NCBI GenBank assembly: GCA_034659135.1 | Contig: JAYEGP010000070.1 | Location: 1 to 53,713, forward strand | DNA: 53,713 bases | Source of the DNA: Campylobacterota bacterium | GTDB lineage: Bacteria; Campylobacterota; Campylobacteria; Campylobacterales; Sulfurimonadaceae | Reading direction: 5' to 3' | Shown here: piece after piece, positions 1 to 53,713 of the stretch | How the letters are laid out: each line of letters opens with the position of its first letter | Numbering within the stretch: position 1 is the first letter of the stretch | Translations under genes and position numbers: made by a program | Notes under the pieces: generated by a model | What the model was told of the DNA's origin: nothing | What the model saw: only the letters and a program-made list of their open reading frames with translations | Database searches by the model: none

Positions 1-89
1 ATTCTCGATATCCTAGCTTCTTTTGAACTTTGAGCGGTTCTTGAAGTTAGAATATCTTATTACTCCCGTAATTATCAAATTTTGGGAGT

Positions 90-108
90 CCTCCGGCAGA
101 GCCGGAGG
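90..108. other. GC-rich perfect hairpin (stem CCTCCGGC / GCCGGAGG, loop AGA)
   Basis: Read directly: cctccggc-aga-gccggagg, followed by tttacc. It is strongly GC-rich in an AT-rich context. It sits just upstream of where PP2C homology begins (about nt 126). Confidence 0.5.
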
Positions 109-578
109 TTTACCTTAGGTTAAATTACTTTCAAGATTATTTTGCAATCTGGAATCCAAAAGATATTGTCGGTGGAGATATATACCTTTTTGAAGAACTA
201 AGAGATAAAGATGAATGTTTGCTACTTGTCATAGATTGTACAGGTCATGGAGTTCCGGGAGCATTTGTTACGATGTTAGTAAAAGCAATAGAGAGACAGA
301 TAACCTCAAAAATAAACTATAGTGATGATGATGTAAGCCCAGCAAAAATCCTTAGTATTTTTAACCAAAACATGAAACAACTTTTAAAACAAGAAAGTAT
401 AGATAGTATCTCAAACGCAGGTTTTGATGGTGGAGTGATTTACTATAACAAAAAAGATAAAATACTTAAATACGCAGGAGCAGAAACCCCTCTTTTTTAT
501 TTTGAAGATGATGAGCTAAAAATAATAAAAGGAAGTAGGTACTCTGTTGGTTATAGAAAGTGTGATATGGACTATGAG

Positions 579-824
579 TATAAAGAGCATACTATAGAAG
601 TAAAAGATGGGATGCAATTTTATCTTACGACAGATGGTTATTTAGACCAAAATGGTGGAGAGAAAGCTTTTCCATTTGGTAAAAAAAGATTTAAAAATGC
701 CATTTTAGAAAATCGCACTAAAACAATGGCTCAACAGAAAGAAATCTACCTAGAGACTCTTAAGAAGTATCAAGCAGATGAAGAGAGAAATGATGATGTT
801 ACTTTTATTGGGTTTAAGGTTTGA
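579..824 (+). repeat. Diverged direct repeat, copy A (3' end of PP2C gene)
   Basis: Aligns by eye with 2549..2797 at roughly 80-85 percent nucleotide identity with one 3-nt indel. Protein comparison: YKEHTIEVKDGMQFYLTTDGYLDQNGGEKAFPFGKKRF.. versus YKEHIIEVQEGMQFHCTTDGYLDQNGGEKSFPFGKKRF.. Confidence 0.85.
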
Positions 825-836
825 GTTAAAATACTA

Positions 837-881
837 TATATTTGTATTTAAACTCAATAATTTGCTATAATTACAAATATA
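837..881 (+). promoter_or_regulatory. Putative hipA-like promoter/operator: 10-bp inverted repeat TATATTTGTA (837-846) / TACAAATATA (872-881) bracketing a TATAAT box (866-871)
   Basis: The inverted repeat and the TATAAT hexamer were read directly. They lie 20-60 nt upstream of the TTG start at 901, which is preceded by AAGGGA. No experimental support. Confidence 0.35.
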
Positions 882-900
882 CGTAAGTTAAGGGAAATTC

Positions 901-2166
901 TTGAATACAAAAGTAAGCTTATATTTATTTGATAAACATATTGCAGATATCTACCAAGTAGAAGATAGAACTTATCTTCGTCAATTTAATTCTGCAGCTT
1001 TTTATGCAAGTCCAATTTCTATAGCAAAGGATATTACAGATATAGAAACTACATCTTTACTTTTTCAAGAAAGAGTAGCTGGTTTTGTAAGTGATTCACT
1101 TCCTGGTACATTTGGTAATGAAATTTTAAATGATTTTTTTGAGAAAAATAACAGTGGCGAGAAACCAACAATCATAGATAAACTCCTTTTCATAGGAAAT
1201 CGTGGACTTGGAGCATTAGAGTTTAGACCAGCTCATGCATTTGATGAAACATTAGAAAAAACACTTGCTTTAAAAGATATATATGAAGAGGCGAAAAAGC
1301 TAAGAAGAGGAGATAACTTCAAATCAATTCACACTGCTTTTTTAGTTTCTGCGCACTCTTTTGTTGGTGGTGCTAGAAGCAAAGCAGTAGTTGCTATAAA
1401 TCTTACTACAAGTGAGGTTTATCTAGGAGATAGAACAAAAGAGCCACCAGAAGGTTTTGTACCAGCTATTGTAAAATATGATGATACACAAAATGGTGAT
1501 GAAAACAAATCAACGTATTCTAAGTTGGAGTATATCTATTATTTACTAGCTAAAAAGTCAGGTATAAATATGATGGACTGTTATCTTTTAGAGTCAGATA
1601 ACAAACATCACTTTGTGACTAAAAGATTTGATACCCACAAGGGAAAAAAGTATCATGTTCACTCCTTAGCTGGACTTCTTCATGTAGATTATAATATTCC
1701 TAGAACAATCGGCTACGAAGAGCTTCTTCGCGTATCTATAAAGTTAGGAGCAGCAGAGAGTTTAAAGCAACTGTTTTTACAGATGCTTTTTAACTATATG
1801 TTCGTAAATCAAGACGATCATGCTCGTAACTTCTCTTTTATGTGTGATAGTGATTATAAATGGAGAGCTACACCTGCTTATGATATCACATTTGCCAAAG
1901 GTGTGAAGCAGACTAGAGAACATCAGTTGTCTCTTAATGGTAAAGCTCTTTCTCAAATCACTCTACAAGATGTAGTAAATCTAGCTACAGAATTTTCCAT
2001 AGAGTTGGAGTTTGTAAGTGATAGTATAATGAACATGAAAGCTCTTAGAGATAAAGAACTAGCAAAACTGATGCAAGAGTACCAGATATCTACACAAAAG
2101 CAAAAACAACTGCTAGAAGCTGTAGTGTCAAGAGACTTTCAAGGAGAACTAGATGGAGGGCAATAA
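901..2166 (+). CDS. hipA: HipA-like Ser/Thr kinase (type II toxin family)
   Basis: 421 aa. The N-terminal coupling region resembles HipA. The catalytic block is FVNQDDHARNFSF (D-x-H-x-x-N), followed by TPAYDI. TTG start with an AAGGGA SD. Confidence 0.8.
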   Translation: MNTKVSLYLFDKHIADIYQVEDRTYLRQFNSAAFYASPISIAKDITDIETTSLLFQERVAGFVSDSLPGTFGNEILNDFFEKNNSGEKPTIIDKLLFIGNRGLGALEFRPAHAFDETLEKTLALKDIYEEAKKLRRGDNFKSIHTAFLVSAHSFVGGARSKAVVAINLTTSEVYLGDRTKEPPEGFVPAIVKYDDTQNGDENKSTYSKLEYIYYLLAKKSGINMMDCYLLESDNKHHFVTKRFDTHKGKKYHVHSLAGLLHVDYNIPRTIGYEELLRVSIKLGAAESLKQLFLQMLFNYMFVNQDDHARNFSFMCDSDYKWRATPAYDITFAKGVKQTREHQLSLNGKALSQITLQDVVNLATEFSIELEFVSDSIMNMKALRDKELAKLMQEYQISTQKQKQLLEAVVSRDFQGELDGGQ

Positions 2167-2533
2167 GCTACTTTCAAAACTAAAGTCTTTTGAACAAGAG
2201 GCAAAAACCACGAAGAAGAAAAACATAAACAGTGATGCATCTTTTGCTACTCTAACAGATGAAGAGATCTCTTTAGTTTTAGCCCATCGTGCAAAGAAGC
2301 TTAGAGTAGAGAACAAGCTAAAGCAAAGTGAATTTAGTAAAGGTGCCAAGCTTTCATCTGCTACAACCTACTCTAACTTTGAGCAAACAGGAAAAGTTTC
2401 ACTGATTAACTTTATCAAAATAATAAGAAATTTTGGCAGAATCCAAGATTTGGAAAACTTACTAAAAAGCGATATATCTACAATTATTAACAATGCTCAA
2501 AATAGAATTAAACCTAAACAAAGAGTTCGATAG
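2153..2533 (+). CDS. XRE-family helix-turn-helix protein, putative HipB-like antitoxin encoded downstream of the kinase
   Basis: 126 aa. The segment LRVENKLKQSEFSKGAKLSSATTYSNFEQTGKVSL fits an XRE/Cro HTH. It overlaps the hipA-like stop by 14 nt. Confidence 0.55.
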   Translation: MEGNKLLSKLKSFEQEAKTTKKKNINSDASFATLTDEEISLVLAHRAKKLRVENKLKQSEFSKGAKLSSATTYSNFEQTGKVSLINFIKIIRNFGRIQDLENLLKSDISTIINNAQNRIKPKQRVR

Positions 2534-2536
2534 GGG

Positions 2537-2797
2537 TTGACATTTTTATATAAAGAACATATCATAGAAGTACAAGAAGGGATGCAGTTTCATTGTACAA
2601 CAGATGGTTATTTAGATCAAAATGGTGGAGAAAAATCTTTTCCATTTGGTAAAAAAAGATTTAATAAAAATGTCATTTTAGAAAATTACACTAAGACAAT
2701 GACTCAACAAAAAGAAATCTACCTAGATACTCTTCACAAGTATCAAGCAGATGAAGAGAGAAATGATGATGCTACTTTTGTTGGGTTTAAAATTTAA
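2537..2797 (+). pseudogene. 3' fragment (last ~85 codons) of a PP2C/SpoIIE phosphatase gene, contiguous with the SiaB/SiaC-like genes
   Basis: The 86-aa ORF matches only the C-terminal third of the 72..824 product. It lacks the metal-binding N-terminal blocks. It lies 15 nt upstream of the SiaB-like gene, as a real siaA 3' end would. Confidence 0.7.
2549..2797 (+). repeat. Diverged direct repeat, copy B (3' end of PP2C gene)
   Basis: Partner of 579..824. Homology starts abruptly at TATAAAGAACAT. The sequence upstream of that point is unrelated to copy A. Confidence 0.85.
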
Positions 2798-2812
2798 AAA
2801 AGGAGTGAGTAA

Positions 2813-3352
2813 ATGAATATTAATGAAGTCCAAAAAATGGTAGATGATGATGGAATCATATTTTTAAGCTACGGAGGTCATATATCCCAAGCACTTATCT
2901 CCGCTATGACAGAAGCTCTTGAGAAAGAAGCTGAGGAAAATGGAGTCTCTATGGGATCCTCAAATAATATGTTCACTATATTTATAGAACTTTCTCAAAA
3001 TATGATGAACTATTCAAAATCCTTAAAAAGTCAAGAGAATGCCACACAAGGTCTCATAATAGTTTCTAAAGATGTGGATTCTAATTACCACATACATAGC
3101 CAAAACATTGTCTCATTGGCAGATAAAGAAAAAATAGAACCAAAGCTTTTAGAGGTACAATCACTTGACAAAGATGGCCTAAAAAAACGCTACAGAGAAC
3201 TTCGTAAAAGTGGTCAAAATACGCATGGTAAAGGTGGAGGAATTGGATTTTATGAGATTGCAAAAAGATGTGATTCTATAGAATATGATTTTACAGAGAT
3301 ACAAGAAGATAGATACTATTTTCATATCAAAACTAATATAATTACAAAATAA
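2813..3352 (+). CDS. SiaB-like / RsbW-like GHKL Ser/Thr protein kinase (partner-switch kinase)
   Basis: 179 aa. N-box-like IELSQNMMNYS and G-box-like HGKGGGIGFYEIAKR. It is encoded immediately upstream of a DUF1987 gene, as in siaB-siaC. Confidence 0.65.
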   Translation: MNINEVQKMVDDDGIIFLSYGGHISQALISAMTEALEKEAEENGVSMGSSNNMFTIFIELSQNMMNYSKSLKSQENATQGLIIVSKDVDSNYHIHSQNIVSLADKEKIEPKLLEVQSLDKDGLKKRYRELRKSGQNTHGKGGGIGFYEIAKRCDSIEYDFTEIQEDRYYFHIKTNIITK

Positions 3353-3364
3353 AGGAAAACAATA

Positions 3365-3739
3365 ATGGAAAACTTAACACTTGAAGCAACAAAATACACA
3401 CCCCAAATCAACCTAGACACAAATGGAACAATATCGTTGGTAGGAAAATCATACCCTGAAAATACATTTGAATTTTACGCACCAATGATGGCATGGTTAG
3501 AAAACTATTTTGATGGGAATGCTGCTGAAACAACCACGATTAATGTAGAAATCATTTACTTTAATTCAAGCAGTTCAAAACTATTTTTTGACTTCTTTGA
3601 TTTGCTTGAAGAAAATTCAGAAGAAAACACTATAAAAATAAACTGGATTTATGATGAAGAGAATGAGAGTGCAGAGGAAGCTGGTGAAGACTTTATAGAA
3701 GATTTTGAAGACTTAGCCATTAAGCTTGTGATAAAGTAG
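3365..3739 (+). CDS. SiaC-like DUF1987 regulatory phosphoprotein
   Basis: 124 aa. Motifs YTPQINLD..G.ISLVGKSYPENTFEFY and IIYFNSSSSKLFFDFF are typical of DUF1987/SiaC. Confidence 0.75.
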   Translation: MENLTLEATKYTPQINLDTNGTISLVGKSYPENTFEFYAPMMAWLENYFDGNAAETTTINVEIIYFNSSSSKLFFDFFDLLEENSEENTIKINWIYDEENESAEEAGEDFIEDFEDLAIKLVIK

Positions 3740-3762
3740 GATAGTTTTATGGATATAGGTAG

Positions 3763-4713
3763 ATGATAGAAAATCATAAGTCAAGCTTTGAGCCAGGATT
3801 AATTGTTAATCAAGAGTTCTTTGACTATCCGGCGATGCAAGAGAGTGCAAAGAACTGGCTTTTTCTCTCAAGATATCGGTTTGGAACAGGAAATTTTTAT
3901 GGTCGACACGATGGCATACAACTCCACAATATGCAGTTTGGTCATGCAGACAGACATGAAGGGATGATGTTTCAAGGTGTTTCACCGAAAGACTGTTTTA
4001 GTATTGTTCTTTTACAAGAAAGTAGTGGTAAGGTCTGTATCAACGGACTTAAAATGAAAGTCGGAGATATCATTATCATAGATGATTTAAAACCCTATGA
4101 CTTTAGCTCGAGCGATCAAACAGTCATGGCAATTATAAGTATTAAAAAATCACTTTTTCTTGAGAATTTTCCTCCGATGTATCCCCAAGATAAAAAATTC
4201 AAAGACACAAAAAATCTCCTCTCTAAGGTCATTGAAGATGCGTGGCAAGATGTTTTGGACAACCCTAATCAATATCAAAATAAGGAGAAGGTCCAATTAT
4301 TAGAGAAAAAAATTGTAGATGCAATTAAATGTGCATTTAAAGGACAAACAGGTGAAGGATCACATCTCACTGAAGGTGAGCAGACAGCTCTTCAAATCAA
4401 ATCTGTTTTACTCAAATCTTTAGTTGAAAATATCACCATAGAAAGTCTAGTCAAACAATTTGGAGTATCTTATAAAACACTCCAAAATAGCTTCAAATCT
4501 CTTTTTGGGATGACACCAAAACACTTTCTAACTCTTCTTAAACTTAATCATGCTCATGAGGATTTGGAGTTTTCAGAATTAGGAACGACAACGATCTCAG
4601 AAATAGCAAATAAATGGGGATTTTCACACCTTGGAAGGTTTTCTCAAAAGTATAAAGAGCTCTTTGGCGTGTTGCCCTCAGAAACATTACATAAGAATCA
4701 CTCATGTTTATAA
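3763..4713 (+). CDS. AraC-family transcriptional regulator
   Basis: 316 aa. C-terminal double HTH (..SLVKQFGVSYKTLQNSFKSLFGMTPKHFL.. and ..ISEIANKWGFSHLGRFSQKYKELFGVLPSE). Confidence 0.8.
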   Translation: MIENHKSSFEPGLIVNQEFFDYPAMQESAKNWLFLSRYRFGTGNFYGRHDGIQLHNMQFGHADRHEGMMFQGVSPKDCFSIVLLQESSGKVCINGLKMKVGDIIIIDDLKPYDFSSSDQTVMAIISIKKSLFLENFPPMYPQDKKFKDTKNLLSKVIEDAWQDVLDNPNQYQNKEKVQLLEKKIVDAIKCAFKGQTGEGSHLTEGEQTALQIKSVLLKSLVENITIESLVKQFGVSYKTLQNSFKSLFGMTPKHFLTLLKLNHAHEDLEFSELGTTTISEIANKWGFSHLGRFSQKYKELFGVLPSETLHKNHSCL

Positions 4714-4725
4714 ATGAAGAGTGGC

Positions 4726-5559
4726 CTACATGTAAGATTTCATCTCTTCTAAACGTGCGATACGGTCTTGCGTACTCGGATGGGTACGAAAGAGCGATTG
4801 AAAATTCACCTCGTGCCCACTGAAAGGGTTAACTATAAACATATGCGCCGTTTGTGGCGAAGCGTTGTGAATCTCACCACGACGAGCATGACTCTCTAGT
4901 TTTGAGAGTGCGCTTTGAAGCCACTCTGGATGACCCGTTAACTTAGCCGCACCTTCATCCGCCATATACTCACGATTACGGCTAACTGCCATCTGAATGA
5001 CACTAGCAGCCATAGGCATAAGAATCATTAAGACCAAAGTCACAATAATGTTTTGACGGTTATTAGAATTAAAAAACATCCCAAACTGTGCGAGTAGCGC
5101 AATAGCACCTGCGAGTGTTGCTGCAATCGTGCCGATAAGAATATCGTAATGTTTAACATGGCTCATCTCATGCGCCATCACCGCTTCGACCTCTTCAAGA
5201 GTCAATAGATCAAGCAATCCTTCAGTAATAGCAACAGCAGCATTGTCGGGATTACGTCCCGTGGCAAAAGCGTTGGGCATTGGATCGGGTATGATATAGA
5301 CACTTGGCATCGGTGTTTCTGCGCGATGGGCAATACGCTCAACAATTTCAAAAAGTCCATGAGCTTGGTCGGGACCCACTTCAATGGCATTATAACGTTT
5401 GAGCACCATTTTGTCTGAATTAAAATAACTAAAAAAGTTCATACCCAAAGCAACAACAAAGGCAATCAGCATTCCTGTCTGACCTCCAAGCATCCCTCCA
5501 ACAAAGATCATAAGAAGTGTCATCGCCGTTAAAAGAAAAACGGTTTTAAAAATTTCCAT
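4726..5559 (-). CDS. htpX: Zinc metalloprotease HtpX (M48)
   Basis: 277 aa. It has TM segments, the HEMSHV zinc motif and the [10 protein letters not shown] block. Confidence 0.9.
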
Positions 5560-5584
5560 AAGTGTTCCTTTTTTTTGAAAGAGA

Positions 5585-6373
5585 CTATCTACCTGTTTTT
5601 AGAGTTCTAAGTGCCTCTTCTACATTATCTTGACGCATCAAAGATTCGCCAACCAAGAAAGCATCCACACCCGCTTTATTGAGATCTTCAAGCTGTCCAT
5701 GCTCATAAATACCACTCTCAGCAACAATAATCTTTCCATTAGGAATCAAAGGAATAAGATCATAACAGAGGTTCATATTCATCTCAAAAGTCTGAAGGTT
5801 ACGATGATTAATACCGATAATATCTGCACCGGCGTAAATCGCTTTAGTCAGATCAGTTTTATCATGAACTTCTACTAAGACTTCAAGTCCAAGATGCCTA
5901 GCATAGGCTAAGAGCTCTTTAAGTTCACTACGAGAAAGCGCCGCAGCAATAAGAAGAATGAAATCTGCACCAAAAACCAAAGATTCAAGAATTTGATATT
6001 TTGAGACGATAAAATCTTTTCGTAAGAGTGGAATACCCACATAACGTCGAATACCGGCAAGGTACTCCAAATTACCTTGAAAAAAGTGAGGCTCAGTTAA
6101 AACAGATATCGCATTTGCACCACCACGCTCATACCCCTGCGCTATAGCAAGAGGATCAAAATCTTCACGTATAACACCCTTAGAAGGACTCGCTTTTTTC
6201 ACTTCACTGATTATGCGATAAGGCTGTTCTGGTGTTGAGCGTAAAAAACCACTCACTTCACGCGGCTGTCGTGCATTAAAAGCTAATGAACGGCCTAACC
6301 AATCCATAGTAAACTCTTTTTCTCTAATCGCTAAATCTTCTTTTGTCTTTTTGATGATATCATCTAGTATCAC
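5585..6373 (-). CDS. trpC: Indole-3-glycerol phosphate synthase
   Basis: 262 aa. Motifs [19 protein letters not shown] and IGINHRNL are typical of TrpC. Confidence 0.9.
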
Positions 6374-6387
6374 TTAGGTATCCTTTA

Positions 6388-7659
6388 TCAATTTTTCAAA
6401 CACTCATTGATCGCGTCTATATGCATCTTGACCTCTTCATCATCACCGCCAATCTTATCCGTAACCTGCTTCATAATCTCAAGAGCTTCATCACAACGAT
6501 TTTGATGATAATAACCCCAAGCAAGAGAGTCGAGATAAAAAGCAGATGCCGGCTCAATCTCTAGTGCACGATTGACATACTTTATCCCCTCTGCAACATC
6601 AAGTTGATGATCAATCATTAGGTATCCGAGATAATTTAGCAGAAGCGGTGTCGGTTTTTCACGGATAACTTTTTTAAGCGTATGCATCACATTCTCTAGC
6701 ATCACTTTATCGTTTTTATCTTTGGCACTTTCATAAGAAAAAATAGCACTCTGTCCTAAATAACCAAGCTCACCCTCTTCTTCATACAGCTCTTTGGCAA
6801 GTTTTGCTGCTTTTTCATAATATCCCTTCTCGATATAAAGTTGTAATAATAGGGGATCACGCATGCGACTTTTTTCTAAAAATAGAAGCAGTTGTGGCAT
6901 ATTTTTTTGGTAAGAGTAAATTCGTACAATGGCTTCGCCTACCTCATCATTAGGCTCGCTTTCATACAGGCGTAAATAGGTCGATAACATTCCATCAAGA
7001 TTATTATCTTGCGAATAGAAACTCGCTAGTCTCATACATACTTTTTGTGAACAAGAGTGAAGTCTACTGTGCGACTCAAGCTGCGCAATCGCATCAGCTT
7101 TACGATCAAGATTCACATACAAAACAACTGCCATCTGATCTAAAATCGCTTCATCATAATTAATAGTATAAGCACGTTCAAGATATTTTATAGCGGTGTC
7201 GTAACGCTTCTCTTTTACGTAGATTTCACTGACTAAAAGATAATCTTCAGCCACTTTACTCTCTTCAACTAAGGCAAGTGCCTTAACCTTACCCTCATCA
7301 TATCGACTCGCCGCAATGAGTGCCAAAACCTCAAAACGTCTCACTTTAAAATCATTCGCTTCATTTTCAATATAATAAGCAGACTGCTTTAATAAAGTAT
7401 CATAATCTCCTGCAAGAGAGTAGTTTGTAAGTTCTCTATATTTGTACTCATCCTTACCTGAATTCCGGTATAACATCTCATACAGACCTGCAGCAGCCTC
7501 ATACTCTTCTCTCTCTTGGGCATAAAGCGCATAGAGAATATAAGTATCTTCTTGCTCAAAAGCTTTTTTATGACTCTGTTTGTTAAAATCGACATCGTAA
7601 TGGGTGCTACAACCTATAATAAACAGTAGCGATAATGAGAGAAAAAAGCTTTTAATCAT
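6388..7659 (-). CDS. TPR-repeat lipoprotein
   Basis: 423 aa. Lipobox LFIIGC at the N-terminus. Repeated A..Y......Y..A TPR-like periodicity. Confidence 0.65.
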   Translation of the reverse strand: MIKSFFLSLSLLFIIGCSTHYDVDFNKQSHKKAFEQEDTYILYALYAQEREEYEAAAGLYEMLYRNSGKDEYKYRELTNYSLAGDYDTLLKQSAYYIENEANDFKVRRFEVLALIAASRYDEGKVKALALVEESKVAEDYLLVSEIYVKEKRYDTAIKYLERAYTINYDEAILDQMAVVLYVNLDRKADAIAQLESHSRLHSCSQKVCMRLASFYSQDNNLDGMLSTYLRLYESEPNDEVGEAIVRIYSYQKNMPQLLLFLEKSRMRDPLLLQLYIEKGYYEKAAKLAKELYEEEGELGYLGQSAIFSYESAKDKNDKVMLENVMHTLKKVIREKPTPLLLNYLGYLMIDHQLDVAEGIKYVNRALEIEPASAFYLDSLAWGYYHQNRCDEALEIMKQVTDKIGGDDEEVKMHIDAINECLKN

Positions 7660-8032
7660 CTAATATTCCTGGACACTCACGTTTGAGCTCTTCAACACGG
7701 TTTTTGTAATAATCCCAAAAAGGAAAGGTGCGACACTGCATGGGACGTGCTTCATAAATACGGCATCCCCCATTTTCACGTTCAAAAAAAATACAGTCAT
7801 AAGAATCACCTACTTTTTTCTCTTGAAGTGAAAACTTATACGCTTTCTTGATGAGATACTCTTTATAAAATTGTGCCACATCAATGTTCAATACCTGAAT
7901 GATCTTTTCAATCTCAGATGGTGTTACAAAAATATTACCACTTTCACCTATGCAGCAACGACCGCCACAAGGTTCACATGCAGCTAAATCAAACGCATAG
8001 GGAAAATCATCTTTACGTATTATTGAAGACAT
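7652..8032 (-). CDS. YkgJ-family (UPF0153) Cys-cluster protein
   Basis: 126 aa. CEPCGGRCC motif near the N-terminus and CRIYEARPMQCRTFPFW at the C-terminus. Confidence 0.7.
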   Translation of the reverse strand: MSSIIRKDDFPYAFDLAACEPCGGRCCIGESGNIFVTPSEIEKIIQVLNIDVAQFYKEYLIKKAYKFSLQEKKVGDSYDCIFFERENGGCRIYEARPMQCRTFPFWDYYKNRVEELKRECPGILDD

Positions 8033-8092
8033 TCTTGACTTAATTTTTTAAATTTATGTGATTATACCGTGTCTCTCTTATCTAAGCGTAAA

Positions 8093-8551
8093 TCAACTTT
8101 TTAATAGCATCTCATACTCTTGCAAGATCTCTTCGTATAAAAGCTTTTCATCGACACTTTTCAGATCCAAAATATGGATATAGAGAAAATTTTCACGAAG
8201 CTCTAGGGTGATGGTACCTGGGGTTAAGGTGATAGCATTGGCAAGAAGCAATTGGTCATATTCATTATCCGAAGTCATCTTCAGCTTGATGATGCCAGGG
8301 TTGATAGGAAGTTTTGGGTTAAGGACGATCTTAGCCACTTCGATGTTGGAGAGGATGAGGTTTTTTAAAAAAAGTGGCGTGAAACGTAGATATTTAAATA
8401 GAAGATGTTTTAAATCAATATCACTCTTATCACTAAAGAAGTAAACGATAAAAACACTAACAACAGCTCCGACAATAAGTTCTTGATAATGTAAAGAGTT
8501 GCTCAAACCGATCCAGACGATAAAGAGTAATAGCGCTTTAGCCAACATCAT
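8093..8551 (-). CDS. MnhE/MrpE-like subunit (MbxA-like) of the membrane complex
   Basis: 152 aa. Two N-terminal TM helices and an ..ITLTPGTITLEL.. block typical of MrpE. It overlaps the upstream ferredoxin gene by 4 nt. Confidence 0.65.
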   Translation of the reverse strand: MMLAKALLLFIVWIGLSNSLHYQELIVGAVVSVFIVYFFSDKSDIDLKHLLFKYLRFTPLFLKNLILSNIEVAKIVLNPKLPINPGIIKLKMTSDNEYDQLLLANAITLTPGTITLELRENFLYIHILDLKSVDEKLLYEEILQEYEMLLKS

Positions 8552-8937
8552 TTATCCTTTGGTAAAAACAGAAAATTATTGCTCTGGCTGTCAGCCCAGA
8601 TACATTCGCTTTCAAGCTTGAGTGAATCAGGGGGGCAGACATCGGTACAGAGACTGCACCAGCAACAGCGGCCATAATCGATTCGTGGAATACAGCCGCT
8701 ATTATTTTTAGAGTTGCGATCGACATCAATGGGAATCATATCAATCGCTTCATTCATACAGACATCCTGACAGTTTGCACAGCCGATACAATCCTCAAGT
8801 AAATTGGTGTGAAAGCCTCGATAGCCCTCAACCTCCTCTTTTTTCTCTTGGGGATAGCAGAGGGTATCGGGATGCTCAAGTACTTTTTTAACAGCAAAAA
8901 AAGGTCCCAGTGTTCCTTTAATATCAAATTTCATCAT
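8548..8937 (-). CDS. 2x[4Fe-4S] ferredoxin subunit, NuoI/MbxN-like
   Basis: 129 aa with two CxxCxxCxxxC motifs: CIGCANCQDVC and CCWCSLCTDVCP. Confidence 0.8.
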   Translation of the reverse strand: MMKFDIKGTLGPFFAVKKVLEHPDTLCYPQEKKEEVEGYRGFHTNLLEDCIGCANCQDVCMNEAIDMIPIDVDRNSKNNSGCIPRIDYGRCCWCSLCTDVCPPDSLKLESECIWADSQSNNFLFLPKDK

Positions 8938-10044
8938 CTACCTCTCAATCTCAGGGGGACAGATGCCCAATGAGTTCATAATCATGGCGACATTAGAGAG
9001 CTCTTCATTTTCAAGAAGCGTCTCTAAGAGTGTAAAGCCATGAATCAGTGAAGGTCCTTTAACCTGCATACGACGGATATATTCACTGCCATCACCTGCC
9101 ATGTAATACCCAAATTCCCCACGTGCCGACTCTACGGCAACGTAAGTATCGTCTTTAGGCAGTTTAAACTTACGATGTTTAGGAATTTTCTGCATAATAG
9201 CGCCCTCTTTAGGCATCTGAGTTATCACTTGACGTAAAATTTTCACTGATTCACGCAGTTCGGCGCGACGTACCAAAGCACGGGCGTAAACATCGCCTCC
9301 ATCAAAGCTAGGAATCTCAAAATCAAAATTTTCATAACCCAGATAGGGATTATCACGGCGCAGATCATGTTTAATCCCGCAGCCGCGAAGCACTTGCCCG
9401 ACATAGCCATTACGCAGAGCCTCATCAGCATTGACAACACCGACACCGATGGCACGTTTTTTAAAACTGGCATTATCAAAAAAGATGCGGTCATACTCTA
9501 TCAAGCGCTTCTCAAAATAGTCCAAAAACTCGCCCAAACGCGCTAAGAAGTTCTCAGGTAATTCACGACGCACCCCACCTGGATAGATGTACATATGATA
9601 CACACGCCCACCGGTTAAGGCTTCAAAAAGGTCTAAAATAAGATCTCTATCGTAAATACTCCACTGTCCTACGGTAGCCAGACCTACCGATCCGCTCTGG
9701 CCGCCCATCCAGAGCAGTTGTGTTGCCATTCGTGCCATCTCTAATACCATCACACGGATCATTGTCGCTTTCTCACTCACTTCAATGCCTGTGAGGTTTT
9801 CAACGGCCATGGCAAAGTTTGCCTCGTTGGGATCAGGTTCGGGTACACAGATACGACAGACAATCGTAAAGGCTTGAATGATAGTACGGCGTTCAATGAG
9901 CTTTTCAAAACCACGGTGCAGATAGCCTACATGGGTTTGTGCGCGGGTGATGGTCTCACCACGCAGATCAAGTTCAACGCTCATATTTCCCGTGATACCC
10001 GGATGTTGAGGGCCATGATAGATTGTGATAATCTCACGATTCAT
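8938..10044 (-). CDS. NuoD / group-4 hydrogenase large-subunit homologue with an incomplete [NiFe] Cys set (MbxL/MbsL-like)
   Basis: 368 aa. The N-terminus YHGPQHPG...HVGYLHRGFEKL is typical of the NuoD/HycE family. The N-terminal metal motif reads RICVPE instead of RxCGxC. The C-terminal motif reads ICPPEIER instead of DPCxxCxxR. Confidence 0.85.
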   Translation of the reverse strand: MNREIITIYHGPQHPGITGNMSVELDLRGETITRAQTHVGYLHRGFEKLIERRTIIQAFTIVCRICVPEPDPNEANFAMAVENLTGIEVSEKATMIRVMVLEMARMATQLLWMGGQSGSVGLATVGQWSIYDRDLILDLFEALTGGRVYHMYIYPGGVRRELPENFLARLGEFLDYFEKRLIEYDRIFFDNASFKKRAIGVGVVNADEALRNGYVGQVLRGCGIKHDLRRDNPYLGYENFDFEIPSFDGGDVYARALVRRAELRESVKILRQVITQMPKEGAIMQKIPKHRKFKLPKDDTYVAVESARGEFGYYMAGDGSEYIRRMQVKGPSLIHGFTLLETLLENEELSNVAMIMNSLGICPPEIER

Positions 10045-10573
10045 TCTTGGCCTCCTTGAGAGCTTTCGCTTCCGCGCGGCGACGTTTCATCTCAACTTTA
10101 ACATCTCTGTTATCATCGCGTCCCCCTCTAAAGTCATAATGCTCATTGACATAAGCCAAGGTGTCAAACTCACGACGCATCGGGGGAATCTCTTTCCAAT
10201 CTTCTAAGGCAAAATCGTAAAGCGTTTCATTGCCCTCAAAATGTATCCCAAACATCTCATGAAGTTCGCGCTCCATCACTTCAATTTGTGCAAACTGATT
10301 ACTGAGTGTCGGCAGTGTCACATCATCACGTCCAATGTGAATCTCTACCATCAAATTAGCATCGCGTTTATCGGTTGTTAAAAGGTAATTGAGTGCAAAG
10401 ATTTCCTCTTCGATCCAATCGGTACATGTCAGCTGAGAGAGCGTCTTAAAATCACTGATACTTGTCACATGGGCAAGGGTTTCAAGTAGTGATTCACTGC
10501 TTACATGTAACTTATAAAGTCTTGGACTTTTTTCTACGATATCATAATGCGTTTGCAATGGTGTTATCATCAA
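10034..10573 (-). CDS. NuoC (30 kDa)/MbxK-like subunit
   Basis: 179 aa. The block ERELHEMFGIHFEGN is typical of NuoC/HycE N-domain proteins. It overlaps both neighbouring genes. Confidence 0.8.
   Translation of the reverse strand: MMITPLQTHYDIVEKSPRLYKLHVSSESLLETLAHVTSISDFKTLSQLTCTDWIEEEIFALNYLLTTDKRDANLMVEIHIGRDDVTLPTLSNQFAQIEVMERELHEMFGIHFEGNETLYDFALEDWKEIPPMRREFDTLAYVNEHYDFRGGRDDNRDVKVEMKRRRAEAKALKEAKNES
10501..10510. repeat. Iterated palindrome TTACATGTAA (exact)
   Basis: Inside the NuoC/MbxK-like CDS, read as L-H-V on the minus strand. The flank gives CTTACATGTAA. Confidence 0.95.
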
Positions 10574-11181
10574 TTCATCCCTGCAAAATTCTCTTCAAAA
10601 CGTGGGGCTATAGCGTCTCCGAAGAGTTTTTTCTGGTTTGTAAGATAAAAGTCGTAATTGTTTTTATACTTCATATATCCAGCGGTTTCACTGTCATCTT
10701 TGATCGTCTCCTGGAGTTTCACAAAACCCTCTATCAGCGCTTCGGGTCGAGGCATACAGCCATTGACATACATGTCCACAGGAAGATAATCATCAAGTTT
10801 TTTTATGGTGTTATAGCTGTCCCAATACATCCCGCCATTAATGGTGCAGCTTCCCAAACCGATGATATATTTAGGCTCATTCATCTGTTCATAAGAGCGG
10901 ATCACCCGCTTGAGCGTTTTAGGCGAACAGTACCCTGAGACAATCAAAATATCTGCTTGTCTCGGGGTCGCAACACCCACGACTCCTAAACGTTCAATAT
11001 CATAGCGGCTTGTAAAGGTTGGCGGCATCTCTATCGCCCCACATCCCGTTCCATAAGCCAGAACAAACATACTTCGTGCGCGAAACCATGCAATGGCTTT
11101 TTCAACGACACTTTGGGTACTTTTAAGCTCATGTTCTTCTGCTTCTAATGATTGGTGATACTGTGTAAATCCTTCATCCAT
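10570..11181 (-). CDS. NuoB (20 kDa)/MbxJ-like Fe-S subunit
   Basis: 203 aa. Motifs GTGCGAIEM, GSCTINGG and GCMPRPE correspond to NuoB/small-subunit cluster-binding motifs. Confidence 0.85.
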   Translation of the reverse strand: MDEGFTQYHQSLEAEEHELKSTQSVVEKAIAWFRARSMFVLAYGTGCGAIEMPPTFTSRYDIERLGVVGVATPRQADILIVSGYCSPKTLKRVIRSYEQMNEPKYIIGLGSCTINGGMYWDSYNTIKKLDDYLPVDMYVNGCMPRPEALIEGFVKLQETIKDDSETAGYMKYKNNYDFYLTNQKKLFGDAIAPRFEENFAGMN

Positions 11182-11191
11182 TTCCCACTCC

Positions 11192-12064
11192 TTAAAGCAT
11201 CAATAAACCCGCTATCCCGATAAGAGTCGGAATACGGATAAGAAACTCTACACTCTGAATCGTACTCAGACGCGCATAAACACTACCCACAAAAAGGGCA
11301 CTAATAAATAAAATAAAGGTCTTTATAATCAGATCGAGCAGTGAATCTGCTCCGCCTAAAAAAAGATTAACCATCAAAAGCAGTTTTGCAAAAGAGAAGA
11401 TAGCACTCTGACTCATTGCCAGTGCAAAAAACTTTCCACTCAATTCGCTCGCAGGCCCACTATAGACTTCAGGCGGTGCGCCGACAACATCAAAGGGTGA
11501 TTTTCCCATAAATCCCACAAAGGAGATAAACGCGGCAATAAAGAGAAGCGGATGCGCCATCATGTTACATGTAAGACTCTGATTGGCCATAATAACATTC
11601 AGATCGGCACTCTCATTGGCAATCATCAATCCAATGGTGGCGATATAAAAGGGAAGCTCCAGCCCAATAAGCCGACTCAGTCCCCGTGTCACACCCATAA
11701 CACCAAAGGGGTTACCATTACTTCCCACACCCAAGGCATTTCCAAGTGGACCAAGTACCATAAGGTATAAGATCACAATGAGATTACCATAGGAACTAAA
11801 ACCTTGCAGTGTCACACCATCATTAAAAAAAGGAATAAAAAGCACGGTCATCATCGCACCCGAAGCCATGATAATCACACCCGCGTAAAACATCCAGCCA
11901 AAAGAGGTGCTGCTACTTTTTAAAAAGAGCTTGATACTATCAAAAAAAGATTGGGCGATCGAAGGCCCAAAGCGTTTATGAATACGCGCGGTGATGTTAC
12001 GATAGAGTCCGTAATATAAAAAGCCAAAACTATAAGCCATAAAGAGCATCAAGAGACTATCCAT
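11192..12064 (-). CDS. NuoH/HycD/MbxM-like membrane subunit
   Basis: 290 aa, polytopic. The N-terminal RIHKRFGPSIAQSFFDSIKLFLK resembles the NuoH signature. Confidence 0.7.
   Translation of the reverse strand: MDSLLMLFMAYSFGFLYYGLYRNITARIHKRFGPSIAQSFFDSIKLFLKSSSTSFGWMFYAGVIIMASGAMMTVLFIPFFNDGVTLQGFSSYGNLIVILYLMVLGPLGNALGVGSNGNPFGVMGVTRGLSRLIGLELPFYIATIGLMIANESADLNVIMANQSLTCNMMAHPLLFIAAFISFVGFMGKSPFDVVGAPPEVYSGPASELSGKFFALAMSQSAIFSFAKLLLMVNLFLGGADSLLDLIIKTFILFISALFVGSVYARLSTIQSVEFLIRIPTLIGIAGLLML
11565..11574. repeat. Iterated palindrome TTACATGTAA (exact)
   Basis: Inside the NuoH/MbxM-like CDS, read as L-T-C-N. The flank gives TTACATGTAAG. Confidence 0.95.
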
Positions 12065-13680
12065 TAGGCGACTCCTATCATGAGTAAAAGGGTAAAGAAG
12101 AGTAAAATAAGGATCGCGACATTTTGGACACAGAGCTTATAAAAACTTTGAATCAGCCCAGAACTCTCACCCGCCATACGGCTCACACGAGACCAAAAAC
12201 GCGCAGAAGTGTGTCGTAAGATGAGACCGATAAAACTGATACGACGTAACTCCTCTCCCATTCCAAAACCGTAATGCAGGTTTTTACTCTCATGAGGAAC
12301 TTCGCCACAATAGCTGATATCGAGTCGATCTTTGGGTAAAACCGCTTTGGAACTCAGACGCATCACACCGAGAAGAATCAGCACAAAAAGCGTGCCAAAT
12401 ACCGCCATCAACACGCCACCATTAAAGGAGGCAAATGGGGTGCTAAGTTCAAAAAGAGAGCCGACACTTTGCGCCTCTAAGCCTAAACTGAGAAGAATCT
12501 CATTAAAAAAGCTACGTGGTAAGGCGGGCAAAATACCCAAAACAACTAAGATAACAGCGCTAAAAACTTGAGGGATATAGAAGCTTTTAGGAACATCTAA
12601 ATACTCTTGATGATGGCTAGGCTGTCCGAGATAGATGCCATAAACCAATTTATAGCAATATAAAAAGGCCGATGCCGAACTAAACATCACCGCAGTCAGC
12701 AAGAGCGCTTTTTGCGATGATAAGAGTGAGGTGTAGATAAGAAACTTACTGTTAAAACCACCCAAGAGTGGCATACCTGCTAAAACAATAATCCCAATGA
12801 CCAAAAGTACAAACAGAAGTGGAAATTTATAAATCAAGGCACCCAGATCACTAAAAGCAGTCTTACCGCTAATGGCAATCACGGTAGCGATATTAACAAA
12901 AAGCAGCAGTTTCACCAGGGTATGAATGAGCGTGTGATAGAGCGCCGCTTCAATGGCAACACTGTTAAGCAGGGCTAAAACAGTAATAATATAACCCAAC
13001 TGCGCCATAGATGAGTAGGCTAAAAGACGTTTCATCTCATTTTCATTAATGGCTTTAAAAGTGGCAACAATCGAAGTGAGTACCCCCATCCACGCCATAA
13101 AGTCAAATACCACTTCAGGAGTGTTGCTGCCTTTTAAAATCTGTGTAAAAAAGAGAATAAAAACAAAAATACCCGCTTTAGAAAGGATAGCACTCAGCAG
13201 TGCGCTAAAAAGATCATCGGCCTGCTCATAGCTATCCACCATCCAGTGATGCAGGGGCATTACACCTGACTTGACAAAGATAGCGATAAGAAGTAACAGA
13301 GCGATGGCAATGCTGAGATTTTCAGAAATAGCCGAAGCATCAATAGCCTCATAAAGCATACTTCCCCCATAGCTGTAGATAAGCACAATCGCACCCAAAA
13401 GTGAAAACGCTCCCGCAAGATTGAAGATTATATACTTCTGTAAAATCGCTTTTTGTGCACTTTTAGCAAGAATAAAATAACTACTCCATCCCATGATCTC
13501 CCATCCGATAAACAGAGTTATCATATCCGCGGCGTAAAAGATCATGCCCAGCCCCAAAAGCAGAAGCAGATGCAGGAAAAAATCATGCTGTTTTGACTTC
13601 ACTATGAACAGTGTCACAAAGACAAAGAGAGAGAGTCCAAAAAAGAGATGTCCAAGCATGGTCGCTTCAAAGTGAAACAT
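12064..13680 (-). CDS. Antiporter-like (NuoL/M/N, MrpD family) subunit, second copy (MbxH'-like)
   Basis: 538 aa, polytopic. It has the Proton_antipo_M-type core (..WEIMGWSSY.., ..LAYSSMAQLGYI..). Confidence 0.8.
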   Translation of the reverse strand: MFHFEATMLGHLFFGLSLFVFVTLFIVKSKQHDFFLHLLLLLGLGMIFYAADMITLFIGWEIMGWSSYFILAKSAQKAILQKYIIFNLAGAFSLLGAIVLIYSYGGSMLYEAIDASAISENLSIAIALLLLIAIFVKSGVMPLHHWMVDSYEQADDLFSALLSAILSKAGIFVFILFFTQILKGSNTPEVVFDFMAWMGVLTSIVATFKAINENEMKRLLAYSSMAQLGYIITVLALLNSVAIEAALYHTLIHTLVKLLLFVNIATVIAISGKTAFSDLGALIYKFPLLFVLLVIGIIVLAGMPLLGGFNSKFLIYTSLLSSQKALLLTAVMFSSASAFLYCYKLVYGIYLGQPSHHQEYLDVPKSFYIPQVFSAVILVVLGILPALPRSFFNEILLSLGLEAQSVGSLFELSTPFASFNGGVLMAVFGTLFVLILLGVMRLSSKAVLPKDRLDISYCGEVPHESKNLHYGFGMGEELRRISFIGLILRHTSARFWSRVSRMAGESSGLIQSFYKLCVQNVAILILLFFTLLLMIGVA

Positions 13681-15064
13681 GAGAAACTCCTAACATCGCT
13701 TTCGCGGCTTCGTGTGTGAGCTCTAGAAGCGCTTCTGGCATCACGCCAAGCCCAAGTAGCACAAGCATCATCACACCTAAAAGTGCGCCTTGATTCCATG
13801 ATAGTGAGAGCGCTTCTTTCTCACCCTTATGCCGTAAGCCACCCAGAAGTCTAAAAAGATAGGCCGCTTCAACAAGTGAGATGCTCAAGATGAGTCCTAT
13901 CATGAGATAGGCTTCTTGACTTGCCAGACCTTTTAAGATACTCAACTTGGCAATAAAACCGGCAAAGGGAGGAATGCCAAGCAAGGATAAAAAACCCACA
14001 ATAAAGACCAGTCCAAGAAAAAGTGATTCAAACTGGGTAAAAATGACACTTTTGGTACTCTTAAAGTGATGCTCTAAAATATCCAAACCCATAAAAAGCA
14101 TTATCTTAGCAATCGCATGCACTACGATCAAAAAGAGTGCCGCGCTCACCAAAACCTCATCGGCAAAACTCAGTGCTAAGAAAATCACCCCAATCTGACC
14201 TAAGCTTGAATACGCAAAAACACGTTTAAGCTCACTACTTTTAAGCGCCGAAAACTCTGCTACGCCAAACGAGATGATCCCGATCACACTTAAAAAAGCC
14301 AACTGTTCACTGCTTACATGTAAGAGATAGACCAGATGAAAGAAGAGAAAGAGATAACTCTTAGAGAGCATGGCACTAAAAAGTCCACCAACACTACTTC
14401 GTGAGGCCTGATAAATATCAGCCACCCAGAGATTGAGTGGAAATATCTCTGCTTTGATTCCAAATCCGATAAACAAACAGAGTAAGATTAAAAATTGTAG
14501 TGAGGCTTCAAGGGTATGAAAACGCTCCGCAATAAGCGTAAGATTGAGCGCACCCGTGCCTAAGTAGATCAGCATAATCGCTAAAAGTAAAAAGAGTGAT
14601 GCGATCATCCCGATAATCATATAGCGAATCGCACCGCCATAAGCCTTGGCATCACGGTTAAGTGAGGTTAAGATATAAGCACTGATACTCGCTATCTCAA
14701 AAAAGATATAGATATTAAAGATATCATGGCTCATAACCAGACCAAAGACACCCACACTGAGCATATTAGTCGTAATGAAGAGTGCTTTATCTGAAGGTGC
14801 ATTCAGACGATAGAGTGAAAATACCAGCATCATACTCGAAAAGAGCATGACAAAGAGTGCAGAAGCCTGATCGAGGACAAAACTGATGGCCAGAGGGGAG
14901 TCAAAAGCGATACGTTCAACGATAGGGAGTGATTCATAAAGCGAAATGCTCATCATGACAAGCAGACCATAGAGCATGAGCGCCACGAGATTGAGCCATC
15001 TAAGGAAAAAAGGGCTTAAGAAACTTAGCAGCAGTGGTAAAGCGATAAAGTAGAGCAGACTCAT
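13667..15064 (-). CDS. Antiporter-like (MrpD/NuoN family) subunit (MbxH-like)
   Basis: 465 aa, polytopic. Blocks ..FAYSSLGQIGVI.. and ..FFEIASISAY.. are present. Confidence 0.8.
   Translation of the reverse strand: MSLLYFIALPLLLSFLSPFFLRWLNLVALMLYGLLVMMSISLYESLPIVERIAFDSPLAISFVLDQASALFVMLFSSMMLVFSLYRLNAPSDKALFITTNMLSVGVFGLVMSHDIFNIYIFFEIASISAYILTSLNRDAKAYGGAIRYMIIGMIASLFLLLAIMLIYLGTGALNLTLIAERFHTLEASLQFLILLCLFIGFGIKAEIFPLNLWVADIYQASRSSVGGLFSAMLSKSYLFLFFHLVYLLHVSSEQLAFLSVIGIISFGVAEFSALKSSELKRVFAYSSLGQIGVIFLALSFADEVLVSAALFLIVVHAIAKIMLFMGLDILEHHFKSTKSVIFTQFESLFLGLVFIVGFLSLLGIPPFAGFIAKLSILKGLASQEAYLMIGLILSISLVEAAYLFRLLGGLRHKGEKEALSLSWNQGALLGVMMLVLLGLGVMPEALLELTHEAAKAMLGVSHVSL
14314..14323. repeat. 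Iterated palindrome TTACATGTAA (exact, full 12-mer CTTACATGTAAG)
   Basis: Inside the MbxH-like antiporter CDS, read as L-H-V. Confidence 0.95.
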
Positions 15065-15447
15065 TGACGCTCTCCAAGCTCATCCATCTTATCGACCTGC
15101 ATGTGCCCACTCAGTTTATAATAGCGCATCACAAAGGAGAGCGCCAACGCTAAAACGGCTAAGGCGATAACGATCGTTGTGAGTATCATCGCCTGAGGCA
15201 CAGGATCAACCATCTGTGAGCTAAACTTTTGAATCTCACCGCTAAGAATAGGTGCACTTTTACCGACTTCAAAATGATGACCGATAAAGAAGAGAAAGAG
15301 ACTTCCCTCTGCTATAGAGAGGGCTAAAAAGATTTTAAAAAGATTTTTTTTCGCCATCGCGCCCACTAAACCAATAGCAAAGATACTAAAAGAGCCGATC
15401 GTGACGATGAACTCAACACTGCGCGTCTCGTTTAACAGATCAAGCAT
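15061..15447 (-). CDS. MnhC/NuoK-like subunit (MbxG-like)
   Basis: 128 aa with three TM helices. It overlaps both neighbouring genes. Confidence 0.7.
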   Translation of the reverse strand: MLDLLNETRSVEFIVTIGSFSIFAIGLVGAMAKKNLFKIFLALSIAEGSLFLFFIGHHFEVGKSAPILSGEIQKFSSQMVDPVPQAMILTTIVIALAVLALALSFVMRYYKLSGHMQVDKMDELGERQ

Positions 15448-16138
15448 GTTCTGCCTTTATGAAGAGTTCTGCCATGGCAGCAATTTCAGCGGCAACTTTT
15501 AATCCTACAAAGATATAGATAATTTCCAAGACACCCCCGCTAAAAAGTGTACCGATCTCACCCAAAGGAAGAAAATTCTCAAAAAAGCGACCTGTCACGA
15601 TAAGTCCTAAAACACCCACAAGGATAAAGCCAGCGCCGCTGAGTGCCTCAACAAGCTTGATGATACGTTCACTTAAATGGTAATCATCCCCGTGAGTGAG
15701 AAAAAGAAGTAAAAATCCACTCGCAATGATAACACCGCCTTGAAAACCTCCACCCGGACTCAAATGTCCATGTAAGATGATATAAATACCAAACAGTAAG
15801 ATCAAAGGGAAAAGAACCTTTGTACCGATTTTAAGCAGCGCATTATCAAATGAAAAAATATTTCGCTCATGTTTTTTGATACCTAAAGAGAGACCAAAGA
15901 TACTTAAAAACAGTATACTCACCTCACCCAAGGTATCGAGCCCACGAAAATAGGTAACAACAGAGGTCACGGCATTGGCACTTTGGGTTGCGGCACTATT
16001 GATCTCTAGTAGTTCCTTACCTAAAGTCATAGCGCTATGGGGTGTGTGAAGTAAAACACCAAGCAGAACAATACTCATGAGTGAAACGAGCAGAGAGACG
16101 AGAAGAGTCTGAACTCTAAGGCTACGTTTAAGACTCAT
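15440..16138 (-). CDS. MnhB-like membrane subunit
   Basis: 232 aa, polytopic. The block GHLSPGGGFQGGVI is typical of MnhB domains. Confidence 0.7.
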   Translation of the reverse strand: MSLKRSLRVQTLLVSLLVSLMSIVLLGVLLHTPHSAMTLGKELLEINSAATQSANAVTSVVTYFRGLDTLGEVSILFLSIFGLSLGIKKHERNIFSFDNALLKIGTKVLFPLILLFGIYIILHGHLSPGGGFQGGVIIASGFLLLFLTHGDDYHLSERIIKLVEALSGAGFILVGVLGLIVTGRFFENFLPLGEIGTLFSGGVLEIIYIFVGLKVAAEIAAMAELFIKAEHA

Positions 16139-16380
16139 TCGCGCTCCCTTTTATCGGTCTGCATTAAGGCGACTAAAAATACGACACTGCTGATTCCCGC
16201 GCCGATAACCGCTTCTGTCAAAGCGACATCTGGCGCACTGAAAAGGACATATAAGAGGGTACTTCCCAAACCAAAACCCATAAACAAAATGACCGCCGTT
16301 GCGAGTTCACGAGAGAGCACAATCATCACAGCCGTAATAATGAGCGCAGCAAAGACGGCAGCAATCAAAAATCCGATCAT
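16135..16380 (-). CDS. DUF4040 / MnhB N-terminal-like small membrane subunit (MbxD-like)
   Basis: 81 aa with 3 TM helices. The segment APDVALTEAVIGAGIS is typical of DUF4040. Confidence 0.6.
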   Translation of the reverse strand: MIGFLIAAVFAALIITAVMIVLSRELATAVILFMGFGLGSTLLYVLFSAPDVALTEAVIGAGISSVVFLVALMQTDKRERE

Positions 16381-16694
16381 GACTCTTCCTTGTACGCATC
16401 GACACGGCTTTTATTGAAAAAACCGCGTCGTAGGTAGTGTGAGCGTGCTAGAATTGATGAAGAGAGCGGATTGCTTAAGAGAATAAAGAGCGCTAAGAGC
16501 AGTAGTTTAAACCAAAGCGATGGCTCAAAACCGATGGCACCGATAATAATAAGAACGGTCCCTAGTGTAGACGCTTTAGTCGCCGCATGCATTCGTGTGA
16601 TAGCATCGGGCATTCGTAACAGACCGAGCGTCGCAATCAGAAGAAACAGGGTTCCAGTGGCAATGAAAATCGTGGCTATAAACTCAAGCATCAT
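16377..16694 (-). CDS. MnhG/MrpG-like subunit (MbxC-like)
   Basis: The track ORF 16377..16784 overlaps the MnhF-like gene by 100 nt. An internal start at MMLEFIATIF.. (about 16694-16703) gives the usual MnhG N-terminus with LLRMPDAITRMHAATKASTLG. Confidence 0.7.
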   Translation of the reverse strand: MMLEFIATIFIATGTLFLLIATLGLLRMPDAITRMHAATKASTLGTVLIIIGAIGFEPSLWFKLLLLALFILLSNPLSSSILARSHYLRRGFFNKSRVDAYKEES

Positions 16695-16938
16695 TACCCT
16701 CATTAAGATTAAAACGTGCAAAGACGATCGTACCGATAAAACCGATGAGTGCAAACACAAAGGCGATATCAAGATAGAATTCACTCTTACATGTAACCGA
16801 AAGTACCACTAAAAGTGAAACCGTGATGATTCCCATCGTATCAAAAGCAAGAATACGATCACTTAAAAACGGGCCGCGTAAAAACTGAATAAAGGCGAGA
16901 AAGATGGCGCCAATGATAAGTAGAGTTAAAATTTCCAT
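16684..16938 (-). CDS. MnhF/MrpF-like subunit (MbxB-like), first gene of the operon
   Basis: The track ORF reaches 16983, but MEILTLLIIGAIFLAFIQFLRGPFLSDRILAFD (ATG at 16938) is the canonical MnhF start. Confidence 0.7.
   Translation of the reverse strand: MEILTLLIIGAIFLAFIQFLRGPFLSDRILAFDTMGIITVSLLVVLSVTCKSEFYLDIAFVFALIGFIGTIVFARFNLNEGNDA
16787..16796. repeat. Iterated palindrome TTACATGTAA (exact)
   Basis: Inside the MnhF-like CDS, read as V-T-C-K. The flank gives CTTACATGTAA. Confidence 0.95.
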
Positions 16939-17070
16939 ATAACCTATTCCATTAAAATTACTGTATCTTATCAAAAAATGCATACATTATGATTACGAAA
17001 ATGCTTCATTTTCAAGCAAACTGTAATCTTAGAGTGCTATGATACGAAAAATAATAAATAAGAGAACATT

Positions 17071-18423
17071 ATGATGAAAATAACTAAAACAGATATATTG
17101 ATTATTGGTGGCGGCCCTTCTGCTATGGTGACAGCGATGACGGCACTAGAGAACTACCCAAACAAGAAAATCACCGTTATCAAAAAAGAGAAGGTTGGCT
17201 TGGTGCCCTGTGGGATTCCTTATATCTTTGGAACCACACTTGGCAGTAGCGATAAAGATGCATCATCATGTGGAGGACCTGCTTCAAAGAGCATTAATGT
17301 CATCGTCGATGAAGTGACTTCAGTTGATATCGAATCAAAAACGGCACACGCCAATGATCATACCGTCACTTTTGACAAGCTCGTTTTTGCTACAGGATCC
17401 ATCCCTTTTGTACATGAGAGTTTTCAAAAATCACTGGCCCTTGATAATGTATTTACCATTGACAAAGATAAAGATAAAATAGATGTTATTAAGAGTTATC
17501 TTGAAACCTGTAAAAGTGTGATTGTTGTAGGGACAGGGTTTATCGGTGTTGAGATGGCAGAGCAGCTTAAAAGTGATGCTAAAGAGGTGACACTGATTGG
17601 AGGACGCCATATTTTAGCGGATTCATTCGATACCGATATGGCTAAAAAAGGTGAGGCGATCATCCAAGACCTTGGAATTAAGCTCGCATTAGGCCAACAC
17701 GCTTCTGAGGTCATCCATGATGAGACTAGAGCACGTGGCGTCATCTTGCAAGATGGCTCAAAAATCATGGGTGATGCGATCATCTTAGCGACAGGCTACC
17801 AGCCAAATACCACTTTAGCTAAAAAAGCCGGACTCAAACTCGCACGTTATAACGGTATCTGGGTTGATGAGTACATGCGCACACGCAATAAAGACATTTT
17901 TGCCGTAGGTGACTGCTCTGGTCGTCGTGATTTTATTACGCGTGATCCATCAAAAGTGATGCTGGCGTCCACCTCAGCCGCTGAAGCACGTGTGGCAGGT
18001 ATCTCCCTCTATGGTTTAAAACACCTTAAAGGTTTTAACGGAACCATCGCCATCTTCTCCACAATGATTGGAGATAGAGCCTTTGGAAGTGCGGGAGTCA
18101 CAGAGGTTCAGGCACAAAAAGAGCAGATCGATTATGTTTCAGGATATTTTGAAGGCATCAACCGCCATCCAAGCACGATCCCTGATGCATCCAAGCAGTC
18201 CGTAAAACTTATCGCCTTACGAAATAGCGGTCAGATTATCGGTGGACAAGTGATCGGGGACAAAGAAGCCGGAGAGATCATCAATATCATCGGTCTTGCC
18301 ATTGAAGCAGAGCTTACCGCACACCAACTCGTCTCACTTCAAGTTGCGACACAACCCCTGCTCACCTCAGCACCAACAACCTATCCCATCGTTAAGGCAG
18401 CACAACAGATTATAAGTTCTTAA
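17071..18423 (+). CDS. FAD-dependent pyridine nucleotide-disulfide oxidoreductase of the NADH oxidase / CoA-disulfide reductase / NSR type (single active-site Cys)
   Basis: 450 aa. FAD fold ILIIGGGPSAM, single redox Cys in GLVPCGIPYIF, second Rossmann fold VIVVGTGFIGVEMA, and AVGDC near the end of the FAD domain. Confidence 0.8.
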   Translation: MMKITKTDILIIGGGPSAMVTAMTALENYPNKKITVIKKEKVGLVPCGIPYIFGTTLGSSDKDASSCGGPASKSINVIVDEVTSVDIESKTAHANDHTVTFDKLVFATGSIPFVHESFQKSLALDNVFTIDKDKDKIDVIKSYLETCKSVIVVGTGFIGVEMAEQLKSDAKEVTLIGGRHILADSFDTDMAKKGEAIIQDLGIKLALGQHASEVIHDETRARGVILQDGSKIMGDAIILATGYQPNTTLAKKAGLKLARYNGIWVDEYMRTRNKDIFAVGDCSGRRDFITRDPSKVMLASTSAAEARVAGISLYGLKHLKGFNGTIAIFSTMIGDRAFGSAGVTEVQAQKEQIDYVSGYFEGINRHPSTIPDASKQSVKLIALRNSGQIIGGQVIGDKEAGEIINIIGLAIEAELTAHQLVSLQVATQPLLTSAPTTYPIVKAAQQIISS

Positions 18424-19115
18424 ATGTGACACTTGATACTATGGGTTTTTGCTTTCTTGTAAAGATGCTGTGCCTCTGGTGAAAACATTTCACCATCAAA
18501 AGCAAAAAAAGGCGACCAGGTTTTCATTAAAGATTTTGAATTTTTCCTTACATGTAACATCACCAGACTCGCTGGACGATCTGCTTTTGGATGGACAAAC
18601 TGTGCATCAACCACACGCATATTGACCTTATCTAATGCCGCGCAGATTAGTCCAAACTGCTGAGGATCATAACAGAAAATAAAATGTCCTTTTGGCTTAA
18701 GAAGTTTCGAAACCTTGAAAAAAAACTCATCTAAAGGGAGCGACGTGTTTGAACGCGCGGTTGCGATCATGTCGTGTTCACTTCGTGACGCTCCCTCATG
18801 GTAAAAAGGAGGATTGGAAACGATATAGTCATAAGGCTCTTCTGATGTAAAGTCTCTTAGATCGGTATGATGGATATGATAGGCTATCTTATTGACCTTA
18901 GCATTTTTCGAGGCGTAATGAACAAACTCTTTTTGTAACTCAACCGCCTCAAGATTGACTCTTGGAAAATCTCTAGCCACCAAAAGGCCTAAAACACCAC
19001 TTCCTGCTCCCACATCTAACATACGACCTCTTGGCTCAAACTGACTAATGAATCCATATAAAAAGATCGAATCACTGTTGTATCGATACCCATCAAGAGG
19101 TTGATAAAGTTGCAT
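18420..19115 (-). CDS. SAM-dependent N6-adenine methyltransferase, TrmN6/YfiC-like
   Basis: 231 aa. Motifs DGYRYNSDSIFL, DVGAGSGVLGL (motif I) and IVSNPPFY (motif IV). Confidence 0.7.
   Translation of the reverse strand: MQLYQPLDGYRYNSDSIFLYGFISQFEPRGRMLDVGAGSGVLGLLVARDFPRVNLEAVELQKEFVHYASKNAKVNKIAYHIHHTDLRDFTSEEPYDYIVSNPPFYHEGASRSEHDMIATARSNTSLPLDEFFFKVSKLLKPKGHFIFCYDPQQFGLICAALDKVNMRVVDAQFVHPKADRPASLVMLHVRKNSKSLMKTWSPFFAFDGEMFSPEAQHLYKKAKTHSIKCHI
18548..18557. repeat. Iterated palindrome TTACATGTAA (exact)
   Basis: Inside the methyltransferase CDS, read as L-H-V. The flank gives CTTACATGTAA. Confidence 0.95.
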
Positions 19116-19123
19116 TTATAGCC

Positions 19124-19133
19124 TTACATGTAA
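19124..19133. repeat. Iterated palindrome TTACATGTAA (exact)
   Basis: Intergenic. It is 8 nt upstream of the minus-strand ATG of the methyltransferase gene (19115). In that orientation it reads TTACATGTAAGGCTATAAATG. Confidence 0.95.
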
Positions 19134-19168
19134 TAATGATGAAATTATACTCTTACTAAGGTTCTAAG

Positions 19169-19888
19169 ATGATTATCATACCTGCACGACTTGCCTCAAC
19201 ACGTTTTCCTCAAAAGGTTTTAGCCGATATCGGTGGACTTCCAATGGTAGTTCGAACTGCCAATCGTGTCAAGCATCTTGATCGTGTTGTTGTTGCAGCA
19301 GATGATGAACTCATCATCGCTACATGTAAAGCACATGGCATTGAAGCGATGCTCACCTCAACCACGCATAAAAGTGGCACCGATCGTATCAATGAATGCG
19401 CTCAAATACTTGATGTTGACGATGATGAACTCATCATCAATGTCCAAGCGGATGAACCCTTCATAGAAGCCGAAGTGGTAGAGAACCTTATCACGCGTCT
19501 TAAAACACTTCAAAAAGCCAAAGCAGACTTTGTTATGGGAAGCTGCTACAACGCCATCAATGCCGAAGCTGCACAAGATGCCAACCTTGTGAAAGTTGTC
19601 TTAGATGATGTGCATAATGCTATCTATTTTTCGCGTTCCCCTATTCCTTTTAACCGAAGTGGCAGTGCGGTCTATTTTGGGCATATCGGTATTTATGGCT
19701 TTAGTAAAAAAAGTCTGCATGATTTTTGTGGACTTGATGATGCACCGATTGAAGATATTGAAAAACTTGAACAGCTTCGCGCTATCTATCATGGTAAAAA
19801 AATCTCCATGGTAAAAGTAGCGAGTACGGGTTTTGGAATTGATACAATTGAAGATTTGGAGCGTGCTAAGGAGATCTACCAACTATAA
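19169..19888 (+). CDS. kdsB: 3-deoxy-manno-octulosonate cytidylyltransferase (CMP-KDO synthetase)
   Basis: 239 aa. Motifs IIIPARLASTRFPQKVL, HKSGTDRI and NVQADEPF. Confidence 0.9.
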   Translation: MIIIPARLASTRFPQKVLADIGGLPMVVRTANRVKHLDRVVVAADDELIIATCKAHGIEAMLTSTTHKSGTDRINECAQILDVDDDELIINVQADEPFIEAEVVENLITRLKTLQKAKADFVMGSCYNAINAEAAQDANLVKVVLDDVHNAIYFSRSPIPFNRSGSAVYFGHIGIYGFSKKSLHDFCGLDDAPIEDIEKLEQLRAIYHGKKISMVKVASTGFGIDTIEDLERAKEIYQL

Positions 19889-19894
19889 AAGAGC

Positions 19895-21433
19895 TTAGTT
19901 TACTAAATGCTTCCTTTGTGTCAAAGCTTTAACAAGTGATGCGAGTATGGAATGAAATGAATCACTATTGAGATTTATATTCTGTTTGAGTAGCTTAAGA
20001 TTTTTCTCTATCTCACTACGCTCTTCTTGACTTACTAGATAGACCTCTTCAGCTTTTTTAAAAGCCATAGCATCATTATCACGAAGTTTTTTTGCTTTTA
20101 AAAGATGTGATTTAGCTTTGGCAAAATCATGAGCGTACTGTTTTTCATCATTTTGTAATTCAAGTTCAAGCTTATGATCCATTTTTCCTTTACTCTCTTC
20201 ACGCATTTTATAACGTAGGTTTTCAAGTTTATTATTAAGTTCACGCGCTTGAATCGACTGTTTTTTATAGTGTTCCTCATTTAAACTTAGCTGTTTCTTT
20301 TTATTATTATAAGTATCTTCTATCTCTTTAAAATGCTCTTTCTTATTATCGAGTTCTACTAATAATGATCGGTATTTATTTCTTGAATTAATCCACATTT
20401 TGGCGATGGAGAGTACTGAATTAGAGTTCCAGTGCTTACCATCAGGAGTTGTCAGTTCGGGAATAGCGTAACGTTTGCCTCCCTCAATATAGATTTTTCC
20501 AGAGTAGTATCTCAAAAACTTTTCAGCATTTTCACTTTTCAATGTGATCTGCTCAAAAATTTCTGTTGCCATTCTTTGATGCACATCCATAAAATGCTTT
20601 CTAAAAATAAATCCGGCAAAACCGATAAGATAGTTTTTATTTTGAGAAACATAATAGGAGAGTTCTAAAGCTATTTGTGCTCGAATCAGTGAGAGCACAT
20701 GCTTTTCATAATAGTCATTACTAATCTCATCAAAATTTAATTTCTCTTGGAACAGCACAGCCATCACACCATCTAAAAATGTATCTAGGTCTTGTTCTAA
20801 AAAGAACTCATTGTAATGATTTTCAAGATTTTGGGGTTCATAACCATTAAAGCGACGTTCAGATTGATCAATCTCGCTGGGTGCCTTTACCTCTTTTTCA
20901 AGATGAGGCATTGCTTGGAAAATTTTAATGAGGTATTTGCGTTTTTGATTTAAGATGACATCACGATCAGAAAGTCCAAGGGCTTTTTTGATAGCAAATT
21001 GAACGAGCGCTTTTTTATTAACATGCTCATCTGTTTCGGCAAGTTCAGCATTCATAGCACGGCGAGTTCTTCCAAAAATTGCGATTTGATCTTCTCTACC
21101 CTGATAGGGGTAGTCAATATTTCTACGACTGTTTTTAATGATCGTGATAAGTGATTGCAAATGAGAAGAGTCTTGTGGGTTAAGAGAGTAGGGAGTGATT
21201 TTAAATGCTACGCCTTTGTCTAAAGAGAAGCGAAATATCAAAGATCCTGCAGATTCAAAAAAATCACGAAAAGCAATCTTAATTTCACGACTATTTTGCT
21301 CAATTTCAGTATCGCTGTATCGTGACTGGAGATAGTGAAGCAGTGCAAAATTCTCATGTCCGCCCCACTCTTGATTTTTTTTTGGAGTGCTGAGTTTACG
21401 TTTTAAATATCGAAGCGTATCTTGATATATCAC
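19895..21433 (-). CDS. Hypothetical 512-aa protein with a C-terminal coiled-coil, last gene of the Che/Sia supercluster
   Basis: Long ORF whose start overlaps the HD-GYP stop by 4 nt. I recognise no domain. The C-terminal ~170 aa are K/E-rich heptad-like sequence. Confidence 0.5.
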   Translation of the reverse strand: MIYQDTLRYLKRKLSTPKKNQEWGGHENFALLHYLQSRYSDTEIEQNSREIKIAFRDFFESAGSLIFRFSLDKGVAFKITPYSLNPQDSSHLQSLITIIKNSRRNIDYPYQGREDQIAIFGRTRRAMNAELAETDEHVNKKALVQFAIKKALGLSDRDVILNQKRKYLIKIFQAMPHLEKEVKAPSEIDQSERRFNGYEPQNLENHYNEFFLEQDLDTFLDGVMAVLFQEKLNFDEISNDYYEKHVLSLIRAQIALELSYYVSQNKNYLIGFAGFIFRKHFMDVHQRMATEIFEQITLKSENAEKFLRYYSGKIYIEGGKRYAIPELTTPDGKHWNSNSVLSIAKMWINSRNKYRSLLVELDNKKEHFKEIEDTYNNKKKQLSLNEEHYKKQSIQARELNNKLENLRYKMREESKGKMDHKLELELQNDEKQYAHDFAKAKSHLLKAKKLRDNDAMAFKKAEEVYLVSQEERSEIEKNLKLLKQNINLNSDSFHSILASLVKALTQRKHLVN

Positions 21434-22227
21434 TCGTAGACATCCTTAAGGGATTCTCTAATAGCCAAAAATTCATCTAAATGTTCAAAAAAGATATCCA
21501 CTAATTTAGGATCAAAATGCTCACCACGTTCTTCTTTAAAAAGTTTGAAAATACGTTCATCATCCCAAGCTTTTTTATAACATCGATCACTGCCCAAAGC
21601 ATCAAACACATCAGCCATAGCGGTAATCCGACCATATATATGGATCTGTTCACCTTTGAGTTGGCGAGGATAACCGGTACCGTTCCACTTTTCATGATGC
21701 TCATAAGCGACCGTTGCAGCACATTTTAATAAGGGGCGATCAGAGTGAGCTAGCATGTCAAAGCCCAATTGGGCATGGGTATCCATTATCTTACGCTCTT
21801 CATCATTAAAGCGTCCGGGCTTATTGAGCACAGAATCTGGGATTGCAACTTTGCCAATATCGTGCATAGGTGAAGCCTGTTTAAGCATCTCAGTTTCCCA
21901 GTCAGAAAGACCATAATATGTCGCAAAAACTCTAGAGTACTCAGCAACACGCTTAACATGTTGACCCGTCTCTTTTGATCGGCTTTCACCAATGGCACCC
22001 ATAGTAAAGACGACTTCACGTTGTGTCTCTTCTATCTCTTTTTGAAGTTCTTCAACCTCTTGAAGCCGTTTTTGTAACTCATCATACTCTTGACGTTGAC
22101 GTTTATCACTGCGCTCCATGATCTTATTTTGACGCATAAGGTCTTTAATGATTTTATCGGTTGTCTTGGCAAAACTACCTTTTAAATCTTCTAACTCCTT
22201 TATGAGTTTATCTTCTGCTCCTGACAT
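21430..22227 (-). CDS. HD-GYP domain c-di-GMP phosphodiesterase with an N-terminal coiled-coil
   Basis: 265 aa. Motifs HDIGKVAIPDSVLNKPGRF and HHEKWNGTGYP. Confidence 0.85.
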   Translation of the reverse strand: MSGAEDKLIKELEDLKGSFAKTTDKIIKDLMRQNKIMERSDKRQRQEYDELQKRLQEVEELQKEIEETQREVVFTMGAIGESRSKETGQHVKRVAEYSRVFATYYGLSDWETEMLKQASPMHDIGKVAIPDSVLNKPGRFNDEERKIMDTHAQLGFDMLAHSDRPLLKCAATVAYEHHEKWNGTGYPRQLKGEQIHIYGRITAMADVFDALGSDRCYKKAWDDERIFKLFKEERGEHFDPKLVDIFFEHLDEFLAIRESLKDVYE

Positions 22228-22240
22228 GGTATATCCTCTC

Positions 22241-22618
22241 TTACTTTTTAACTACAAGATTGATTGTAAGATGCTCAAAATCATCAATAAAATCTTCTCC
22301 AGCTTCTAAAGCACTTTCATTCTCTTCATCATAAATCCAATTGACTTCAATGGTGTTTTTTTCTCTGTTTTCATCAAGCAGATCAAAAAAGTCAAAGAAG
22401 AGTTTTGAAGAGCTGGAATTAAAATAGATGATCTCCATATTAACCACTGTTTTTTCTGCTGCATTACCTTCAAAATACTCTTCCATCCAATCCATAACAG
22501 GTTTATAAAATTCAAATGTGTTTTCTGGATACGACTTTCCAACCATACTAACAGTTCCAACAGGATCTAATTTGATTTCTGGGGTATATTGAGTTACGCC
22601 AAGCGTTAAGATTTCCAT
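22241..22618 (-). CDS. SiaC-like DUF1987 regulatory phosphoprotein (second copy)
   Basis: 125 aa. About three quarters identical by eye to the 3365..3739 product, including IIYFNSSSSKLFFDFFDLL. Confidence 0.75.
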   Translation of the reverse strand: MEILTLGVTQYTPEIKLDPVGTVSMVGKSYPENTFEFYKPVMDWMEEYFEGNAAEKTVVNMEIIYFNSSSSKLFFDFFDLLDENREKNTIEVNWIYDEENESALEAGEDFIDDFEHLTINLVVKK

Positions 22619-22627
22619 AGTTATTCC

Positions 22628-23176
22628 TTAGTTTTTATTAATTATAGTTTTTAGCGTAAAAAAATAGCGATTCTCACTTGATGGGGTAAAATCATATTCA
22701 ATTTTATCACATCGTCTGGCAATTTCAATAAATCCGATACCGGCACCTTTAGCATGTTTATCTTTACCTGCTTTTCGCTGCTCACGGTATAAGGATCTCA
22801 GCTGATCTTTGTTTAAGCCTTCAACTTCTTTTAGGCGCTTTTCTACTTTAATTTTATCATCAGCGTCAATCTGATTACGGCTCATAATATAATAACTTTT
22901 TTTATCAGGCTCCATACCAACAAGAACAAGACCTTTAGACTCATAGGTATGGTTTGCATCTTGTTTAGATTTCGAATAGTTCATCATATTTTGAGCCAGT
23001 TCAATGAAAATCGTAAAGATGTTCCCAGAGATTTTAATACTTAGCTCATTATTTTGCGCTTCGTGTTCTAAAGCATCCGTCATACCTGCAATCAAAGACT
23101 GCGTTAAACATCCGCCATAGGAAAGAAAAACAATACCGTCTTGCTCAAGAATACTCTCTAGTGCATCAAATTTCAT
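22628..23176 (-). CDS. SiaB-like / RsbW-like GHKL Ser/Thr kinase (second copy)
   Basis: 182 aa. IELAQNMMNYS and HAKGAGIGFIEIARR. Paralogue of the 2813..3352 product. Confidence 0.65.
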   Translation of the reverse strand: MKFDALESILEQDGIVFLSYGGCLTQSLIAGMTDALEHEAQNNELSIKISGNIFTIFIELAQNMMNYSKSKQDANHTYESKGLVLVGMEPDKKSYYIMSRNQIDADDKIKVEKRLKEVEGLNKDQLRSLYREQRKAGKDKHAKGAGIGFIEIARRCDKIEYDFTPSSENRYFFTLKTIINKN

Positions 23177-23230
23177 AATATATTGCTCCTCTTAAGTATG
23201 GTAACATTTTTTACCTACAATGAAATCATT

Positions 23231-24001
23231 CTATTCACTATCAATAAAGACAATTTCACTTTTAATAGGATTGAGTAAAATCGATTTATGTCCCGTACGA
23301 TATTGATAATAGAAGACATTTCTTTTTAAGTTTTTCAAAATCGTTGTATTGTAATAATCAGCATTTGAGCACTTTCCTACAAATAAGAACATAAAAAGAA
23401 GTTTTAGTTTTTGCTCTTCAAAGATTTCATGAGGTTGTGATAAAAAGGTAAATCCATATTTTTTCTGGTTGATTAAATCAAAAAGATAGAGTAAAAAGTC
23501 TTCAAATTTTGTATAAAACCCATTGAGTTGTGCAATTTCATGAAAAAAGTAATAGTAGTTTTCAAGTAAAACTTCCATCTGTAACATCTGAGAAATTTTA
23601 CTTTTTTGATCTTTTTTATTCTTAAAATATTGAGGATTAACGGCCATATAGATATGTTTTCGTTCTGCAGTAGCCGCTTTAAGTGCCTTCATAAATGACT
23701 CACTCTCTTCAAACTGCATGTAATTAAAATTTTCATCAGCCTTATATCGCAATTCGATATCTGCAATGCTAGGATTTGAAAAATCCAGATAGAGGGTTGG
23801 AATCTCGTTATCAATAATGAAATTTCTAATCTTATTAGCGAGATGGGTCTTTCCAGAGCCTTCCTCTGCCAATATTAATGTATTGTTGTAAAGTGTTCGG
23901 TTTTCAAGTGTTACTTTAGCAATACTATTTTTGTATTTTCCTAATATATTTCGCATTAATATTCTCGTTTGTGTGATTTTTTTACATTGAAGTATAGCCA
24001 A
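23231..24001 (-). CDS. Hypothetical protein with a Walker-A-like P-loop
   Basis: 256 aa. LILAEEGSGKTHLANKI followed by an hhhhD-like PTLYLDF. No family recognised. The start may be the internal MRNILG. Confidence 0.4.
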   Translation of the reverse strand: MAILQCKKITQTRILMRNILGKYKNSIAKVTLENRTLYNNTLILAEEGSGKTHLANKIRNFIIDNEIPTLYLDFSNPSIADIELRYKADENFNYMQFEESESFMKALKAATAERKHIYMAVNPQYFKNKKDQKSKISQMLQMEVLLENYYYFFHEIAQLNGFYTKFEDFLLYLFDLINQKKYGFTFLSQPHEIFEEQKLKLLFMFLFVGKCSNADYYNTTILKNLKRNVFYYQYRTGHKSILLNPIKSEIVFIDSE

Positions 24002-24026
24002 TTATAAGAGATTTGCATACGAATTA

Positions 24027-24236
24027 TTACTTAATTTTTGAGCTAATAGTTATCGTATAATTACCAAATTTTTCCATCATACTAAATTGATGTTTATGAC
24101 AAAACGTAGAATTCATCACTTTAAACATCTGATCGGCTTCTTCTTTGGCTTCCTCTCTACTCTGAAAGCTTTGATGTTCACTATAACCACTTTTTAAAAA
24201 ACAACTGCAAGCATTATTAACATCTACTTTATACAT
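24027..24236 (-). CDS. Small hypothetical Cys/His-containing protein
   Basis: 69-aa ORF with CSC and CHKH. It lies 9 nt downstream of the response regulator gene. Coding status is uncertain. Confidence 0.3.
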   Translation of the reverse strand: MYKVDVNNACSCFLKSGYSEHQSFQSREEAKEEADQMFKVMNSTFCHKHQFSMMEKFGNYTITISSKIK

Positions 24237-24245
24237 GTAAAACTC

Positions 24246-25559
24246 CTAAAAATCAAAAATATCATCAAGGTCTTCAACTGCCTCTGTCTCGTTTTGTGGG
24301 ACAAGCATGGAGACTATCGTCTTAGAGTTTGCACTGATCGTATCATCTAAGAAACTAACACTAGGCGCACCTTCATGAAATATCATGCGATTCCATGTGG
24401 TTAAATCATTACTAAAAGCAGTGGTCATTGGTGCCAAAGCTTCTGAGTTCTCACGGAAGGTATTAATCTCAGAAGAGATCGCATCAGAGAGCTCTAATAG
24501 TGCCTGTCCAATTGGATAAGACTCAGTATAAACTGTTAAAATTTTTGCTATTTTTGCAAGATAGGAGTAGATCTGCACAATCTCTTCATCCTCGAGTTCA
24601 CTACTTCCTATCATTAAGAATAGTGAACTGAGTTTACCTAGGTAGATTTCTAACTCCTCAAGATCTTCAACATCCATATAAGAATAGATATGATGTTCGA
24701 GTGATTTTAACGTCTCTACAGGTTTAGCTTCAGGTGTAGCGACCTCAACACTCTCAACAGCAGGTGCAATTGGCTCTTCTGGAGCTAACACGACGGTTTC
24801 AATGGGTAAAGAAAAGCTTATCAGCTTATTTTGTATCTGATACTCACGTACCATAGGGTTTTTCAACATTACGAGTTTTACAAGTTTGGCATCGATCATA
24901 TTAATATTACTCAAAGTAAAATACCGATGGGATTCAGACTCTTCTACTATCACCTCACAGTGTGTGTCAAATTTTAATAAAAGATCGCTAAGGGAGTAAA
25001 TTGCTCGAACGACGTCACTGAGCAATTCACAACGATCGCCTTCAGATAAAAGATAATATTCCCAAAACTCAGACAAGGTATCTTCTGAGGTAATCATAAA
25101 AATAAGCCGACGACTAAAGACCTCTTTTGTGTAGATATTTATAGCATTAGAGTTGAATTTTTTATGATGACGTGATTCAATAAGTGAAAGATAATTTCCA
25201 ATACGGCTATTGAAGATATCAGCATTAATAGGTTTCGAGATATAGTCTTCAGCCCCATTACTTAAAATCTGTCGTTGATAATCACTATCATCAATTGCTG
25301 ATACTGCAATAATCATGACATTTTTATCATTTTGACGAATAAGTCGTGTGGCATCAACACCGTTCATCTCAGGCATCATAATATCCATAAAGACAATACT
25401 ATAGGCTGTCTCTTGAGCTTTTTCTACTGCTAGTTTTCCATTTTCAACCTCATCAATTTCAAAAGAGAAGCCCTCATGTTCATCTAAGTAATCTTCAAGC
25501 AAAAGATTAAGAATCATACGATTATTTTTATTATCATCTACAATCAATATTTTAATCAT
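24246..25559 (-). CDS. Response regulator: N-terminal REC domain plus an uncharacterised ~300-aa C-terminal region
   Basis: 437 aa. ILIVDDNKNNR, phospho-acceptor context VFMDIMMPEMNG, and YISKPI. The C-terminal tail is acidic and ends EDLDDIFDF. Confidence 0.8.
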   Translation of the reverse strand: MIKILIVDDNKNNRMILNLLLEDYLDEHEGFSFEIDEVENGKLAVEKAQETAYSIVFMDIMMPEMNGVDATRLIRQNDKNVMIIAVSAIDDSDYQRQILSNGAEDYISKPINADIFNSRIGNYLSLIESRHHKKFNSNAINIYTKEVFSRRLIFMITSEDTLSEFWEYYLLSEGDRCELLSDVVRAIYSLSDLLLKFDTHCEVIVEESESHRYFTLSNINMIDAKLVKLVMLKNPMVREYQIQNKLISFSLPIETVVLAPEEPIAPAVESVEVATPEAKPVETLKSLEHHIYSYMDVEDLEELEIYLGKLSSLFLMIGSSELEDEEIVQIYSYLAKIAKILTVYTESYPIGQALLELSDAISSEINTFRENSEALAPMTTAFSNDLTTWNRMIFHEGAPSVSFLDDTISANSKTIVSMLVPQNETEAVEDLDDIFDF

Positions 25560-25612
25560 GTTCTACCTTGCATAATTTTATAACCATTATAACTTATTCT
25601 CTTTGACTCGTC

Positions 25613-26353
25613 TCATAATCTCTTAATAAGTTCTGCTGCAAACATTTTATAATCTTTCATCCCTTTCGAGCGACGTGAGTTTAATACAAGGGGATCGCCC
25701 GATTCAAATTGTTTGGCCAGTTTAATATCAATACCAATAGGCGAATAGAGCTTCTCTTCACCAAATGTTGTTTTTACTTTTTCTAGAGCCTCTTTGTGTT
25801 CAGGAATGTGAGGATTAAACATTACCGGTAAAATACTTACCTGTGCTAGATCACGTCCAAGAGTTGTAGCGCTTTGATAAATCGTACGAACCATCTGACC
25901 TACCGCCACAACGCCTAGGTAATGAGGAACAAAAGGTATGACAACAGCATCTGCAACTTCTAAAGAATTTTTTAAAAGTGCATCAAAAGTAGGTGGGGTA
26001 TCAATAATACAATAGTCAAAAAAATCTGCTATTTTTTCATGTTTAAAACGACTTTTAAGTACTCCCCTAAGATCTGTATATTCATAAACATCAAAAAACT
26101 CCAAGGCTGGAGAGAGTGTCAACTGATCATGAACCGTAGGAATAAAGGTTTCACTTAGTGTGGAACCTAAAAAGATAGAGTGTATCCCTAAAGATGAAGA
26201 AGGTCCAGAACCTACACCAATAGAAGCGTGTCCTTGTGTATCAAAATCAAGAAGCAGTACTGAAGCTTCTTTGGCAAGCTCTGAAGCAAGGTTTACTGCT
26301 GTTGTCGTCTTAGCAGAACCCCCTTTTCTATTGCTAATTACAATGGTTTTCAC
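25613..26353 (-). CDS. ParA/MinD-family ATPase (PpfA/ParC-like, associated with the chemosensory cluster)
   Basis: 246 aa with the deviant Walker A NRKGGSAKTT. It is embedded in the che operon. Confidence 0.8.
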   Translation of the reverse strand: MKTIVISNRKGGSAKTTTAVNLASELAKEASVLLLDFDTQGHASIGVGSGPSSSLGIHSIFLGSTLSETFIPTVHDQLTLSPALEFFDVYEYTDLRGVLKSRFKHEKIADFFDYCIIDTPPTFDALLKNSLEVADAVVIPFVPHYLGVVAVGQMVRTIYQSATTLGRDLAQVSILPVMFNPHIPEHKEALEKVKTTFGEEKLYSPIGIDIKLAKQFESGDPLVLNSRRSKGMKDYKMFAAELIKRL

Positions 26354-26603
26354 TCGTATCGAATCCCTCTAATACTTTTTGAAACATTTTTTTCTCTTCA
26401 CCAAAACTAAATTCACAACTGTAGAGCTTTTTATAGGCCATTATTGTCTGTAAGACAGCAAGATGAACATCATCACATGTTGTAAAATCAATGCTGATGT
26501 TTTCAGGTGCTTTCTCTTGAAAAAAGTCACGCATTGTTGCCACTTCATCTTCATAGATTACGGATGTAAACAGAAGTTTATTATCTTCGATTGTAATTGC
26601 CAT
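26334..26603 (-). CDS. Small STAS-like (anti-sigma antagonist fold) protein, tentative
   Basis: 89 aa. The pattern ISIDFTTCDDVHLAVLQTIMAY resembles the STAS core. It overlaps both neighbours. Confidence 0.4.
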   Translation of the reverse strand: MAITIEDNKLLFTSVIYEDEVATMRDFFQEKAPENISIDFTTCDDVHLAVLQTIMAYKKLYSCEFSFGEEKKMFQKVLEGFDTSENHCN

Positions 26604-27379
26604 TAGGAGACCTCTTTTATTGGAAGTTTAATAGATTTAACCATATTTACTAAAACGCTATCGAGCTCAATAACACCTTCGAGTTCTAGATAAGGACTGA
26701 TTTTATAATTTGCTTCACTCTCTTTAATAATTGCCTTATCTACATGGGCGATATCGATAATAGCATCTACTTTAAGTGCAAATTCACATTCATCTCCATG
26801 ATAAAGCAGGAGTTTTTGCAATGAATCTGAGACAACATCAAACTCAACCATAAACTGATCGAGTTGATGTATTGTTGAATTGTAAATACTCATGACACTC
26901 TCATTGATCTCTTTTAATGCTTTATCTTGATCATACTTAGCTGTTTCGAGTATGCTTATAGCTGATTTATGTAACTGTTTGTGAAAACTATTCAACTCTT
27001 TTACAATAGTGCTGACACGCTCATCATATGAGGTGAAGCCATCTAACCACTGACCAAGATTACACGCATGTGCATCGGTAGCTAAATCAAACTCAACACC
27101 TTTCTCAACACTATTCTTTAGTGTTTGCACCCATGTCGTATGCTGTTCTTTTAAGTCCAAAAAAAGCATCTTAAGATCACTGTCAAAGGAGTCAAGGTTT
27201 GTCATCTTTCGAAAATTGACCACTTTAATAACACCTTGTTTATACGACATCATACCGTCCACATATTCATGTGCATTGGGGATATCTGTAATTTTAGGTA
27301 TTTGTGCAATACGTTGAATATATTCTAAATCAATTGCATAACGGTTATTTTTAACTTCAAAAATTATAAGACTTTTCAT
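26603..27379 (-). CDS. CheW-like protein interrupted by a CZB (chemoreceptor zinc-binding) domain
   Basis: 258 aa. The N-terminal CheW half is FEVKNNRYAIDLEYIQRIAQIPKITDIPNAHEYVDGMMSYKQGVIKVVNF. The central CZB signature is HTTWVQ...DAHACNLGQWLDG...FHKQLH. The C-terminal remainder of the CheW fold follows. Confidence 0.7.
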   Translation of the reverse strand: MKSLIIFEVKNNRYAIDLEYIQRIAQIPKITDIPNAHEYVDGMMSYKQGVIKVVNFRKMTNLDSFDSDLKMLFLDLKEQHTTWVQTLKNSVEKGVEFDLATDAHACNLGQWLDGFTSYDERVSTIVKELNSFHKQLHKSAISILETAKYDQDKALKEINESVMSIYNSTIHQLDQFMVEFDVVSDSLQKLLLYHGDECEFALKVDAIIDIAHVDKAIIKESEANYKISPYLELEGVIELDSVLVNMVKSIKLPIKEVS

Positions 27380-27407
27380 GCCAATACCTTGTGAACAATG
27401 TTAAACA

Positions 27408-30152
27408 TTACATGGCCTTCTCAACTGAAGATTTAAGTTGATTAGATATTCCCAATATTCCTAAAGGATCTATCGTCATAATGATTTGACCATTTCCTAA
27501 AAGTGCCGTTCCACTAAAGATCGGATGGGTTTCCATCACCCCTTCAAGTGGTTTTTGAACCACATCAAGTTGTCCAAGCAGTTCATTAACGACCACTGCG
27601 ACTAAATTATCTTTGATATTTAAGACAACAATAGGAAGTGGGTGATTGGCTAAAACCTCTTCATCAAGCATTGTTTTGATGAAAAGCAATGGAATAACCT
27701 CTCCACGTAAATAGATAAAAGGTTCGTTATGAAGATATTCAATCTCGCTGCGTTCAATTTTGACAATTTCAGAAACATTGTCCATCGGTAAGCCATAATG
27801 AACACCATTCATTGTTACATGTAAGAGTTCACTCACTGCTAAAGAGACAGGAATAGAGAGGCGAATCGTTGTACCTTGATTTGGTCGTGTTTCAATACTG
27901 ATCGTCCCACCAAAGCCTTCAATAGATTTTCGTACAACATCCATACCCACGCCGCGTCCACTATATTCACTAATTTCATCGGCTGTCGAGAGACCAGCGA
28001 GCATCACCAGTTCAGCCTTCTCATTATCACTCATTGCTTCAATCTGATCGATGGTAAGCAACTCTTTTTCCAAGACTTTTTGAATCACACGATCCACGTT
28101 AATTCCAGCACCATCATCCATAATTTCAATAACAATTTTATCCGATTGCGCGTAGGCTTCTAAACTCACCGTACCCTCTTCACTTTTACCTTTTTTTAGA
28201 CGAACATCAGGTGTTTCAATACCATGATCGAGTGAATTTCGCATAATATGAATCATTGGATCAGCCAACATTTCAATCATATTCTTATCAAGCTTAGTGT
28301 TTCCACCTTCCATATTCAGTTTCACTTTTTTACCTAAATTTTTAGAAATCTCTCTCACAAGCTTAGGGTAGCGATCAAAAACATAGGAGATAGGAAGCAT
28401 TCGCATCGACATAATGAGATCTTGCAACTGCTCAGAAAGGCGGTTTATAAAGGTATACTTTTCCATGATTTCACGTTTAATCATCTCGGTATTCATATCT
28501 ACAACATTATCTGCAAGATACGGCAGTGAATTCTTTGCTACAAGAAGTTCACCAACAATATTCATAAGATTATCAATAGATTCTTGCTCAATCTTTACCG
28601 TTTTACCAACGACGGCTTTAGTAGCCACTGCTTTATCTTTTTTAACACTCTCTTTCTTCGGTAGTGCGGGAACAACACTCGGTTTTTCTTCTTCAACCTT
28701 CTCTACAACATTTTCCACGATGCTCTCTTCAACACCTTTTGCAACAGGTGTTTGTTCTATCACAACAACTTCAGGTACCGTCTCTTCTATTGCTGCTTCA
28801 GAGATCTTAGGTGCTGTCACTCCAAGAGTGAGACACATCCAATTGAGCATCTCTTCTTGAGTACTCATCTGAGGCATATCAGGATAAAAACGACGAAGTT
28901 TTTCAAGGATCATAGCGACACGCATTAAGGTCTCATTTTGATTTCCTGTATTTTCTAGTACCTTGATTTGCTGCGTCAGTATCTCATTTAAGTTAGCTTG
29001 CATATTTTCATCAACTTCAACAGCTTCCTTAGTAGGAGCTACACTTTCTGAAGTCACGGCATCATTAACAACTACCGTATTATTCTCATCATATTGATAA
29101 CATTCCCCTTTTTCAAGAGAAGTGAAAAAGCCAGAGAGTTTATTTAAATCATCTGCTTCAATGTTATGAGATATTTCCGATAAACGAACAAGTTGTGAGT
29201 ACTGAATACTCTCTGTGCCAATGAGTGGCAAGACTTTTTCAATAGCAGATTGAATCGATTCATGATTTAAATCTAAGTTTGACGTCAACTCTTTAATAAG
29301 ATCGAGTTGATGATTACTTTCACCATGATCTAAACTTAGAAGTGTTGCAATGTCTAAGACACTAAATTGTAATTCATCTAAAAAGTTAAACAGCGCATCT
29401 TCTATATCGGAGAATATTCCATACACAAATGCAGTCAACTGTGTCTGCAAAAGAAGACCATCAGGATCATCCATACCGCTTAAAACAGACTTGGCATTCT
29501 GTTCACTCATACACATATGCATACCAAGCATATCATCACCTAAAAGTGACAGTGTATATATGGGATCATTTCCATAAACCATACACGATTCATCAACATC
29601 AAAAGTGATAGCAAAAAGGTGTTTACTACTACAATCGTTTTCACTAAAGTCATCTTGTTTAAACGTGATTTTTTGATCAAAATCTTTTAAAAAGTGTAGT
29701 GGCATATTGACAATATTTTTCACATCATTGATCAAAGTAAAGGGAACACTCCAATGCTCTTCAGCTGCATCGTCTTTACCCATTTCACTACTTAGCTGTG
29801 CCACAATTGCTTGTAAACGCTCTTCATCCGCATCAACAATCTCTTCACTCTCTTCAGCTGCTTCTACAAGGTTCATAACCTCATCGAAAGCATTATAGAG
29901 CGCTTCAAGCATAGATGGTTGAAATTCAATTTTACCGCCACGAAGCATATCAAGAAGATCTTCTGCATGATGGGTAATATCTTTGACGGATTCAAAACCA
30001 ACTATCCCTGAGCCACCTTTTAAGGTGTGTGCTGCTCTAAATACCGAATTTAAAAGCTCAGGGTCATCACCACCTATCGCTTCAATATTTTGGTCAATAA
30101 AGCCAAGGTTTTCACGTGCTTCTACTAAAAACTGTTCTAATAGAGGATCCAT
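27408..30152 (-). CDS. cheA: Histidine kinase CheA (Hpt, long insert, dimerisation, HATPase and CheW-like domains)
   Basis: 914 aa. Hpt AAHTLKGGSGIVGF, N-box MIHIMRNSLDHGIE, G-boxes DDGAGIN and GRGVGMDVV, and a C-terminal CheW-like domain. Confidence 0.9.
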   Translation of the reverse strand: MDPLLEQFLVEARENLGFIDQNIEAIGGDDPELLNSVFRAAHTLKGGSGIVGFESVKDITHHAEDLLDMLRGGKIEFQPSMLEALYNAFDEVMNLVEAAEESEEIVDADEERLQAIVAQLSSEMGKDDAAEEHWSVPFTLINDVKNIVNMPLHFLKDFDQKITFKQDDFSENDCSSKHLFAITFDVDESCMVYGNDPIYTLSLLGDDMLGMHMCMSEQNAKSVLSGMDDPDGLLLQTQLTAFVYGIFSDIEDALFNFLDELQFSVLDIATLLSLDHGESNHQLDLIKELTSNLDLNHESIQSAIEKVLPLIGTESIQYSQLVRLSEISHNIEADDLNKLSGFFTSLEKGECYQYDENNTVVVNDAVTSESVAPTKEAVEVDENMQANLNEILTQQIKVLENTGNQNETLMRVAMILEKLRRFYPDMPQMSTQEEMLNWMCLTLGVTAPKISEAAIEETVPEVVVIEQTPVAKGVEESIVENVVEKVEEEKPSVVPALPKKESVKKDKAVATKAVVGKTVKIEQESIDNLMNIVGELLVAKNSLPYLADNVVDMNTEMIKREIMEKYTFINRLSEQLQDLIMSMRMLPISYVFDRYPKLVREISKNLGKKVKLNMEGGNTKLDKNMIEMLADPMIHIMRNSLDHGIETPDVRLKKGKSEEGTVSLEAYAQSDKIVIEIMDDGAGINVDRVIQKVLEKELLTIDQIEAMSDNEKAELVMLAGLSTADEISEYSGRGVGMDVVRKSIEGFGGTISIETRPNQGTTIRLSIPVSLAVSELLHVTMNGVHYGLPMDNVSEIVKIERSEIEYLHNEPFIYLRGEVIPLLFIKTMLDEEVLANHPLPIVVLNIKDNLVAVVVNELLGQLDVVQKPLEGVMETHPIFSGTALLGNGQIIMTIDPLGILGISNQLKSSVEKAM
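27815..27824. repeat. Iterated palindrome TTACATGTAA (exact)
   Basis: Inside cheA, read as L-H-V. It is the only exact copy in the 19.9-37.6 kb supercluster. Confidence 0.95.
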
Positions 30153-30161
30153 ACTAACTCC

Positions 30162-30527
30162 TTAACTCTGTACTAAAATATTAACATAAGCATTAAGCTG
30201 GTCGGGCTTAATCGGTTTTGTTTCAAACAGATTAGCACCTACTTTATATGCTTCAATCTTGTCAATTTCTTGTGCTTGTGTTGTCACCATAATCACCGGT
30301 GCCATTTTTTGATTAGGCTGTTTACGCAGTTCCTTAACAAAAGAATATCCATCCATAACCGGCATGTTAACATCTACTAAATAGAGGTCAATCTCTGCAT
30401 CTAAACTACGTTCAAGTGCTTCCATGCCATTTTCAGCCTCGACAATAGTTACACCCATCGCTTTAAGAATGGAACCGTGATAGCTCCGTACTGTTTTTGA
30501 ATCATCTACAACCATTACTGTTGCCAT
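30162..30527 (-). CDS. cheY: CheY-like single-domain response regulator
   Basis: 121 aa. VMVVDDS, LVDVNMPVMDG and ETKPI. Confidence 0.85.
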   Translation of the reverse strand: MATVMVVDDSKTVRSYHGSILKAMGVTIVEAENGMEALERSLDAEIDLYLVDVNMPVMDGYSFVKELRKQPNQKMAPVIMVTTQAQEIDKIEAYKVGANLFETKPIKPDQLNAYVNILVQS

Positions 30528-30536
30528 CTTTAGCTC

Positions 30537-30929
30537 CTAAAAAAACTCTATTGCATCGTCATCATTTTCATGATTAACATTTCCAGAAAATGCCTGCTGT
30601 CTATCTTTAGCACGCGCTATTGCCTTTGTTAACTTACTATCTAATGATTCCATACTCCTAAGAGCTATCGTCTCATCTTCTTTGGCAGCATGTTGATACT
30701 GATGTATGCTCTGCTGAACACTTTCAATAGCTTCAATGGTTGCACTCAGTTGTTGAGAAATAATATCTTGATACTGTAAAGCTTCTGCAACATCATCATC
30801 GATCTCTATACTCTTCTTTTCAAGAAAAGCTGAAAGCTTCAAGAGTGAGTTTTTTGAAAGTAGCATCGTCTCTTCTTCAACAATTTTAATATGTCCAAGA
30901 AGTTGATCAACAGAATTTAAAAGTACCAT
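30537..30929 (-). CDS. Short CheZ-like phosphatase candidate
   Basis: 130 aa. LQYQDIISQQLSATIEAIESVQ parallels E. coli CheZ [20 protein letters not shown], with the catalytic Asp and Gln at the same spacing. The acidic/aromatic C-terminus is DDDAIEFF. Confidence 0.45.
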   Translation of the reverse strand: MVLLNSVDQLLGHIKIVEEETMLLSKNSLLKLSAFLEKKSIEIDDDVAEALQYQDIISQQLSATIEAIESVQQSIHQYQHAAKEDETIALRSMESLDSKLTKAIARAKDRQQAFSGNVNHENDDDAIEFF

Positions 30930-30945
30930 AATACAATCTCCTTAT

Positions 30946-31323
30946 TTATGCCGGTAGGCGTAATACTCGCGTGATAGCTTGCTTAAGTTGTGCTGGATTA
31001 AATGGCTTTACAATCCAACCCGTAAGTCCAAGTGCTTTGCCTTGTTGTTTGAGTTCTGCTTTTGTCTCCGTTGTTAACATCAAAGTCGGTGTACGTTTAG
31101 CACTTTCAACTTGACGTAAAGCTTTTAAAAACTCTAATCCATTCATAACAGGCATGTTGAGATCGGTAATAATAAGATCAGGACTAATTACGCCACTTTG
31201 AATCTCAGCTAAAGCTACTTGAGCTTCTAAATACTGTTTTACCTCAATGGGCATACTTTGCGTTACCATTCGTGTCGACGCTAAAGCCGTTTCACTATCA
31301 TCTATAAAAATTACTAATGGCAT
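30946..31323 (-). CDS. CheY-like single-domain response regulator (second)
   Basis: 125 aa. VIFIDDSE, ITDLNMPVMNG and VKPF. Confidence 0.8.
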   Translation of the reverse strand: MPLVIFIDDSETALASTRMVTQSMPIEVKQYLEAQVALAEIQSGVISPDLIITDLNMPVMNGLEFLKALRQVESAKRTPTLMLTTETKAELKQQGKALGLTGWIVKPFNPAQLKQAITRVLRLPA

Positions 31324-31335
31324 ATTATTTCTCCT

Positions 31336-32166
31336 CTATTTTTGATACACTAATGTGGTATCCATTTTTTTTGCATTAAATACCGAAACAATTCGGCTCA
31401 TATATTCAGCATGTCCTAAAAGAACATAGCCACTTGGATTAAGTAGATCATAAAATGTCATTGCTACCTCTTTTCGACTGGCATCATCGAAGTAAATCAT
31501 CATATTTCTTGAAAAAATAATATCAAATTTTCCAAGCTTACGCATTTCAGTACGATCAAAAACATTGACGACTTTAAAATCGACCACACCCATAAGGTCG
31601 TCGATCAAGGTATAGCCTAAGCCTTTCTTGTTAAACCATCGATTTAAAATTGGCTTAGGAATAGCATGAACTGATCGTGGCGTATAGTGTGCTTTTTCCG
31701 CTTTTTGAATGACAGTAGAGTCAATATCAATGCCCACAACCTCAATATCACGCTCTTCAATAATCTTACCCTCTTCTAAAATATGTAAGATCATCGAGTA
31801 AGGCTCTTCTCCTGTTGAACAAGGAGAGGATAAAATACGTAAAGGCACACCTTTAGGACGTGTTTTATGCAGGTCAGGTAAAATATGATTCGCTAAAACT
31901 TCAAACTGATTCACTTCACGGAAAAAATAGGTCTCATTAACAGTCATTCCGTTCATCAGTTCTTGAAATTCAACGCCATCTTTATCTTCAAAACGTACTC
32001 TAAAGAAATATTTTCTAAACGTATCAAATCCTAATGTCGAAATTCGATTATCCACAAACTTGGCTAGTTTTTCATAATGTTTATCTTCTTCAAGATAAAT
32101 ACCACTTTTTCTATAAATAAATTCACTCAGTTTGACAAAATTATCTTTGGAAAGTGCATATGCCAT
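31336..32166 (-). CDS. cheR: Chemotaxis protein methyltransferase CheR
   Basis: 276 aa. ETYFFRE, SSPCSTGEEPYSM and FSRNMMIYFD. Confidence 0.9.
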   Translation of the reverse strand: MAYALSKDNFVKLSEFIYRKSGIYLEEDKHYEKLAKFVDNRISTLGFDTFRKYFFRVRFEDKDGVEFQELMNGMTVNETYFFREVNQFEVLANHILPDLHKTRPKGVPLRILSSPCSTGEEPYSMILHILEEGKIIEERDIEVVGIDIDSTVIQKAEKAHYTPRSVHAIPKPILNRWFNKKGLGYTLIDDLMGVVDFKVVNVFDRTEMRKLGKFDIIFSRNMMIYFDDASRKEVAMTFYDLLNPSGYVLLGHAEYMSRIVSVFNAKKMDTTLVYQK

Positions 32167-32169
32167 AAT

Positions 32170-32793
32170 CTATCCCTGTATCATTCGAATAGCATTATCA
32201 ACACCGAACACAACATAAGGATCGTGGTTAAAATGTTCTTTAAGTGACTCAAGAAGCGCTACATCTTCTGCTTCACCAATTTCTGCCATATAATCCACTG
32301 CAGTCATAGCAACATTAATATCTGCTTCACCCTCTAAAAGTTCAATGAGCATATCTCGTGATTCAGGAAAACTCACATCTCCAAGAACATTAATAGCAAA
32401 AATACGAAGATCTCTATCATCACCAATAAGAAATTTAACAATATAGTACTTTATTGCTTCACCATAATCTTGTAAGACTGAAATAGCCAAATTTCGAATA
32501 TACGCATTATGAAGTTTTAAAAGTTCCATAACCTCTTCAATGGGGGCTTCATCAGGATCCATTGTGGCCAAGACAGCTGCTACTTCAGCGTCAATAGCTT
32601 TACCTGTTGTTGTATCAGAAAGCACTTCAACTAAAAAACTCGCTCCATTTTCAAAAGCGACCATCTCTTCAAGAGCATACTTTCGATGTTCAAAGTCATC
32701 ATATTTTTGAAAATAATCAATCGCTTCTTGAAGATTATCGAAGCTTGGAAAGGATGTCACTTCTTGTTCAAGATGTTTTTTTACAAAAGCCAT
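32170..32793 (-). CDS. HEAT-repeat protein
   Basis: 207 aa. Repeated ..IRNLAISVLQDYG.. / ..LRIFAINVLGDV.. / ..VAMTAVDYMAEIG.. units, located between cheB and cheR. Confidence 0.55.
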   Translation of the reverse strand: MAFVKKHLEQEVTSFPSFDNLQEAIDYFQKYDDFEHRKYALEEMVAFENGASFLVEVLSDTTTGKAIDAEVAAVLATMDPDEAPIEEVMELLKLHNAYIRNLAISVLQDYGEAIKYYIVKFLIGDDRDLRIFAINVLGDVSFPESRDMLIELLEGEADINVAMTAVDYMAEIGEAEDVALLESLKEHFNHDPYVVFGVDNAIRMIQG

Positions 32794-32804
32794 AAATCCT
32801 CCAC

Positions 32805-33863
32805 TTATTTAAATGTTACAATTTTTTTTACGATCTGGTTAAAGTCGAGCTGTTCCATAACGCCACCGATATCATAAGCCACTTTTGGCATACCATACAC
32901 CGTAGCACTTGCTTCACTCTCTCCAATGGTGTAGCCACCATCTTTTTTTATAGCTAAAAGACCTTTAGCTCCATCATCACCAATTCCTGTCAAAATCACA
33001 CCTACGAGATTAGCACCGCCAAAAGTTTTTAATGCACTATGATACATCTCATCCACACTCGGTTGAAAAAACTGATCATTTACATCTTTCTCTTCACGAA
33101 TAACATATTTTCCAGAAACTTTTTTAGCAAAATGCATATGGACACCACCACGAGCCACATAAACATTGCCAGGTAAAAGCTCCATATTATGTGATGACTC
33201 GTGTACAGGCAGTGCACTGACGCGATCAAGACGCGCCGCAAAAGCCTTAGTAAACTGCTCTGGCATATGCTGAACGACACAGACAGGATAACTATAGCTA
33301 GCTGGTAAAGCTGCACATATCTGCTCTATCAAACCTGGCCCACCTGTTGATGAACCTATTAATAATACTTTAGAAATATCTCGACTATCTGTAGTACTCA
33401 CTTCTCGTGTACGTGTCCGTTCTTTACGTTCTCGTAACACCGGTCTGCGAATTTGACGTTTTAAACGACGTCGTGATACTTTGCTTAAGGCCTCTACTTT
33501 TTCAAGAATTTCCTCACGATTTTCTCGTTTTCCTACATTCATAGTACCCGGTTTAGCAATATAGTCAATAGCACCAAGTTCCATCGCTTCTATTGTTGTT
33601 GAAGCGTCTTCAGAGGTTAATGAGCTTACCATTAAAATAGCTGAAGGATTCACTTCCATAATCTTTTTAACAGCACTCAGACCATCCATCACAGGCATAT
33701 TAACATCCATAGTGATAACATCAAAATCAGTTTCTGTTGCTAAATTCACAGCTTCTTGACCATTTTTGGCAATTTCAATCTCAAAACCTAAGGTTTCAAT
33801 CATCTCACGTAACTGTTTTCTAACAAGTGCTGAATCGTCAACTATTAACACTTTTTTACTCAT
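32805..33863 (-). CDS. cheB: Chemotaxis methylesterase CheB (REC plus methylesterase)
   Basis: 352 aa. REC domain VLIVDDSALVR..TMDVNMPVMDG. Esterase blocks GSSTGGP, VVQHMP and GIGDDGA. Confidence 0.9.
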   Translation of the reverse strand: MSKKVLIVDDSALVRKQLREMIETLGFEIEIAKNGQEAVNLATETDFDVITMDVNMPVMDGLSAVKKIMEVNPSAILMVSSLTSEDASTTIEAMELGAIDYIAKPGTMNVGKRENREEILEKVEALSKVSRRRLKRQIRRPVLRERKERTRTREVSTTDSRDISKVLLIGSSTGGPGLIEQICAALPASYSYPVCVVQHMPEQFTKAFAARLDRVSALPVHESSHNMELLPGNVYVARGGVHMHFAKKVSGKYVIREEKDVNDQFFQPSVDEMYHSALKTFGGANLVGVILTGIGDDGAKGLLAIKKDGGYTIGESEASATVYGMPKVAYDIGGVMEQLDFNQIVKKIVTFK

Positions 33864-35242
33864 GCAGCTTCCTTTTTTTGAGTAATCTTATGGATATCAA
33901 ACAGAAGTACAAGACGTGAACCCTCTTCTAAATGAAGTACATGAGAAAAATAATCACCACGTTCGTCTTCTTCTTTGAGCTCGTTTTTTTCAACTCCAAG
34001 AACATCACTAATGCTATCTACATAAAATCCGATGCGGTATTCATTGATCTGACAAATAATGATCTTTTGATCCTGTGATGTAGGTTTTGGTTTTGACAAC
34101 CACTCATAAATAGACATCATCATAACAATTTGTCCACGAATATTAATGATTCCCTCAACAAATTGAGGTGAATCTGCAAAAGGAGTCACCTCTACGGCAT
34201 CAATGATCTCAACAACATCATCAATATTAATGGCGTACTCTTCTTCTCCAAATTTGAACACAACAACTTCAAATTCTACAGGTTTTTCACTCAAAATTTC
34301 TACGGTTCTATCTTTATCATCGATTAAAGCAGCACTTCGTGATGAGAGTTGACGAATCACATCAATTCCAATCAATGAAATTAACTGCTCTTCATCATGA
34401 ATAACTCCAGAAACTTTATTATCTTTAAAATTTGAAGGCATCTCATCAATAAAGTCACTCTCAACATCACGTATATCCAAAATTTCATCCACCACTAGAC
34501 CCAGAGTTTTACCCTTATCTTCTGTCACTAAAATACGATTTTTTTCGGATAAGCTATCGTCAAAAGAGAAAAAACGTCTTAGATCCATAACCACAAGAAG
34601 TTCACCTCTAAGTGCCATCATGCCAAGTACTTCACTAGCACTACCAGCAATTTCTGTAAACTCTTCTGGTAATTTCATAATTTCACGCAAACTGTCAATA
34701 TCAACAGCATAGCGTTCATCCGCCATCTTAATAAAGAGATAGCGTTTTGTGTTCATCTTCTCTTTAGAACTCTCACTATTTCTTATTGATCCGTCTTTTA
34801 CAGTATTGAGCTCATAAGTACTTAGTGTTGCTCTACTTAAAAGAAATGTGATATCAAGAATCTGCACTATTGCATCATGATGTTTATAGATAGCAACGAC
34901 ACCATCACTACTATCTTCTATATGTTCAAGCATTTCAGCATCTACTAAAACCGTATCAGAAACTTCTGGAACAACTAAAGCAGTGCTTTCATTTTTTCCC
35001 ACAAGGCTTAAAAGACGTGTCTTTTCACACTCTATGTCAATAGCAGGTAAGCTTAATAATAAATTGATGTCATAAACTGTTACGATTTTTCCGCTAACAG
35101 AACTTAAGCCCAAGATTGCATCTGAGGTTAAAACCACAGGGGTAAATGCAGGAACTCGTAAAATCTGATTAATGATTTCAGTACTGATTCCATAATAAAC
35201 ACTACCATGTTTTATGATTAGAATCTCTTCAATGCTCATCAT
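33860..35242 (-). CDS. Scaffold protein with three tandem CheW-like domains
   Basis: 460 aa. The pattern (Y)x(I/V)..I.EI....(V/F)TP...(P)..V.G...(R)G.(I/L)V.V.D is repeated three times, at about residues 10-140, 175-300 and 325-455. Confidence 0.75.
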   Translation of the reverse strand: MMSIEEILIIKHGSVYYGISTEIINQILRVPAFTPVVLTSDAILGLSSVSGKIVTVYDINLLLSLPAIDIECEKTRLLSLVGKNESTALVVPEVSDTVLVDAEMLEHIEDSSDGVVAIYKHHDAIVQILDITFLLSRATLSTYELNTVKDGSIRNSESSKEKMNTKRYLFIKMADERYAVDIDSLREIMKLPEEFTEIAGSASEVLGMMALRGELLVVMDLRRFFSFDDSLSEKNRILVTEDKGKTLGLVVDEILDIRDVESDFIDEMPSNFKDNKVSGVIHDEEQLISLIGIDVIRQLSSRSAALIDDKDRTVEILSEKPVEFEVVVFKFGEEEYAINIDDVVEIIDAVEVTPFADSPQFVEGIINIRGQIVMMMSIYEWLSKPKPTSQDQKIIICQINEYRIGFYVDSISDVLGVEKNELKEEDERGDYFSHVLHLEEGSRLVLLFDIHKITQKKEAA

Positions 35243-37128
35243 TAGCCTTGTTGTAATTCATCCGCCATCACGGCCAACTCTTCAACACCTTCACCAATAT
35301 GTGAAATGGTCTCAATAATTAATTCGCTAGCTTTTCGTGACTCCATCGCATTTCTTGCAGAGAGTTCCACTGCTTTTTGAATTTCACTTATTCCGATCAA
35401 TACCTGATTCATGCCTTCAAGGTTTTGGTCATTAATACTCTTTAATCCTGTAAAACGATCTAATAGATCGATAATCATTGTAGTAATGGTCTCAACATCT
35501 TGAACCAAACGATCGATCTGATGGCGTTCGCTTCCCTGTCCACCTAAAAGCTTTAACCAATCCGTACGAACCATGTCAATTTCTGAGTTCATCGATTCAA
35601 TAGTATCATTAATCTTATCGGTATTCTCTTCTGAGTCTTTTGCTAAGTTTCTAATATCTGCACTGACCACAGCAAAACCTTTTCCAAAGTCCCCTGCTCT
35701 TGCCGCTTCAATAGATCCACTAATAGCCAACATATTAAGTTGAATAATAGAATTAGAGATATTACCTACGGTTTTATCAACATTTCGTGTCTCTTTAACA
35801 ATAATTTCAAGCTCACCACCTGCCGTATTACCTTCATTAATAGAGTTTTCAAAGGCTTGTGCAATACCCTTAAGCTCACTACGAACTTCAGTAAAAGAGA
35901 TCTTCAACAGATCGAAATTACGTCGACCAATTTCAATTAAGGCATTGATATCTTTTGAGGCTTCTAAGCCTTCTTCAACTAACTCTTTATTAGACAAAAC
36001 ACTTTGATTCGTTGTGTTAGAGCTTGACTCAATGAGATTAAGCGCATCATTAACCTCTTCAAGTGAACTCTGGATATCTTCCATTGAGCCGCCAATCGTG
36101 TCCGCTGATGTTGCAATCTCTTCTGCTGATTTCATCGTATCAGTTGAAAATTTCAGCTCTTCAGCCAAATCACTCAACTCTTTAATATCATCTTCTGTCT
36201 GAGCTAATGCACTTGATTGAATCTCAATACCATCTAAGGTGCGTTCAACCGAATGTGCAATGTCTTGAGATGCTTTAGCAATATCAGAACTTCCATCATT
36301 AATACTTGAAATAACATTGGCAAGACTTTGAGTAAAATTGTTCATATTACGAGCAGCTTCAACGGTAAAGGTCGCTATTTTAGTTAACTCTTCCATTTTT
36401 TGACTTAGCGTGGTACCTTGATTTCCTGTAACTTCAATAATACCTGTTGTATCTACAATACTTTTAATAATATTGTCAATACTGCCTTGAATCTTATTAA
36501 CAAGGTCTGAGATAAACTCTGCATTTTTTTCGCTCTCTCCAGCAAGTGCACGTGTCTCATCAGCAACCACTGCAAAACCTTTACCATGCTCTTTAGCGCG
36601 ACTTGCTTCAATAGCAGCATTAAGGGCTAGAAGATTCGTTTGATCAGCAATTTTTGCAATAAACCCTACAGCTTCACCAATATTTCCAGAAGACGCCTTA
36701 AGCTCTTCACTCTTCGTAGATGACTGCTTCGCTACCTCAACAGACTCATTCATCCGATCTACAGAGATATTGATAGTATCAACAGCTTTCATGACATTAT
36801 CACCGGTTGAGAGTGTTGATGAGATTACGGTATCAATGCTATTTCCCATACGAGAGATATTTGAATCAATGCCCTTAACATTTTTAAGGGCTTGTTCACT
36901 TGCACCACTATTTTCTTCAGCAGCCGTAGCAATCTGCTCCATAGAAGATTTTAACTGCTCAATCGCACTAACACTCTCTTGAGCATTATCTAAGATGGTC
37001 GTTGCAACTCCAGCAATACTTTCTGAAATCTGTTGCTGTTTTGCTAATGTGCGTTGACGTCGTTTGTCACCTGTCTGTCCTGAAACTACTGCAGCGCTTG
37101 ATCCGCCACCTTTTTTGACTAAAGCCAT
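35242..37128 (-). CDS. Soluble methyl-accepting chemotaxis protein with two signalling (MA) hairpin-tip motifs (DosM-like)
   Basis: 628 aa with no hydrophobic TM segment. Tip 1 is [36 protein letters not shown] (about nt 36544-36648). Tip 2 is [36 protein letters not shown] (about nt 35641-35700). Confidence 0.85.
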
Positions 37129-37142
37129 ATCACTACTCCCTC

Positions 37143-37583
37143 TTAATCTAATGTTGCGTAAAGCTCTTGAGCTTTTTTAATATCTTCACGTGATGGTTTC
37201 ACACGAATAGAAACATATTTGACAGCACCATTAGCATCAGTTGAGCGTAAAACAGTAGCATGCACCCAATAGTAACCACCACCTTTACGAGCATTTTTAA
37301 CATATCCTGTCCAGAAACCTTTACTTTGAACATCATCCCAAAGTGATTTAAAAGCCGCACGAGGCATTTCAGAATGACGTACAACATTATGAGGTTGTCC
37401 CATCAAATCTGCTTTTGTCATATTCGCTACTTTATAGAAAGAGTCACTAGCATAAGTGACAATCCCTTTATCATCTGTCTCAGATAAAAGATAGAGATCA
37501 TCATATAAGACTTCTCCATCTTCTAAAAAAGTTAGCCCTTTGGTACTGATTGCATTATCTTCTGCTGACATCGCTTCCTCCAA
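37143..37583 (-). CDS. Stand-alone Aer/CetB-like PAS domain protein (probable FAD-type redox sensor)
   Basis: 146 aa. [52 protein letters not shown] closely parallels the E. coli Aer PAS core (HNMVRHPDMP..F.DMW..G.PW.G.VKNRRKNG..YWV). Confidence 0.8.
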
Positions 37584-37701
37584 TCAAATAACTTGAATGA
37601 GCATAGAGTACCTTGATAAGTCTAAAAGAATATTAAAAGATAAAAGAAATGTATTTAAAAATTATATATTTGTGATATTTAGGGAGTTTTAGAGGGATAA
37701 T

Positions 37702-37721
37702 CCTGGTTTAATAAAACCAGG
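37702..37721 (-). terminator. Hairpin downstream of rpsO (CCTGGTTT-AATA-AAACCAGG)
   Basis: 8-bp perfect stem, 17 nt past the rpsO stop. There is no clear U-tract, so terminator function is tentative. Confidence 0.35.
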
Positions 37722-37738
37722 GTTAAAGAGAATTGTAA

Positions 37739-38014
37739 TTAAATATTATCTCTGATTGAAAGTGCTTCAATGAGTGTTTTATAGCTATCTTTGTTTGTGC
37801 GTTTCAAATAACGCATCAAACGACGACGCTGACCAACAAGCTTGAGAAGACCAAGACGAGATGCGTGATCTTTTTTATGCATTTTCAGATGCTCTGTTAA
37901 CTCTGTAATACGAGTAGATATTAATGCAATTTGAACTTCACTTGAACCTGTATCTGTTTCGTTACGCCCGAACTGCTTAACTACTTCTTCTTTTTTCGCC
38001 GTATCTAAAGCCAT
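37739..38014 (-). CDS. rpsO: 30S ribosomal protein S15
   Basis: 91 aa. GSSEVQIALISTRITELTEHLKMHKKDHASRLGLLKLVGQRRRLMRYL. Confidence 0.95.
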   Translation of the reverse strand: MALDTAKKEEVVKQFGRNETDTGSSEVQIALISTRITELTEHLKMHKKDHASRLGLLKLVGQRRRLMRYLKRTNKDSYKTLIEALSIRDNI

Positions 38015-38136
38015 AATGACCTCCTGATGGGTATATTAAATTTCATTTCAAGCTTACACTTAAAATGTTGAGGCGGAATTATATCTAAAAAACTTTAAGT
38101 TTTTACTCTATTTTTTTTAAGCAAAGAAACTTAGAC

Positions 38137-38142
38137 TATAAT
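38137..38142 (+). promoter_or_regulatory. Putative -10 box (TATAAT) for rrf2-flhA
   Basis: TATAAT preceded by a T-rich tract. It is 32 nt upstream of the ATG at 38174. The iterated palindrome lies between this box and the start codon. Confidence 0.3.
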
Positions 38143-38154
38143 ACCTTTTAAATC

Positions 38155-38164
38155 TTACATGTAA
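38155..38164. repeat. Iterated palindrome TTACATGTAA (exact)
   Basis: Intergenic, between the putative -10 box and the rrf2 ATG (9 nt upstream of the ATG). Confidence 0.95.
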
Positions 38165-38173
38165 AGAAACACA

Positions 38174-38578
38174 ATGTTACTAACTCGTGCTAGTGAATAC
38201 GCACTTTTATCACTGATTGTATTAGCAAAATCTGAAAAACCTCTTGATGCCGAAACCCTATCCAAAGAGCTTGATATCTCAAAAAGCTTTCTTGCAAAGA
38301 TCCTCCAGGCTTTAGCTAGGGTAGATATTATTAGCTCCTTTAAAGGAGTTAAAGGTGGATTTGCACTCAATGAAACTTCACTGACCCGTACAATTCTAGA
38401 GATTATGTGTGCCGCTGAAGGAAAGACTCCCGCAGTCTTTGATTGTTCACCATCTAAGGAGAGTTGTCCCTCAGATAATGCCTCTACATGTAAAATCTGG
38501 CCCCTTATCAATAGACTTCAAGGTAAAATTGACGGATTTTTAGGTACCCTTACTCTTCAAGATATATTAGAAGAGTAG
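38174..38578 (+). CDS. Rrf2-family transcriptional regulator with a Cys cluster
   Basis: 134 aa. MLLTRASEYALLSLIVLA..LSKELDISKSFLAKILQALARVDIISSFKGVKGGFAL, and a C-terminal C..C......C.......C. Campylobacter-type rpsO-rrf2-flhA synteny. Confidence 0.85.
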   Translation: MLLTRASEYALLSLIVLAKSEKPLDAETLSKELDISKSFLAKILQALARVDIISSFKGVKGGFALNETSLTRTILEIMCAAEGKTPAVFDCSPSKESCPSDNASTCKIWPLINRLQGKIDGFLGTLTLQDILEE

Positions 38579-38584
38579 GTATCG

Positions 38585-40777
38585 GTGGCGAAGGCAAAAA
38601 GTACAAAACAACAATTTAATACGATACTCGCACAGCTATTTAAATCACGCGACCTTGGTGTTGTGTTTTTTGTTATGGCTATTTTGGGCATTATTATTGT
38701 CCCACTCCCAAGTGCTCTACTTGATCTGATGCTCACTGTCTCTATTGCGATGGCAGTGCTTGTATTACTCATATCACTCTATATTCCTAAACCAACTGAT
38801 TTGACTACCTTTCCAACGCTCTTATTAATCTTAACACTCTTTAGGCTCTCTCTAAATGTTGCCACGACGAGGATGATTCTTAGTCATGGAAACGAAGGGC
38901 CTGAAGCCGTTAGTGACATTATTAGTAGTTTTGGTAGTTTTGTTGTCGGCGGTAATTATGTCATCGGTATTATCGTCTTCTCCATCTTGGTCTTAATTAA
39001 CTTTATGGTTATTACCAAGGGTTCAACACGGGTTGCTGAAGTTGCTGCACGTTTTACACTTGATGCAATGCCGGGGAAACAGATGGCCATAGATGCCGAT
39101 CTCAATGCCGGTCTTATCGAAGAGTCCGAAGCCAAAGAACGTCGTGCAGAGATCTTACAAAATGCTAACTTTTACGGCGCAATGGACGGTTCGAGTAAAT
39201 TTATTAAAGGTGATGCGGTCGCGGGAATTATCATTACCCTCATCAATATTATCGGTGGTTTTCTTATTGGAGTCTTTCAATTTGATCTTGATGTCAGCAC
39301 CAGTGCTTCAACCTATACAATATTAACGATTGGTGATGGGTTGGTTTCTCAGATTCCAGCGCTTATTATTTCAACATCAACCGGTATTATGATCACACGC
39401 TCTTCAAGTGATGGTACCAATTTTGCCGAAGGTACGATCTCCCAACTGATGGGAAATGCCCGTACCATGATGATTGTCGGATTTATTATGATTATGTTTG
39501 CATTGGTTCCAGGACTACCAACACTTTCAATGGGTTTTGTAGGATTCATTTTTGCCGGCTTGGGTTATGCATTGCATAGATATAATCAAGGTGATCTCAA
39601 CATTTTTAATGAATCAGATACTAAGGCGCCTCATAAGGCTGATGGAACTCCTGCAAAACCAGGTGCAGCTGCAGCGGGTACGCCTGGAACAACTGCTCCT
39701 AAAAAATCTCAAGAACAGATTGCCCAAGAAGAAGAGGCTGCTCTTGATGATATTTTAAAAGTAGAGATGATTGAACTGACCTTAGGTTATCAGCTCATTC
39801 GACTCGCTGATGCTGCTCAAGGTGGAGACCTCTTAGAGCGTATCCGTTCGATGCGTCGTAAAATCGCTTCTGACTTTGGGTTTTTAATGCCACAGGTTCG
39901 TATTCGAGATAACCTTCATCTCAAAGCAGATCAATATCAGATCCTGCTAAAAGGTGTCGCTATAGGTGATGGTAATATTCAGCCTGATCGTTTTTTAGCC
40001 ATGGACAGCGGTATGGCGACAGGCGACCTTCCAGGAGAGCCGACCAAAGAGCCTGCATTTGGTCTTGATGCCTTATGGATCTCACCTGAGAATAAAGAAG
40101 ATGCCATCATGTATGGCTACACTGTTGTCGATCCAGCAACCGTCATTTCTACTCATATCAGTGAACTTATCAAACAACACGCTGAAGAGATGTTAACCCG
40201 TCAAGAGACACAGATGCTTCTTGATAAAATTAAAAATGACTATCCTGTTGTCATTGATGATCTCTTAAAAGTCGCCAATATTGGTCTTATTCAGAGGGTC
40301 TTTAAAGCCCTCTTGCATGAGAAAATTCCACTTACCGATATGCTCACTATTTTAGAAACAATGGCCGATATCGCAGAATATACTAAAAATGTTGAACTGA
40401 TCACCGAGCAAGTACGTGCGAAGCTTTCTCGTGTTATTACCCACCTTTATAGTGGACAAGATGGCGTTATCAAGCTCTTAACCTTCGATACCGCTACAGA
40501 GCAGAAGATGCTTGATAAATCACAAGAACAAGATGGTATTCGCAATCTCTTGCTTAATGTAGGTGAGATCAATAAACTCATACAAGCTACAAGTGAAAAA
40601 GCGACCGAACTCTTGCAAAAAGGGGTCTCTCCCATTATCATCATTGTTGATCCACAACTGCGCCGTCCTCTCTCTGAGATCTATGAACGTTTCAGCCTTG
40701 ATGTCGTTACACTCTCTCATGCAGAGATTGATACCAGTGCCAAATTTGAAGTCTTAGGATCAATCAGCATTGATTAA
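38585..40777 (+). CDS. flhA: Flagellar export apparatus protein FlhA
   Basis: 730 aa, GTG start. FPTLLLILTLFRLSLNVATTRMIL, MPGKQMAIDADLNAG and the full cytoplasmic domain. Confidence 0.95.
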   Translation: MAKAKSTKQQFNTILAQLFKSRDLGVVFFVMAILGIIIVPLPSALLDLMLTVSIAMAVLVLLISLYIPKPTDLTTFPTLLLILTLFRLSLNVATTRMILSHGNEGPEAVSDIISSFGSFVVGGNYVIGIIVFSILVLINFMVITKGSTRVAEVAARFTLDAMPGKQMAIDADLNAGLIEESEAKERRAEILQNANFYGAMDGSSKFIKGDAVAGIIITLINIIGGFLIGVFQFDLDVSTSASTYTILTIGDGLVSQIPALIISTSTGIMITRSSSDGTNFAEGTISQLMGNARTMMIVGFIMIMFALVPGLPTLSMGFVGFIFAGLGYALHRYNQGDLNIFNESDTKAPHKADGTPAKPGAAAAGTPGTTAPKKSQEQIAQEEEAALDDILKVEMIELTLGYQLIRLADAAQGGDLLERIRSMRRKIASDFGFLMPQVRIRDNLHLKADQYQILLKGVAIGDGNIQPDRFLAMDSGMATGDLPGEPTKEPAFGLDALWISPENKEDAIMYGYTVVDPATVISTHISELIKQHAEEMLTRQETQMLLDKIKNDYPVVIDDLLKVANIGLIQRVFKALLHEKIPLTDMLTILETMADIAEYTKNVELITEQVRAKLSRVITHLYSGQDGVIKLLTFDTATEQKMLDKSQEQDGIRNLLLNVGEINKLIQATSEKATELLQKGVSPIIIIVDPQLRRPLSEIYERFSLDVVTLSHAEIDTSAKFEVLGSISID

Positions 40778-40810
40778 TCTTTACATTAATAAGCTATTTA
40801 AAGGAAAAAA

Positions 40811-41881
40811 ATGAAAACTATTCATCACCTATCTCATATTGACCTTGACGGTTATAGCTGTCAACTTGTTATGCAATCCACACCCTATACCATCTACTCT
40901 TATAATGCCAACTATGGTGCAGAGGTAATCGAACGTCTTAATCAAATTATTGAAGCCATTACTAAAAGTAGTGACGATGCTTTGATACTTATCACTGATT
41001 TAAACCTTTATCCTGATGAGGCAAAATCTTTAGATCAACGTGTTAAAAAACTTAATGACAGCGGACGAAATATTACGATACAACTTCTTGATCATCACGG
41101 CAGTGGTGCGAAGACTGCTGCGCAGTATGAGTGGTATTTTCTCGATACCGATCGCAGTGCGACTAAAATTACTTACGACTATGCAAAAGAGCATTTTGAG
41201 TTTTTGGAGCCATCATGGATGAACGCCTATGTTGATGTAGTTAATGCCGTTGATCTTTGGATTCAGAGCGAACATGACAATTTTGAATATGGTAAAGTCT
41301 GTATGCGTCTTGTGAATGAAACACGTGAACTAAACCGCACAATTTTTTCAGGCGAAGATCGTCATTATAAACTCTCACTCTTAGCCCAAGCCGCTGAGAT
41401 GCTAAGCCTAGAAGATGCCAATATCAAACTCGATGAAAAGATTCATCTCATGAAAAAAGCCTATTTTAAAGAAGATCAGAATGACACACTTGACAACTTA
41501 TCAACAAAACGAATCGTTGCGCTTCTTGGAGAAAAACGTAGTGAAATGACTATTTATTACAAAGGCTACAGAGGATTTTTAAGTTACGCGATTGGAAATA
41601 CTTCTATCATTGGGAATGGTTTTTTAACGACCTTTCCTGAATATGACTTTATTCTTGATATTGGCCCGCGTGGTACCATGAGTTTTCGAGCTAATAATAG
41701 AGTTGATGTTGCTATGATTTCCAAAGAGTGGGCAAATGGAGGAGGACACCCCAATGCTGCTGGTGGACGAATTCAAGGATTTAAAGAGCAATTTCGTTAC
41801 GATAAAGTCAAAGAACAAATTCAAAATCTAATTGATAAAAAAGAGGCCATTGCTGGTGACTTAGAACCTAAATCATCTTAA
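40811..41881 (+). CDS. DHH/DHHA1-family phosphoesterase (NrnA-like)
   Basis: 356 aa. HIDLDGYSC, LLDHHGSG and GGGHPNAAGG. Confidence 0.8.
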   Translation: MKTIHHLSHIDLDGYSCQLVMQSTPYTIYSYNANYGAEVIERLNQIIEAITKSSDDALILITDLNLYPDEAKSLDQRVKKLNDSGRNITIQLLDHHGSGAKTAAQYEWYFLDTDRSATKITYDYAKEHFEFLEPSWMNAYVDVVNAVDLWIQSEHDNFEYGKVCMRLVNETRELNRTIFSGEDRHYKLSLLAQAAEMLSLEDANIKLDEKIHLMKKAYFKEDQNDTLDNLSTKRIVALLGEKRSEMTIYYKGYRGFLSYAIGNTSIIGNGFLTTFPEYDFILDIGPRGTMSFRANNRVDVAMISKEWANGGGHPNAAGGRIQGFKEQFRYDKVKEQIQNLIDKKEAIAGDLEPKSS

Positions 41882-41898
41882 GAATTTTAGAAGTCGCC

Positions 41899-41908
41899 TT
41901 ACATGTAA
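41899..41908. repeat. Iterated palindrome TTACATGTAA (exact)
   Basis: Left arm of the 28-bp palindrome between convergent genes. Confidence 0.95.
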
Positions 41909-41912
41909 AGCT

Positions 41913-41922
41913 TTACATGTAA
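41913..41922. repeat. Iterated palindrome TTACATGTAA (exact)
   Basis: Right arm of the 28-bp palindrome between convergent genes. Confidence 0.95.
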
Positions 41923-41928
41923 GGGATA

Positions 41929-43338
41929 TTATGGATTATTGATAAAATAACGCTCAATTCCTTCGGTAATACCAGTAGCCAAACGCTCTTGATATTTTTT
42001 ATTCACCATACGCTCTGCTTCTGTAGGATGCGATATAAAACCAATTTCAAGCAAAACTGCTGGCATTTGAGCCCCAACTAAAACCCAAAATGGCCCTTCA
42101 CGAACTCCATTATCTTTGATATCTTTATAATGCTTACGAAGATTTGAAAGTATCCCCTGCTGAAGATCAATAGCTAACTTATTTGAAGCAATAATCTTTT
42201 CACGGTTCATAAAATTCAGCAGATTATTTTTTCCAAAATAGTTCATATCTTCAATCTCTTTTGAATTTTCAATGGCAGCGACACGAGTAGCACGACTGCT
42301 TCGTGAACGTGATAGAAAATATGTCTCTATCCCTTTTGCTTTTAAAGCATTTTTCTTAGGTACGGAATTCGCATGAATAGAGATAAAAATATCTGCTTTT
42401 TTCTTATTAGCATACTGGGTTCGAGTACGTAATTTAATGAACTTATCTTTTGTTCGTGTTAAATAGACAGTAATACCATCTCTACGCAAGCGCTTTGCTA
42501 CAGCGTTAGCTACCTGCATGACTACAACTTTCTCTCTATACTTTTTATGTCCTACTGCTCCAGCATCTTTACCTCCATGTCCTGGGTCAATAACAACAAT
42601 TTTACCTTTTGGTATTGCCACGCTGTTTGGAGGTTTTTTTGTCGGTTTTGGCTTTTTAGACGTCACATGACTACTCTCTAAATGAGGAAAAACAATGAGT
42701 CTCTTCCCATCAAGCTTAAATCGTAAATTTAGTTTGTTCTCACTCTCAATGACAAAACGTAGCATATCGTTTTTCTTTTGAGCAATACGGATACGCTTAA
42801 GCTTTTTATGCTGAAGATGTATCGTACTGTTTTTTCTTGCATGAATATCAAAAATATATTTGAAACTTTTTTTCTTCTCATCAAGAAGCTTAAAAAAATT
42901 CACATCTGTGCTACGAAGTTTTTTATCAAACAGCAGTTCTAAGGTACCCTTTTTCCATTCTCCCTTTTTGAGTATGTTCTGATCTCTAATGGTAATTTTT
43001 TTTGCCGTAGCTGTTGAAGTACTCTTTTTTTGTGGTGTACTTTTAAGCGGTTTTTTTGCAGATTTTTTTAAAGTATTAAGCTCTTTTTGATATTGCGAAA
43101 TGTCAATATGCAGTTTTTTACCCGAAATGACAATACCCTGCAGCGCTTTTCGACGTTCGGTAAGATTAGCATGCATCATGGAACGTAGATAGACATTTTT
43201 ATAGTCATTATAAGCGCGAAAGACCTCTGTTTTTGAAGGACTCTTTGTCAATTTATCTGCGCGCTTTAAAATATCACTGTTATCTGCAGCTACAAGCAAG
43301 CTTACATGTAAAAGAAGGAGAAAGAAGAGGCGAAGCAA
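41929..43338 (-). CDS. N-acetylmuramoyl-L-alanine amidase (AmiA/AmiC type) with a signal peptide and a Lys-rich linker
   Basis: 469 aa. VVIDPGHGGKDAGAVG, FISIHANS, and ETYFLS. Confidence 0.85.
   Translation of the reverse strand: MLRLFFLLLLHVSLLVAADNSDILKRADKLTKSPSKTEVFRAYNDYKNVYLRSMMHANLTERRKALQGIVISGKKLHIDISQYQKELNTLKKSAKKPLKSTPQKKSTSTATAKKITIRDQNILKKGEWKKGTLELLFDKKLRSTDVNFFKLLDEKKKSFKYIFDIHARKNSTIHLQHKKLKRIRIAQKKNDMLRFVIESENKLNLRFKLDGKRLIVFPHLESSHVTSKKPKPTKKPPNSVAIPKGKIVVIDPGHGGKDAGAVGHKKYREKVVVMQVANAVAKRLRRDGITVYLTRTKDKFIKLRTRTQYANKKKADIFISIHANSVPKKNALKAKGIETYFLSRSRSSRATRVAAIENSKEIEDMNYFGKNNLLNFMNREKIIASNKLAIDLQQGILSNLRKHYKDIKDNGVREGPFWVLVGAQMPAVLLEIGFISHPTEAERMVNKKYQERLATGITEGIERYFINNP
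43302..43311. repeat. Iterated palindrome TTACATGTAA (exact)
   Basis: Inside the amidase signal-peptide region, read as L-H-V. The flank gives CTTACATGTAA. Confidence 0.95.
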
Positions 43339-43340
43339 AT

Positions 43341-44432
43341 TTATTCGCCTGTTGTTAACTTTTGCATCAACTCTTTCACAGAAATCAGCTCATCAAGACG
43401 GTATCCATTGCTTCCTGAAAAGAAGAGCCCAAACTCTAAGTTTCCTTCATAGGCATCACTAAGACGATCGGCGATACAAAAACCAACTTCTTTAGCTTCA
43501 ACACCACGATTACAAGGTGCCACACAGTTAGAGATACACTTAATATCTGGACCCGTTCGCGTTTCAATAAGCTCAAACAGATTGGTATTAACACCACGAG
43601 CAGGATAGCCTACAGGTGATTTCATGAGTTGAATTTCTTCTTCTTTAGCACCAATAAGAACCTTTTTAAAGTTCTCATGAGCATCACACTCGTGAGTACC
43701 AATAAAACGTGTTCCCATCTGAACACCAGCCGCGCCAAGAGCAATCATCGCATCGATATCATTTTTATCCCAAACACCACCCGCAGCAAATACAGGCATA
43801 CCACCCCATAATGCAGCTTCTTCTACAACAGGTTTGACAAGGTGTTCAAGCTGATACTCATCCATACCACACTGCTCATAAGTAAAACCTTGATGACCCC
43901 CACTTTTTGGTCCTTCTAAAATAACCGCATCAGGAAGACGATCGTAACGTTTTTGCCACCGTTTACAGATAATTTTAAGTGCTTTAGGCGTTGAGACAAT
44001 AGGCACCAAGGCAACATCAGGATAATCCGCTGTGAATTCTGGCATATTGGTAGGAAGACCTGCACCCGTGATAATGACATTGGCACCTGCTTCACAAGCA
44101 TCAGTAACCACACGACCATAATCATTAATGGCATACAGAACATTACACGCTAAAGGTTTGTCACCGCAGACCTTACGTGCATTTTCAAAAATCTTAATCA
44201 AACCTTCTTTAGAGTAAAAATTCAAAGCATCCAAAGGACGATCTGCTACGAGTTTATTGGCATAGGCCTTATTCTCATAATAACCTGTTCCCACACTACT
44301 GATAACACCAAGGCCCCCTTCAAGAGAAACATGTCCAGCAAGTTGATCCCAGCTGATTCCGACACCCATCCCACCTTGAACAATAGGTACTTCAATGATG
44401 TGTTTACCAATTTTTACTGCTTTATAACTCAT
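43341..44432 (-). CDS. Nitronate monooxygenase / FabK-like FMN oxidoreductase family protein
   Basis: 363 aa. [16 protein letters not shown] and AAGGVWD. Confidence 0.75.
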
Positions 44433-45631
44433 GACCTTACCTTTAAGCGTGCAAACTTACGTTTACCAACTTGCAGAATATATTCACCTGCTTCAAGTTG
44501 CAACTGCTCATCGCCTACTTTTTCTTGATCTATTTTAACAGCGCCTTGCTTAATATCACGACGGGCTTGTGAAGTTGATGGGCTAATTAAGCACTCTTGT
44601 AACGCTTTAGCAATCCAAATCGGACCATCTAATTCAAATGATACAATATCTGCTGGAATCTGACTTTTTGCGTGAACATTATCAAATTCAGTCTTAGCAC
44701 CATCAGCAGCCACTTTTCCATGAAAACGTTCTACAATTTCAAGTGCGAGTGCCTCTTTAACTTTTTTAGGATGCTCAGAGCCATCTTCAACACCTTTTTT
44801 TAAGCGTGAGATTTCATCAAGAGTCCGTGAACTTAAAAGCTCATAATAGCGCCACATCAAGTCGTCTGAAATACTCAACACCTTTCCAAACATATCATTT
44901 GGTGCATCAGTAACACCAATGTAGTTATTTAAAGATTTACTCATCTTTTGCACACCATCTAGGCCTTCAAGAATAGGCATCATTAAGACAGACTGCTCTT
45001 TTCCTACCTGATAGGTACGTTGAAGATGACGACCCATCAATAAGTTAAACTTCTGATCTGTTCCACCAATCTCAACATCACTTTTTAAATGGACACTATC
45101 AAAGCCTTGAAGTAATGGATAGAGAAATTCACTAATGGAAATCGATGTTCCACTTTTATAACGCTTTTCAAAGTCATCACGCTCTAGCATACGTGCAACA
45201 TTAAACGTAGTTGTTAACTCTAGCATTCCTGCTGCACCCAGTGGATTGATCCACTCTGCATTAAAGACAACGTCTGTTTTTTCAGGATCTAATATCTTAA
45301 AAACCTGTTCTTTATAACTTTTTGCATTCTCTTGTATGTCAGCAGGAAGCAATTTTTTTCGCGTTTCACTTTTTCCTGTAGGATCTCCAATTTGAGCGGT
45401 AAAATCTCCAATAAGAAACTGTATGTGTGCCCCATACTTTTGAAAAGCAGCCAATTTATGCAGCAATACCGTATGTCCTAAATGTAAATCAGGTGCGGTA
45501 GGGTCAAAACCACATTTTACAGTATAGGTTTTTCCCTCTTCAAAATAAGCTTTTAAAAGCTTCTCAATACGCTCTTCATCTATAATTTCTGCAGATCCTC
45601 TACGAATCTCTCTTAGTGCTTCTTCAATCAT
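44429..45631 (-). CDS. tyrS: Tyrosine--tRNA ligase
   Basis: 400 aa. HLGH, KMSKS and a C-terminal S4 domain. Confidence 0.95.
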
Positions 45632-45651
45632 TATTTTCCTAAATTTTTTCT

Positions 45652-47865
45652 CTATGTACTACGATACGCATCATCAGTTCGAATAAACTGTATGACTTTA
45701 ATTTTTTGCTCTATTTTAGCGCGTAGGCGGTTAATATCAGCTTCTGCATTTTGAAATTCTATCTCACAGAGTTGAATATGCTCTTCTTTCTCTTTTCCAA
45801 GTTCAATAGAGTTAATATCACACCCTTGTTTGGCTAAATGGGTTAAAAATCCAGCCAAAGCCCCTTTGGCATTTTGCATACTTGCAATCAAATGATAATG
45901 GTGTATTTTCTCTTTTGCCCATCGTACAAAAATCATGGGTTCATGATTTTCAATCATAAGCGCAGCATTTTTACACATTTTATGATGGACATGCGCCTTT
46001 CCCTTTTGTAAAAAAGCCACAATCTCATCGCCAGTTTTTGGATGACAGCAGTAATCAAAAACGGCATCGACGATAGCATGATTACTTATAAATTCTAAAG
46101 AGCCAAAATGATGTAATTTTAATTTAAAACGGCGACTTGCCACAAAACTTTTAAACCGATTAGCATGTTTCATATCTTCTACATATTTGTAAATCGCCTC
46201 TTTTAATTTTTCACGATCATTTGCAAGTTTTGAAGGATCTTCACAATTAATCTTAGTAAACCATTTCTCAATTTGACTGACCTTCATACCCATAATTGTC
46301 GCCATAATATTAATACCGCTTACTGCATCGATATTATGTAATCTCTGATTACAATTTGCCCTAATATTGCTTTTGGCACGGGACGTCTTAACTGCATCTA
46401 CCCAGCTACAACGAGTAATTTTCTTACCGCCTGTCATAATTTTCACAATATCACCATTGTGAAGTTCACTCAATAGACTCATTTTCTCTTTATTAACGAG
46501 ACAACTCTCTGCCGTATCTCCAATTTCACTATGTACTGCATAAGCAAAATCAAGTGCTACAGCACCACGTGGCAAGGTAAAAGGTTTACCTTTTGGAGAG
46601 AAGACACTAATATCTTCACTATAAAGGTCATTTTTAATAAGTTCATAAAAATCTTCAACCGATTCATTCTGATATTGAAGGTTATTTAGCCAATCAAGAT
46701 TGACACCACTATCGCCACCTTTGTATTTCCAATGTGCGGCGACACCAAGCTCTGCTGTTTCATGCATCTCATAGGTTCGAATTTGTACTTCAAAGATAGC
46801 GGTATTATCAAAAACCGTTGTATGTAAGGTCTGATATCCATTATCTTTAGCTAAAGAGATATAATCTTTAAAACGTGAACTTAGAGGCTGAAAATTTAGA
46901 TGAATAAGTCCTAAAACCTTATAGCAATCAATTGGTTTTTTCACCATAATACGTACGGCTAAAAGATCAAGTATCTCATCAATATTGATCCCCTTACGCT
47001 GCATTTTCAGATAAATAGAATAGTGGTGCTTCACACGACTAATAATCTCAAATTCATCATCTATAAAACCATTTTCAATCATCATTTGATACAGATGATG
47101 ACGAAAAGCATTCAATTTGAGTTCAATAGCATGATAGTTTTTACTTAAATAATCATCAATCATCTGCTTATCTTCTGGAAAAAGATAACGAAAGCTCAAA
47201 TCTTCAAGAAGTTTCTTCATAAAAGAGATACCTAAACGGTGTGCAATAGGCGCATAAACAACCAAGGTCTCTTCTGCAATCCTATGTTGCTTATGTGCAG
47301 GTAAAGCATGTAGTGTTAACATATTATGAAGACGATCACAAAGCTTGACAACAAGCACACGAACATCTTGAATCGATGCTAAGAGCATTTTTCTAAAAGT
47401 TAACGCAGAAACTACTAGTTTTTCATCAGAATTAGAAGGAATCAATTCAGCATCACGAATAAGATCGATTTTAGTCATTCCCTCAACAAGATGGGCAACA
47501 TCATTACCATAAGCACTTGCAATCATATCTGGCGTACAATGGGTATCTTCAATAAGGTCATGCATTAAGGCTGCGATGACCATAGACTCATCTTCAGTTA
47601 TCGAAGCAACAATGGCTGCTACTAAAATAGGATGGATAATATAAGGCTCACCACTACGACGATACTGGCCTTCATGTTCACGCGTTGCCAAAGCTAGAGC
47701 TTTTTTAGTATTTTCAGTTTGGGGTATTAAAGTATAGAGGTATTGTGTGGCATCTTGAACCGTATGAATATATTTAATTTTTTCGATATCAATATGGTTC
47801 AAAACGGCTAACCTATTTTTATTCTTTATCAATGAATCCGGTAATTTTAATGACACCTTCAGCAA
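45652..47865 (-). CDS. spoT: Bifunctional (p)ppGpp synthetase/hydrolase (RelA/SpoT homologue)
   Basis: 737 aa. HD domain ([17 protein letters not shown]), synthetase domain ([15 protein letters not shown]), TGS and ACT regions. The annotated ATG overlaps rpoZ by 47 nt, so the true start may be further downstream. Confidence 0.9.
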
Positions 47866-48034
47866 TTTCCATGAGTGCTAAATCAGCACTTTTCATTGAT
47901 TTGACATCAATATTTAATTTTGATGGCGCTCCGTCCTCAAGCTGTTGAGAGCGTTTTGCTACTGCTAATGCTAATTGATAACGATCGATATTTGCACTTG
48001 CTAGTGCCTTTGCTGTTAATTCTTCTAATCTCAT
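47819..48034 (-). CDS. rpoZ: RNA polymerase omega subunit
   Basis: 71 aa. IDRYQLALAVAKRSQQL. It sits between pyrH and spoT, as in Helicobacter and Campylobacter. Confidence 0.85.
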   Translation of the reverse strand: MRLEELTAKALASANIDRYQLALAVAKRSQQLEDGAPSKLNIDVKSMKSADLALMEIAEGVIKITGFIDKE

Positions 48035-48049
48035 TTTATTTCCTTATAT

Positions 48050-48781
<732 letters not shown>

Positions 48782-48984
48782 TTAAATAAATCTGGGAATT
48801 ATATCTTCTTATCGCTTTAAAATTACTTTGCTATATCAATAGTATGTGAGCATATAACTCACAATGTGTCATAGAGTTACGACTTGTATAAACAAAAAAA
48901 TTTAACTCCAGATATATCTGATGATTCTGTATTCAATAATGCTAAAGTTGGCTATACTATCAATTATATAATCAAGGAAGACTC

Positions 48985-49521
48985 ATGAAAAAATTACAAA
49001 GAATCATCTTATTTCTTATCCCTTTATATCTACTCAGTGGATGTTCATCCATTCAAGTACAAACTGACTATGACCCCAATATTGACCTAAAACCTTTGGA
49101 CACATTTATCGTTTTAGAAGATACTCAAGAAAATAGAAACACCTTGACACAAGATCGTGTCACATTGGCCTTACAAGAAGTTCTGCTTAGTAAAAACTAT
49201 ATTGAAGCTTCAAAAAAAGAGGCTAATTTTTATGTGATTTATCATATCAATGTTCAAGATAAGACACGTCTTGATACTGACTACCAGCGCATTGGTCTCT
49301 ATCCTTATGGCTATGGGGGAACAATGATAGCAACAACACGTGAAGTTAATTATGAAGAGGGACGTCTTATTATTGATATTATGAACCCAAATACAAAAAA
49401 AATCATCTGGAGAGGTATGGCTGTTGATCGTATCAAATCTTTTGATTCACCAGAAAAACGAAGCGAATATATTAAAAAAGTCGTTCAGAAAATACTCGAA
49501 AAATTTCCAAATAACAGCTAA
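48985..49521 (+). CDS. Lipoprotein (DUF4136-like)
   Basis: 178 aa with lipobox LLSGCSS. The family call rests on overall pattern only. Confidence 0.55.
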   Translation: MKKLQRIILFLIPLYLLSGCSSIQVQTDYDPNIDLKPLDTFIVLEDTQENRNTLTQDRVTLALQEVLLSKNYIEASKKEANFYVIYHINVQDKTRLDTDYQRIGLYPYGYGGTMIATTREVNYEEGRLIIDIMNPNTKKIIWRGMAVDRIKSFDSPEKRSEYIKKVVQKILEKFPNNS

Positions 49522-49650
49522 AACAGAGTAAGTTTTTCAAACTCACCTGAAAAAAAAGCAAAAAACATAAAATATTAAAGTTTTCATACAGAATTATAAT
49601 CAGGGTTATTATTATAAGTTTTTTTACTTTAGATTGACTACAATGGCATA

Positions 49651-49660
49651 TTACATGTAA
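49651..49660. repeat. Iterated palindrome TTACATGTAA (exact)
   Basis: Intergenic, 8 nt upstream of the M3 peptidase ATG (TTACATGTAAGGATCATAATG). TACAAT lies 6 nt upstream. Confidence 0.95.
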
Positions 49661-49668
49661 GGATCATA

Positions 49669-51624
49669 ATGAATAACTCACCTTTTTTAGAATTTAATAT
49701 CAATTTAGATACTTTCATTGAAGAGCTGACGCTAAAACTTAATATGAACAGAAAAAAAATCGACTCTCTTTTAGCAATAAAAGAGAAAGATTACGCTAAT
49801 TTTATCAAGCCTTTTGAACTCATGGATGAATATTTAGATCAGTTTTTTACGCCGCTATCGCATATCAATGCAGTTAACAACTCTGAACAGACTCAAAAGG
49901 TTTATGCAGATTCACTACCACTCATGAGTGCTTATGGTACAGAAATTGGTCAAAACCTTGATATTTTCAAAGCCATTCAATTCATTAAAGAGAATGAATA
50001 TGAAAACTTAAACTATGAACAACAGCGTGTTATTGATCTCAATATTTTGCATTTTGAACTTAGTGGTGCTGCACTCGATGCTAGTAAAAAAGAGCGTCTC
50101 AAAGCGATTAATTTGCGAAAAAGTGAACTCAGTAATGACTTTTCTCAAAATGTTCTCGATGCCACTAATGTTTATGAAAAAATTATCACTAATGAAGCTG
50201 ATATCAAAGGAATTCCTCAGAGCGATTGTGACAGTGCTCAATGTGAAGTTGATGGAAAACCTGCATGGAAATTCACGCTTCAAATGCCTTCATATATTGC
50301 GTATATGACCTATGGGGCAAATCGAGAGATTCGTGAAGAACTCTACAAAGCTTACACAACACGTGCACCTCAAAATGCGAAAATCATTGAAGAACTTCTT
50401 TCTCTTCGACTTGAGAAGGCTCAACTGCTCGGATTTAAAAGCTACGCTGAGCTTTCACTAACAAGTAAAATGGCTCCAGACACCGATAGTGTTGTCAATT
50501 TTCTAGACGAACTTGCAAGTAAATCTCATAAACAAGCTCAAAAAGAGCTTAAAATACTTCAAGAGATGAGTCAAGAACCCCTACTGAGTTCTGATACCGC
50601 TTTTTATTCGCAAAAACTTAAAAAAGAGCGTTATTCACTTGATGAGGAGGAGTATCGTCCTTATTTTGAACAACATAACGTACTAAGCGGTCTATTTAAT
50701 TTTTTAAATAAACTCTTTGGCATCCGTTTTGAAAGTCTTACATGTAAGCTTTGGCATGAGAAAGCATCTGCCTATGATCTGTATGTCAACGATACATTAC
50801 AATCTCGACTCTATCTCGATTTAGAAGCTCGTAAGGATAAACGTGGTGGTGCATGGATGCACAATTGGCAAGCACACTGCAGTAATGAGAAAGGAGAAGA
50901 GCAACTCTCTTCAGTTTTTGTAGTCTGTAATTTTCCAGCTTCATCAGAATCAACCCCTTCACTACTGCGTCATGATGATATTGTGACACTTTTTCATGAG
51001 ATGGGACATGCCCTTCATCACATGCTCTCAACTGTCAATGAAAATGGAGTAAGCGGTGTTAATGGAGTCGAATGGGACGCCGTAGAATTCCCTTCTCAAT
51101 TTTTAGAAAATTTTGCCTATGAGCCAAAAGTTTTAAAACTTTTTGCGAAACACTATCAGAGTAATGAAGTGATTAGTGATGAGATGATATCTCGACTTGA
51201 ACGTACCAAGAATTTTCAATCAGCTATGTCAATGTTACGCCAGTTAGAGTTTTCGAGCTTTGATTTCAAACTGCATATGAGCTCATATAGTGGTGATGAG
51301 GTTCAGAACTTACTCGATAGCATAAGAGAAGCAACCTCTCTTATAAAACCGCCATCATATAATAAATTTCAAAATGGCTTTACTCATATATTTTCTGGTG
51401 GATATGCAGCAGGTTACTACAGCTACAAATGGGCAGAAGTTCTCAGTGCTGATGCCTACTTTGCTATTGTCGATCAAGGTATATTCAATACAAAACTAGG
51501 AAAAGATTATTTAGACATTATTCTATCCAAAGGTGGAAGTAAAAGTATGCAAGAGCTTTTCTATGAACTCTTAGGAAGAGAACCACAAACACAAAGTCTT
51601 CTACGACTTAACGGGATTGTGTGA
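49669..51624 (+). CDS. M3-family zinc oligopeptidase (oligopeptidase A / Dcp type)
   Basis: 651 aa. HEMGHALHH followed by EFPSQFLEN. Confidence 0.9.
   Translation: MNNSPFLEFNINLDTFIEELTLKLNMNRKKIDSLLAIKEKDYANFIKPFELMDEYLDQFFTPLSHINAVNNSEQTQKVYADSLPLMSAYGTEIGQNLDIFKAIQFIKENEYENLNYEQQRVIDLNILHFELSGAALDASKKERLKAINLRKSELSNDFSQNVLDATNVYEKIITNEADIKGIPQSDCDSAQCEVDGKPAWKFTLQMPSYIAYMTYGANREIREELYKAYTTRAPQNAKIIEELLSLRLEKAQLLGFKSYAELSLTSKMAPDTDSVVNFLDELASKSHKQAQKELKILQEMSQEPLLSSDTAFYSQKLKKERYSLDEEEYRPYFEQHNVLSGLFNFLNKLFGIRFESLTCKLWHEKASAYDLYVNDTLQSRLYLDLEARKDKRGGAWMHNWQAHCSNEKGEEQLSSVFVVCNFPASSESTPSLLRHDDIVTLFHEMGHALHHMLSTVNENGVSGVNGVEWDAVEFPSQFLENFAYEPKVLKLFAKHYQSNEVISDEMISRLERTKNFQSAMSMLRQLEFSSFDFKLHMSSYSGDEVQNLLDSIREATSLIKPPSYNKFQNGFTHIFSGGYAAGYYSYKWAEVLSADAYFAIVDQGIFNTKLGKDYLDIILSKGGSKSMQELFYELLGREPQTQSLLRLNGIV
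50738..50747. repeat. Iterated palindrome TTACATGTAA (exact, full 12-mer CTTACATGTAAG)
   Basis: Inside the M3 peptidase CDS, read as L-T-C-K. Confidence 0.95.
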
Positions 51625-52637
51625 TACGTTCTCTAATTTTACTTATATTTGTAACATCACTCTGGGGAGATATCGTGCGCATAGCAAGCTACAATGTTGA
51701 AAATTTATTTGATCTCAACTACAACCATAGTGAATATGTTGAATATATCCCTAATACCTCTTGGAAATGGAATAAAAAAAATCAAGGAATAAAACTAAAA
51801 AATATCTCAAGAGTGATTACGGATATTCAGCCAGATATTATTGGACTTCAGGAGATAGAATCAGAAGAGGTTCTAAAAGATCTCAAAAAAACAGTTCAGC
51901 AAAATGGTCTTTACTATAAATATCACGCCATTGCAGATGCAAAAAACACTAATATTAAAGTAGCATTACTTAGTCGTTATCCCATTATATATATCAAAGA
52001 ACTATGGGTTACATCAAGCAGAAGACATCGCAATATACTAGAAGCTAAACTCACTATAAACGGTGAATCGCTTTATATTTTTGTCAATCACTGGAAAGCG
52101 AAAAGTGGCCCAGAGAGCAAACGCATTGTCTCTGCTAAAGTATTAAAACAGAGAATCGATGAACTCGGACATAATAAAGCCATTATTATTATGGGCGATC
52201 TTAATAGTCACTATGAAGAATATCTACTGTTTAAGAAAAAACGTAAACATAACGATACACAAGGGATTACTGGAATCAATCATATACTTAAAACAATGAA
52301 TAGCAACACTCCTGTCTTAATCAATGATCTTTTTACATGTAAGGACTGTCTTTATAATCTCTGGTATGATTTAGACGTACCAGAGCGTTGGACACATTCC
52401 TTCAGAGGTTCTAAGGAATCACTTGATAATATTATTATTTCAAAAGGTTTAGTAGATAAAAAAGGTATCGACTATATCCCCAATACATTTCAACGTTTTA
52501 ATCCTAAGTATCTTATCAAATATAAAAAACCCTATCGTTGGCAGAAAAGTCGTAACTATCCCAAACATCATACAGGAAAAGGTTACTCAGATCATTTTCC
52601 AATCTTTGCAGATTTTCAAACTACAGACACCAATTAA
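51621..52637 (+). CDS. Endonuclease/exonuclease/phosphatase (EEP) family protein, secreted
   Basis: 338 aa. Signal peptide, SYNVENLFD, GLQEIES, GDLNS and SDHFPI. Confidence 0.75.
   Translation: MIRSLILLIFVTSLWGDIVRIASYNVENLFDLNYNHSEYVEYIPNTSWKWNKKNQGIKLKNISRVITDIQPDIIGLQEIESEEVLKDLKKTVQQNGLYYKYHAIADAKNTNIKVALLSRYPIIYIKELWVTSSRRHRNILEAKLTINGESLYIFVNHWKAKSGPESKRIVSAKVLKQRIDELGHNKAIIIMGDLNSHYEEYLLFKKKRKHNDTQGITGINHILKTMNSNTPVLINDLFTCKDCLYNLWYDLDVPERWTHSFRGSKESLDNIIISKGLVDKKGIDYIPNTFQRFNPKYLIKYKKPYRWQKSRNYPKHHTGKGYSDHFPIFADFQTTDTN
52333..52342. repeat. Iterated palindrome TTACATGTAA (exact)
   Basis: Inside the EEP nuclease CDS, read as F-T-C-K. The flank gives TTACATGTAAG. Confidence 0.95.
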
Positions 52638-53295
52638 TTATTTTTTTGCCATGTGATTCTAAATAAGTATTAGTTTTCGAAAATGGCTTTGAACCAAAAA
52701 AACCTCGATAAGAAGAGAGTGGTGATGGATGAGGAGCTTCAAGAACTAAATGCCTATTTGAATCAATCAAAGATCGCTTTGACTGCGCAGGACGACCCCA
52801 TAAAATAAAAACTACATGTAAGGCTTCATCACTAATTTTTTTAATGACTGCATCTGTAAATTTCTCCCATCCATAGCCTCGATGAGAATTTGCTTCATTT
52901 TCCCTAACAGTTAATACAGTGTTAAGTAAAAAAACTCCTTGCGTAGCCCAGGGAGTTAAATTACCAGATTTTGATATGTGACATCCAATATCATCCTCTA
53001 GCTCTTTAAAAATATTTAACAAGGATGGAGGATTTTTTATATCAGCTTCTACAGAAAAAGAAAGACCATGAGCCTGACCAACACCATGGTAAGGATCCTG
53101 ACCTAAAATAATCACTTTAATCTCTTTAAAGGCTGTCATATGAAAAGCATTAAAAATATAATTTGATTCTGGAAAAATTGTGTAACTTTTTTGCTGATCC
53201 ATAAGAAAAGAGTTCAAATTCAAAAAATACTCTTTTTGAAATTCTTCATGTAAAAGTTCTAACCAATCGGATGGTAATTCTGTATTAATTGTCAT
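52621..53295 (-). CDS. ung: Uracil-DNA glycosylase
   Basis: GQDPYHG, the HPSPLS motif and LLNTVLTV. The start is trimmed to MTINTELPSDW (ATG at 53295) because the track ORF (to 53379) runs into the 5S rRNA gene. Confidence 0.9.
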   Translation of the reverse strand: MTINTELPSDWLELLHEEFQKEYFLNLNSFLMDQQKSYTIFPESNYIFNAFHMTAFKEIKVIILGQDPYHGVGQAHGLSFSVEADIKNPPSLLNIFKELEDDIGCHISKSGNLTPWATQGVFLLNTVLTVRENEANSHRGYGWEKFTDAVIKKISDEALHVVFILWGRPAQSKRSLIDSNRHLVLEAPHPSPLSSYRGFFGSKPFSKTNTYLESHGKKIINWCL

Positions 53296-53353
53296 AAAGC
53301 ATTGTAATAAGATAAAAATAAAAAGAAAATAAAGAAGTAAAAACCCAAGAGAA

Positions 53354-53468
53354 CTATGCGGCGACCTACGTTTCCACACCTGAAAGGTGCAGTATTATCA
53401 GCGATGAGGGGCTTAGCTTCTGGGTTCGGAATGGAGCCAGGCGTTTCCCCCTCTCTGTAGCCACATAG
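53354..53468 (-). rRNA. rrf: 5S ribosomal RNA
   Basis: The reverse complement reads CTATGTGGC...GAAACGCCTGGCTCCATTCCGAACCCAGAAGCTAAGCCCC...GTAGGTCGCCGCATAG. Its 5' and 3' ends are complementary (helix I). About 115 nt. Confidence 0.85.
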
Positions 53469-53631
53469 ACAATTGGATTAAAGACTACGAGTAGTGCTTA
53501 ATCCAATTGCTTGGTGTATGAGAAGTTATTGAAAAAGTCAACTAATTTGTTTGTACTATAAAAAACAACTACATTCAAAAATGTCTTACCGATTGATATA
53601 CTCAATAAGGCAGTAACACGCGAATATTTGT

Positions 53632-53713
53632 TGAAAGAAGACAAACGGACTATTAGTACTGGTCAGCTAAACACATTACTGTGCGTACACACCCAGCCTA
53701 TCAAGCTTGTAGT
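53632..53713 (-). rRNA. rrl: 23S ribosomal RNA, 3' terminal part (continues beyond the window)
   Basis: The reverse complement GATAGGCTGGGTGTGTACGCACAGTAATGTGTTTAGCTGACCAGTACTAATAGTCCG matches the conserved 3' domain of 23S (E. coli GATAGGCCGGGTGTGTAAGCGCAGCGATGCGTTGAGCTAACCGGTACTAATGAACCG). The 3' boundary is approximate. Confidence 0.85.

Follow-up and report, generated by a model that had tools for sequence, protein, structure and literature searches.

A short palindrome far above expectation

What has written one 10-nt palindrome, TTACATGTAA, so often into a stretch of Campylobacterota DNA, and is it read by the cell? In the 53.7-kb stretch analysed here (the window), TTACATGTAA is the commonest 10-mer, with 14 exact copies compared to 0.13 expected from dinucleotide-preserving shuffles (14 or more copies were reached in 0 of 100 shuffles). 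With both strands counted, the 28 observed occurrences compare to 0.1–0.2 expected under Markov models of order 1 to 4; the order-5 expectation (2.9) is inflated, because 6-mers of the motif itself feed the model. The hexamer ACATGT occurs 24 times, 19 of them within the 8-mer TACATGTA, for which 0.88 copies are expected. Enrichment of the word is about 100-fold in the window and 240- to 350-fold in relatives. These shuffle and Markov expectations reject a composition effect as the cause, and the over-abundance of TTACATGTAA in the window is confirmed. A sequence-only reading of the window had estimated well under one copy by chance and had made its case hinge on an excess over Markov expectation, which holds in the window; its start coordinates for the 14 exact copies and for five near-exact ones (TACATGTAA, at 4727, 19321, 24232, 38485 and 52813), as well as its 24 ACATGT hexamers with 19 in the context of the word, were all recovered on recount.

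The copies lie on both strands, in genes and in the gaps between them (9 of the 14 exact copies are coding). Avoidance of a restriction site, or a restriction-modification target, predicts under-representation and is rejected by the enrichment. A polar word of the Chi or KOPS type is likewise rejected: the word is palindromic, and its C-extended 11-mer is split into 9 plus-strand and 7 minus-strand copies even though GC skew is negative in 9 of 10 5-kb windows.

A symmetric site with an invariant core

The conserved unit is symmetric around an invariant core, the 8-mer TACATGTA, and is not an asymmetric 11-mer. The earlier observation that every exact copy has C on its left or G on its right is correct, whereas the conserved 11-mer deduced from it does not stand: C occupies 16 of the 28 flanking sides (57%, compared to a background of ~0.19; p = 8 × 10−6), and at 57% per side the pattern in 14 of 14 copies has a chance probability of p = 0.058. 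Two copies, with 10-mer starts at 14314 and 50738, are indeed the full 12-mer palindrome CTTACATGTAAG. The word carries about 16–20 bits, and the information content of the 12-bp site falls off outwards, with position ±5 being lineage-specific (T/A in the window, C/G in the dialect described below, mixed in lineage L207) and position ±6 weak (C/G in the window, A/T in L012 and L162). Such a symmetric site with decaying information is typical of a dimeric DNA-binding protein and speaks for a dense binding-site array of a dimer that would be nucleoid-associated, organise the chromosome or act as a global regulator. Copies would then be selected for binding rather than driven; for reasons given with the distribution of the word, we regard such an array as unlikely.

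Single-base deviations from the 10-mer fall on its first or last base in 5 of 5 cases in the window and in 10 of 14 cases in 129 kb pooled from motif-rich lineages, and outermost-base variants are over-represented in the pooled loci (10 observed, 1.1 expected). One-mismatch neighbours of the core TACATGTA, in contrast, are about 2-fold depleted, so that specificity for the core is not graded as in the DUS of Neisseriaceae and the USS of Pasteurellaceae; the depletion points to all-or-none, enzyme-like recognition. It also fits a sink that converts near-cognates, as would operate if the word were a HIP-type side effect of gene conversion or biased repair linked to methylation: a methyltransferase, or nuclease–methyltransferase pair, that moves horizontally would target (T)ACATGT(A), and the linked repair bias would turn near-cognates into perfect sites, as in Elhai's model for HIP1, with no need for the word to have a function. 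The palindrome holds the classic Type II targets CATG and ACATGT, and the outer position of its deviations matches HIP1, in which Elhai found single-base deviations to concentrate at the outermost bases (PMC4390886). Nevertheless, we consider this explanation somewhat unlikely. The depletion at central positions spans all base changes rather than being limited to C-to-T transitions, as repair of deaminated methyl-C would have it, and outside the word ACATGT occurs about as often as expected (93 occurrences in motif-poor relatives, compared to 98.5 expected when tetranucleotide composition is modelled and 98.5–99.7 across order-3 and order-4 composition). The window and the other loci examined yielded neither a DNA methyltransferase nor a repair nuclease, and Campylobacterota are not known to have MutS1/MutL/MutH mismatch repair.

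Flanks of the copies are unrelated beyond ~12 nt, except for one pair in the window with 18 nt in common (10493–10510 and 14306–14323), in agreement with an earlier flank comparison that had looked for a single longer mobile repeat and found nothing in common past ~12–18 nt. One such pair, sharing 18–19 nt between copies in unrelated genes, occurs per lineage and hints at occasional templated copying, which again would suit the HIP-type explanation.

Coding copies arise by substitution and mark the proteome

Coding copies are translated as L-H-V or T-C-K/N only, the third frame being used solely at the htpX stop codon, as stated in the sequence-only reading, whose gene identities are borne out by Pfam and NCBIfam assignments. 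L-H-V is encoded by exact copies in a Complex1_30kDa-like Mbx subunit (10501–10510, with the word also at the orthologous position in lineages L224 and L226), in a 465-aa antiporter-like subunit (the full 12-mer at 14313–14324, where L-H-V is native to the protein family and the site is common to L224 and L226), in a small TrmN/PrmC-like methyltransferase (18548–18557; the only methyltransferase close to a copy, it scores below NCBIfam cutoffs and is of the RNA/protein type, not a DNA methyltransferase), in cheA (27815–27824) and in the signal-peptide region of an amidase (43302–43311), where its His falls within the hydrophobic core (LLLHVSLL); a near-exact copy, CTACATGTAA, encodes L-H-V on the minus strand in ung (52812–52821). 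T-C-N is encoded in a NuoH-like subunit (11565–11574), and T-C-K in an MrpF-like gene (16787–16796), at a variable position of the M3 peptidase (the full 12-mer, 50737–50748), in an EEP-family nuclease gene (52333–52342) and, by near-exact copies with the same sequence as in ung, in kdsB (19320–19329) and rrf2 (38484–38493). A further copy of this near-exact form, at 4726–4735, provides the TAA stop codon of the M48/HtpX gene (4726–5559, minus strand).

Comparison with codon usage shows that the DNA word, not the peptide, is favoured. Six of the 8 L-H-V tripeptides in the window are spelled TTA-CAT-GTA, compared to 4.7% by codon usage (p = 3 × 10−7), and 6 of the 7 T-C-K/N tripeptides carry the word. 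In L224 (55% GC), 10 of 11 L-H-V tripeptides are spelled with the word, although TTA makes up 4% of Leu codons and GTA 12% of Val codons. The tripeptides themselves are in excess in the window (8 L-H-V compared to 2.6 expected, ~3-fold; 7 T-C-K/N compared to 0.72, ~10-fold). Orthologues that lack the word have other residues at 2 of the 3 coding sites compared. At the rrf2 site, Cys is conserved, whereas Lys is found only in the window (the 67 other aligned loci mostly have S or G); only the sister lineage L144 shares the amidase site, including its His; and at the M3 peptidase site the motif-less L159 has V-D-E-M, while L211 has its own copy four codons upstream. Inflated tripeptides and placement at poorly conserved residues are the imprint that Findlay & Redfield described for USS and DUS (PMC2817400). 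Codon choice near-saturated by the word, together with the 12-fold higher density of intergenic copies, rejects a coding artefact as the origin of the word.

The same comparisons bear on mobile elements as the source. Copies could be remnants of a MITE- or REP-like repeat, or 6-bp footprints (TA-CATG-TA) of an IS630/Tc1-type transposon at TTAA or CTAG. We take TACATGTA to equal the canonical Tc1-type excision footprint, the two dialects match the targets TTAA and CTAG, and TTAC is presumably the IS608 target, as GTAG/CTAC is presumably the tetranucleotide of REP sequences and RAYT transposases. However, none of the 3 comparable coding sites shows an indel relative to its orthologues, which refutes the footprint form at the sites tested, and rrf2 is of identical length in 68 of 68 aligned loci. 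A MITE or REP element, expected to leave 20–200 nt in common, to be mostly intergenic and to show presence/absence insertions, is rejected too, given the unrelated flanks and the coding majority of exact copies. The saturation of L-H-V codons implies that copies arise by point substitution, and a mobile-element origin is very improbable. Codon saturation, tripeptide excess, orthologues, unrelated flanks and independent lineages together support the earlier claim that selection or drive acts on the word as DNA, and not on a peptide or a longer mobile repeat: coding copies originated by substitution, and drive at the DNA level has left its imprint on the proteome.

Intergenic copies, hairpins and a word-poor insert

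In intergenic DNA, copies are 12 times denser (p = 2.5 × 10−4), and three of them lie within 10 nt of start codons, as a binding-site array might also have it. The copy at 19124–19133 lies between the divergent methyltransferase and kdsB genes, with its minus-strand TAAGG 6 nt ahead of the methyltransferase ATG, where it could serve as a Shine-Dalgarno sequence; that at 38155–38164 ends 9 nt upstream of the rrf2 start codon; and TAAGGA of that at 49651–49660, whose L144 counterpart has decayed to TTTAATATGTAAGG, overlaps the M3 peptidase Shine-Dalgarno region, upstream of the ATG at 49669. Two exact copies, at 41899 and 41913, form a perfect 28-bp palindrome, CCTTACATGTAAAGCTTTACATGTAAGG (41897–41924), between the convergent 356-aa DHH-like and amidase genes, which as RNA folds at −16 to −19 kcal/mol from either strand; the same intergenic spot holds the local dialect in L144, L180 and L195. 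Three lineages have, between convergent genes, inverted pairs that fold into hairpins of −14 to −21 kcal/mol. Terminator-like hairpins of this kind are also made by pairs of DUS or USS.

The word is depleted in a 17.9-kb flexible insert between kdsB and rpsO (19889–37738), which holds 1 of the 14 exact copies (the one in cheA; p = 0.03), much as flexible or newly acquired DNA is poor in DUS and USS. If the first 4.7 kb, which look accessory, are included, p falls to 0.003, under a segmentation chosen post hoc. A near-exact copy in the insert, ATACATGTAA, is intergenic (24231–24240), 6 nt downstream of a response-regulator gene (24246–25559, minus strand).

A patchy distribution with dialects

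Hyper-abundance of the word extends to six or more further lineages of uncultured Campylobacterales, with GC contents of 36–55%. L224 has 17 copies of TACATGTA in 21 kb (0.07 expected), which contain 17 of its 18 ACATGT hexamers, and L211 has 7 copies of the word (0.02 expected). Together with the window, this is the orders-of-magnitude excess that marks DUS and USS, in about 160 kb of sampled DNA with one copy per 1.3–3.8 kb of motif-rich sequence; all of it comes from two chromosomal neighbourhoods, from which genome-wide spread is extrapolated. One lineage writes a dialect, CTACATGTAG, which has its invariant core in common with TTACATGTAA. Conversely, TACATGTA is absent from 61 related loci, which amount to 700 kb. 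A neighbour-joining tree of a single protein intersperses motif-rich lineages with motif-free sisters, so that the dialects do not follow family phylogeny as those of DUS and USS do. In phages, a temperate contig carries dispersed copies, one of them within its tail gene, and the same 10-mer forms the core of clustered, operator-like palindromes on phage contigs. No earlier description of the word was found in the literature.

These data weigh on the binding-site array in both directions. The operator-like phage palindromes imply that proteins reading the sequence exist, and sampling from two neighbourhoods is compatible with a domain-restricted site. On the other hand, a copy every 1.3–3.8 kb is ~10 times the density of matS, Noc, SlmA, parS or ram sites; most exact copies are genic and cost amino acids and codons; copies extend into genes of non-syntenic neighbourhoods, as upstream and downstream of the Mbx cluster in L224; and close relatives with the same genes lack the word, which argues against an essential architectural role. 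Of the analogues proposed from sequence, DUS/USS and HIP1 were well chosen, whereas the arrays of Noc, SlmA, MatP and ParB, symmetric 12–16-bp sites repeated along the chromosome as well, have tens of copies per genome, often in one domain, and are not imposed on coding sequence.

For the HIP-type explanation, a mobile determinant that is gained and lost would fit the patchy phylogeny and the graded densities, and the dispersed copies on the temperate phage point the same way. A more radical and improbable reading is a horizontally mobile motif-writer (for example, a methyltransferase or nuclease combined with repair or recombination) that would turn near-cognates into perfect TACATGTA in any resident DNA, prophages included, rewriting codons and amino acids, with different alleles writing different dialects. 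It would explain at once why the distribution is patchy, why specificity is all-or-none, why one-off neighbours are depleted irrespective of the base change, and why some pairs have 18–19 nt in common.

A candidate tag for self DNA

Taken together, these findings suggest that TACATGTA, in the window in the form (C)TTACATGTAA(G), is a hyper-abundant palindrome resembling both DUS/USS and HIP1. As in the DUS (GCCGTCTGAA and its dialects) and USS, a 9- to 12-nt word is enriched hundreds-fold in genes and intergenic DNA on both strands, and is denser between genes than within them; Neisseriaceae DUS dialects also have an invariant core in common (PMC3630211). As in cyanobacterial HIP1 (GCGATCGC) and the alternate HIPs, the core is a palindromic octamer in coding and non-coding DNA, with lineage-specific replacement variants and methyltransferase-type targets inside. 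HIP1 is, however, near-universal in cyanobacteria, whereas the present word occurs in a minority of related lineages of another phylum and remains AT-rich even in genomes of 52–55% GC. Recent HIP1 work argues for methylation-dependent enhancement of transformation, and to that extent the HIP-type explanation overlaps with the following one.

We favour, at a probability of roughly 45%, the reading that the word is a lineage-specific tag of self DNA, read symmetrically, possibly via methylation, that biases uptake or recombination and has spread by drive. A sequence-strict factor would recognise the word on duplex DNA, either as a dimeric protein or as a methyltransferase whose mark is then read, in the manner proposed for HIP1 and of RAATTY in Campylobacter jejuni, a palindrome that acts as an uptake signal when methylated (PMC10046745). 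RAATTY, which involves CtsM and marks self DNA for uptake in the same phylum, differs in being a degenerate 6-mer that is common by composition, without any need for enrichment, and has left the proteome unmarked, whereas the present word is information-rich and strongly driven. Tag-bearing DNA would be favoured in natural transformation, at uptake or recombination, and mutations creating a perfect copy would therefore be preferentially fixed by molecular drive. Copies would build up where tolerated. Outside genes they would lie in intergenic DNA, pair into hairpins where genes converge, and precede start codons, with TAAGG able to double as a ribosome-binding site; inside genes they would keep to the two frames free of stops, at L-H-V tripeptides already native to the protein or at poorly conserved residues.

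The tie to uptake or recombination, and to any methylation, is one that we infer by analogy. No competence gene, ComP-type or equivalent receptor, or DNA methyltransferase lies in the window, and the literature yielded no record of natural transformation in these uncultured lineages. Two further observations count against the tag reading. The word is a perfect palindrome with a patchy distribution, whereas DUS and USS are asymmetric and follow phylogeny; and one-off neighbours of its core are ~2-fold depleted, whereas in USS and DUS one-off copies are in excess.

Implications

Only two bacterial families, those with DUS and USS, have hyper-abundant short words that are well understood; HIP1 has been enigmatic for thirty years. 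The word described here would add an independent case from another phylum, palindromic and rich in information, with contrasts absent from the classical systems: close lineages that differ in having or lacking the word, two or more dialects, and hosts from 31% to 55% GC. Its patchiness means that a causal gene can be sought by comparing the gene content of motif-rich and motif-free MAGs, a comparison that can tell whether such words originate in uptake bias, methylation-linked repair, or both. The word offers a ready marker for binning and host assignment of vent Campylobacterota and their phages. Should the motif-writer prove true, it would add a targeted form of genomic drive that is new and differs from passive uptake bias. 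Proteins are visibly reshaped by the word, with a His in a signal peptide, extra Cys codons and rare codons forced upon a GC-rich genome, which makes the cost of a genomic drive measurable.

Abundance and placement of the word in the window

Each of the 14 exact copies of the palindrome TTACATGTAA (hereafter, the word) reported by the sequence-only reading was recovered at its position, and the five near-exact copies (4727, 19321, 24232, 38485 and 52813) had also been placed correctly. Dinucleotide-preserving shuffles of the window contained 0.13 copies on average and never more than 2; counted on both strands, the 28 observed occurrences compare with 0.1–0.2 predicted by Markov models of order 1–4. 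An order-5 model predicts 2.9, a value that is circular because the 6-mers of the motif itself feed the model. The word is the most frequent 10-mer of the window, and its sub-words top the lists of 8- to 12-mers. Of the 24 ACATGT hexamers in the window, 19 lie within TACATGTA, the 8-mer core of the word (0.88 copies of TACATGTA expected). All five single-mismatch variants of the 10-mer in the window differ at the outermost base, and inner-base variants, of which about 1.8–2.7 would be expected, number zero.

The list of open reading frames (ORFs) accounts for 95.5% of the window and leaves 2.4 kb of intergenic DNA, which holds 5 of the 14 exact copies, a 12-fold excess (p = 2.5 × 10−4). Three of these five end 5–9 nt 5' of an annotated start codon. 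The last base of the copy at 38155 lies 9 nt ahead of the rrf2 start codon; the copies at 49651 and, on the minus strand, at 19124 are followed by GG and form TAAGG at Shine-Dalgarno distance, and at 41913 TAAGG precedes the ATG of an unconfirmed ORF. Because TAAGG lies 5–7 nt before ATG in these last three cases (19124–19135, minus strand; 49651–49663; 41913–41924), intergenic copies can double as Shine-Dalgarno sequences, a use that may contribute to the preference for a flanking G. The copies at 41899 and 41913 together form a perfect 28-bp palindrome (41897–41924) between convergent genes, which folds as RNA at −16 to −19 kcal/mol on either strand.

Genic copies are read only as xTA-CAT-GTA (L-H-V) or xxT-ACA-TGT-AAx (T-C-K/N), as had been claimed; the third frame, which would introduce a TAA, occurs only at the htpX stop codon. 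The genes that carry copies are unrelated housekeeping genes: four subunit genes of an Mbx/Mrp-type complex, kdsB, cheA, rrf2, ung, htpX, and the genes for a TrmN/PrmC-like methyltransferase, an Amidase_3 protein, an M3 peptidase and an EEP-family nuclease. This nuclease (51621–52637, plus strand) weakly resembles ExeM/NucH extracellular endonucleases, under the NCBIfam cutoff, and could be relevant to extracellular DNA processing. No DNA methyltransferase, restriction gene or competence gene was found in the window. The methyltransferase at 18420–19115 was considered as a cause of the word and rejected, as it is TrmN/PrmC-like and its place beside kdsB is conserved in motif-free relatives. 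The Mbx/Mrp-type cluster (8093–16983, minus strand) comprises 13 genes, for MNHE, Fer4, 49-kDa, 30-kDa and Oxidored_q6 subunits, a NuoH-like, two antiporter-like and a NuoK-like protein, MnhB, MbhD, PhaG and MrpF, and is conserved in the compared loci L224, L226 and L228. The start of its mechanically called MrpF ORF (16684–16983) is doubtful because of a 100-nt overlap with the neighbouring gene, and the true start probably lies further downstream.

Selection on the DNA word

That selection acts on the DNA word and not on a peptide, as the sequence-only reading had proposed, is supported by codon choice, tripeptide excess and orthologue comparisons. Of the L-H-V tripeptides encoded by the window ORFs, 6 of 8 are spelled TTA-CAT-GTA, a spelling that codon usage would give to 4.7% of them (p = 3 × 10−7), and 6 of the 7 T-C-K/N tripeptides carry the word. 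Both tripeptides are themselves in excess (8 L-H-V vs. 2.6 expected, and 7 T-C-K/N vs. 0.72 expected, with Cys making up 0.8% of residues). A dense array of protein-binding sites would have to bear this coding cost at the density of copies observed, which makes such an array improbable.

At the rrf2 site, which shows no length difference from the 67 other aligned loci, the Cys is conserved and the word-completing Lys occurs in 0 of the 67, most of which have S or G. In the amidase, the word places a His in the hydrophobic core of the signal peptide, and does so only in the window and the sister lineage L144. The M3 peptidase has S-L-T-C-K in place of K-V-D-E-M with no indel, and its counterpart in the related locus L211 has its own copy of the word four codons away. 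The site in the 465-aa antiporter-like subunit needed synonymous changes only, because L-H-V is a common native tripeptide of that family. These alignments show that the word arises through point substitutions, at positions that are compatible with it or under weak constraint, and not by insertion.

The same comparisons bear on mobile elements. An IS630/Tc1 excision footprint (TA-CATG-TA left at TTAA or CTAG) is rejected, since the rrf2, amidase and M3 peptidase sites are not 6 bp longer than in orthologues, and codon saturation shows origin by substitution; a MITE or longer repeat is ruled out by comparison of the flanks. As a possible lead, the half-site TTAC is the target tetranucleotide of IS608 (IS200/IS605 family, H. 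pylori), and CTAC/GTAG, the half-site of the variant CTACATGTAG of some related lineages (dialect 2), is the one that accompanies REP sequences and RAYT transposases; in the DNA examined, no copy had an IS200/IS605 element at it. Mobile-element explanations are essentially excluded.

Two pairs of copies share longer flanks. The 18 nt TTCACTGCTTACATGTAA (peptide LHVSSE) are common to copies at 10493–10510 and 14306–14323 in unrelated Mbx subunit genes, and TTACATGTAAGCCCCAAAA is common to two copies in unrelated genes of L224 (around 5460 and 12450). Each pair is an outlier from an otherwise geometric distribution of flank matches, and both may be traces of templated copying between copies.

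The word in related lineages

The window derives from an uncultured Sulfurimonas-like member of the Campylobacterales, with a best FlhA identity of 77% to any GTDB species representative. The same organism was met only on short Logan contigs, four of which are uninformative on site polymorphism because they are 99.94–99.98% identical to the window. The comparison set consists of relatives: syntenic loci of 80 metagenome contigs (1.02 Mb), GTDB species representatives and four look-ups of Mbx-subunit homologues. Exact copies of the word number 4 in 10 kb of L144, whose 356-aa DHH-like protein is 86% identical to that of the window; 4, with 7–8 core copies, in 18 kb of a Helicobacteraceae MAG (L012, the same as L166, and L162); 7 in 21 kb of L211 (0.02 expected); 3, with one near-exact copy, in 13.6 kb of L160; and 2, with two near-exact copies, in 12.8 kb of L165. 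All 8 ACATGT hexamers in 11 kb of L226 (GCA_022729835.1, 52% GC) and 17 of 18 in 21 kb of L224 (GCA_016938735.1, 55% GC; 0.07 expected) are TACATGTA. In L224, TTA-CAT-GTA encodes 10 of 11 L-H-V tripeptides, although TTA makes up 4% of Leu and GTA 12% of Val codons, and none of the 16 coding copies lies in the stop-containing frame. One 747-bp Cu-oxidase_4 (YfiH-like) gene of L224 (5015–5761) contains five core copies, a density far exceeding the high average of that 55% GC genome.

Dialect 2 occurs in L180 and L195, usually as T-CTACATGTAG-A, and its six copies in L180 (vs. 0.02 expected) account for all six ACATGT of that locus; mixed YTACATGTAR forms occur at low density in L207, L179 and L185. 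The core TACATGTA is absent from 61 compared loci (700 kb). The 356-aa protein gives a neighbour-joining tree in which motif-rich lineages are interspersed with motif-free sisters, the number of independent gains and losses being uncertain because the tree is built from a single gene. In motif-free relatives, ACATGT is depleted 3.7-fold under low-order models only (93 observed vs. 98.5 expected at Markov order 3 or higher), and restriction-site avoidance was rejected as a composition artefact because the depletion vanishes at these orders. Copies in L224 and L226 lie in genes that are non-syntenic with the window (CorA-region genes, a YfiH-like gene, a cytochrome b gene and mfd), which, for these sampled loci of partial genomes, speaks against the word being bound to a single conserved domain of the chromosome.

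What stays invariant across lineages is the 8-mer TACATGTA. At position ±5, the window dialect has T/A and dialect 2 has C/G, and L224 shows a weaker preference; at position ±6, C/G is found on about half of the sides in the window dialect, T/A in dialect 2 and A/T in L012 and L162. An asymmetric 11-mer had been proposed as the conserved unit from the observation that every exact copy has C on its left or G on its right. This rule holds, but a preference of 57% acting independently on each side is consistent with it (p = 0.058), and L012 and L162 have A/T flanks instead; the 11-mer was rejected on these grounds. We therefore describe the site as a symmetric one whose information content falls off with distance from the centre.

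Over the compared region, the window and L144 are 78% identical in nucleotide sequence; the sites at 41913 and 43302 are exactly conserved, and at three others the word is intact in one of the two and has decayed in the other, through an indel or several changes. The window, L224 and L226 have the word at the same sites in their 30-kDa and 465-aa Mbx subunits. With L-H-V tripeptides nearly saturated, convergence can account for this sharing no worse than descent from a common ancestor. Motif-rich lineages have too few one-mismatch neighbours of the 8-mer core, 34 in 129 kb compared to 52–60 predicted from the densities of motif-poor relatives or from Markov values calibrated on those relatives (p = 2 × 10−4 to 6 × 10−3). 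The depletion extends to every base change at central positions and leaves outer positions unaffected, and outer-base variants of the 10-mer are enriched (10 observed vs. 1.1 expected). This drained pool of one-off sites, the all-or-none specificity for the core and the patchy distribution would all fit a by-product of methyltransferase-linked repair or conversion, or an active motif-writer, an explanation that is a serious contender, if a less likely one than the favoured reading given below.

Uneven distribution along the window and occurrence in phages

The kdsB and rpsO genes are adjacent in 19 of 42 relatives and 17.9 kb apart in the window, and the spot between them is a palindrome-poor hotspot of variable content in the family. 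Only one exact copy and one near-exact copy lie in the 17.9-kb flexible segment, compared to 13 exact and 4 near-exact copies in the other 35.9 kb (p = 0.02–0.03). With the accessory-looking first 4.7 kb added, p = 0.003, but this second segmentation was picked after the data were seen. Composition is not the cause of this contrast, because the motif-poor parts have lower GC. The flexible segment (19889–37738) consists of a chemotaxis and signalling cluster (cheA, cheW, cheY, cheR, cheB, and genes for an MCP, a PAS protein, a ParA-like protein, HD_5, SiaC and DUF6272). Two paralogous pairs of DUF6272 and SiaC-family genes (2813–3739, plus strand, adjoining SpoIIE-type phosphatase, HipA-like kinase and AraC-type genes; and 22241–23176, minus strand) lie in low-GC, motif-free DNA and look like partner-switching regulatory cassettes that have been duplicated.

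In a scan of viral contigs, the 10-mer was mostly the core of longer, clustered, operator-like palindromes, a different phenomenon, and a phage origin of the word was rejected on this ground. In contigs L116, L131, L101, L115/L124 and L095/L108, these longer palindromes are conserved (e.g., ATCTTACATGTAAGATA and ACACTTTACATGTAAAGT); most contigs have them clustered in short regulatory regions, whereas in L116 they are spaced along the contig. They look like operator or promoter arrays. The temperate phage contig L102 (IMGVR_UViG_3300026382_000037; 1002–13865), which encodes an integrase, a Sak annealing protein, an SSB and tail protein J, has 5 exact and 1 near-exact copies dispersed over 13 kb, one of them within the tail gene. 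The host of this phage may be a motif-rich bacterium, and the copies in the contig bear on the question of in-cell writing of the word.

Likeness to uptake sequences and HIP1

Hairpin pairs between convergent genes are known for the DNA uptake sequences of Neisseriaceae and Pasteurellaceae, and the word pairs in the same manner. Uptake sequences also inflate encoded tripeptides, occupy poorly conserved residues and are scarce in genes for which relatives have no homologue (Findlay & Redfield, PMC2817400), and they come in dialects that keep an invariant core (Frye et al., PMC3630211). The word shares the first two properties, is scarce in the flexible segment as uptake sequences are in genes without homologues, and has dialects around its own invariant core. 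Like HIP1, the highly iterated palindrome of cyanobacteria, which is a palindromic octamer with end-base deviations and replacement variants (Elhai, PMC4390886), it is a palindromic octamer with deviations concentrated at the end bases and with replacement variants. Methylated HIP1 confers higher transformation efficiency in Synechococcus PCC 7002 (bioRxiv 10.1101/2024.09.10.611283), a set of DNA-uptake genes correlates with HIP1 abundance (bioRxiv 10.64898/2026.06.24.733823), and C. jejuni, a member of the Campylobacterota, restricts uptake to DNA that is methylated at the palindrome RAATTY (PMC10046745). The uptake-sequence and HIP1 analogies are thus converging, and in combination they lead us to favour, with a probability of about 0.45, a symmetric and possibly methylation-read tag of self-DNA that would bias uptake or recombination and spread by drive.

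Literature searches found no description of this word in bacteria, nor of any uptake-sequence-like or HIP-like element in Campylobacterota. The word is a real, strong and replicated feature, and through its motif-rich, dialect and motif-free relatives it offers unusually informative natural contrasts among genomic elements of known kind.

Follow-up and report, generated by a model that had tools for sequence, protein, structure and literature searches.

The membrane-bound sulfane reductase (MBS, or Mbx) of the archaeon Pyrococcus furiosus couples ferredoxin-dependent reduction of sulfur compounds to ion pumping. Its structure is characterized by only three Cys ligands at the proximal [4Fe-4S] cluster, a pair of vestigial NiFe Cys residues and the absence of the quinone-binding His and Tyr, within a fold and chamber common to complex I; sulfane is reduced directly at the cluster, as measured on the model substrate dimethyl trisulfide (PMC7684303). 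In bacteria, "mbx-like" operons with a GltD-like flavoprotein were described in 2015 for Thermotoga and some proteobacteria (Degli Esposti, PMC4758237), and Candidatus Endoriftia persephone, the gammaproteobacterial Riftia symbiont, is credited with a putative Mrp-Mbx complex (Mitchell et al. 2024, PMC11636981). A literature search found no paper on an MBS-type complex in Campylobacterota, consistent with the view of the initial annotation that the function is uncharacterized in epsilonproteobacteria.

The window analyzed here, a 53,713-nucleotide stretch of Campylobacterota DNA, contains 13 tightly packed ORFs between 8093 and 16983, all on the minus strand, and a divergent flavoprotein gene next to them. 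The features are as follows, with the operon in transcription order.

16986–17015, minus strand: promoter-like site TTGAAA-18-CATAAT (consensus scan, 10/12 positions; pattern match only)
16684–16938, minus strand: MrpF-like small membrane subunit, MbsB equivalent by position (PF04066, 1.1e-18)
16377–16694, minus strand: MnhG/PhaG-like subunit, MbsC equivalent (PF03334, 2.7e-23)
16135–16380, minus strand: MbhD-family subunit, MbsD equivalent (PF13244, 2e-20)
15440–16138, minus strand: MnhB/MbhE-like subunit, MbsE equivalent (PF04039, 3.1e-24; PF20501, 5e-5)
15061–15447, minus strand: NuoK/MnhC-like subunit, MbsG equivalent (PF00420, 3.8e-18)
13667–15064, minus strand: antiporter-like subunit H (MrpD/MbsH type), putative H+ pump (best PDB match 6u8y_H, 1.2e-49, full length)
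12064–13680, minus strand: second antiporter-like subunit H' (MrpA-N/MbsH' type; best PDB match 6u8y_X, 2.3e-53)
11192–12064, minus strand: NuoH-like membrane anchor, MbsM equivalent (PF00146, 6e-44; best PDB match 6u8y_M, 1.9e-36)
10570–11181, minus strand: NuoB-like subunit J, proximal [4Fe-4S] (best PDB match 6u8y_J, 8.9e-61)
10034–10573, minus strand: NuoC-like subunit K (PF00329, 1.1e-19)
8938–10044, minus strand: NuoD/[NiFe]-large-subunit-like subunit L, without a NiFe site (best PDB match 6u8y_L, 2.8e-90)
8548–8937, minus strand: 2x[4Fe-4S] NuoI-like subunit N, presumed ferredoxin entry (6u8y_N, 7.7e-18; Pfam Fer4 families)
8093–8551, minus strand: MnhE-like subunit, MbsA equivalent, encoded last (PF01899, 1.2e-37; best PDB match 6u8y_A, 1.7e-26)
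17071–18423, plus strand: divergent CoADR/NSR-like pyridine-nucleotide-disulfide oxidoreductase (Pfam Pyr_redox_2 and dimerization domain)

In the operon, a full Mrp-type module is joined by two antiporter-like subunits (H and H'), a membrane anchor resembling NuoH and relatives of NuoB, NuoC, NuoD and NuoI. Its Pfam families run MrpF_PhaF, PhaG_MnhG, MbhD, MnhB/MbhE, Oxidored_q2 (NuoK/MnhC-like) and Proton_antipo_M twice, followed by NADHdh (NuoH), Oxidored_q6 (NuoB), Complex1_30kDa (NuoC), Complex1_49kDa (NuoD), 2x[4Fe-4S] and MNHE, with E-values between 1e-18 and 1e-69 except at the small ferredoxin domain (3e-6). These assignments agree with the 13-gene order claimed in the initial annotation, as do the junctions, which it had described as nearly all overlapping or abutting: from the MnhG/PhaG-like gene onward the eleven spacings are −4, −4, −8, −4, −14, −1, +10, −4, −11, 0 and −4 nt. 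The 101 nt by which the MrpF-like and MnhG-like ORFs at the head of the operon seem to overlap are an artefact of longest-ORF calling. These longest ORFs reach 16983 and 16784, respectively; because the homologues are 82–85 aa (MrpF-like) and 104–107 aa (MnhG-like), the probable starts lie near 16938 (Met16) and near 16694, giving an overlap of 11 nt, or 8 nt if the adjacent Met at 16691 is the start of the second gene. The promoter-like site sits in the 87-bp divergent intergenic region. A scan of every ORF of at least 120 aa found no NuoEFG, formate dehydrogenase or hyp genes encoded in the window, also as first reported.

P. furiosus MBS (PDB code 6U8Y) is the top solved-structure relative of all subunits tested (L, J, M, N, H, H', and MnhE), with MBH, complex I, and FHL far behind. 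Relative to the MBS values listed above, L (∼50% identical to MbsL) matches Nqo4 at 2.7e-70 and MbhL at 2.5e-37, with HycE also far weaker and NuoD-type proteins ranking next after MBS; J matches Nqo6 at 3.8e-32 and MbhJ at 2.2e-26; the NuoH-like anchor matches HycD at 7e-16 and MbhM at 4e-14; H' matches MbhH at 1.6e-29; and the second-best match of N is at 1.2e-8. H and H' each match their own MBS counterpart, in keeping with the two antiporter-like subunits first noted. In a neighbor-joining tree, L clusters with MbsL (bootstrap 81/100), with the group 4 hydrogenases in a clade of their own (99/100) and the Nuo and Fpo sequences also outside the L/MbsL group. The placement of subunits inside hydrogenase or Nuo clades, named beforehand as evidence against an Mbx/MBS architecture, was thus not observed: L lies beside MbsL, and both L and J are closest to MBS.

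The residues of the predicted active site point the same way. In J, only three conserved Cys (C47, C112, and C142) are available for the proximal cluster, and the segment YGTGCGAIEM, in which a single Cys replaces the tandem-Cys N2 motif of NuoB, aligns without gaps to FCTGCGGIEM of MbsJ, so that the loop lengths are the same. This single Cys is invariant in 72 bacterial homologues, among which only three Cys are conserved, and the non-ligand C25 of MbsJ is Gly. At the four hydrogenase Cys positions, L carries C66, E69, C362, and E365; the two Cys retained correspond to MbsL C85 and C385, and Glu occupies the other two positions in every member of the clade. The quinone-binding His38 and Tyr87 of Nqo4 are replaced by T18 and V67. 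In the membrane arm, the charged-axis Glu (TM5), Lys, and His are conserved in H, as are the equivalents of E128, K248, and H336 in H'. Taken together, the best matches, the three-Cys proximal cluster, the vestigial NiFe Cys, and the L tree uphold the Mbx/MBS reading of the architecture and support assignment of the operon, on sequence grounds, to a bacterial member of the MBS family, a Mrp-derived, complex-I-like respiratory enzyme.

The locus therefore resembles P. furiosus MBS in its 13-subunit inventory, in gene order save one gene, in having two antiporter-like subunits whose charged axis is intact and in its J and L hallmarks, but it differs in several respects. MnhE (MbsA) is encoded last rather than first, as correctly stated in the initial annotation; this is a signature of the bacterial clade, being found in all complete bacterial loci; the outgroup loci L087 and L088 begin with MnhE. 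N is 129 aa without the C-terminal extension of MbsN (208 aa), and H' is a short form (538 versus 618 aa) missing ∼41 N-terminal residues, a shortening common to loci L003 and L006. An additional Cys of L, Cys63, is invariant throughout the bacterial clade but Leu in MbsL, and it forms a CxxC motif (C63-R-I-C66); the surrounding motif TIVCRICVPEPDP is conserved in Campylobacterota, Chromatiaceae, and Spirochaetales, with one Fibrobacter-labelled MAG deviating in the final residues. The acceptor chemistry of the clade may differ from that of MBS because of the extra Cys, the missing MbsJ C25, the shorter N and, in this subclade, the shorter H'. The hosts are mesophilic bacteria, mostly sulfur oxidizers, whereas those of MBS are hyperthermophilic fermenters, and we know of no SurR-type regulation of a bacterial MBS-type operon.

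More distant systems share parts of this architecture. The P0121 group, sister to the L clade (99/100) and represented by locus L087, is of the "mbx-like" type (PMC4758237), with a Mrp module, NuoH/B/C/D-like genes, and vestigial Cys in L; unlike the window, it has MnhE first, fused H and H' (in L087), and a Fer4 plus GltD-like NAD(P)-binding protein in place of a plain 2x[4Fe-4S] N without flavoprotein subunit. MBH (6CFW) and the group 4 [NiFe] hydrogenases share the Mrp-derived membrane arm and the ferredoxin-oxidizing NuoB/C/D/H/I-like module but have one antiporter-like subunit, four NiFe Cys in L, and a four-Cys proximal cluster. Complex I (Nuo/Nqo) and Fpo have a homologous Q-module fold, NuoH anchor, and antiporter-like pumps; the window lacks their NuoEFG, NuoA/J/L-type arm, and quinone ligands. 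Counterparts of all seven subunit types of the Mrp (Mnh/Pha) Na+/H+ antiporter are present in Mrp-like order, but the antiporter has no redox module, and here NuoH/B/C/D/I-like genes are inserted between MrpA-like H' and mnhE. Ehr complexes (PMC6349859) likewise couple group-4-hydrogenase-like subunits with incomplete NiFe ligands to Mrp-like subunits; they are a loose umbrella class of varied composition, whereas the window complex is of the MBS/Mbx subtype.

Dozens of independent genomes from different phyla of sulfur bacteria have the identical 13-gene order, which excludes a chance arrangement; with MnhE last, it is found in many Campylobacterota, cultured Chromatiaceae, and Ectothiorhodospiraceae and Spirochaetales MAGs. 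Carriers are overwhelmingly sulfur oxidizers (Sulfurovum, Sulfurimonas, Sulfuricurvum, Nitratifractor, Chromatiaceae, and Ectothiorhodospiraceae), and a canonical nuo operon is present separately in related genomes. Glycolysis and glycogen genes adjoin the MBS-type operon in Sulfurovum PC08.

Within the window, a GC3-rich island coincides with the operon and the divergent CoADR/NSR-like gene (GC3 0.41). Related genes adjoin the operon in five other loci in four different arrangements, always within 190 nt, making this the commonest recurring neighbor, tied with an MCP family. The adjacency is limited to ∼6 of ∼45 informative loci, and in a reciprocal test of 61 loci of CoADR-like relatives, 16 lay beside an ordinary nuo operon and 8–10 beside an MBS-type operon. 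In Thermococcales, mbs and nsr are S0-induced genes. The NSR connection of the flavoprotein is also visible in its PDB matches, persulfide reductase-type NoxA-3 (6pfz, 1.4e-46) and P. furiosus CoADR (5l1n, 4.3e-40). The gene product is a candidate accessory persulfide/polysulfide reductase.

On this comparative basis, the complex is probably a ferredoxin:sulfane-sulfur (polysulfide/persulfide) reductase with ion pumping, as indicated by the MBS matches, the J and L residues, the L tree, the pump residues, and the tight packing and conservation of the operon. Ferredoxin reduced by, for instance, pyruvate or 2-oxoglutarate:ferredoxin oxidoreductases would feed the two [4Fe-4S] clusters of N, from which electrons would pass to the proximal cluster of J. 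With three Cys ligands only, this cluster would therefore have an open iron, which, by homology to P. furiosus MBS, may bind and reductively cleave an S–S bond, whether in polysulfide or in an organic persulfide, within a hydrophobic chamber built by L, J, and M. The redox energy would drive ion translocation through H, H', and the Mrp-type small-subunit module, and the CoADR/NSR-like flavoprotein may reduce or detoxify short persulfide products with NAD(P)H. Its place in the GC3 island, its recurrence beside the operon, and the glycogen genes in Sulfurovum PC08 lend further support to a reductase; the rarity of the adjacency and the more frequent location of its relatives beside nuo operons count against it. 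Moreover, the genome paper on related cave Sulfurovum reports that these bacteria also possess a molybdenum polysulfide reductase in the periplasm, so S0 reduction does not require an MBS-type complex.

The direction of electron flow is uncertain because the hosts are mostly sulfur oxidizers. Conceivably, the complex runs in reverse, the H+/Na+ gradient lifting electrons from sulfide, polysulfide, or persulfide (∼−270 mV) to ferredoxin (∼−420 to −500 mV); reduced ferredoxin would then become available to the rTCA cycle or, in Chromatiaceae, to nitrogenase. The pump subunits H and H' are both intact and complex-I-type machines can in principle work in either direction, but we know of no MBS shown running in reverse. 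In autotrophic Epsilonproteobacteria, CO2 is fixed through the rTCA cycle, which depends on ferredoxin (genome paper on related cave Sulfurovum), and in Endoriftia, also a bacterial sulfur oxidizer, the putative Mrp-Mbx is expressed together with the rTCA cycle, sulfur-globule proteins, and hydrogenases, the authors leaving its in vivo direction open (PMC11636981). That complex, however, did not appear among the 120 sequences most closely related to the L subunits of Chromatiaceae or Campylobacterota, and the glycolysis/glycogen adjacency in Sulfurovum PC08 better suits fermentative ferredoxin oxidation. Chromatiaceae fix CO2 via the Calvin cycle, so the rTCA argument does not extend to them. 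Reversal appears unlikely.

Less likely again is an acceptor that is a protein or low-molecular-weight organic disulfide or persulfide instead of inorganic polysulfide, reached through the L CxxC (C63/C66), presumed to lie near the cluster; candidates would be CoA or glutathione-amide persulfide or a sulfur-carrier protein, with ferredoxin:thioredoxin reductase (FTR)- or heterodisulfide reductase-like chemistry. The clade-wide Cys63 is suggestive, as is the recurring CoADR/persulfide-reductase-like neighbor, which hints at thiol-persulfide carriers, and the MBS authors allow an inorganic or organic internal disulfide and liken the chemistry to FTR (PMC7684303). Against this, mutation of both vestigial MbsL Cys and MbsJ C25 left activity unchanged in P. 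furiosus (PMC7684303), and the neighborhood survey found no conserved candidate carrier gene beside the operon.

Two further readings merit little credence. The original Mbx model, a ferredoxin:NAD(P)+ oxidoreductase whose NAD(P)H the CoADR/NSR-like enzyme would use for sulfur reduction, fits the pyridine-nucleotide oxidoreductase as most recurrent neighbor and the GltD-like protein replacing N in the nearest outgroup (P0121), as in the "mbx-like" operons (PMC4758237); yet none of the 13 subunits has a Pfam nucleotide- or flavin-binding domain, the flavoprotein is missing at most loci, and the model is superseded by the direct sulfane reduction reported for MBS (PMC7684303). No more plausible is a ferredoxin:menaquinone oxidoreductase, a minimal complex I or Fpo-like enzyme, to which the shared fold and chamber (PMC7684303), the NuoD-type runners-up of L, and the database name would point, but which the Thr/Val at the quinone ligands, the single-Cys J, the Mrp-type rather than NuoA/J/K/L/M/N-type membrane arm, and the separate nuo operons of related genomes disfavor. 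An H2-evolving group 4 [NiFe] hydrogenase (Mbh, Ech, or Hyf type) is very improbable, since a weak NiFeSe_Hases similarity of L residues 44–109 (E 2.9e-4, below the curated cut-off) is outweighed by the clade-wide Glu at two of four NiFe-ligating positions, the far weaker MbhL and HycE matches, the separate hydrogenase clade, and the lack of hyp genes in the window.

Every named homologue carries the label "NADH-quinone oxidoreductase subunit D," and in many sulfur bacteria a complex I name has been wrongly given to the operon. As a ferredoxin:sulfane-sulfur reductase, the complex would allow these organisms to conserve energy as they reduce sulfane sulfur in the cytoplasm in anoxic or fermentative phases.

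The region 8093–16983 contains thirteen consecutive open reading frames on the minus strand, each of which could be assigned by Pfam, in agreement with the 13-gene operon proposed in the initial annotation. Subunits are named here after the membrane-bound sulfane reductase (MBS, Mbx) of P. furiosus (PDB code 6U8Y).

Genes of the operon at 8093–16983, in order of transcription
Gene 1, minus strand, MrpF_PhaF
Gene 2, minus strand, PhaG_MnhG
Gene 3, minus strand, MbhD
Gene 4, minus strand, MnhB/MbhE
Gene 5, minus strand, Oxidored_q2 (NuoK/MnhC-like)
Genes 6 and 7, minus strand, two Proton_antipo_M proteins (465 and 538 aa)
Gene 8, minus strand, NADHdh (NuoH)
Gene 9, minus strand, Oxidored_q6 (NuoB)
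Gene 10, minus strand, Complex1_30kDa (NuoC)
Gene 11, minus strand, Complex1_49kDa (NuoD)
Gene 12, minus strand, 2x[4Fe-4S] protein
Gene 13, minus strand, MNHE

Neighboring genes overlap by 1–14 nt, abut or are separated by a 10-nt gap; a 101-nt overlap of the first two reading frames is only apparent and results from the choice of the longest ORF. Homologues of these two genes are 82–85 and 104–107 aa long and a promoter-like site upstream of the operon ends at 16986, so that the genes probably start at 16938 and 16694, respectively. The Pfam assignments of all 13 genes include the module kinds of MBS (MrpE/F/G, MbhD, MnhB, and MnhC types), and the MBS inventory of 13 subunits is complete, with an Mrp-type module, two antiporter-like subunits (H and H′), a NuoH-like anchor (M), and a peripheral set of NuoB-, NuoC-, NuoD-, and NuoI-like subunits (J, K, L, and N). 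A stand-alone Mrp Na+/H+ antiporter was rejected, as five NuoH/B/C/D/I-like genes are embedded within the overlapping operon.

NuoEFG, formate dehydrogenase, and hyp maturation genes, also claimed to be absent, were not found among all ORFs of at least 120 aa in the 53.7-kb window, the rest of which carries chemotaxis, flagellar, stringent-response, and housekeeping genes.

Other features of the window
219–824, SpoIIE/PP2C phosphatase gene at the window edge
901–2533, plus strand, HipA-like kinase gene (421 aa), then an overlapping 126-aa ORF without a Pfam match
2813–3739, plus strand, first DUF6272 and SiaC-family pair
7652–8032, minus strand, YkgJ-type CxxCxxCC protein gene (putative Zn/Fe-chelating)
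17071–18423, plus strand, CoADR/NSR-like flavoprotein gene
21430–22227, response-regulator phosphodiesterase-like gene
22241–23176, minus strand, second DUF6272 and SiaC-family pair
26603–37583, minus strand, large chemotaxis cluster

The two DUF6272/SiaC pairs are paralogous and encode partner-switching regulatory phosphoproteins, the second adjoining the phosphodiesterase-like gene, and the HipA-like gene with its overlapping ORF may be a toxin-antitoxin-type module. The chemotaxis cluster encodes a 914-aa CheA, CheW-like proteins (one with a CZB zinc-binding domain), CheR, CheB, two single-domain response regulators, a HEAT-repeat protein, a 628-aa MCP-like protein, and a PAS protein.

Subunits L, J, H′, H, N, M, and MnhE (the counterpart of MbsA) were compared with all solved structures, and P. 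furiosus MBS was the best solved relative of every one by a wide margin. The claim of two antiporter-like subunits is borne out by their separate best matches within MBS.

Best and next solved relatives of the compared subunits
L: MBS, 2.8e-90; next Nqo4, 2.7e-70, MbhL, 2.5e-37, and HycE, 9e-27
J: MBS, 8.9e-61; next plant NdhK, 1.2e-36, and MbhJ, 2.2e-26
H′: 6u8y_X, 2.3e-53; next MbhH, 1.6e-29
H: 6u8y_H, 1.2e-49
N: MBS, 7.7e-18; next 1.2e-8
M: MBS, 1.9e-36; next HycD, 7e-16
MnhE: 6u8y_A, 1.7e-26

MBS is distinguished from MBH and complex I by a proximal [4Fe-4S] cluster held by three Cys residues, since the Cys-bearing loop of MbsJ is shortened, by the retention in MbsL of only two of the four NiFe cysteines (C85 and C385), by the loss of the Nqo4 quinone ligands H38 and Y87, and by the presence of both MrpA- and MrpD-type pumps (PMC7684303). 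All of these defining features are found in the operon at the sequence level. The J motif YGTGCGAIEM aligns without gaps with FCTGCGGIEM of MbsJ, and C47, C112, and C142 are the only conserved Cys residues among 72 bacterial homologues; the proximal [4Fe-4S] cluster of J is predicted to have three Cys ligands, as in MBS. L reads RIC66VPE69 ... GIC362PPE365IER against the hydrogenase pattern RxCGxC ... DPCxxCxxR, with C66 and C362 retained and Glu at the other two NiFe positions, those of the second Cys of each pair. T18 and V67 of L are aligned with H38 and Y87 of Nqo4, respectively, and the charged-axis Glu, Lys, and His residues named in PMC7684303 are all kept in both H and H′. A group 4 [NiFe] hydrogenase (Mbh/Ech/Hyf/Coo) was rejected on the missing Cys ligands of L, and complex I on the single Cys of J in place of the tandem-Cys N2 motif, on the Thr and Val at the quinone positions of L, and on a membrane arm that is Mrp-type rather than NuoA/J/K/L/M/N.

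The bacterial proteins also differ from MBS in several respects. L has an extra Cys63, which precedes the vestigial NiFe Cys by three residues and creates a CxxC motif (TIVCRICVPEPDP); this residue does not vary among Campylobacterota, Chromatiaceae, Spirochaetales, and the rest of the bacterial members, with P. furiosus MbsL reading LLLRIC at this point. The non-ligand Cys25 of MbsJ is replaced by Gly in J of the bacterial clade, and N of the window is 129 aa long compared with 208 aa in MBS. H′ of the window's subclade (12064–13680 and the related loci L003 and L006) is shorter at the N terminus than in Sulfurospirillum and Chromatiaceae (loci L001 and L002 compared) by ∼41 residues, about one transmembrane helix; H of this subclade is also ∼20–35 aa shorter. 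Several genomes share the shortening of H′, which excludes an assembly artefact.

In a whole-library search with L, scores above 300 bits were confined to three full-length 50%-identity clusters, followed by a drop to NuoD- and Fpo-type proteins. In a neighbor-joining tree of L alone, the window sequence falls with its bacterial relatives into one clade (99/100), which is joined by the cluster representative P0121 (99/100) and then by P. furiosus MbsL with a further representative, P0123 (81/100). The group 4 hydrogenases cluster on their own (99/100), with Nuo and Fpo in other parts of the tree, so that the placement of the subunits within hydrogenase or Nuo clades, named in the initial annotation as the outcome that would speak against an MBS-type operon, did not occur for L. 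The family is a known and structurally solved one, to which the operon adds a bacterial member with some clade-specific variations, and its physiological context could be of greater interest than expected from homology.

Scanning a single genome for each species gave 376 stretches with relatives of L. Among the best 80 of these, the Campylobacterota carriers are Sulfurovum (including isolate CS9), Sulfurimonas, Sulfuricurvum, Nitratifractor, Hydrogenimonas, and Arcobacteraceae, and the cultured Chromatiaceae carriers are Imhoffiella, Thiorhodococcus, Allochromatium warmingii, A. palmeri, Thiocystis, Thiococcus, Chromatium okenii, C. weissei, and Thiocapsa imhoffii, with Ectothiorhodospiraceae and Spirochaetales MAGs and one Fibrobacter-labelled MAG making up the others. 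Protein searches added Sulfurospirillum sp. 1612 and, with Chromatiaceae L as the query, Thioflavicoccus mobilis. L of Campylobacterota and Chromatiaceae is ∼67–71% identical and the two are mutually nearest relatives, from which we infer lateral transfer among sulfur bacteria.

Gene order is F-G-D-B-C-H-H′-M-J-K-L-N-E in every locus long enough to judge; the MBS order with MnhE last, as originally described for the window, thus extends throughout the bacterial clade. It is the same as that of Thermococcales (mbsABCDEGHH′MJKLN) except that MnhE (MbsA) comes first in the latter, as it also does in the two nearest outgroup loci, L087 and L088. In L087, the locus of P0121, H and H′ are fused into one gene (1046 aa), and N is replaced by a 593-aa Fer4 and GltD-like flavoprotein followed by a DHO_dh-family gene. 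It appears to be an Mbx variant linked to ferredoxin/NAD(P), and the Fer4 and GltD-like architecture is that of the "mbx-like" type described in 2015 (PMC4758237). In a few Chromatiaceae (L002/L061 from Allochromatium warmingii, L067, L069, and L079), N and E do not follow L, and a type ISP restriction gene occupies their position in two of these; one more C. okenii assembly shows it as well. Directly after L in Chromatium okenii and in a Thiocystis violascens-labelled MAG, it is a type ISP restriction-modification gene of 1000 aa. These loci may be degenerating; alternatively, their N and E genes may lie at another site.

The 13 operon genes and the adjacent, divergently transcribed gene at 17071–18423 (together 8093–18423) have a GC3 of 0.35–0.50, compared with 0.21–0.35 and mostly <0.30 for flanking genes, and form a compositional island. 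One M48 peptidase gene 2.5 kb downstream of the operon reaches 0.39, and the next two genes past the divergent gene (18420–19888) are intermediate (0.33–0.35). This shared GC3-rich composition suggests that the operon and its neighbor were acquired jointly by lateral transfer. The YkgJ-type gene, which follows mnhE in the same orientation after 60 nt, lies outside the island (GC3 0.27) and has a downstream homologue in one other locus only (L025). Operon flanks vary from genome to genome and, besides the divergent gene, are heterogeneous (MCPs, GST-like genes, the type ISP restriction enzyme, acetyl-CoA synthetase, and ABC transporters). In Sulfurovum PC08 and relatives (L005/L006/L012), the operon stands beside glycogen and glycolysis genes (GH57, PGI, PFK, pyruvate kinase, sugar-nucleotide, and phosphomutase genes).

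The divergent gene encodes a 450-aa pyridine-nucleotide-disulfide oxidoreductase whose best solved relatives are the persulfide-reductase-type NoxA-3 (6PFZ, 1.4e-46), P. furiosus CoADR (5L1N, 4.3e-40), and a CoA-persulfide reductase (8A56), and it has the active-site Cys context VPCGIPY. In Thermococcales, MBS is induced by S0 and co-regulated with NSR/CoADR. The CoADR-like gene is found at five further distinct operon loci, always at most 190 nt away and in four different arrangements, and no flanking family of the related loci recurs more often, although the MCP family ties with it. A search for a shared regulatory motif in the divergent intergenic region (16930–17075 compared with L003) gave a poor alignment and one weak 9-nt inverted repeat only.

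In the reciprocal test, 80 metagenomic loci with CoADR-like relatives of 52–76% identity were collected, 61 of them with at least 1.5 kb of flank. MBS-type genes adjoin the CoADR-like gene in 8–10 of the 61 and a canonical CC-type nuoB operon in 16, which weakens an exclusive partnership; because ordinary nuo operons are the more frequent neighbors, the link to the complex is suggestive and non-exclusive. At four of the loci (L108, L110, L141, and L154), all of one lineage, the gene is flanked by the beginning of a canonical nuo operon on one side and the 3′ end of an MBS-type operon on the other, giving a compact respiratory island. In six other metagenomic loci (L105, L113, L114, L124, L125, and L148), CoADR-like relatives are directly upstream of a different complex-I-like operon with CC-type NuoB, a fused NuoCD of ∼567 aa (ending SLYICQGDLDR and containing RLCFMDN, with a vestigial Cys), NuoH, NuoI, and three antiporter-like genes, which may represent the "ancestral Nuo" type that has been discussed in connection with Nautiliales.

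The composition of the complex, its three-Cys cluster motif, the loss of NiFe and quinone ligands, the intact pump residues, and the operon coupling can all be read from the sequence. By homology to MBS, ferredoxin would feed electrons to N, which would pass them on to the proximal cluster of J with its open iron, where the S–S bond of a polysulfide or persulfide would be cleaved in a chamber formed by L, J, and M, and this cleavage would drive H+/Na+ translocation via H, H′, and the Mrp module. The forward, energy-conserving direction appears the most likely and is favored with some confidence, as glycolysis and glycogen genes adjoin the operon in one Sulfurovum lineage and as the complex would have a straightforward use in anoxic, fermentative phases, for instance when purple sulfur bacteria reduce their stored sulfur anaerobically in the dark, as they have long been known to do.

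Reverse operation, which we judge improbable, is nevertheless a serious rival, since the carriers are mostly sulfur oxidizers and the rTCA cycle of Campylobacterota requires reduced ferredoxin. In sulfur-oxidizing autotrophs the complex might conceivably, if doubtfully, act as an ion-gradient-driven sulfide/persulfide:ferredoxin oxidoreductase, the CxxC of L perhaps handling an organic persulfide carrier, and so be the missing source of low-potential ferredoxin. If so, the ferredoxin would serve the rTCA cycle of microaerobic Campylobacterota and, in purple sulfur bacteria, nitrogenase or dark metabolism. In the only expression study of a bacterial Mbx (Endoriftia), the authors list its direction as unknown (PMC11636981); Endoriftia, sought as a link to these data, is absent from the top 120 matches to a Chromatiaceae L subunit. 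A further rival concerns the acceptor, which would be an organic disulfide or persulfide reached via the new CxxC of L. Residues and composition speak against ferredoxin:NAD(P)+, ferredoxin:menaquinone, and hydrogenase activities.

Bacterial Mbx-like operons have already been noted (PMC4758237, PMC11636981, PMC6349859). No paper linking Mbx/MBS with Sulfurovum, Sulfurimonas, Sulfurospirillum, Nautilia, or Chromatiaceae was found among open-access papers and preprints, consistent with the earlier statement that the function is uncharacterized in epsilonproteobacteria. To our knowledge, MBS has been characterized biochemically and structurally in one hyperthermophilic archaeon only, and it is discussed mainly as an evolutionary relic en route to complex I. 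The operons described here define a well conserved bacterial clade bearing, at the sequence level, all mechanistic hallmarks of MBS and present in many mesophilic sulfur bacteria, cultured carriers among them (Sulfurovum sp. CS9, Sulfurospirillum sp. 1612, Thiocystis, Allochromatium, Chromatium, and Thiococcus species, and Thioflavicoccus mobilis). All named homologues of L are annotated as subunit D (49 kDa) of an NADH(:ubi)quinone oxidoreductase or dehydrogenase, and metabolic reconstructions therefore overlook the MBS-type complex; the genome paper on an operon-carrying cave Sulfurovum mentions nothing beyond a type-1 NADH dehydrogenase. If active, the complex would provide a cytoplasmic, ferredoxin-linked, and ion-pumping route for the reduction (or oxidation) of sulfane sulfur, new to organisms thought to be limited to periplasmic molybdenum polysulfide reductases. 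It would also be a candidate for the enzyme with which purple sulfur bacteria reduce their stored sulfur anaerobically in the dark, and it would open the ferredoxin supply of rTCA sulfur oxidizers to experiment.

Follow-up and report, generated by a model that had tools for sequence, protein, structure and literature searches.

The window (the whole stretch analysed, 53,713 nt of a Campylobacterota contig, JAYEGP010000070.1) carries 20 consecutive open reading frames between positions 19895 and 37583, all on the minus strand. We recomputed these frames, their coordinates and their spacing and recovered the 20-gene run with short gaps described in an earlier note on this DNA. The gaps range from -20 to +54 nt, or up to +70 nt where an internal start is used in the P-loop gene. 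Pfam domains follow one another in the order PAS, MCP, three CheW, CheB, HEAT_2, CheR, REC, no match (130 aa), REC and CheA in the first half, and CheW with CZB, no match (89 aa), ParA-like, REC, no match (69 aa), no match (P-loop), DUF6272, SiaC, HD_5 and no match (512 aa) in the second. Transmembrane-like segments were found in none of the 20 proteins. The genes, in their order of reading and followed by two flanking genes, are:

37143..37571 (-), PAS gene, small soluble protein with PAS_3, PAS_9 and PAS matches, opening the F9 cluster
35242..37128 (-), DosM-type cytoplasmic receptor, MCPsignal in two tandem stretches (E=7e-50)
33860..35242 (-), CheW3 adaptor, 460 aa, CheW in three stretches (E=2e-69), kept in relatives
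32805..33863 (-), CheB methylesterase, CheB_methylest and Response_reg
32170..32793 (-), HEAT-repeat protein (HEAT_2), between cheB and cheR in all relatives
31336..32166 (-), CheR methyltransferase (CheR, E=1.5e-47)
30946..31323 (-), CheY-like response regulator (a), single Response_reg domain, relatives 80-89% identical
30537..30929 (-), 130-aa protein between the two cheY genes, invariant QYQDIIxQQL (D-x3-Q)
30162..30527 (-), CheY-like response regulator (b), single Response_reg domain (E=1e-26)
27408..30152 (-), CheA histidine kinase, Hpt, H-kinase_dim, HATPase_c and CheW
26603..27379 (-), CheW-CZB, CheW (first 80 profile positions) and the zinc-binding CZB domain
26334..26603 (-), 89-aa protein, invariant C43 and H47, 20-nt overlap with the ParA-like gene
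25613..26353 (-), ParA/MinD-type ATPase, AAA_31, CbiA, ParA and MipZ matches
24246..25559 (-), 437-aa response regulator, Response_reg and ~300 aa with no known match
24027..24236 (-), small69, 69-aa Cys/His-containing protein, conserved CsC...FC.KH pattern
23231..23956 (-), P-loop 'ATP-binding protein', 241 aa from ATG 23956, no Pfam match
22628..23176 (-), SiaB-family serine/threonine kinase (DUF6272, E=1e-33)
22241..22618 (-), SiaC-family phosphoprotein (DUF1987; Pfam SiaC, 129 bits)
21430..22227 (-), HD-GYP c-di-GMP phosphodiesterase (HD_5, 117 bits)
19895..21433 (-), 512-aa protein, 4-nt overlap with the HD-GYP gene
19169..19888 (+), cytidylyltransferase (CTP_transf_3), first synteny anchor, far edge of the insertion
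18420..19115 (-), MTS-type methyltransferase (MTS), second synteny anchor, same position in relatives

Two start codons merit comment. The earlier note began its Aer-like PAS gene at TTG 37583; ATG 37571, behind a GGAGGA ribosome-binding site, is the most likely start. Its suggestion of an internal start in the P-loop gene was well placed, as ATG 23956 gives a product matching the length of the homologues (239-245 aa) and leaves a gap of 70 nt behind small69.

The block from the PAS gene to small69 (37571-24027, minus strand), delimited by its domains and by the gene order of relatives, is supported as a class F9, Vibrio-cluster-I-like cytoplasmic chemosensory system, since both signatures given for F9 in PMC9321776, a DosM-type receptor with a double signalling domain and a triple CheW, were found by domain search. 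The F9 assignment made previously thus stands, whilst the 'CheW' placed after the receptor does contain CheW domains but is the triple-domain CheW3. Gene order from CheW3 to small69 was kept in all related Campylobacterota loci that were readable. The PAS protein is likely to be a sensory input, and the cluster is expected, from the analogous Vibrio cholerae cluster I, to form a two-layer array in the cytoplasm. The 130-aa protein had no match in Pfam, NCBIfam or PDB. Its tail always ends in FF (EFF in 30 of 31 orthologues, DFF in one; EFF in 14/14 aligned sequences), and its motifs make it a candidate for a small CheZ-like phosphatase or docking protein.

Behind cheA, the cluster has a conserved 3' extension. 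CheW-CZB is kept there in relatives, in one or two copies. The domain names in the earlier note were mostly borne out by Pfam, but the 'STAS-like' identity of the 89-aa protein is not supported: Pfam, NCBIfam and profile searches gave neither a STAS nor any other match. Its 20-nt overlap with the ParA-like gene recurs in six relatives (those whose gene calls were inspected), and it is probably a partner of that ATPase. The ATPase itself, 73-87% identical to its relatives, has a deviant Walker A motif, KGGSAKT, that was read directly; by analogy, the pair probably positions or partitions the cytoplasmic array. The 437-aa regulator, modelled with a pLDDT of 82.5, comprises a REC domain, an alpha/beta domain and a helical bundle, and its tail, DDIFDF, is invariant. 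With >150 orthologous loci, it is a near-terminal conserved gene of the cluster, which is closed by small69 (behind the regulator in 53/59 loci).

The P-loop gene belongs to a family of 402 homologues, the best of them, in Sulfurimonas and Sulfuricurvum, being 60-66% identical and annotated as 'ATP-binding protein'. Homologues in two loci (L094 and L096) lie in unrelated neighbourhoods, and the gene was found at none of the F9 or cassette loci. On these comparisons, it is an independent, widespread gene outside both modules. Some 40 nt ahead of it, as in L094, is a TATACT -10-like element. Promoter-like and terminator-like sites are not commoner than in shuffled sequence. The gene would form a stand-alone unit (23956-23231), probably with its own promoter.

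The last four genes form a cassette. The kinase scored 142 bits against NCBIfam SiaB_fam_kinase (cut-off 85) and matched Pseudomonas aeruginosa SiaB (6KKO_A, E=2e-14). The SiaC-family protein matched 6KKO_C (E=3e-18) with N67-S68-S69 aligned to N67-T68-S69, and its FNSSSSK stretch is invariant across cassette loci. The HD-GYP protein is intact (HD...HHE...GTGYP motifs, read directly) and has a conserved N-terminal helical region of ~75 aa; identity across cassette loci is 68-79%, N-terminus included. These matches and motifs bear out the SiaB-like, SiaC-like and HD-GYP identities proposed earlier, and the coiled-coil protein named as the last gene was seen in a structural model of the 512-aa product (pLDDT 87.9), which has a globular domain and a long antiparallel coiled coil. 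That protein had no Pfam, NCBIfam or PADLOC match, and Foldseek gave coiled coils only, all at E of 0.03 or above (PDB) or 0.005 or above (BFVD); a profile search placed it in a family of 260 representative clusters. Each of the five other distinct loci in which a 512-aa homologue occurs keeps the order DUF6272-SiaC-HD_5-512aa, with the last two genes overlapping. Directly upstream of the cassette there was a sensor-PP2C (sensor-SpoIIE) protein in all four loci with a visible upstream gene. No SpoIIE/PP2C domain occurs in the 40 window ORFs scanned by Pfam. Base composition (GC content 0.357 in the cassette, 0.367 in the F9 cluster) does not flag the cassette as foreign.

Small69 adjoins a convergent CTP_transf_3 gene, followed by MTS, in 18 metagenome loci and in L082, L086 and L087. 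The window's cytidylyltransferase is 77-91% identical to the adjoining gene in the latter three, and its MTS gene is 64-78% identical to the relatives' counterpart. Because the closest relatives join small69 directly to this same cytidylyltransferase, 19895-24026 (~4.1 kb) reads as an insertion: on gene-order evidence, the five genes from P-loop to 512-aa are inserted between small69 and the convergent cytidylyltransferase gene. At the small69 junction nine further loci carry other inserts, among them VanY with an M99 peptidase, a PDDEXK transposase and a dCache-PAS-HD-GYP protein. The P-loop gene and the cassette would thus have entered a permissive, variable slot between two convergent gene ends.

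We surveyed related F9 clusters with at least 1 kb of downstream DNA, 59 from metagenomes and 6 further loci (65 in all; 62 clusters at 95% identity, 34 at 70%). SiaB, SiaC, the 512-aa gene or the P-loop gene occurred in 0/59 and 0/6, and none of the five other distinct loci carrying the SiaB-SiaC-HD-GYP-512aa cassette was linked to F9; the adjacency was seen in one genome only, that of the window. The earlier claim that a single supercluster couples the array to a Sia switch is not supported: this co-occurrence census found no F9-Sia linkage in related genomes, an outcome that the earlier note had itself listed as refuting, synteny marks the junction as an insertion, the cassette has its own sensor-PP2C input elsewhere, and the P-loop gene is unrelated. 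Nothing in the sequence comparisons shows signalling between F9 cluster, P-loop gene and cassette. Shared strand is weak evidence of coupling, because GC skew is negative from ~20 to 50 kb of the window and the majority of neighbouring genes are also on the minus strand; an inserted cassette would often take that orientation anyway. We consider it probable that the 20-gene run is three evolutionarily independent units side by side, rather than one signalling device.

A looser relationship, in which read-through gives co-expression and the F9 3' end tends to recruit HD-superfamily or phosphorelay genes acting on the same physiology with no dedicated protein wire, appears unlikely. Small69 is not followed by a terminator-like hairpin, and the gaps from there to the 512-aa gene are short (70, 54, 9, 13 and -4 nt), so read-through from F9 into the downstream genes is possible. 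The slot in other lineages holds Hpt-HDOD (L147, L159, L162, L169), HDOD (L163) and dCache-PAS-HD-GYP (L151) genes, hybrid histidine kinases with Hpt (L084, L102, L112) and, in L115 (left out of the Pfam scan), a similar large PAS-containing ORF, all of them on the same strand and 11-136 nt behind small69. In the ~367 kb that lie downstream of related F9 clusters there are six HD-type matches (HDOD or HD-GYP), every one of them in the gene that comes first behind small69 and together in three different architectures, a hint of a recurrent association of the F9 3' end with HD-superfamily signalling proteins. However, the slot also holds non-signalling genes (VanY with M99 peptidase, a PDDEXK transposase, a T2SSE ATPase, a cytochrome, grpE-dnaK), the events are few (3-4 independent) against a rough background estimate, and -10-like elements ahead of both the P-loop gene and siaB suggest that each has its own transcription start. 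Chance adjacency is also plausible, since c-di-GMP and two-component genes are very numerous in these bacteria (PMC9239204).

We regard as very unlikely a direct wiring of the F9 array through SiaB/SiaC to the HD-GYP protein, in which a Che component such as the 437-aa regulator replaces a SiaA-type phosphatase. The window's cassette lacks the sensor-PP2C that precedes the others and sits exactly behind a cluster with three REC proteins, leaving room for a replacement input; strand and spacing fit, and in one other locus (L090) a CheB gene lies directly upstream of a DUF6272-SiaC pair. Against this, the linkage is absent from every related locus surveyed, the junction is an insertion slot, and the modules are separated by the unrelated P-loop gene, ahead of which lies a promoter-like element. 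Moreover, the F9 proteins show neither a PP2C domain nor detectable similarity to SiaB or SiaC, and c-di-GMP domains are absent from all three REC proteins of the cluster. An ancestral linkage from which every sampled relative deleted the five genes is scarcely credible despite the similar composition of cassette and cluster, as it needs many independent precise deletions in at least 34 diverged lineages, all restoring the small69-cytidylyltransferase junction, whilst other lineages have different inserts at the same place and elsewhere the cassette has a phosphatase of its own and no F9 genes beside it.

Taking the run as three units, the cassette (23176-19895) is most likely a Sia-type partner switch with c-di-GMP breakdown as its target. 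By comparison with P. aeruginosa SiaABCD, the kinase would phosphorylate SiaC on Ser68, and a PP2C analogous to SiaA, responding to a sensory domain of its own, would dephosphorylate it. In its unphosphorylated form, SiaC would then bind a helical stalk, either the HD-GYP N-terminal helices or the 512-aa coiled coil, and alter phosphodiesterase activity. Given the lack of a PP2C gene in the window, the gene for any phosphatase must lie in another part of the genome; presumably the cassette reached this locus without one or lost it later.

The SiaABCD mechanism (PMC8457831, PMC7647112) is the nearest precedent for the cassette. Shared features are adjacent SiaB-family kinase and SiaC-family phosphoprotein genes with a conserved N67-(S/T)68-S69 loop, a c-di-GMP enzyme, helical in its N-terminal region, encoded by the next gene and, at the other cassette loci, a preceding sensor-PP2C gene (cf. 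siaA). The output differs: SiaD is a GGDEF cyclase, whereas the enzyme here is an HD-GYP phosphodiesterase. The cassette also has a fourth conserved member, the 512-aa gene, for whose product no structural relative is known and which overlaps the HD-GYP gene. In the window no PP2C gene lies near the cassette, and its SiaB and SiaC score below the NCBI equivalog cut-offs. Phylum and regulatory logic are shared with the PP2C/STAS-kinase/STAS modules in the main text of PMC9239204, where Campylobacterota gene neighbourhoods led to the prediction that a sensory PP2C and a kinase regulate a c-di-GMP turnover enzyme via a phosphoprotein. The queries given there were SpoIIE and HATPase_c_2 (PF13581), and that main text does not mention DUF6272, DUF1987, a specific HD-GYP output or the 512-aa protein.

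The coupled model of the earlier note resembles Wsp, a chemosensory pathway with c-di-GMP output through the cyclase WspR. In Wsp, however, the GGDEF domain sits in the response regulator itself and the genes are conserved together, whereas the window's REC proteins lack such a domain and the linkage is not conserved.

F9 clusters were previously reported in Campylobacterota (PMC9321776, PMC9239204). Like V. cholerae cluster I, the window has a DosM-type double-domain receptor, a CheW3 with three CheW domains, the order receptor-CheW-CheB-small protein-CheR-CheY...CheA, soluble proteins throughout and acquisition as a whole cluster. It adds CheW-CZB, the 89-aa protein, the ParA-like ATPase, the 437-aa regulator and the 69-aa protein, as well as the 130-aa D-x3-Q/EFF-tail protein between the two CheYs. 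To our knowledge, neither this 3' extension nor the 130-aa protein is part of the V. cholerae cluster. ParA-type positioning of chemosensory arrays is familiar from PpfA/TlpT of Rhodobacter sphaeroides and ParC/ParP of Vibrio. As in those systems, a deviant-Walker-A ParA/MinD-type ATPase is encoded within a chemosensory cluster that is expected to build a cytoplasmic array, whilst its putative partner here is an 89-aa Cys/His protein dissimilar to both ParP and TlpT.

Between 19895 and 37583 lie 20 minus-strand ORFs separated by -20 to +54 nt (70 nt at the P-loop gene), and Pfam searches together with ORF reading bear out the named domains reported for this co-directional run in the earlier note. 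In gene order these are:

First gene of the run (-), PAS protein (Pfam)
Next (-), DosM-type receptor, 628 aa, MCPsignal in two stretches
Next (-), CheW3 adaptor, 460 aa, CheW in three stretches (232 bits)
Next (-), CheB, HEAT_2 protein and CheR (Pfam)
Next (-), two single-domain REC proteins (Pfam) on either side of a 130-aa protein without a match
Next (-), CheA (Pfam)
26603-27379 (-), CheW+CZB protein (Pfam)
26334-26603 (-), 89-aa protein, no Pfam match
25613-26353 (-), ParA/MinD-type ATPase (Pfam)
24246-25559 (-), 437-aa REC protein (Pfam), the regulator
Ending at 24027 (-), 69-aa protein, last gene of the conserved cluster
23231-23956 (-), P-loop protein, no Pfam match
19895-23176 (-), the cassette: DUF6272 (SiaB-like kinase), SiaC and HD_5 proteins (Pfam), then a 512-aa protein with no Pfam match

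For the PAS gene the probable start is ATG 37571, which has a GGAGGA site before it; rpsO is directly upstream. The P-loop gene starts at ATG 23956, giving 241 aa, the same length as its homologues, and this start leaves the 70-nt gap after the 69-aa gene. Transmembrane-like segments were seen in none of the 20 proteins. Going by the names of homologues, the window belongs to Campylobacterota, close to Sulfurimonas and Sulfuricurvum. Since GC skew is negative across 20-50 kb and the neighbouring genes are mostly on the minus strand too, the shared direction of the 20 genes carries little weight. Consensus promoter and terminator scans were uninformative, returning sites no commoner than in shuffled controls. 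Within 10 kb of the cluster there are also genes for a RelA/SpoT (p)ppGpp enzyme (45652-47865, -) and for flhA (FHIPEP; 38585-40777, +). At its left end (1-4713) the window is low in GC (0.33) and encodes a toxin-like kinase with HipA_C (901-2166) as well as an AraC-type regulator (3763-4713); this stretch may be an island of its own, mobile or of the toxin-antitoxin kind.

The upstream block is an F9-class chemosensory system, as had been proposed. The proteins that define this class are DosM, which has a tandem pair of signalling domains, and CheW3, which has three CheW domains; full clusters occur in about 2% of representative species, Campylobacterota among them, and have spread horizontally (PMC9321776), an account with which PMC9239204 agrees. 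Both hallmarks are present in the window, i.e. the DosM-type receptor (MCPsignal twice) and CheW3 (CheW three times), and CheA, CheY, CheB and CheR all fall within the one cluster in an order that matches relatives. The block is a new member of a class already reported from Campylobacterota. By analogy with V. cholerae, its genes would build a cytoplasmic, double-layered array.

F9 relatives were gathered in two ways, by looking up homologues of the 437-aa regulator and by scanning metagenomes with its non-REC part, which gave 80 loci and nine more (six distinct places). On genome contigs the full-length alignment of the regulator picked up generic REC motifs, L001 being the only true orthologue. 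Wherever the DNA reaches, the order is CheW3-CheB-HEAT-CheR-CheY-130aa-CheY-CheA-CheW/CZB-89aa-ParA-437aa regulator-69aa, with one or two copies of the CheW/CZB gene (often two in tandem) and, in some lineages, an extra histidine kinase ahead of the regulator. Because the order is kept through the 69-aa gene, the conserved cluster ends at 24027.

Several proteins of this cluster have features of their own. The ParA-like ATPase matches AAA_31 (99 bits) as well as CbiA, ParA and MipZ, and has a deviant Walker A, KGGSAKT, at residues 10-16 (pattern KGGxxK[ST]). A 20-nt overlap of its gene with the 89-aa gene occurs in the window and in all six relatives for which gene calls were read. The 89-aa protein has no match in Pfam, NCBIfam or a PDB profile search, and these searches do not bear out the STAS-like label of the earlier note; its Cys43 and His47 are invariant, and most orthologues have a Cys near the C-terminus. 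Array positioning is argued from the analogues PpfA and ParC, and by that analogy the ATPase and the product of the overlapping gene would position the cytoplasmic array. In the CheW-CZB protein the CheW profile covers the first 80 positions only and CZB follows directly, as if half of the CheW fold were interrupted, or had been replaced, by the zinc-binding domain.

The 130-aa protein (30537-30929, -) drew no match from Pfam, NCBIfam or a PDB-sequence profile search. It has an invariant QYQDIIxQQL, in which D and Q are spaced as in the active site of CheZ (D-x3-Q), and ends in EFF in 30 of 31 orthologues (loci within L101-L180) and in DFF in the other; judged by these motifs, it is a candidate for a small CheY-P phosphatase that carries a docking peptide. 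The 437-aa regulator was modelled as a REC domain (1-131), an alpha/beta domain (150-252) and a helical bundle (297-419) with a disordered linker between; Foldseek returned REC-domain matches only, leaving the two C-terminal domains without assignable relatives. DDIFDF is invariant at its C-terminus (24246-24266). In L090, one of the cassette loci, the tail DGVEFF is found on a 291-aa protein with no relation to the regulator, encoded ahead of a CheB gene (L090:1-153). The acidic-aromatic C-terminal tails that recur in these Che-associated proteins may be a shared docking motif.

Directly upstream of the regulator there is a histidine kinase gene in some relatives (L082, by Pfam) and a PAS-containing ORF in three (L113, L123 and L131), and other relatives have an Hpt protein or a hybrid kinase directly downstream; the regulator's phosphodonor may therefore not be CheA. 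Alignment by hhalign found no relation between the regulator C-terminus and SiaB, and gave a probability of 0.3% for the 89-aa protein against SiaC, so these alignments show no hidden Sia-like parts in the F9 cluster. The conserved extension of the Campylobacterota F9 cluster (the ParA-like ATPase with its 89-aa partner, the three-domain regulator and the possible mini-CheZ) offers handles on array positioning and signal termination.

Past the 69-aa gene the conservation stops. In the F9 loci L082/L083, L086 and L087/L088, a cytidylyltransferase (CTP_transf_3) gene converges on this gene, with its 3' end no more than about 10-20 nt away, and beyond it lies an MTS methyltransferase gene. Both anchors are present in the window (CTP_transf_3 at 19169-19888, +, 77-91% aa identity; MTS at 18420-19115, -, 64-78%), so that 19895-24026 (~4.1 kb) is exactly the interval between two convergent stop codons. 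The five downstream genes are an insertion. We counted 59 metagenome loci with at least 1 kb past the cluster, to which six other distinct loci were added; grouped by identity of the regulator, these 65 fall into 62 clusters at 95% and 34 at 70%. The direct junction of the 69-aa and cytidylyltransferase genes was found in 18 of the 59, the cytidylyltransferase gene was 0.6-6.7 kb off, with differing inserts, in nine, and the remaining loci had other neighbours. No homologue of SiaB, SiaC, the P-loop gene or the 512-aa gene turned up in any of the 59 or in the other six. The linkage of F9 genes to Sia genes in a single supercluster, as claimed in the earlier note, is thus absent from all 65 relatives. 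Deletion in every relative was rejected, one insertion here being far more parsimonious given the 65 loci and the varied inserts at the junction. Different inserts occupy it in L134, L141, L146, L148, L150, L151, L160, L166 and L179, the one in L160 being a PD-(D/E)XK transposase gene; the convergent junction is an insertion hot spot that differs between lineages. Base composition does not flag the insert in the window as foreign.

The first inserted gene belongs with neither module. The P-loop protein is one of a family of ~240-aa 'ATP-binding proteins' with 402 homologues detected, the closest 60-66% identical and many of them from Sulfurimonas and Sulfuricurvum. One homologue stands alone before a REC gene (L094) and another ahead of a YjeF-type gene in a complete Sulfurimonas genome (L096), whilst none of the F9 or cassette loci examined has the gene; on these unrelated contexts and its absence from both locus sets, membership of the F9 cluster or the cassette was rejected. 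About 40 nt ahead of its ATG there is a TATACT element that L094 has too, which suggests that the P-loop gene has its own promoter. An anti-phage defence system made of the P-loop, HD and coiled-coil genes was also considered and rejected. PADLOC gave no defence-model match, for the 512-aa protein included, and returned marginal P-loop and generic HD (Cas3 HD) matches only, over short stretches at E 2e-6 or weaker.

The other four inserted genes form a module that recurs elsewhere. The order DUF6272-SiaC-HD_5-512aa was found in all five readable homologue contexts (L089, L090, L091, L097 and L099). The identities given earlier to the kinase, phosphoprotein and HD-GYP protein hold on family models, alignments and motifs. 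The kinase scores 142 bits with NCBIfam SiaB_fam_kinase (cut-off 85) and 83 with the equivalog model kinase_SiaB (cut-off 225), and is therefore a SiaB-family member, not an equivalog; it aligns with P. aeruginosa SiaB (6KKO_A) at E=2e-14. The SiaC-like protein scores 129 bits with Pfam SiaC (cut-off 24.5), falls below its equivalog model (98 vs 150) and aligns with solved SiaC (6KKO_C) at E=3e-18, placing N67-S68-S69 opposite N67-T68-S69. In P. aeruginosa, T68 of SiaC is the residue phosphorylated by SiaB, and unphosphorylated SiaC grips the coiled-coil stalk of the cyclase SiaD by the same loop (PMC8457831). The N67-S68-S69 loop is invariant in six cassette copies, and Ser68 is the predicted phosphorylatable residue.

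The HD-GYP protein (HD_5, 117 bits vs cut-off 27.2) has intact MHDIGK, HHEKW and GTGYP motifs, invariant in six copies, behind a conserved helical N-terminal stretch of ~75 residues, and is a predicted c-di-GMP phosphodiesterase. Its gene overlaps the 512-aa gene (21430-21433 in the window) by 1-4 nt here and in all five other cassette loci, an arrangement that points to coupled translation and perhaps to a complex. Close homologues of the 512-aa protein number 22, and a profile search gave 260 representative clusters. Its model (pLDDT 87.9) has a globular domain at 1-335 and a long antiparallel coiled coil at 337-505, and Foldseek against PDB and BFVD gave coiled-coil matches only.

In four contexts (L089, L090, L097 and L099) the DNA reaches past the start of DUF6272, and in each the preceding gene encodes a large sensor ending in SpoIIE (PP2C), with the architectures FIST-PAS-SpoIIE, SBP-PAS-SpoIIE followed by a REC gene, FIST-SpoIIE and CHASE8-PAS-SpoIIE; this protein is the SiaA analogue. 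No SpoIIE/PP2C domain was found in the 40 window ORFs scanned. L090 also has two DUF6272-SiaC pairs on the one contig (1197-2130 and 8301-9234), 100% identical over 934 nt, one after the CheB gene and the other after the sensor-PP2C and REC genes, with a 512-aa paralogue directly after the locus; the pairs arose by a very recent duplication or else reflect a fault of assembly. In the partner switch that we infer for the cassette, the sensor phosphatase and the SiaB-like kinase would set the phosphorylation state of Ser68, and free SiaC would bind a helical stalk (at the N-terminus of the HD-GYP protein or in the coiled coil of the 512-aa protein) and so modulate c-di-GMP hydrolysis. In the window the cassette would rely on a PP2C encoded elsewhere, be stuck in one state or work with another acquired input.

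The make-up of both modules and the degree to which each is conserved were established here, as were the insertion and the lack of a phosphatase gene nearby. We regard the run as probably three juxtaposed units with no dedicated wire between them. The parts had been correctly identified before; the coupling of the array to the Sia switch is not supported, the linkage being absent in relatives, and neither is the 'supercluster' as a functional unit.

A loose or expression-level coupling of the cassette to the F9 operon is unlikely, and the slot itself gives points on both sides. We saw no terminator-like structure 3' of the 69-aa gene, so read-through from the F9 operon is possible, and in other lineages the slot is not filled at random, HD-type and phosphorelay genes recurring there. 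The first gene after the 69-aa gene encodes Hpt-HDOD in four loci (L147, L159, L162 and L169), HDOD in L163, dCache-PAS-HD-GYP in L151 and hybrid kinases with Hpt in L084, L102 and L112, L115 having a similar large PAS-containing ORF. These signalling genes are on the same strand as the cluster, 11-136 nt downstream, and the six HD-type matches present in ~367 kb of DNA beyond the clusters are all in that first gene. However, the slot also houses a transposase, peptidases, a secretion ATPase, a cytochrome and grpE-dnaK, the independent events number only three or four, and these bacteria have up to 137 c-di-GMP enzymes (PMC9239204). The recurrence is a lead, not a result.

Quite improbable, in our estimate, is that a Sia-type switch for c-di-GMP degradation, having lost its own sensor phosphatase, was captured at the F9 3' end, so that the array sets c-di-GMP hydrolysis via the 437-aa regulator or shared transcription; if true, the F9 class in Campylobacterota would be a c-di-GMP-directed system. 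Very improbable, too, is a wired model in which the F9 array drives SiaB/SiaC and through them the HD-GYP protein. A wired c-di-GMP link would be a real advance for the F9 class, but it finds no support in the comparative evidence. In Wsp-type systems, moreover, the regulator is fused to a c-di-GMP turnover domain, whereas none of the window's three REC proteins has a GGDEF, EAL or HD-GYP domain.

The juxtaposed reading leaves the cassette to be compared in its own right with SiaABCD, of which it is a new variant with a phosphodiesterase as its predicted output. A general prediction that PP2C/kinase/phosphoprotein modules control c-di-GMP enzymes in Campylobacterota has been made (PMC9239204). 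Our literature search turned up no experimental account of a sensor-PP2C/SiaB/SiaC/HD-GYP/512-aa system, nor any paper that deals with DUF6272, with the 512-aa family or with control of an HD-GYP enzyme by a partner switch. The kinase/phosphoprotein pair is common to the cassette and the P. aeruginosa system, as is the PP2C logic in the other cassette loci. In SiaABCD, however, the SiaA PP2C is encoded with the system, whereas the window cassette has no adjacent PP2C; and the output there is the GGDEF cyclase SiaD, whereas here it is an HD-GYP phosphodiesterase, with no GGDEF among the 20 genes. Relative to SiaABCD the cassette adds a further conserved protein, of 512 aa and with no known structural relative, and it would extend the Sia partner-switch principle from cyclase activation to phosphodiesterase control.
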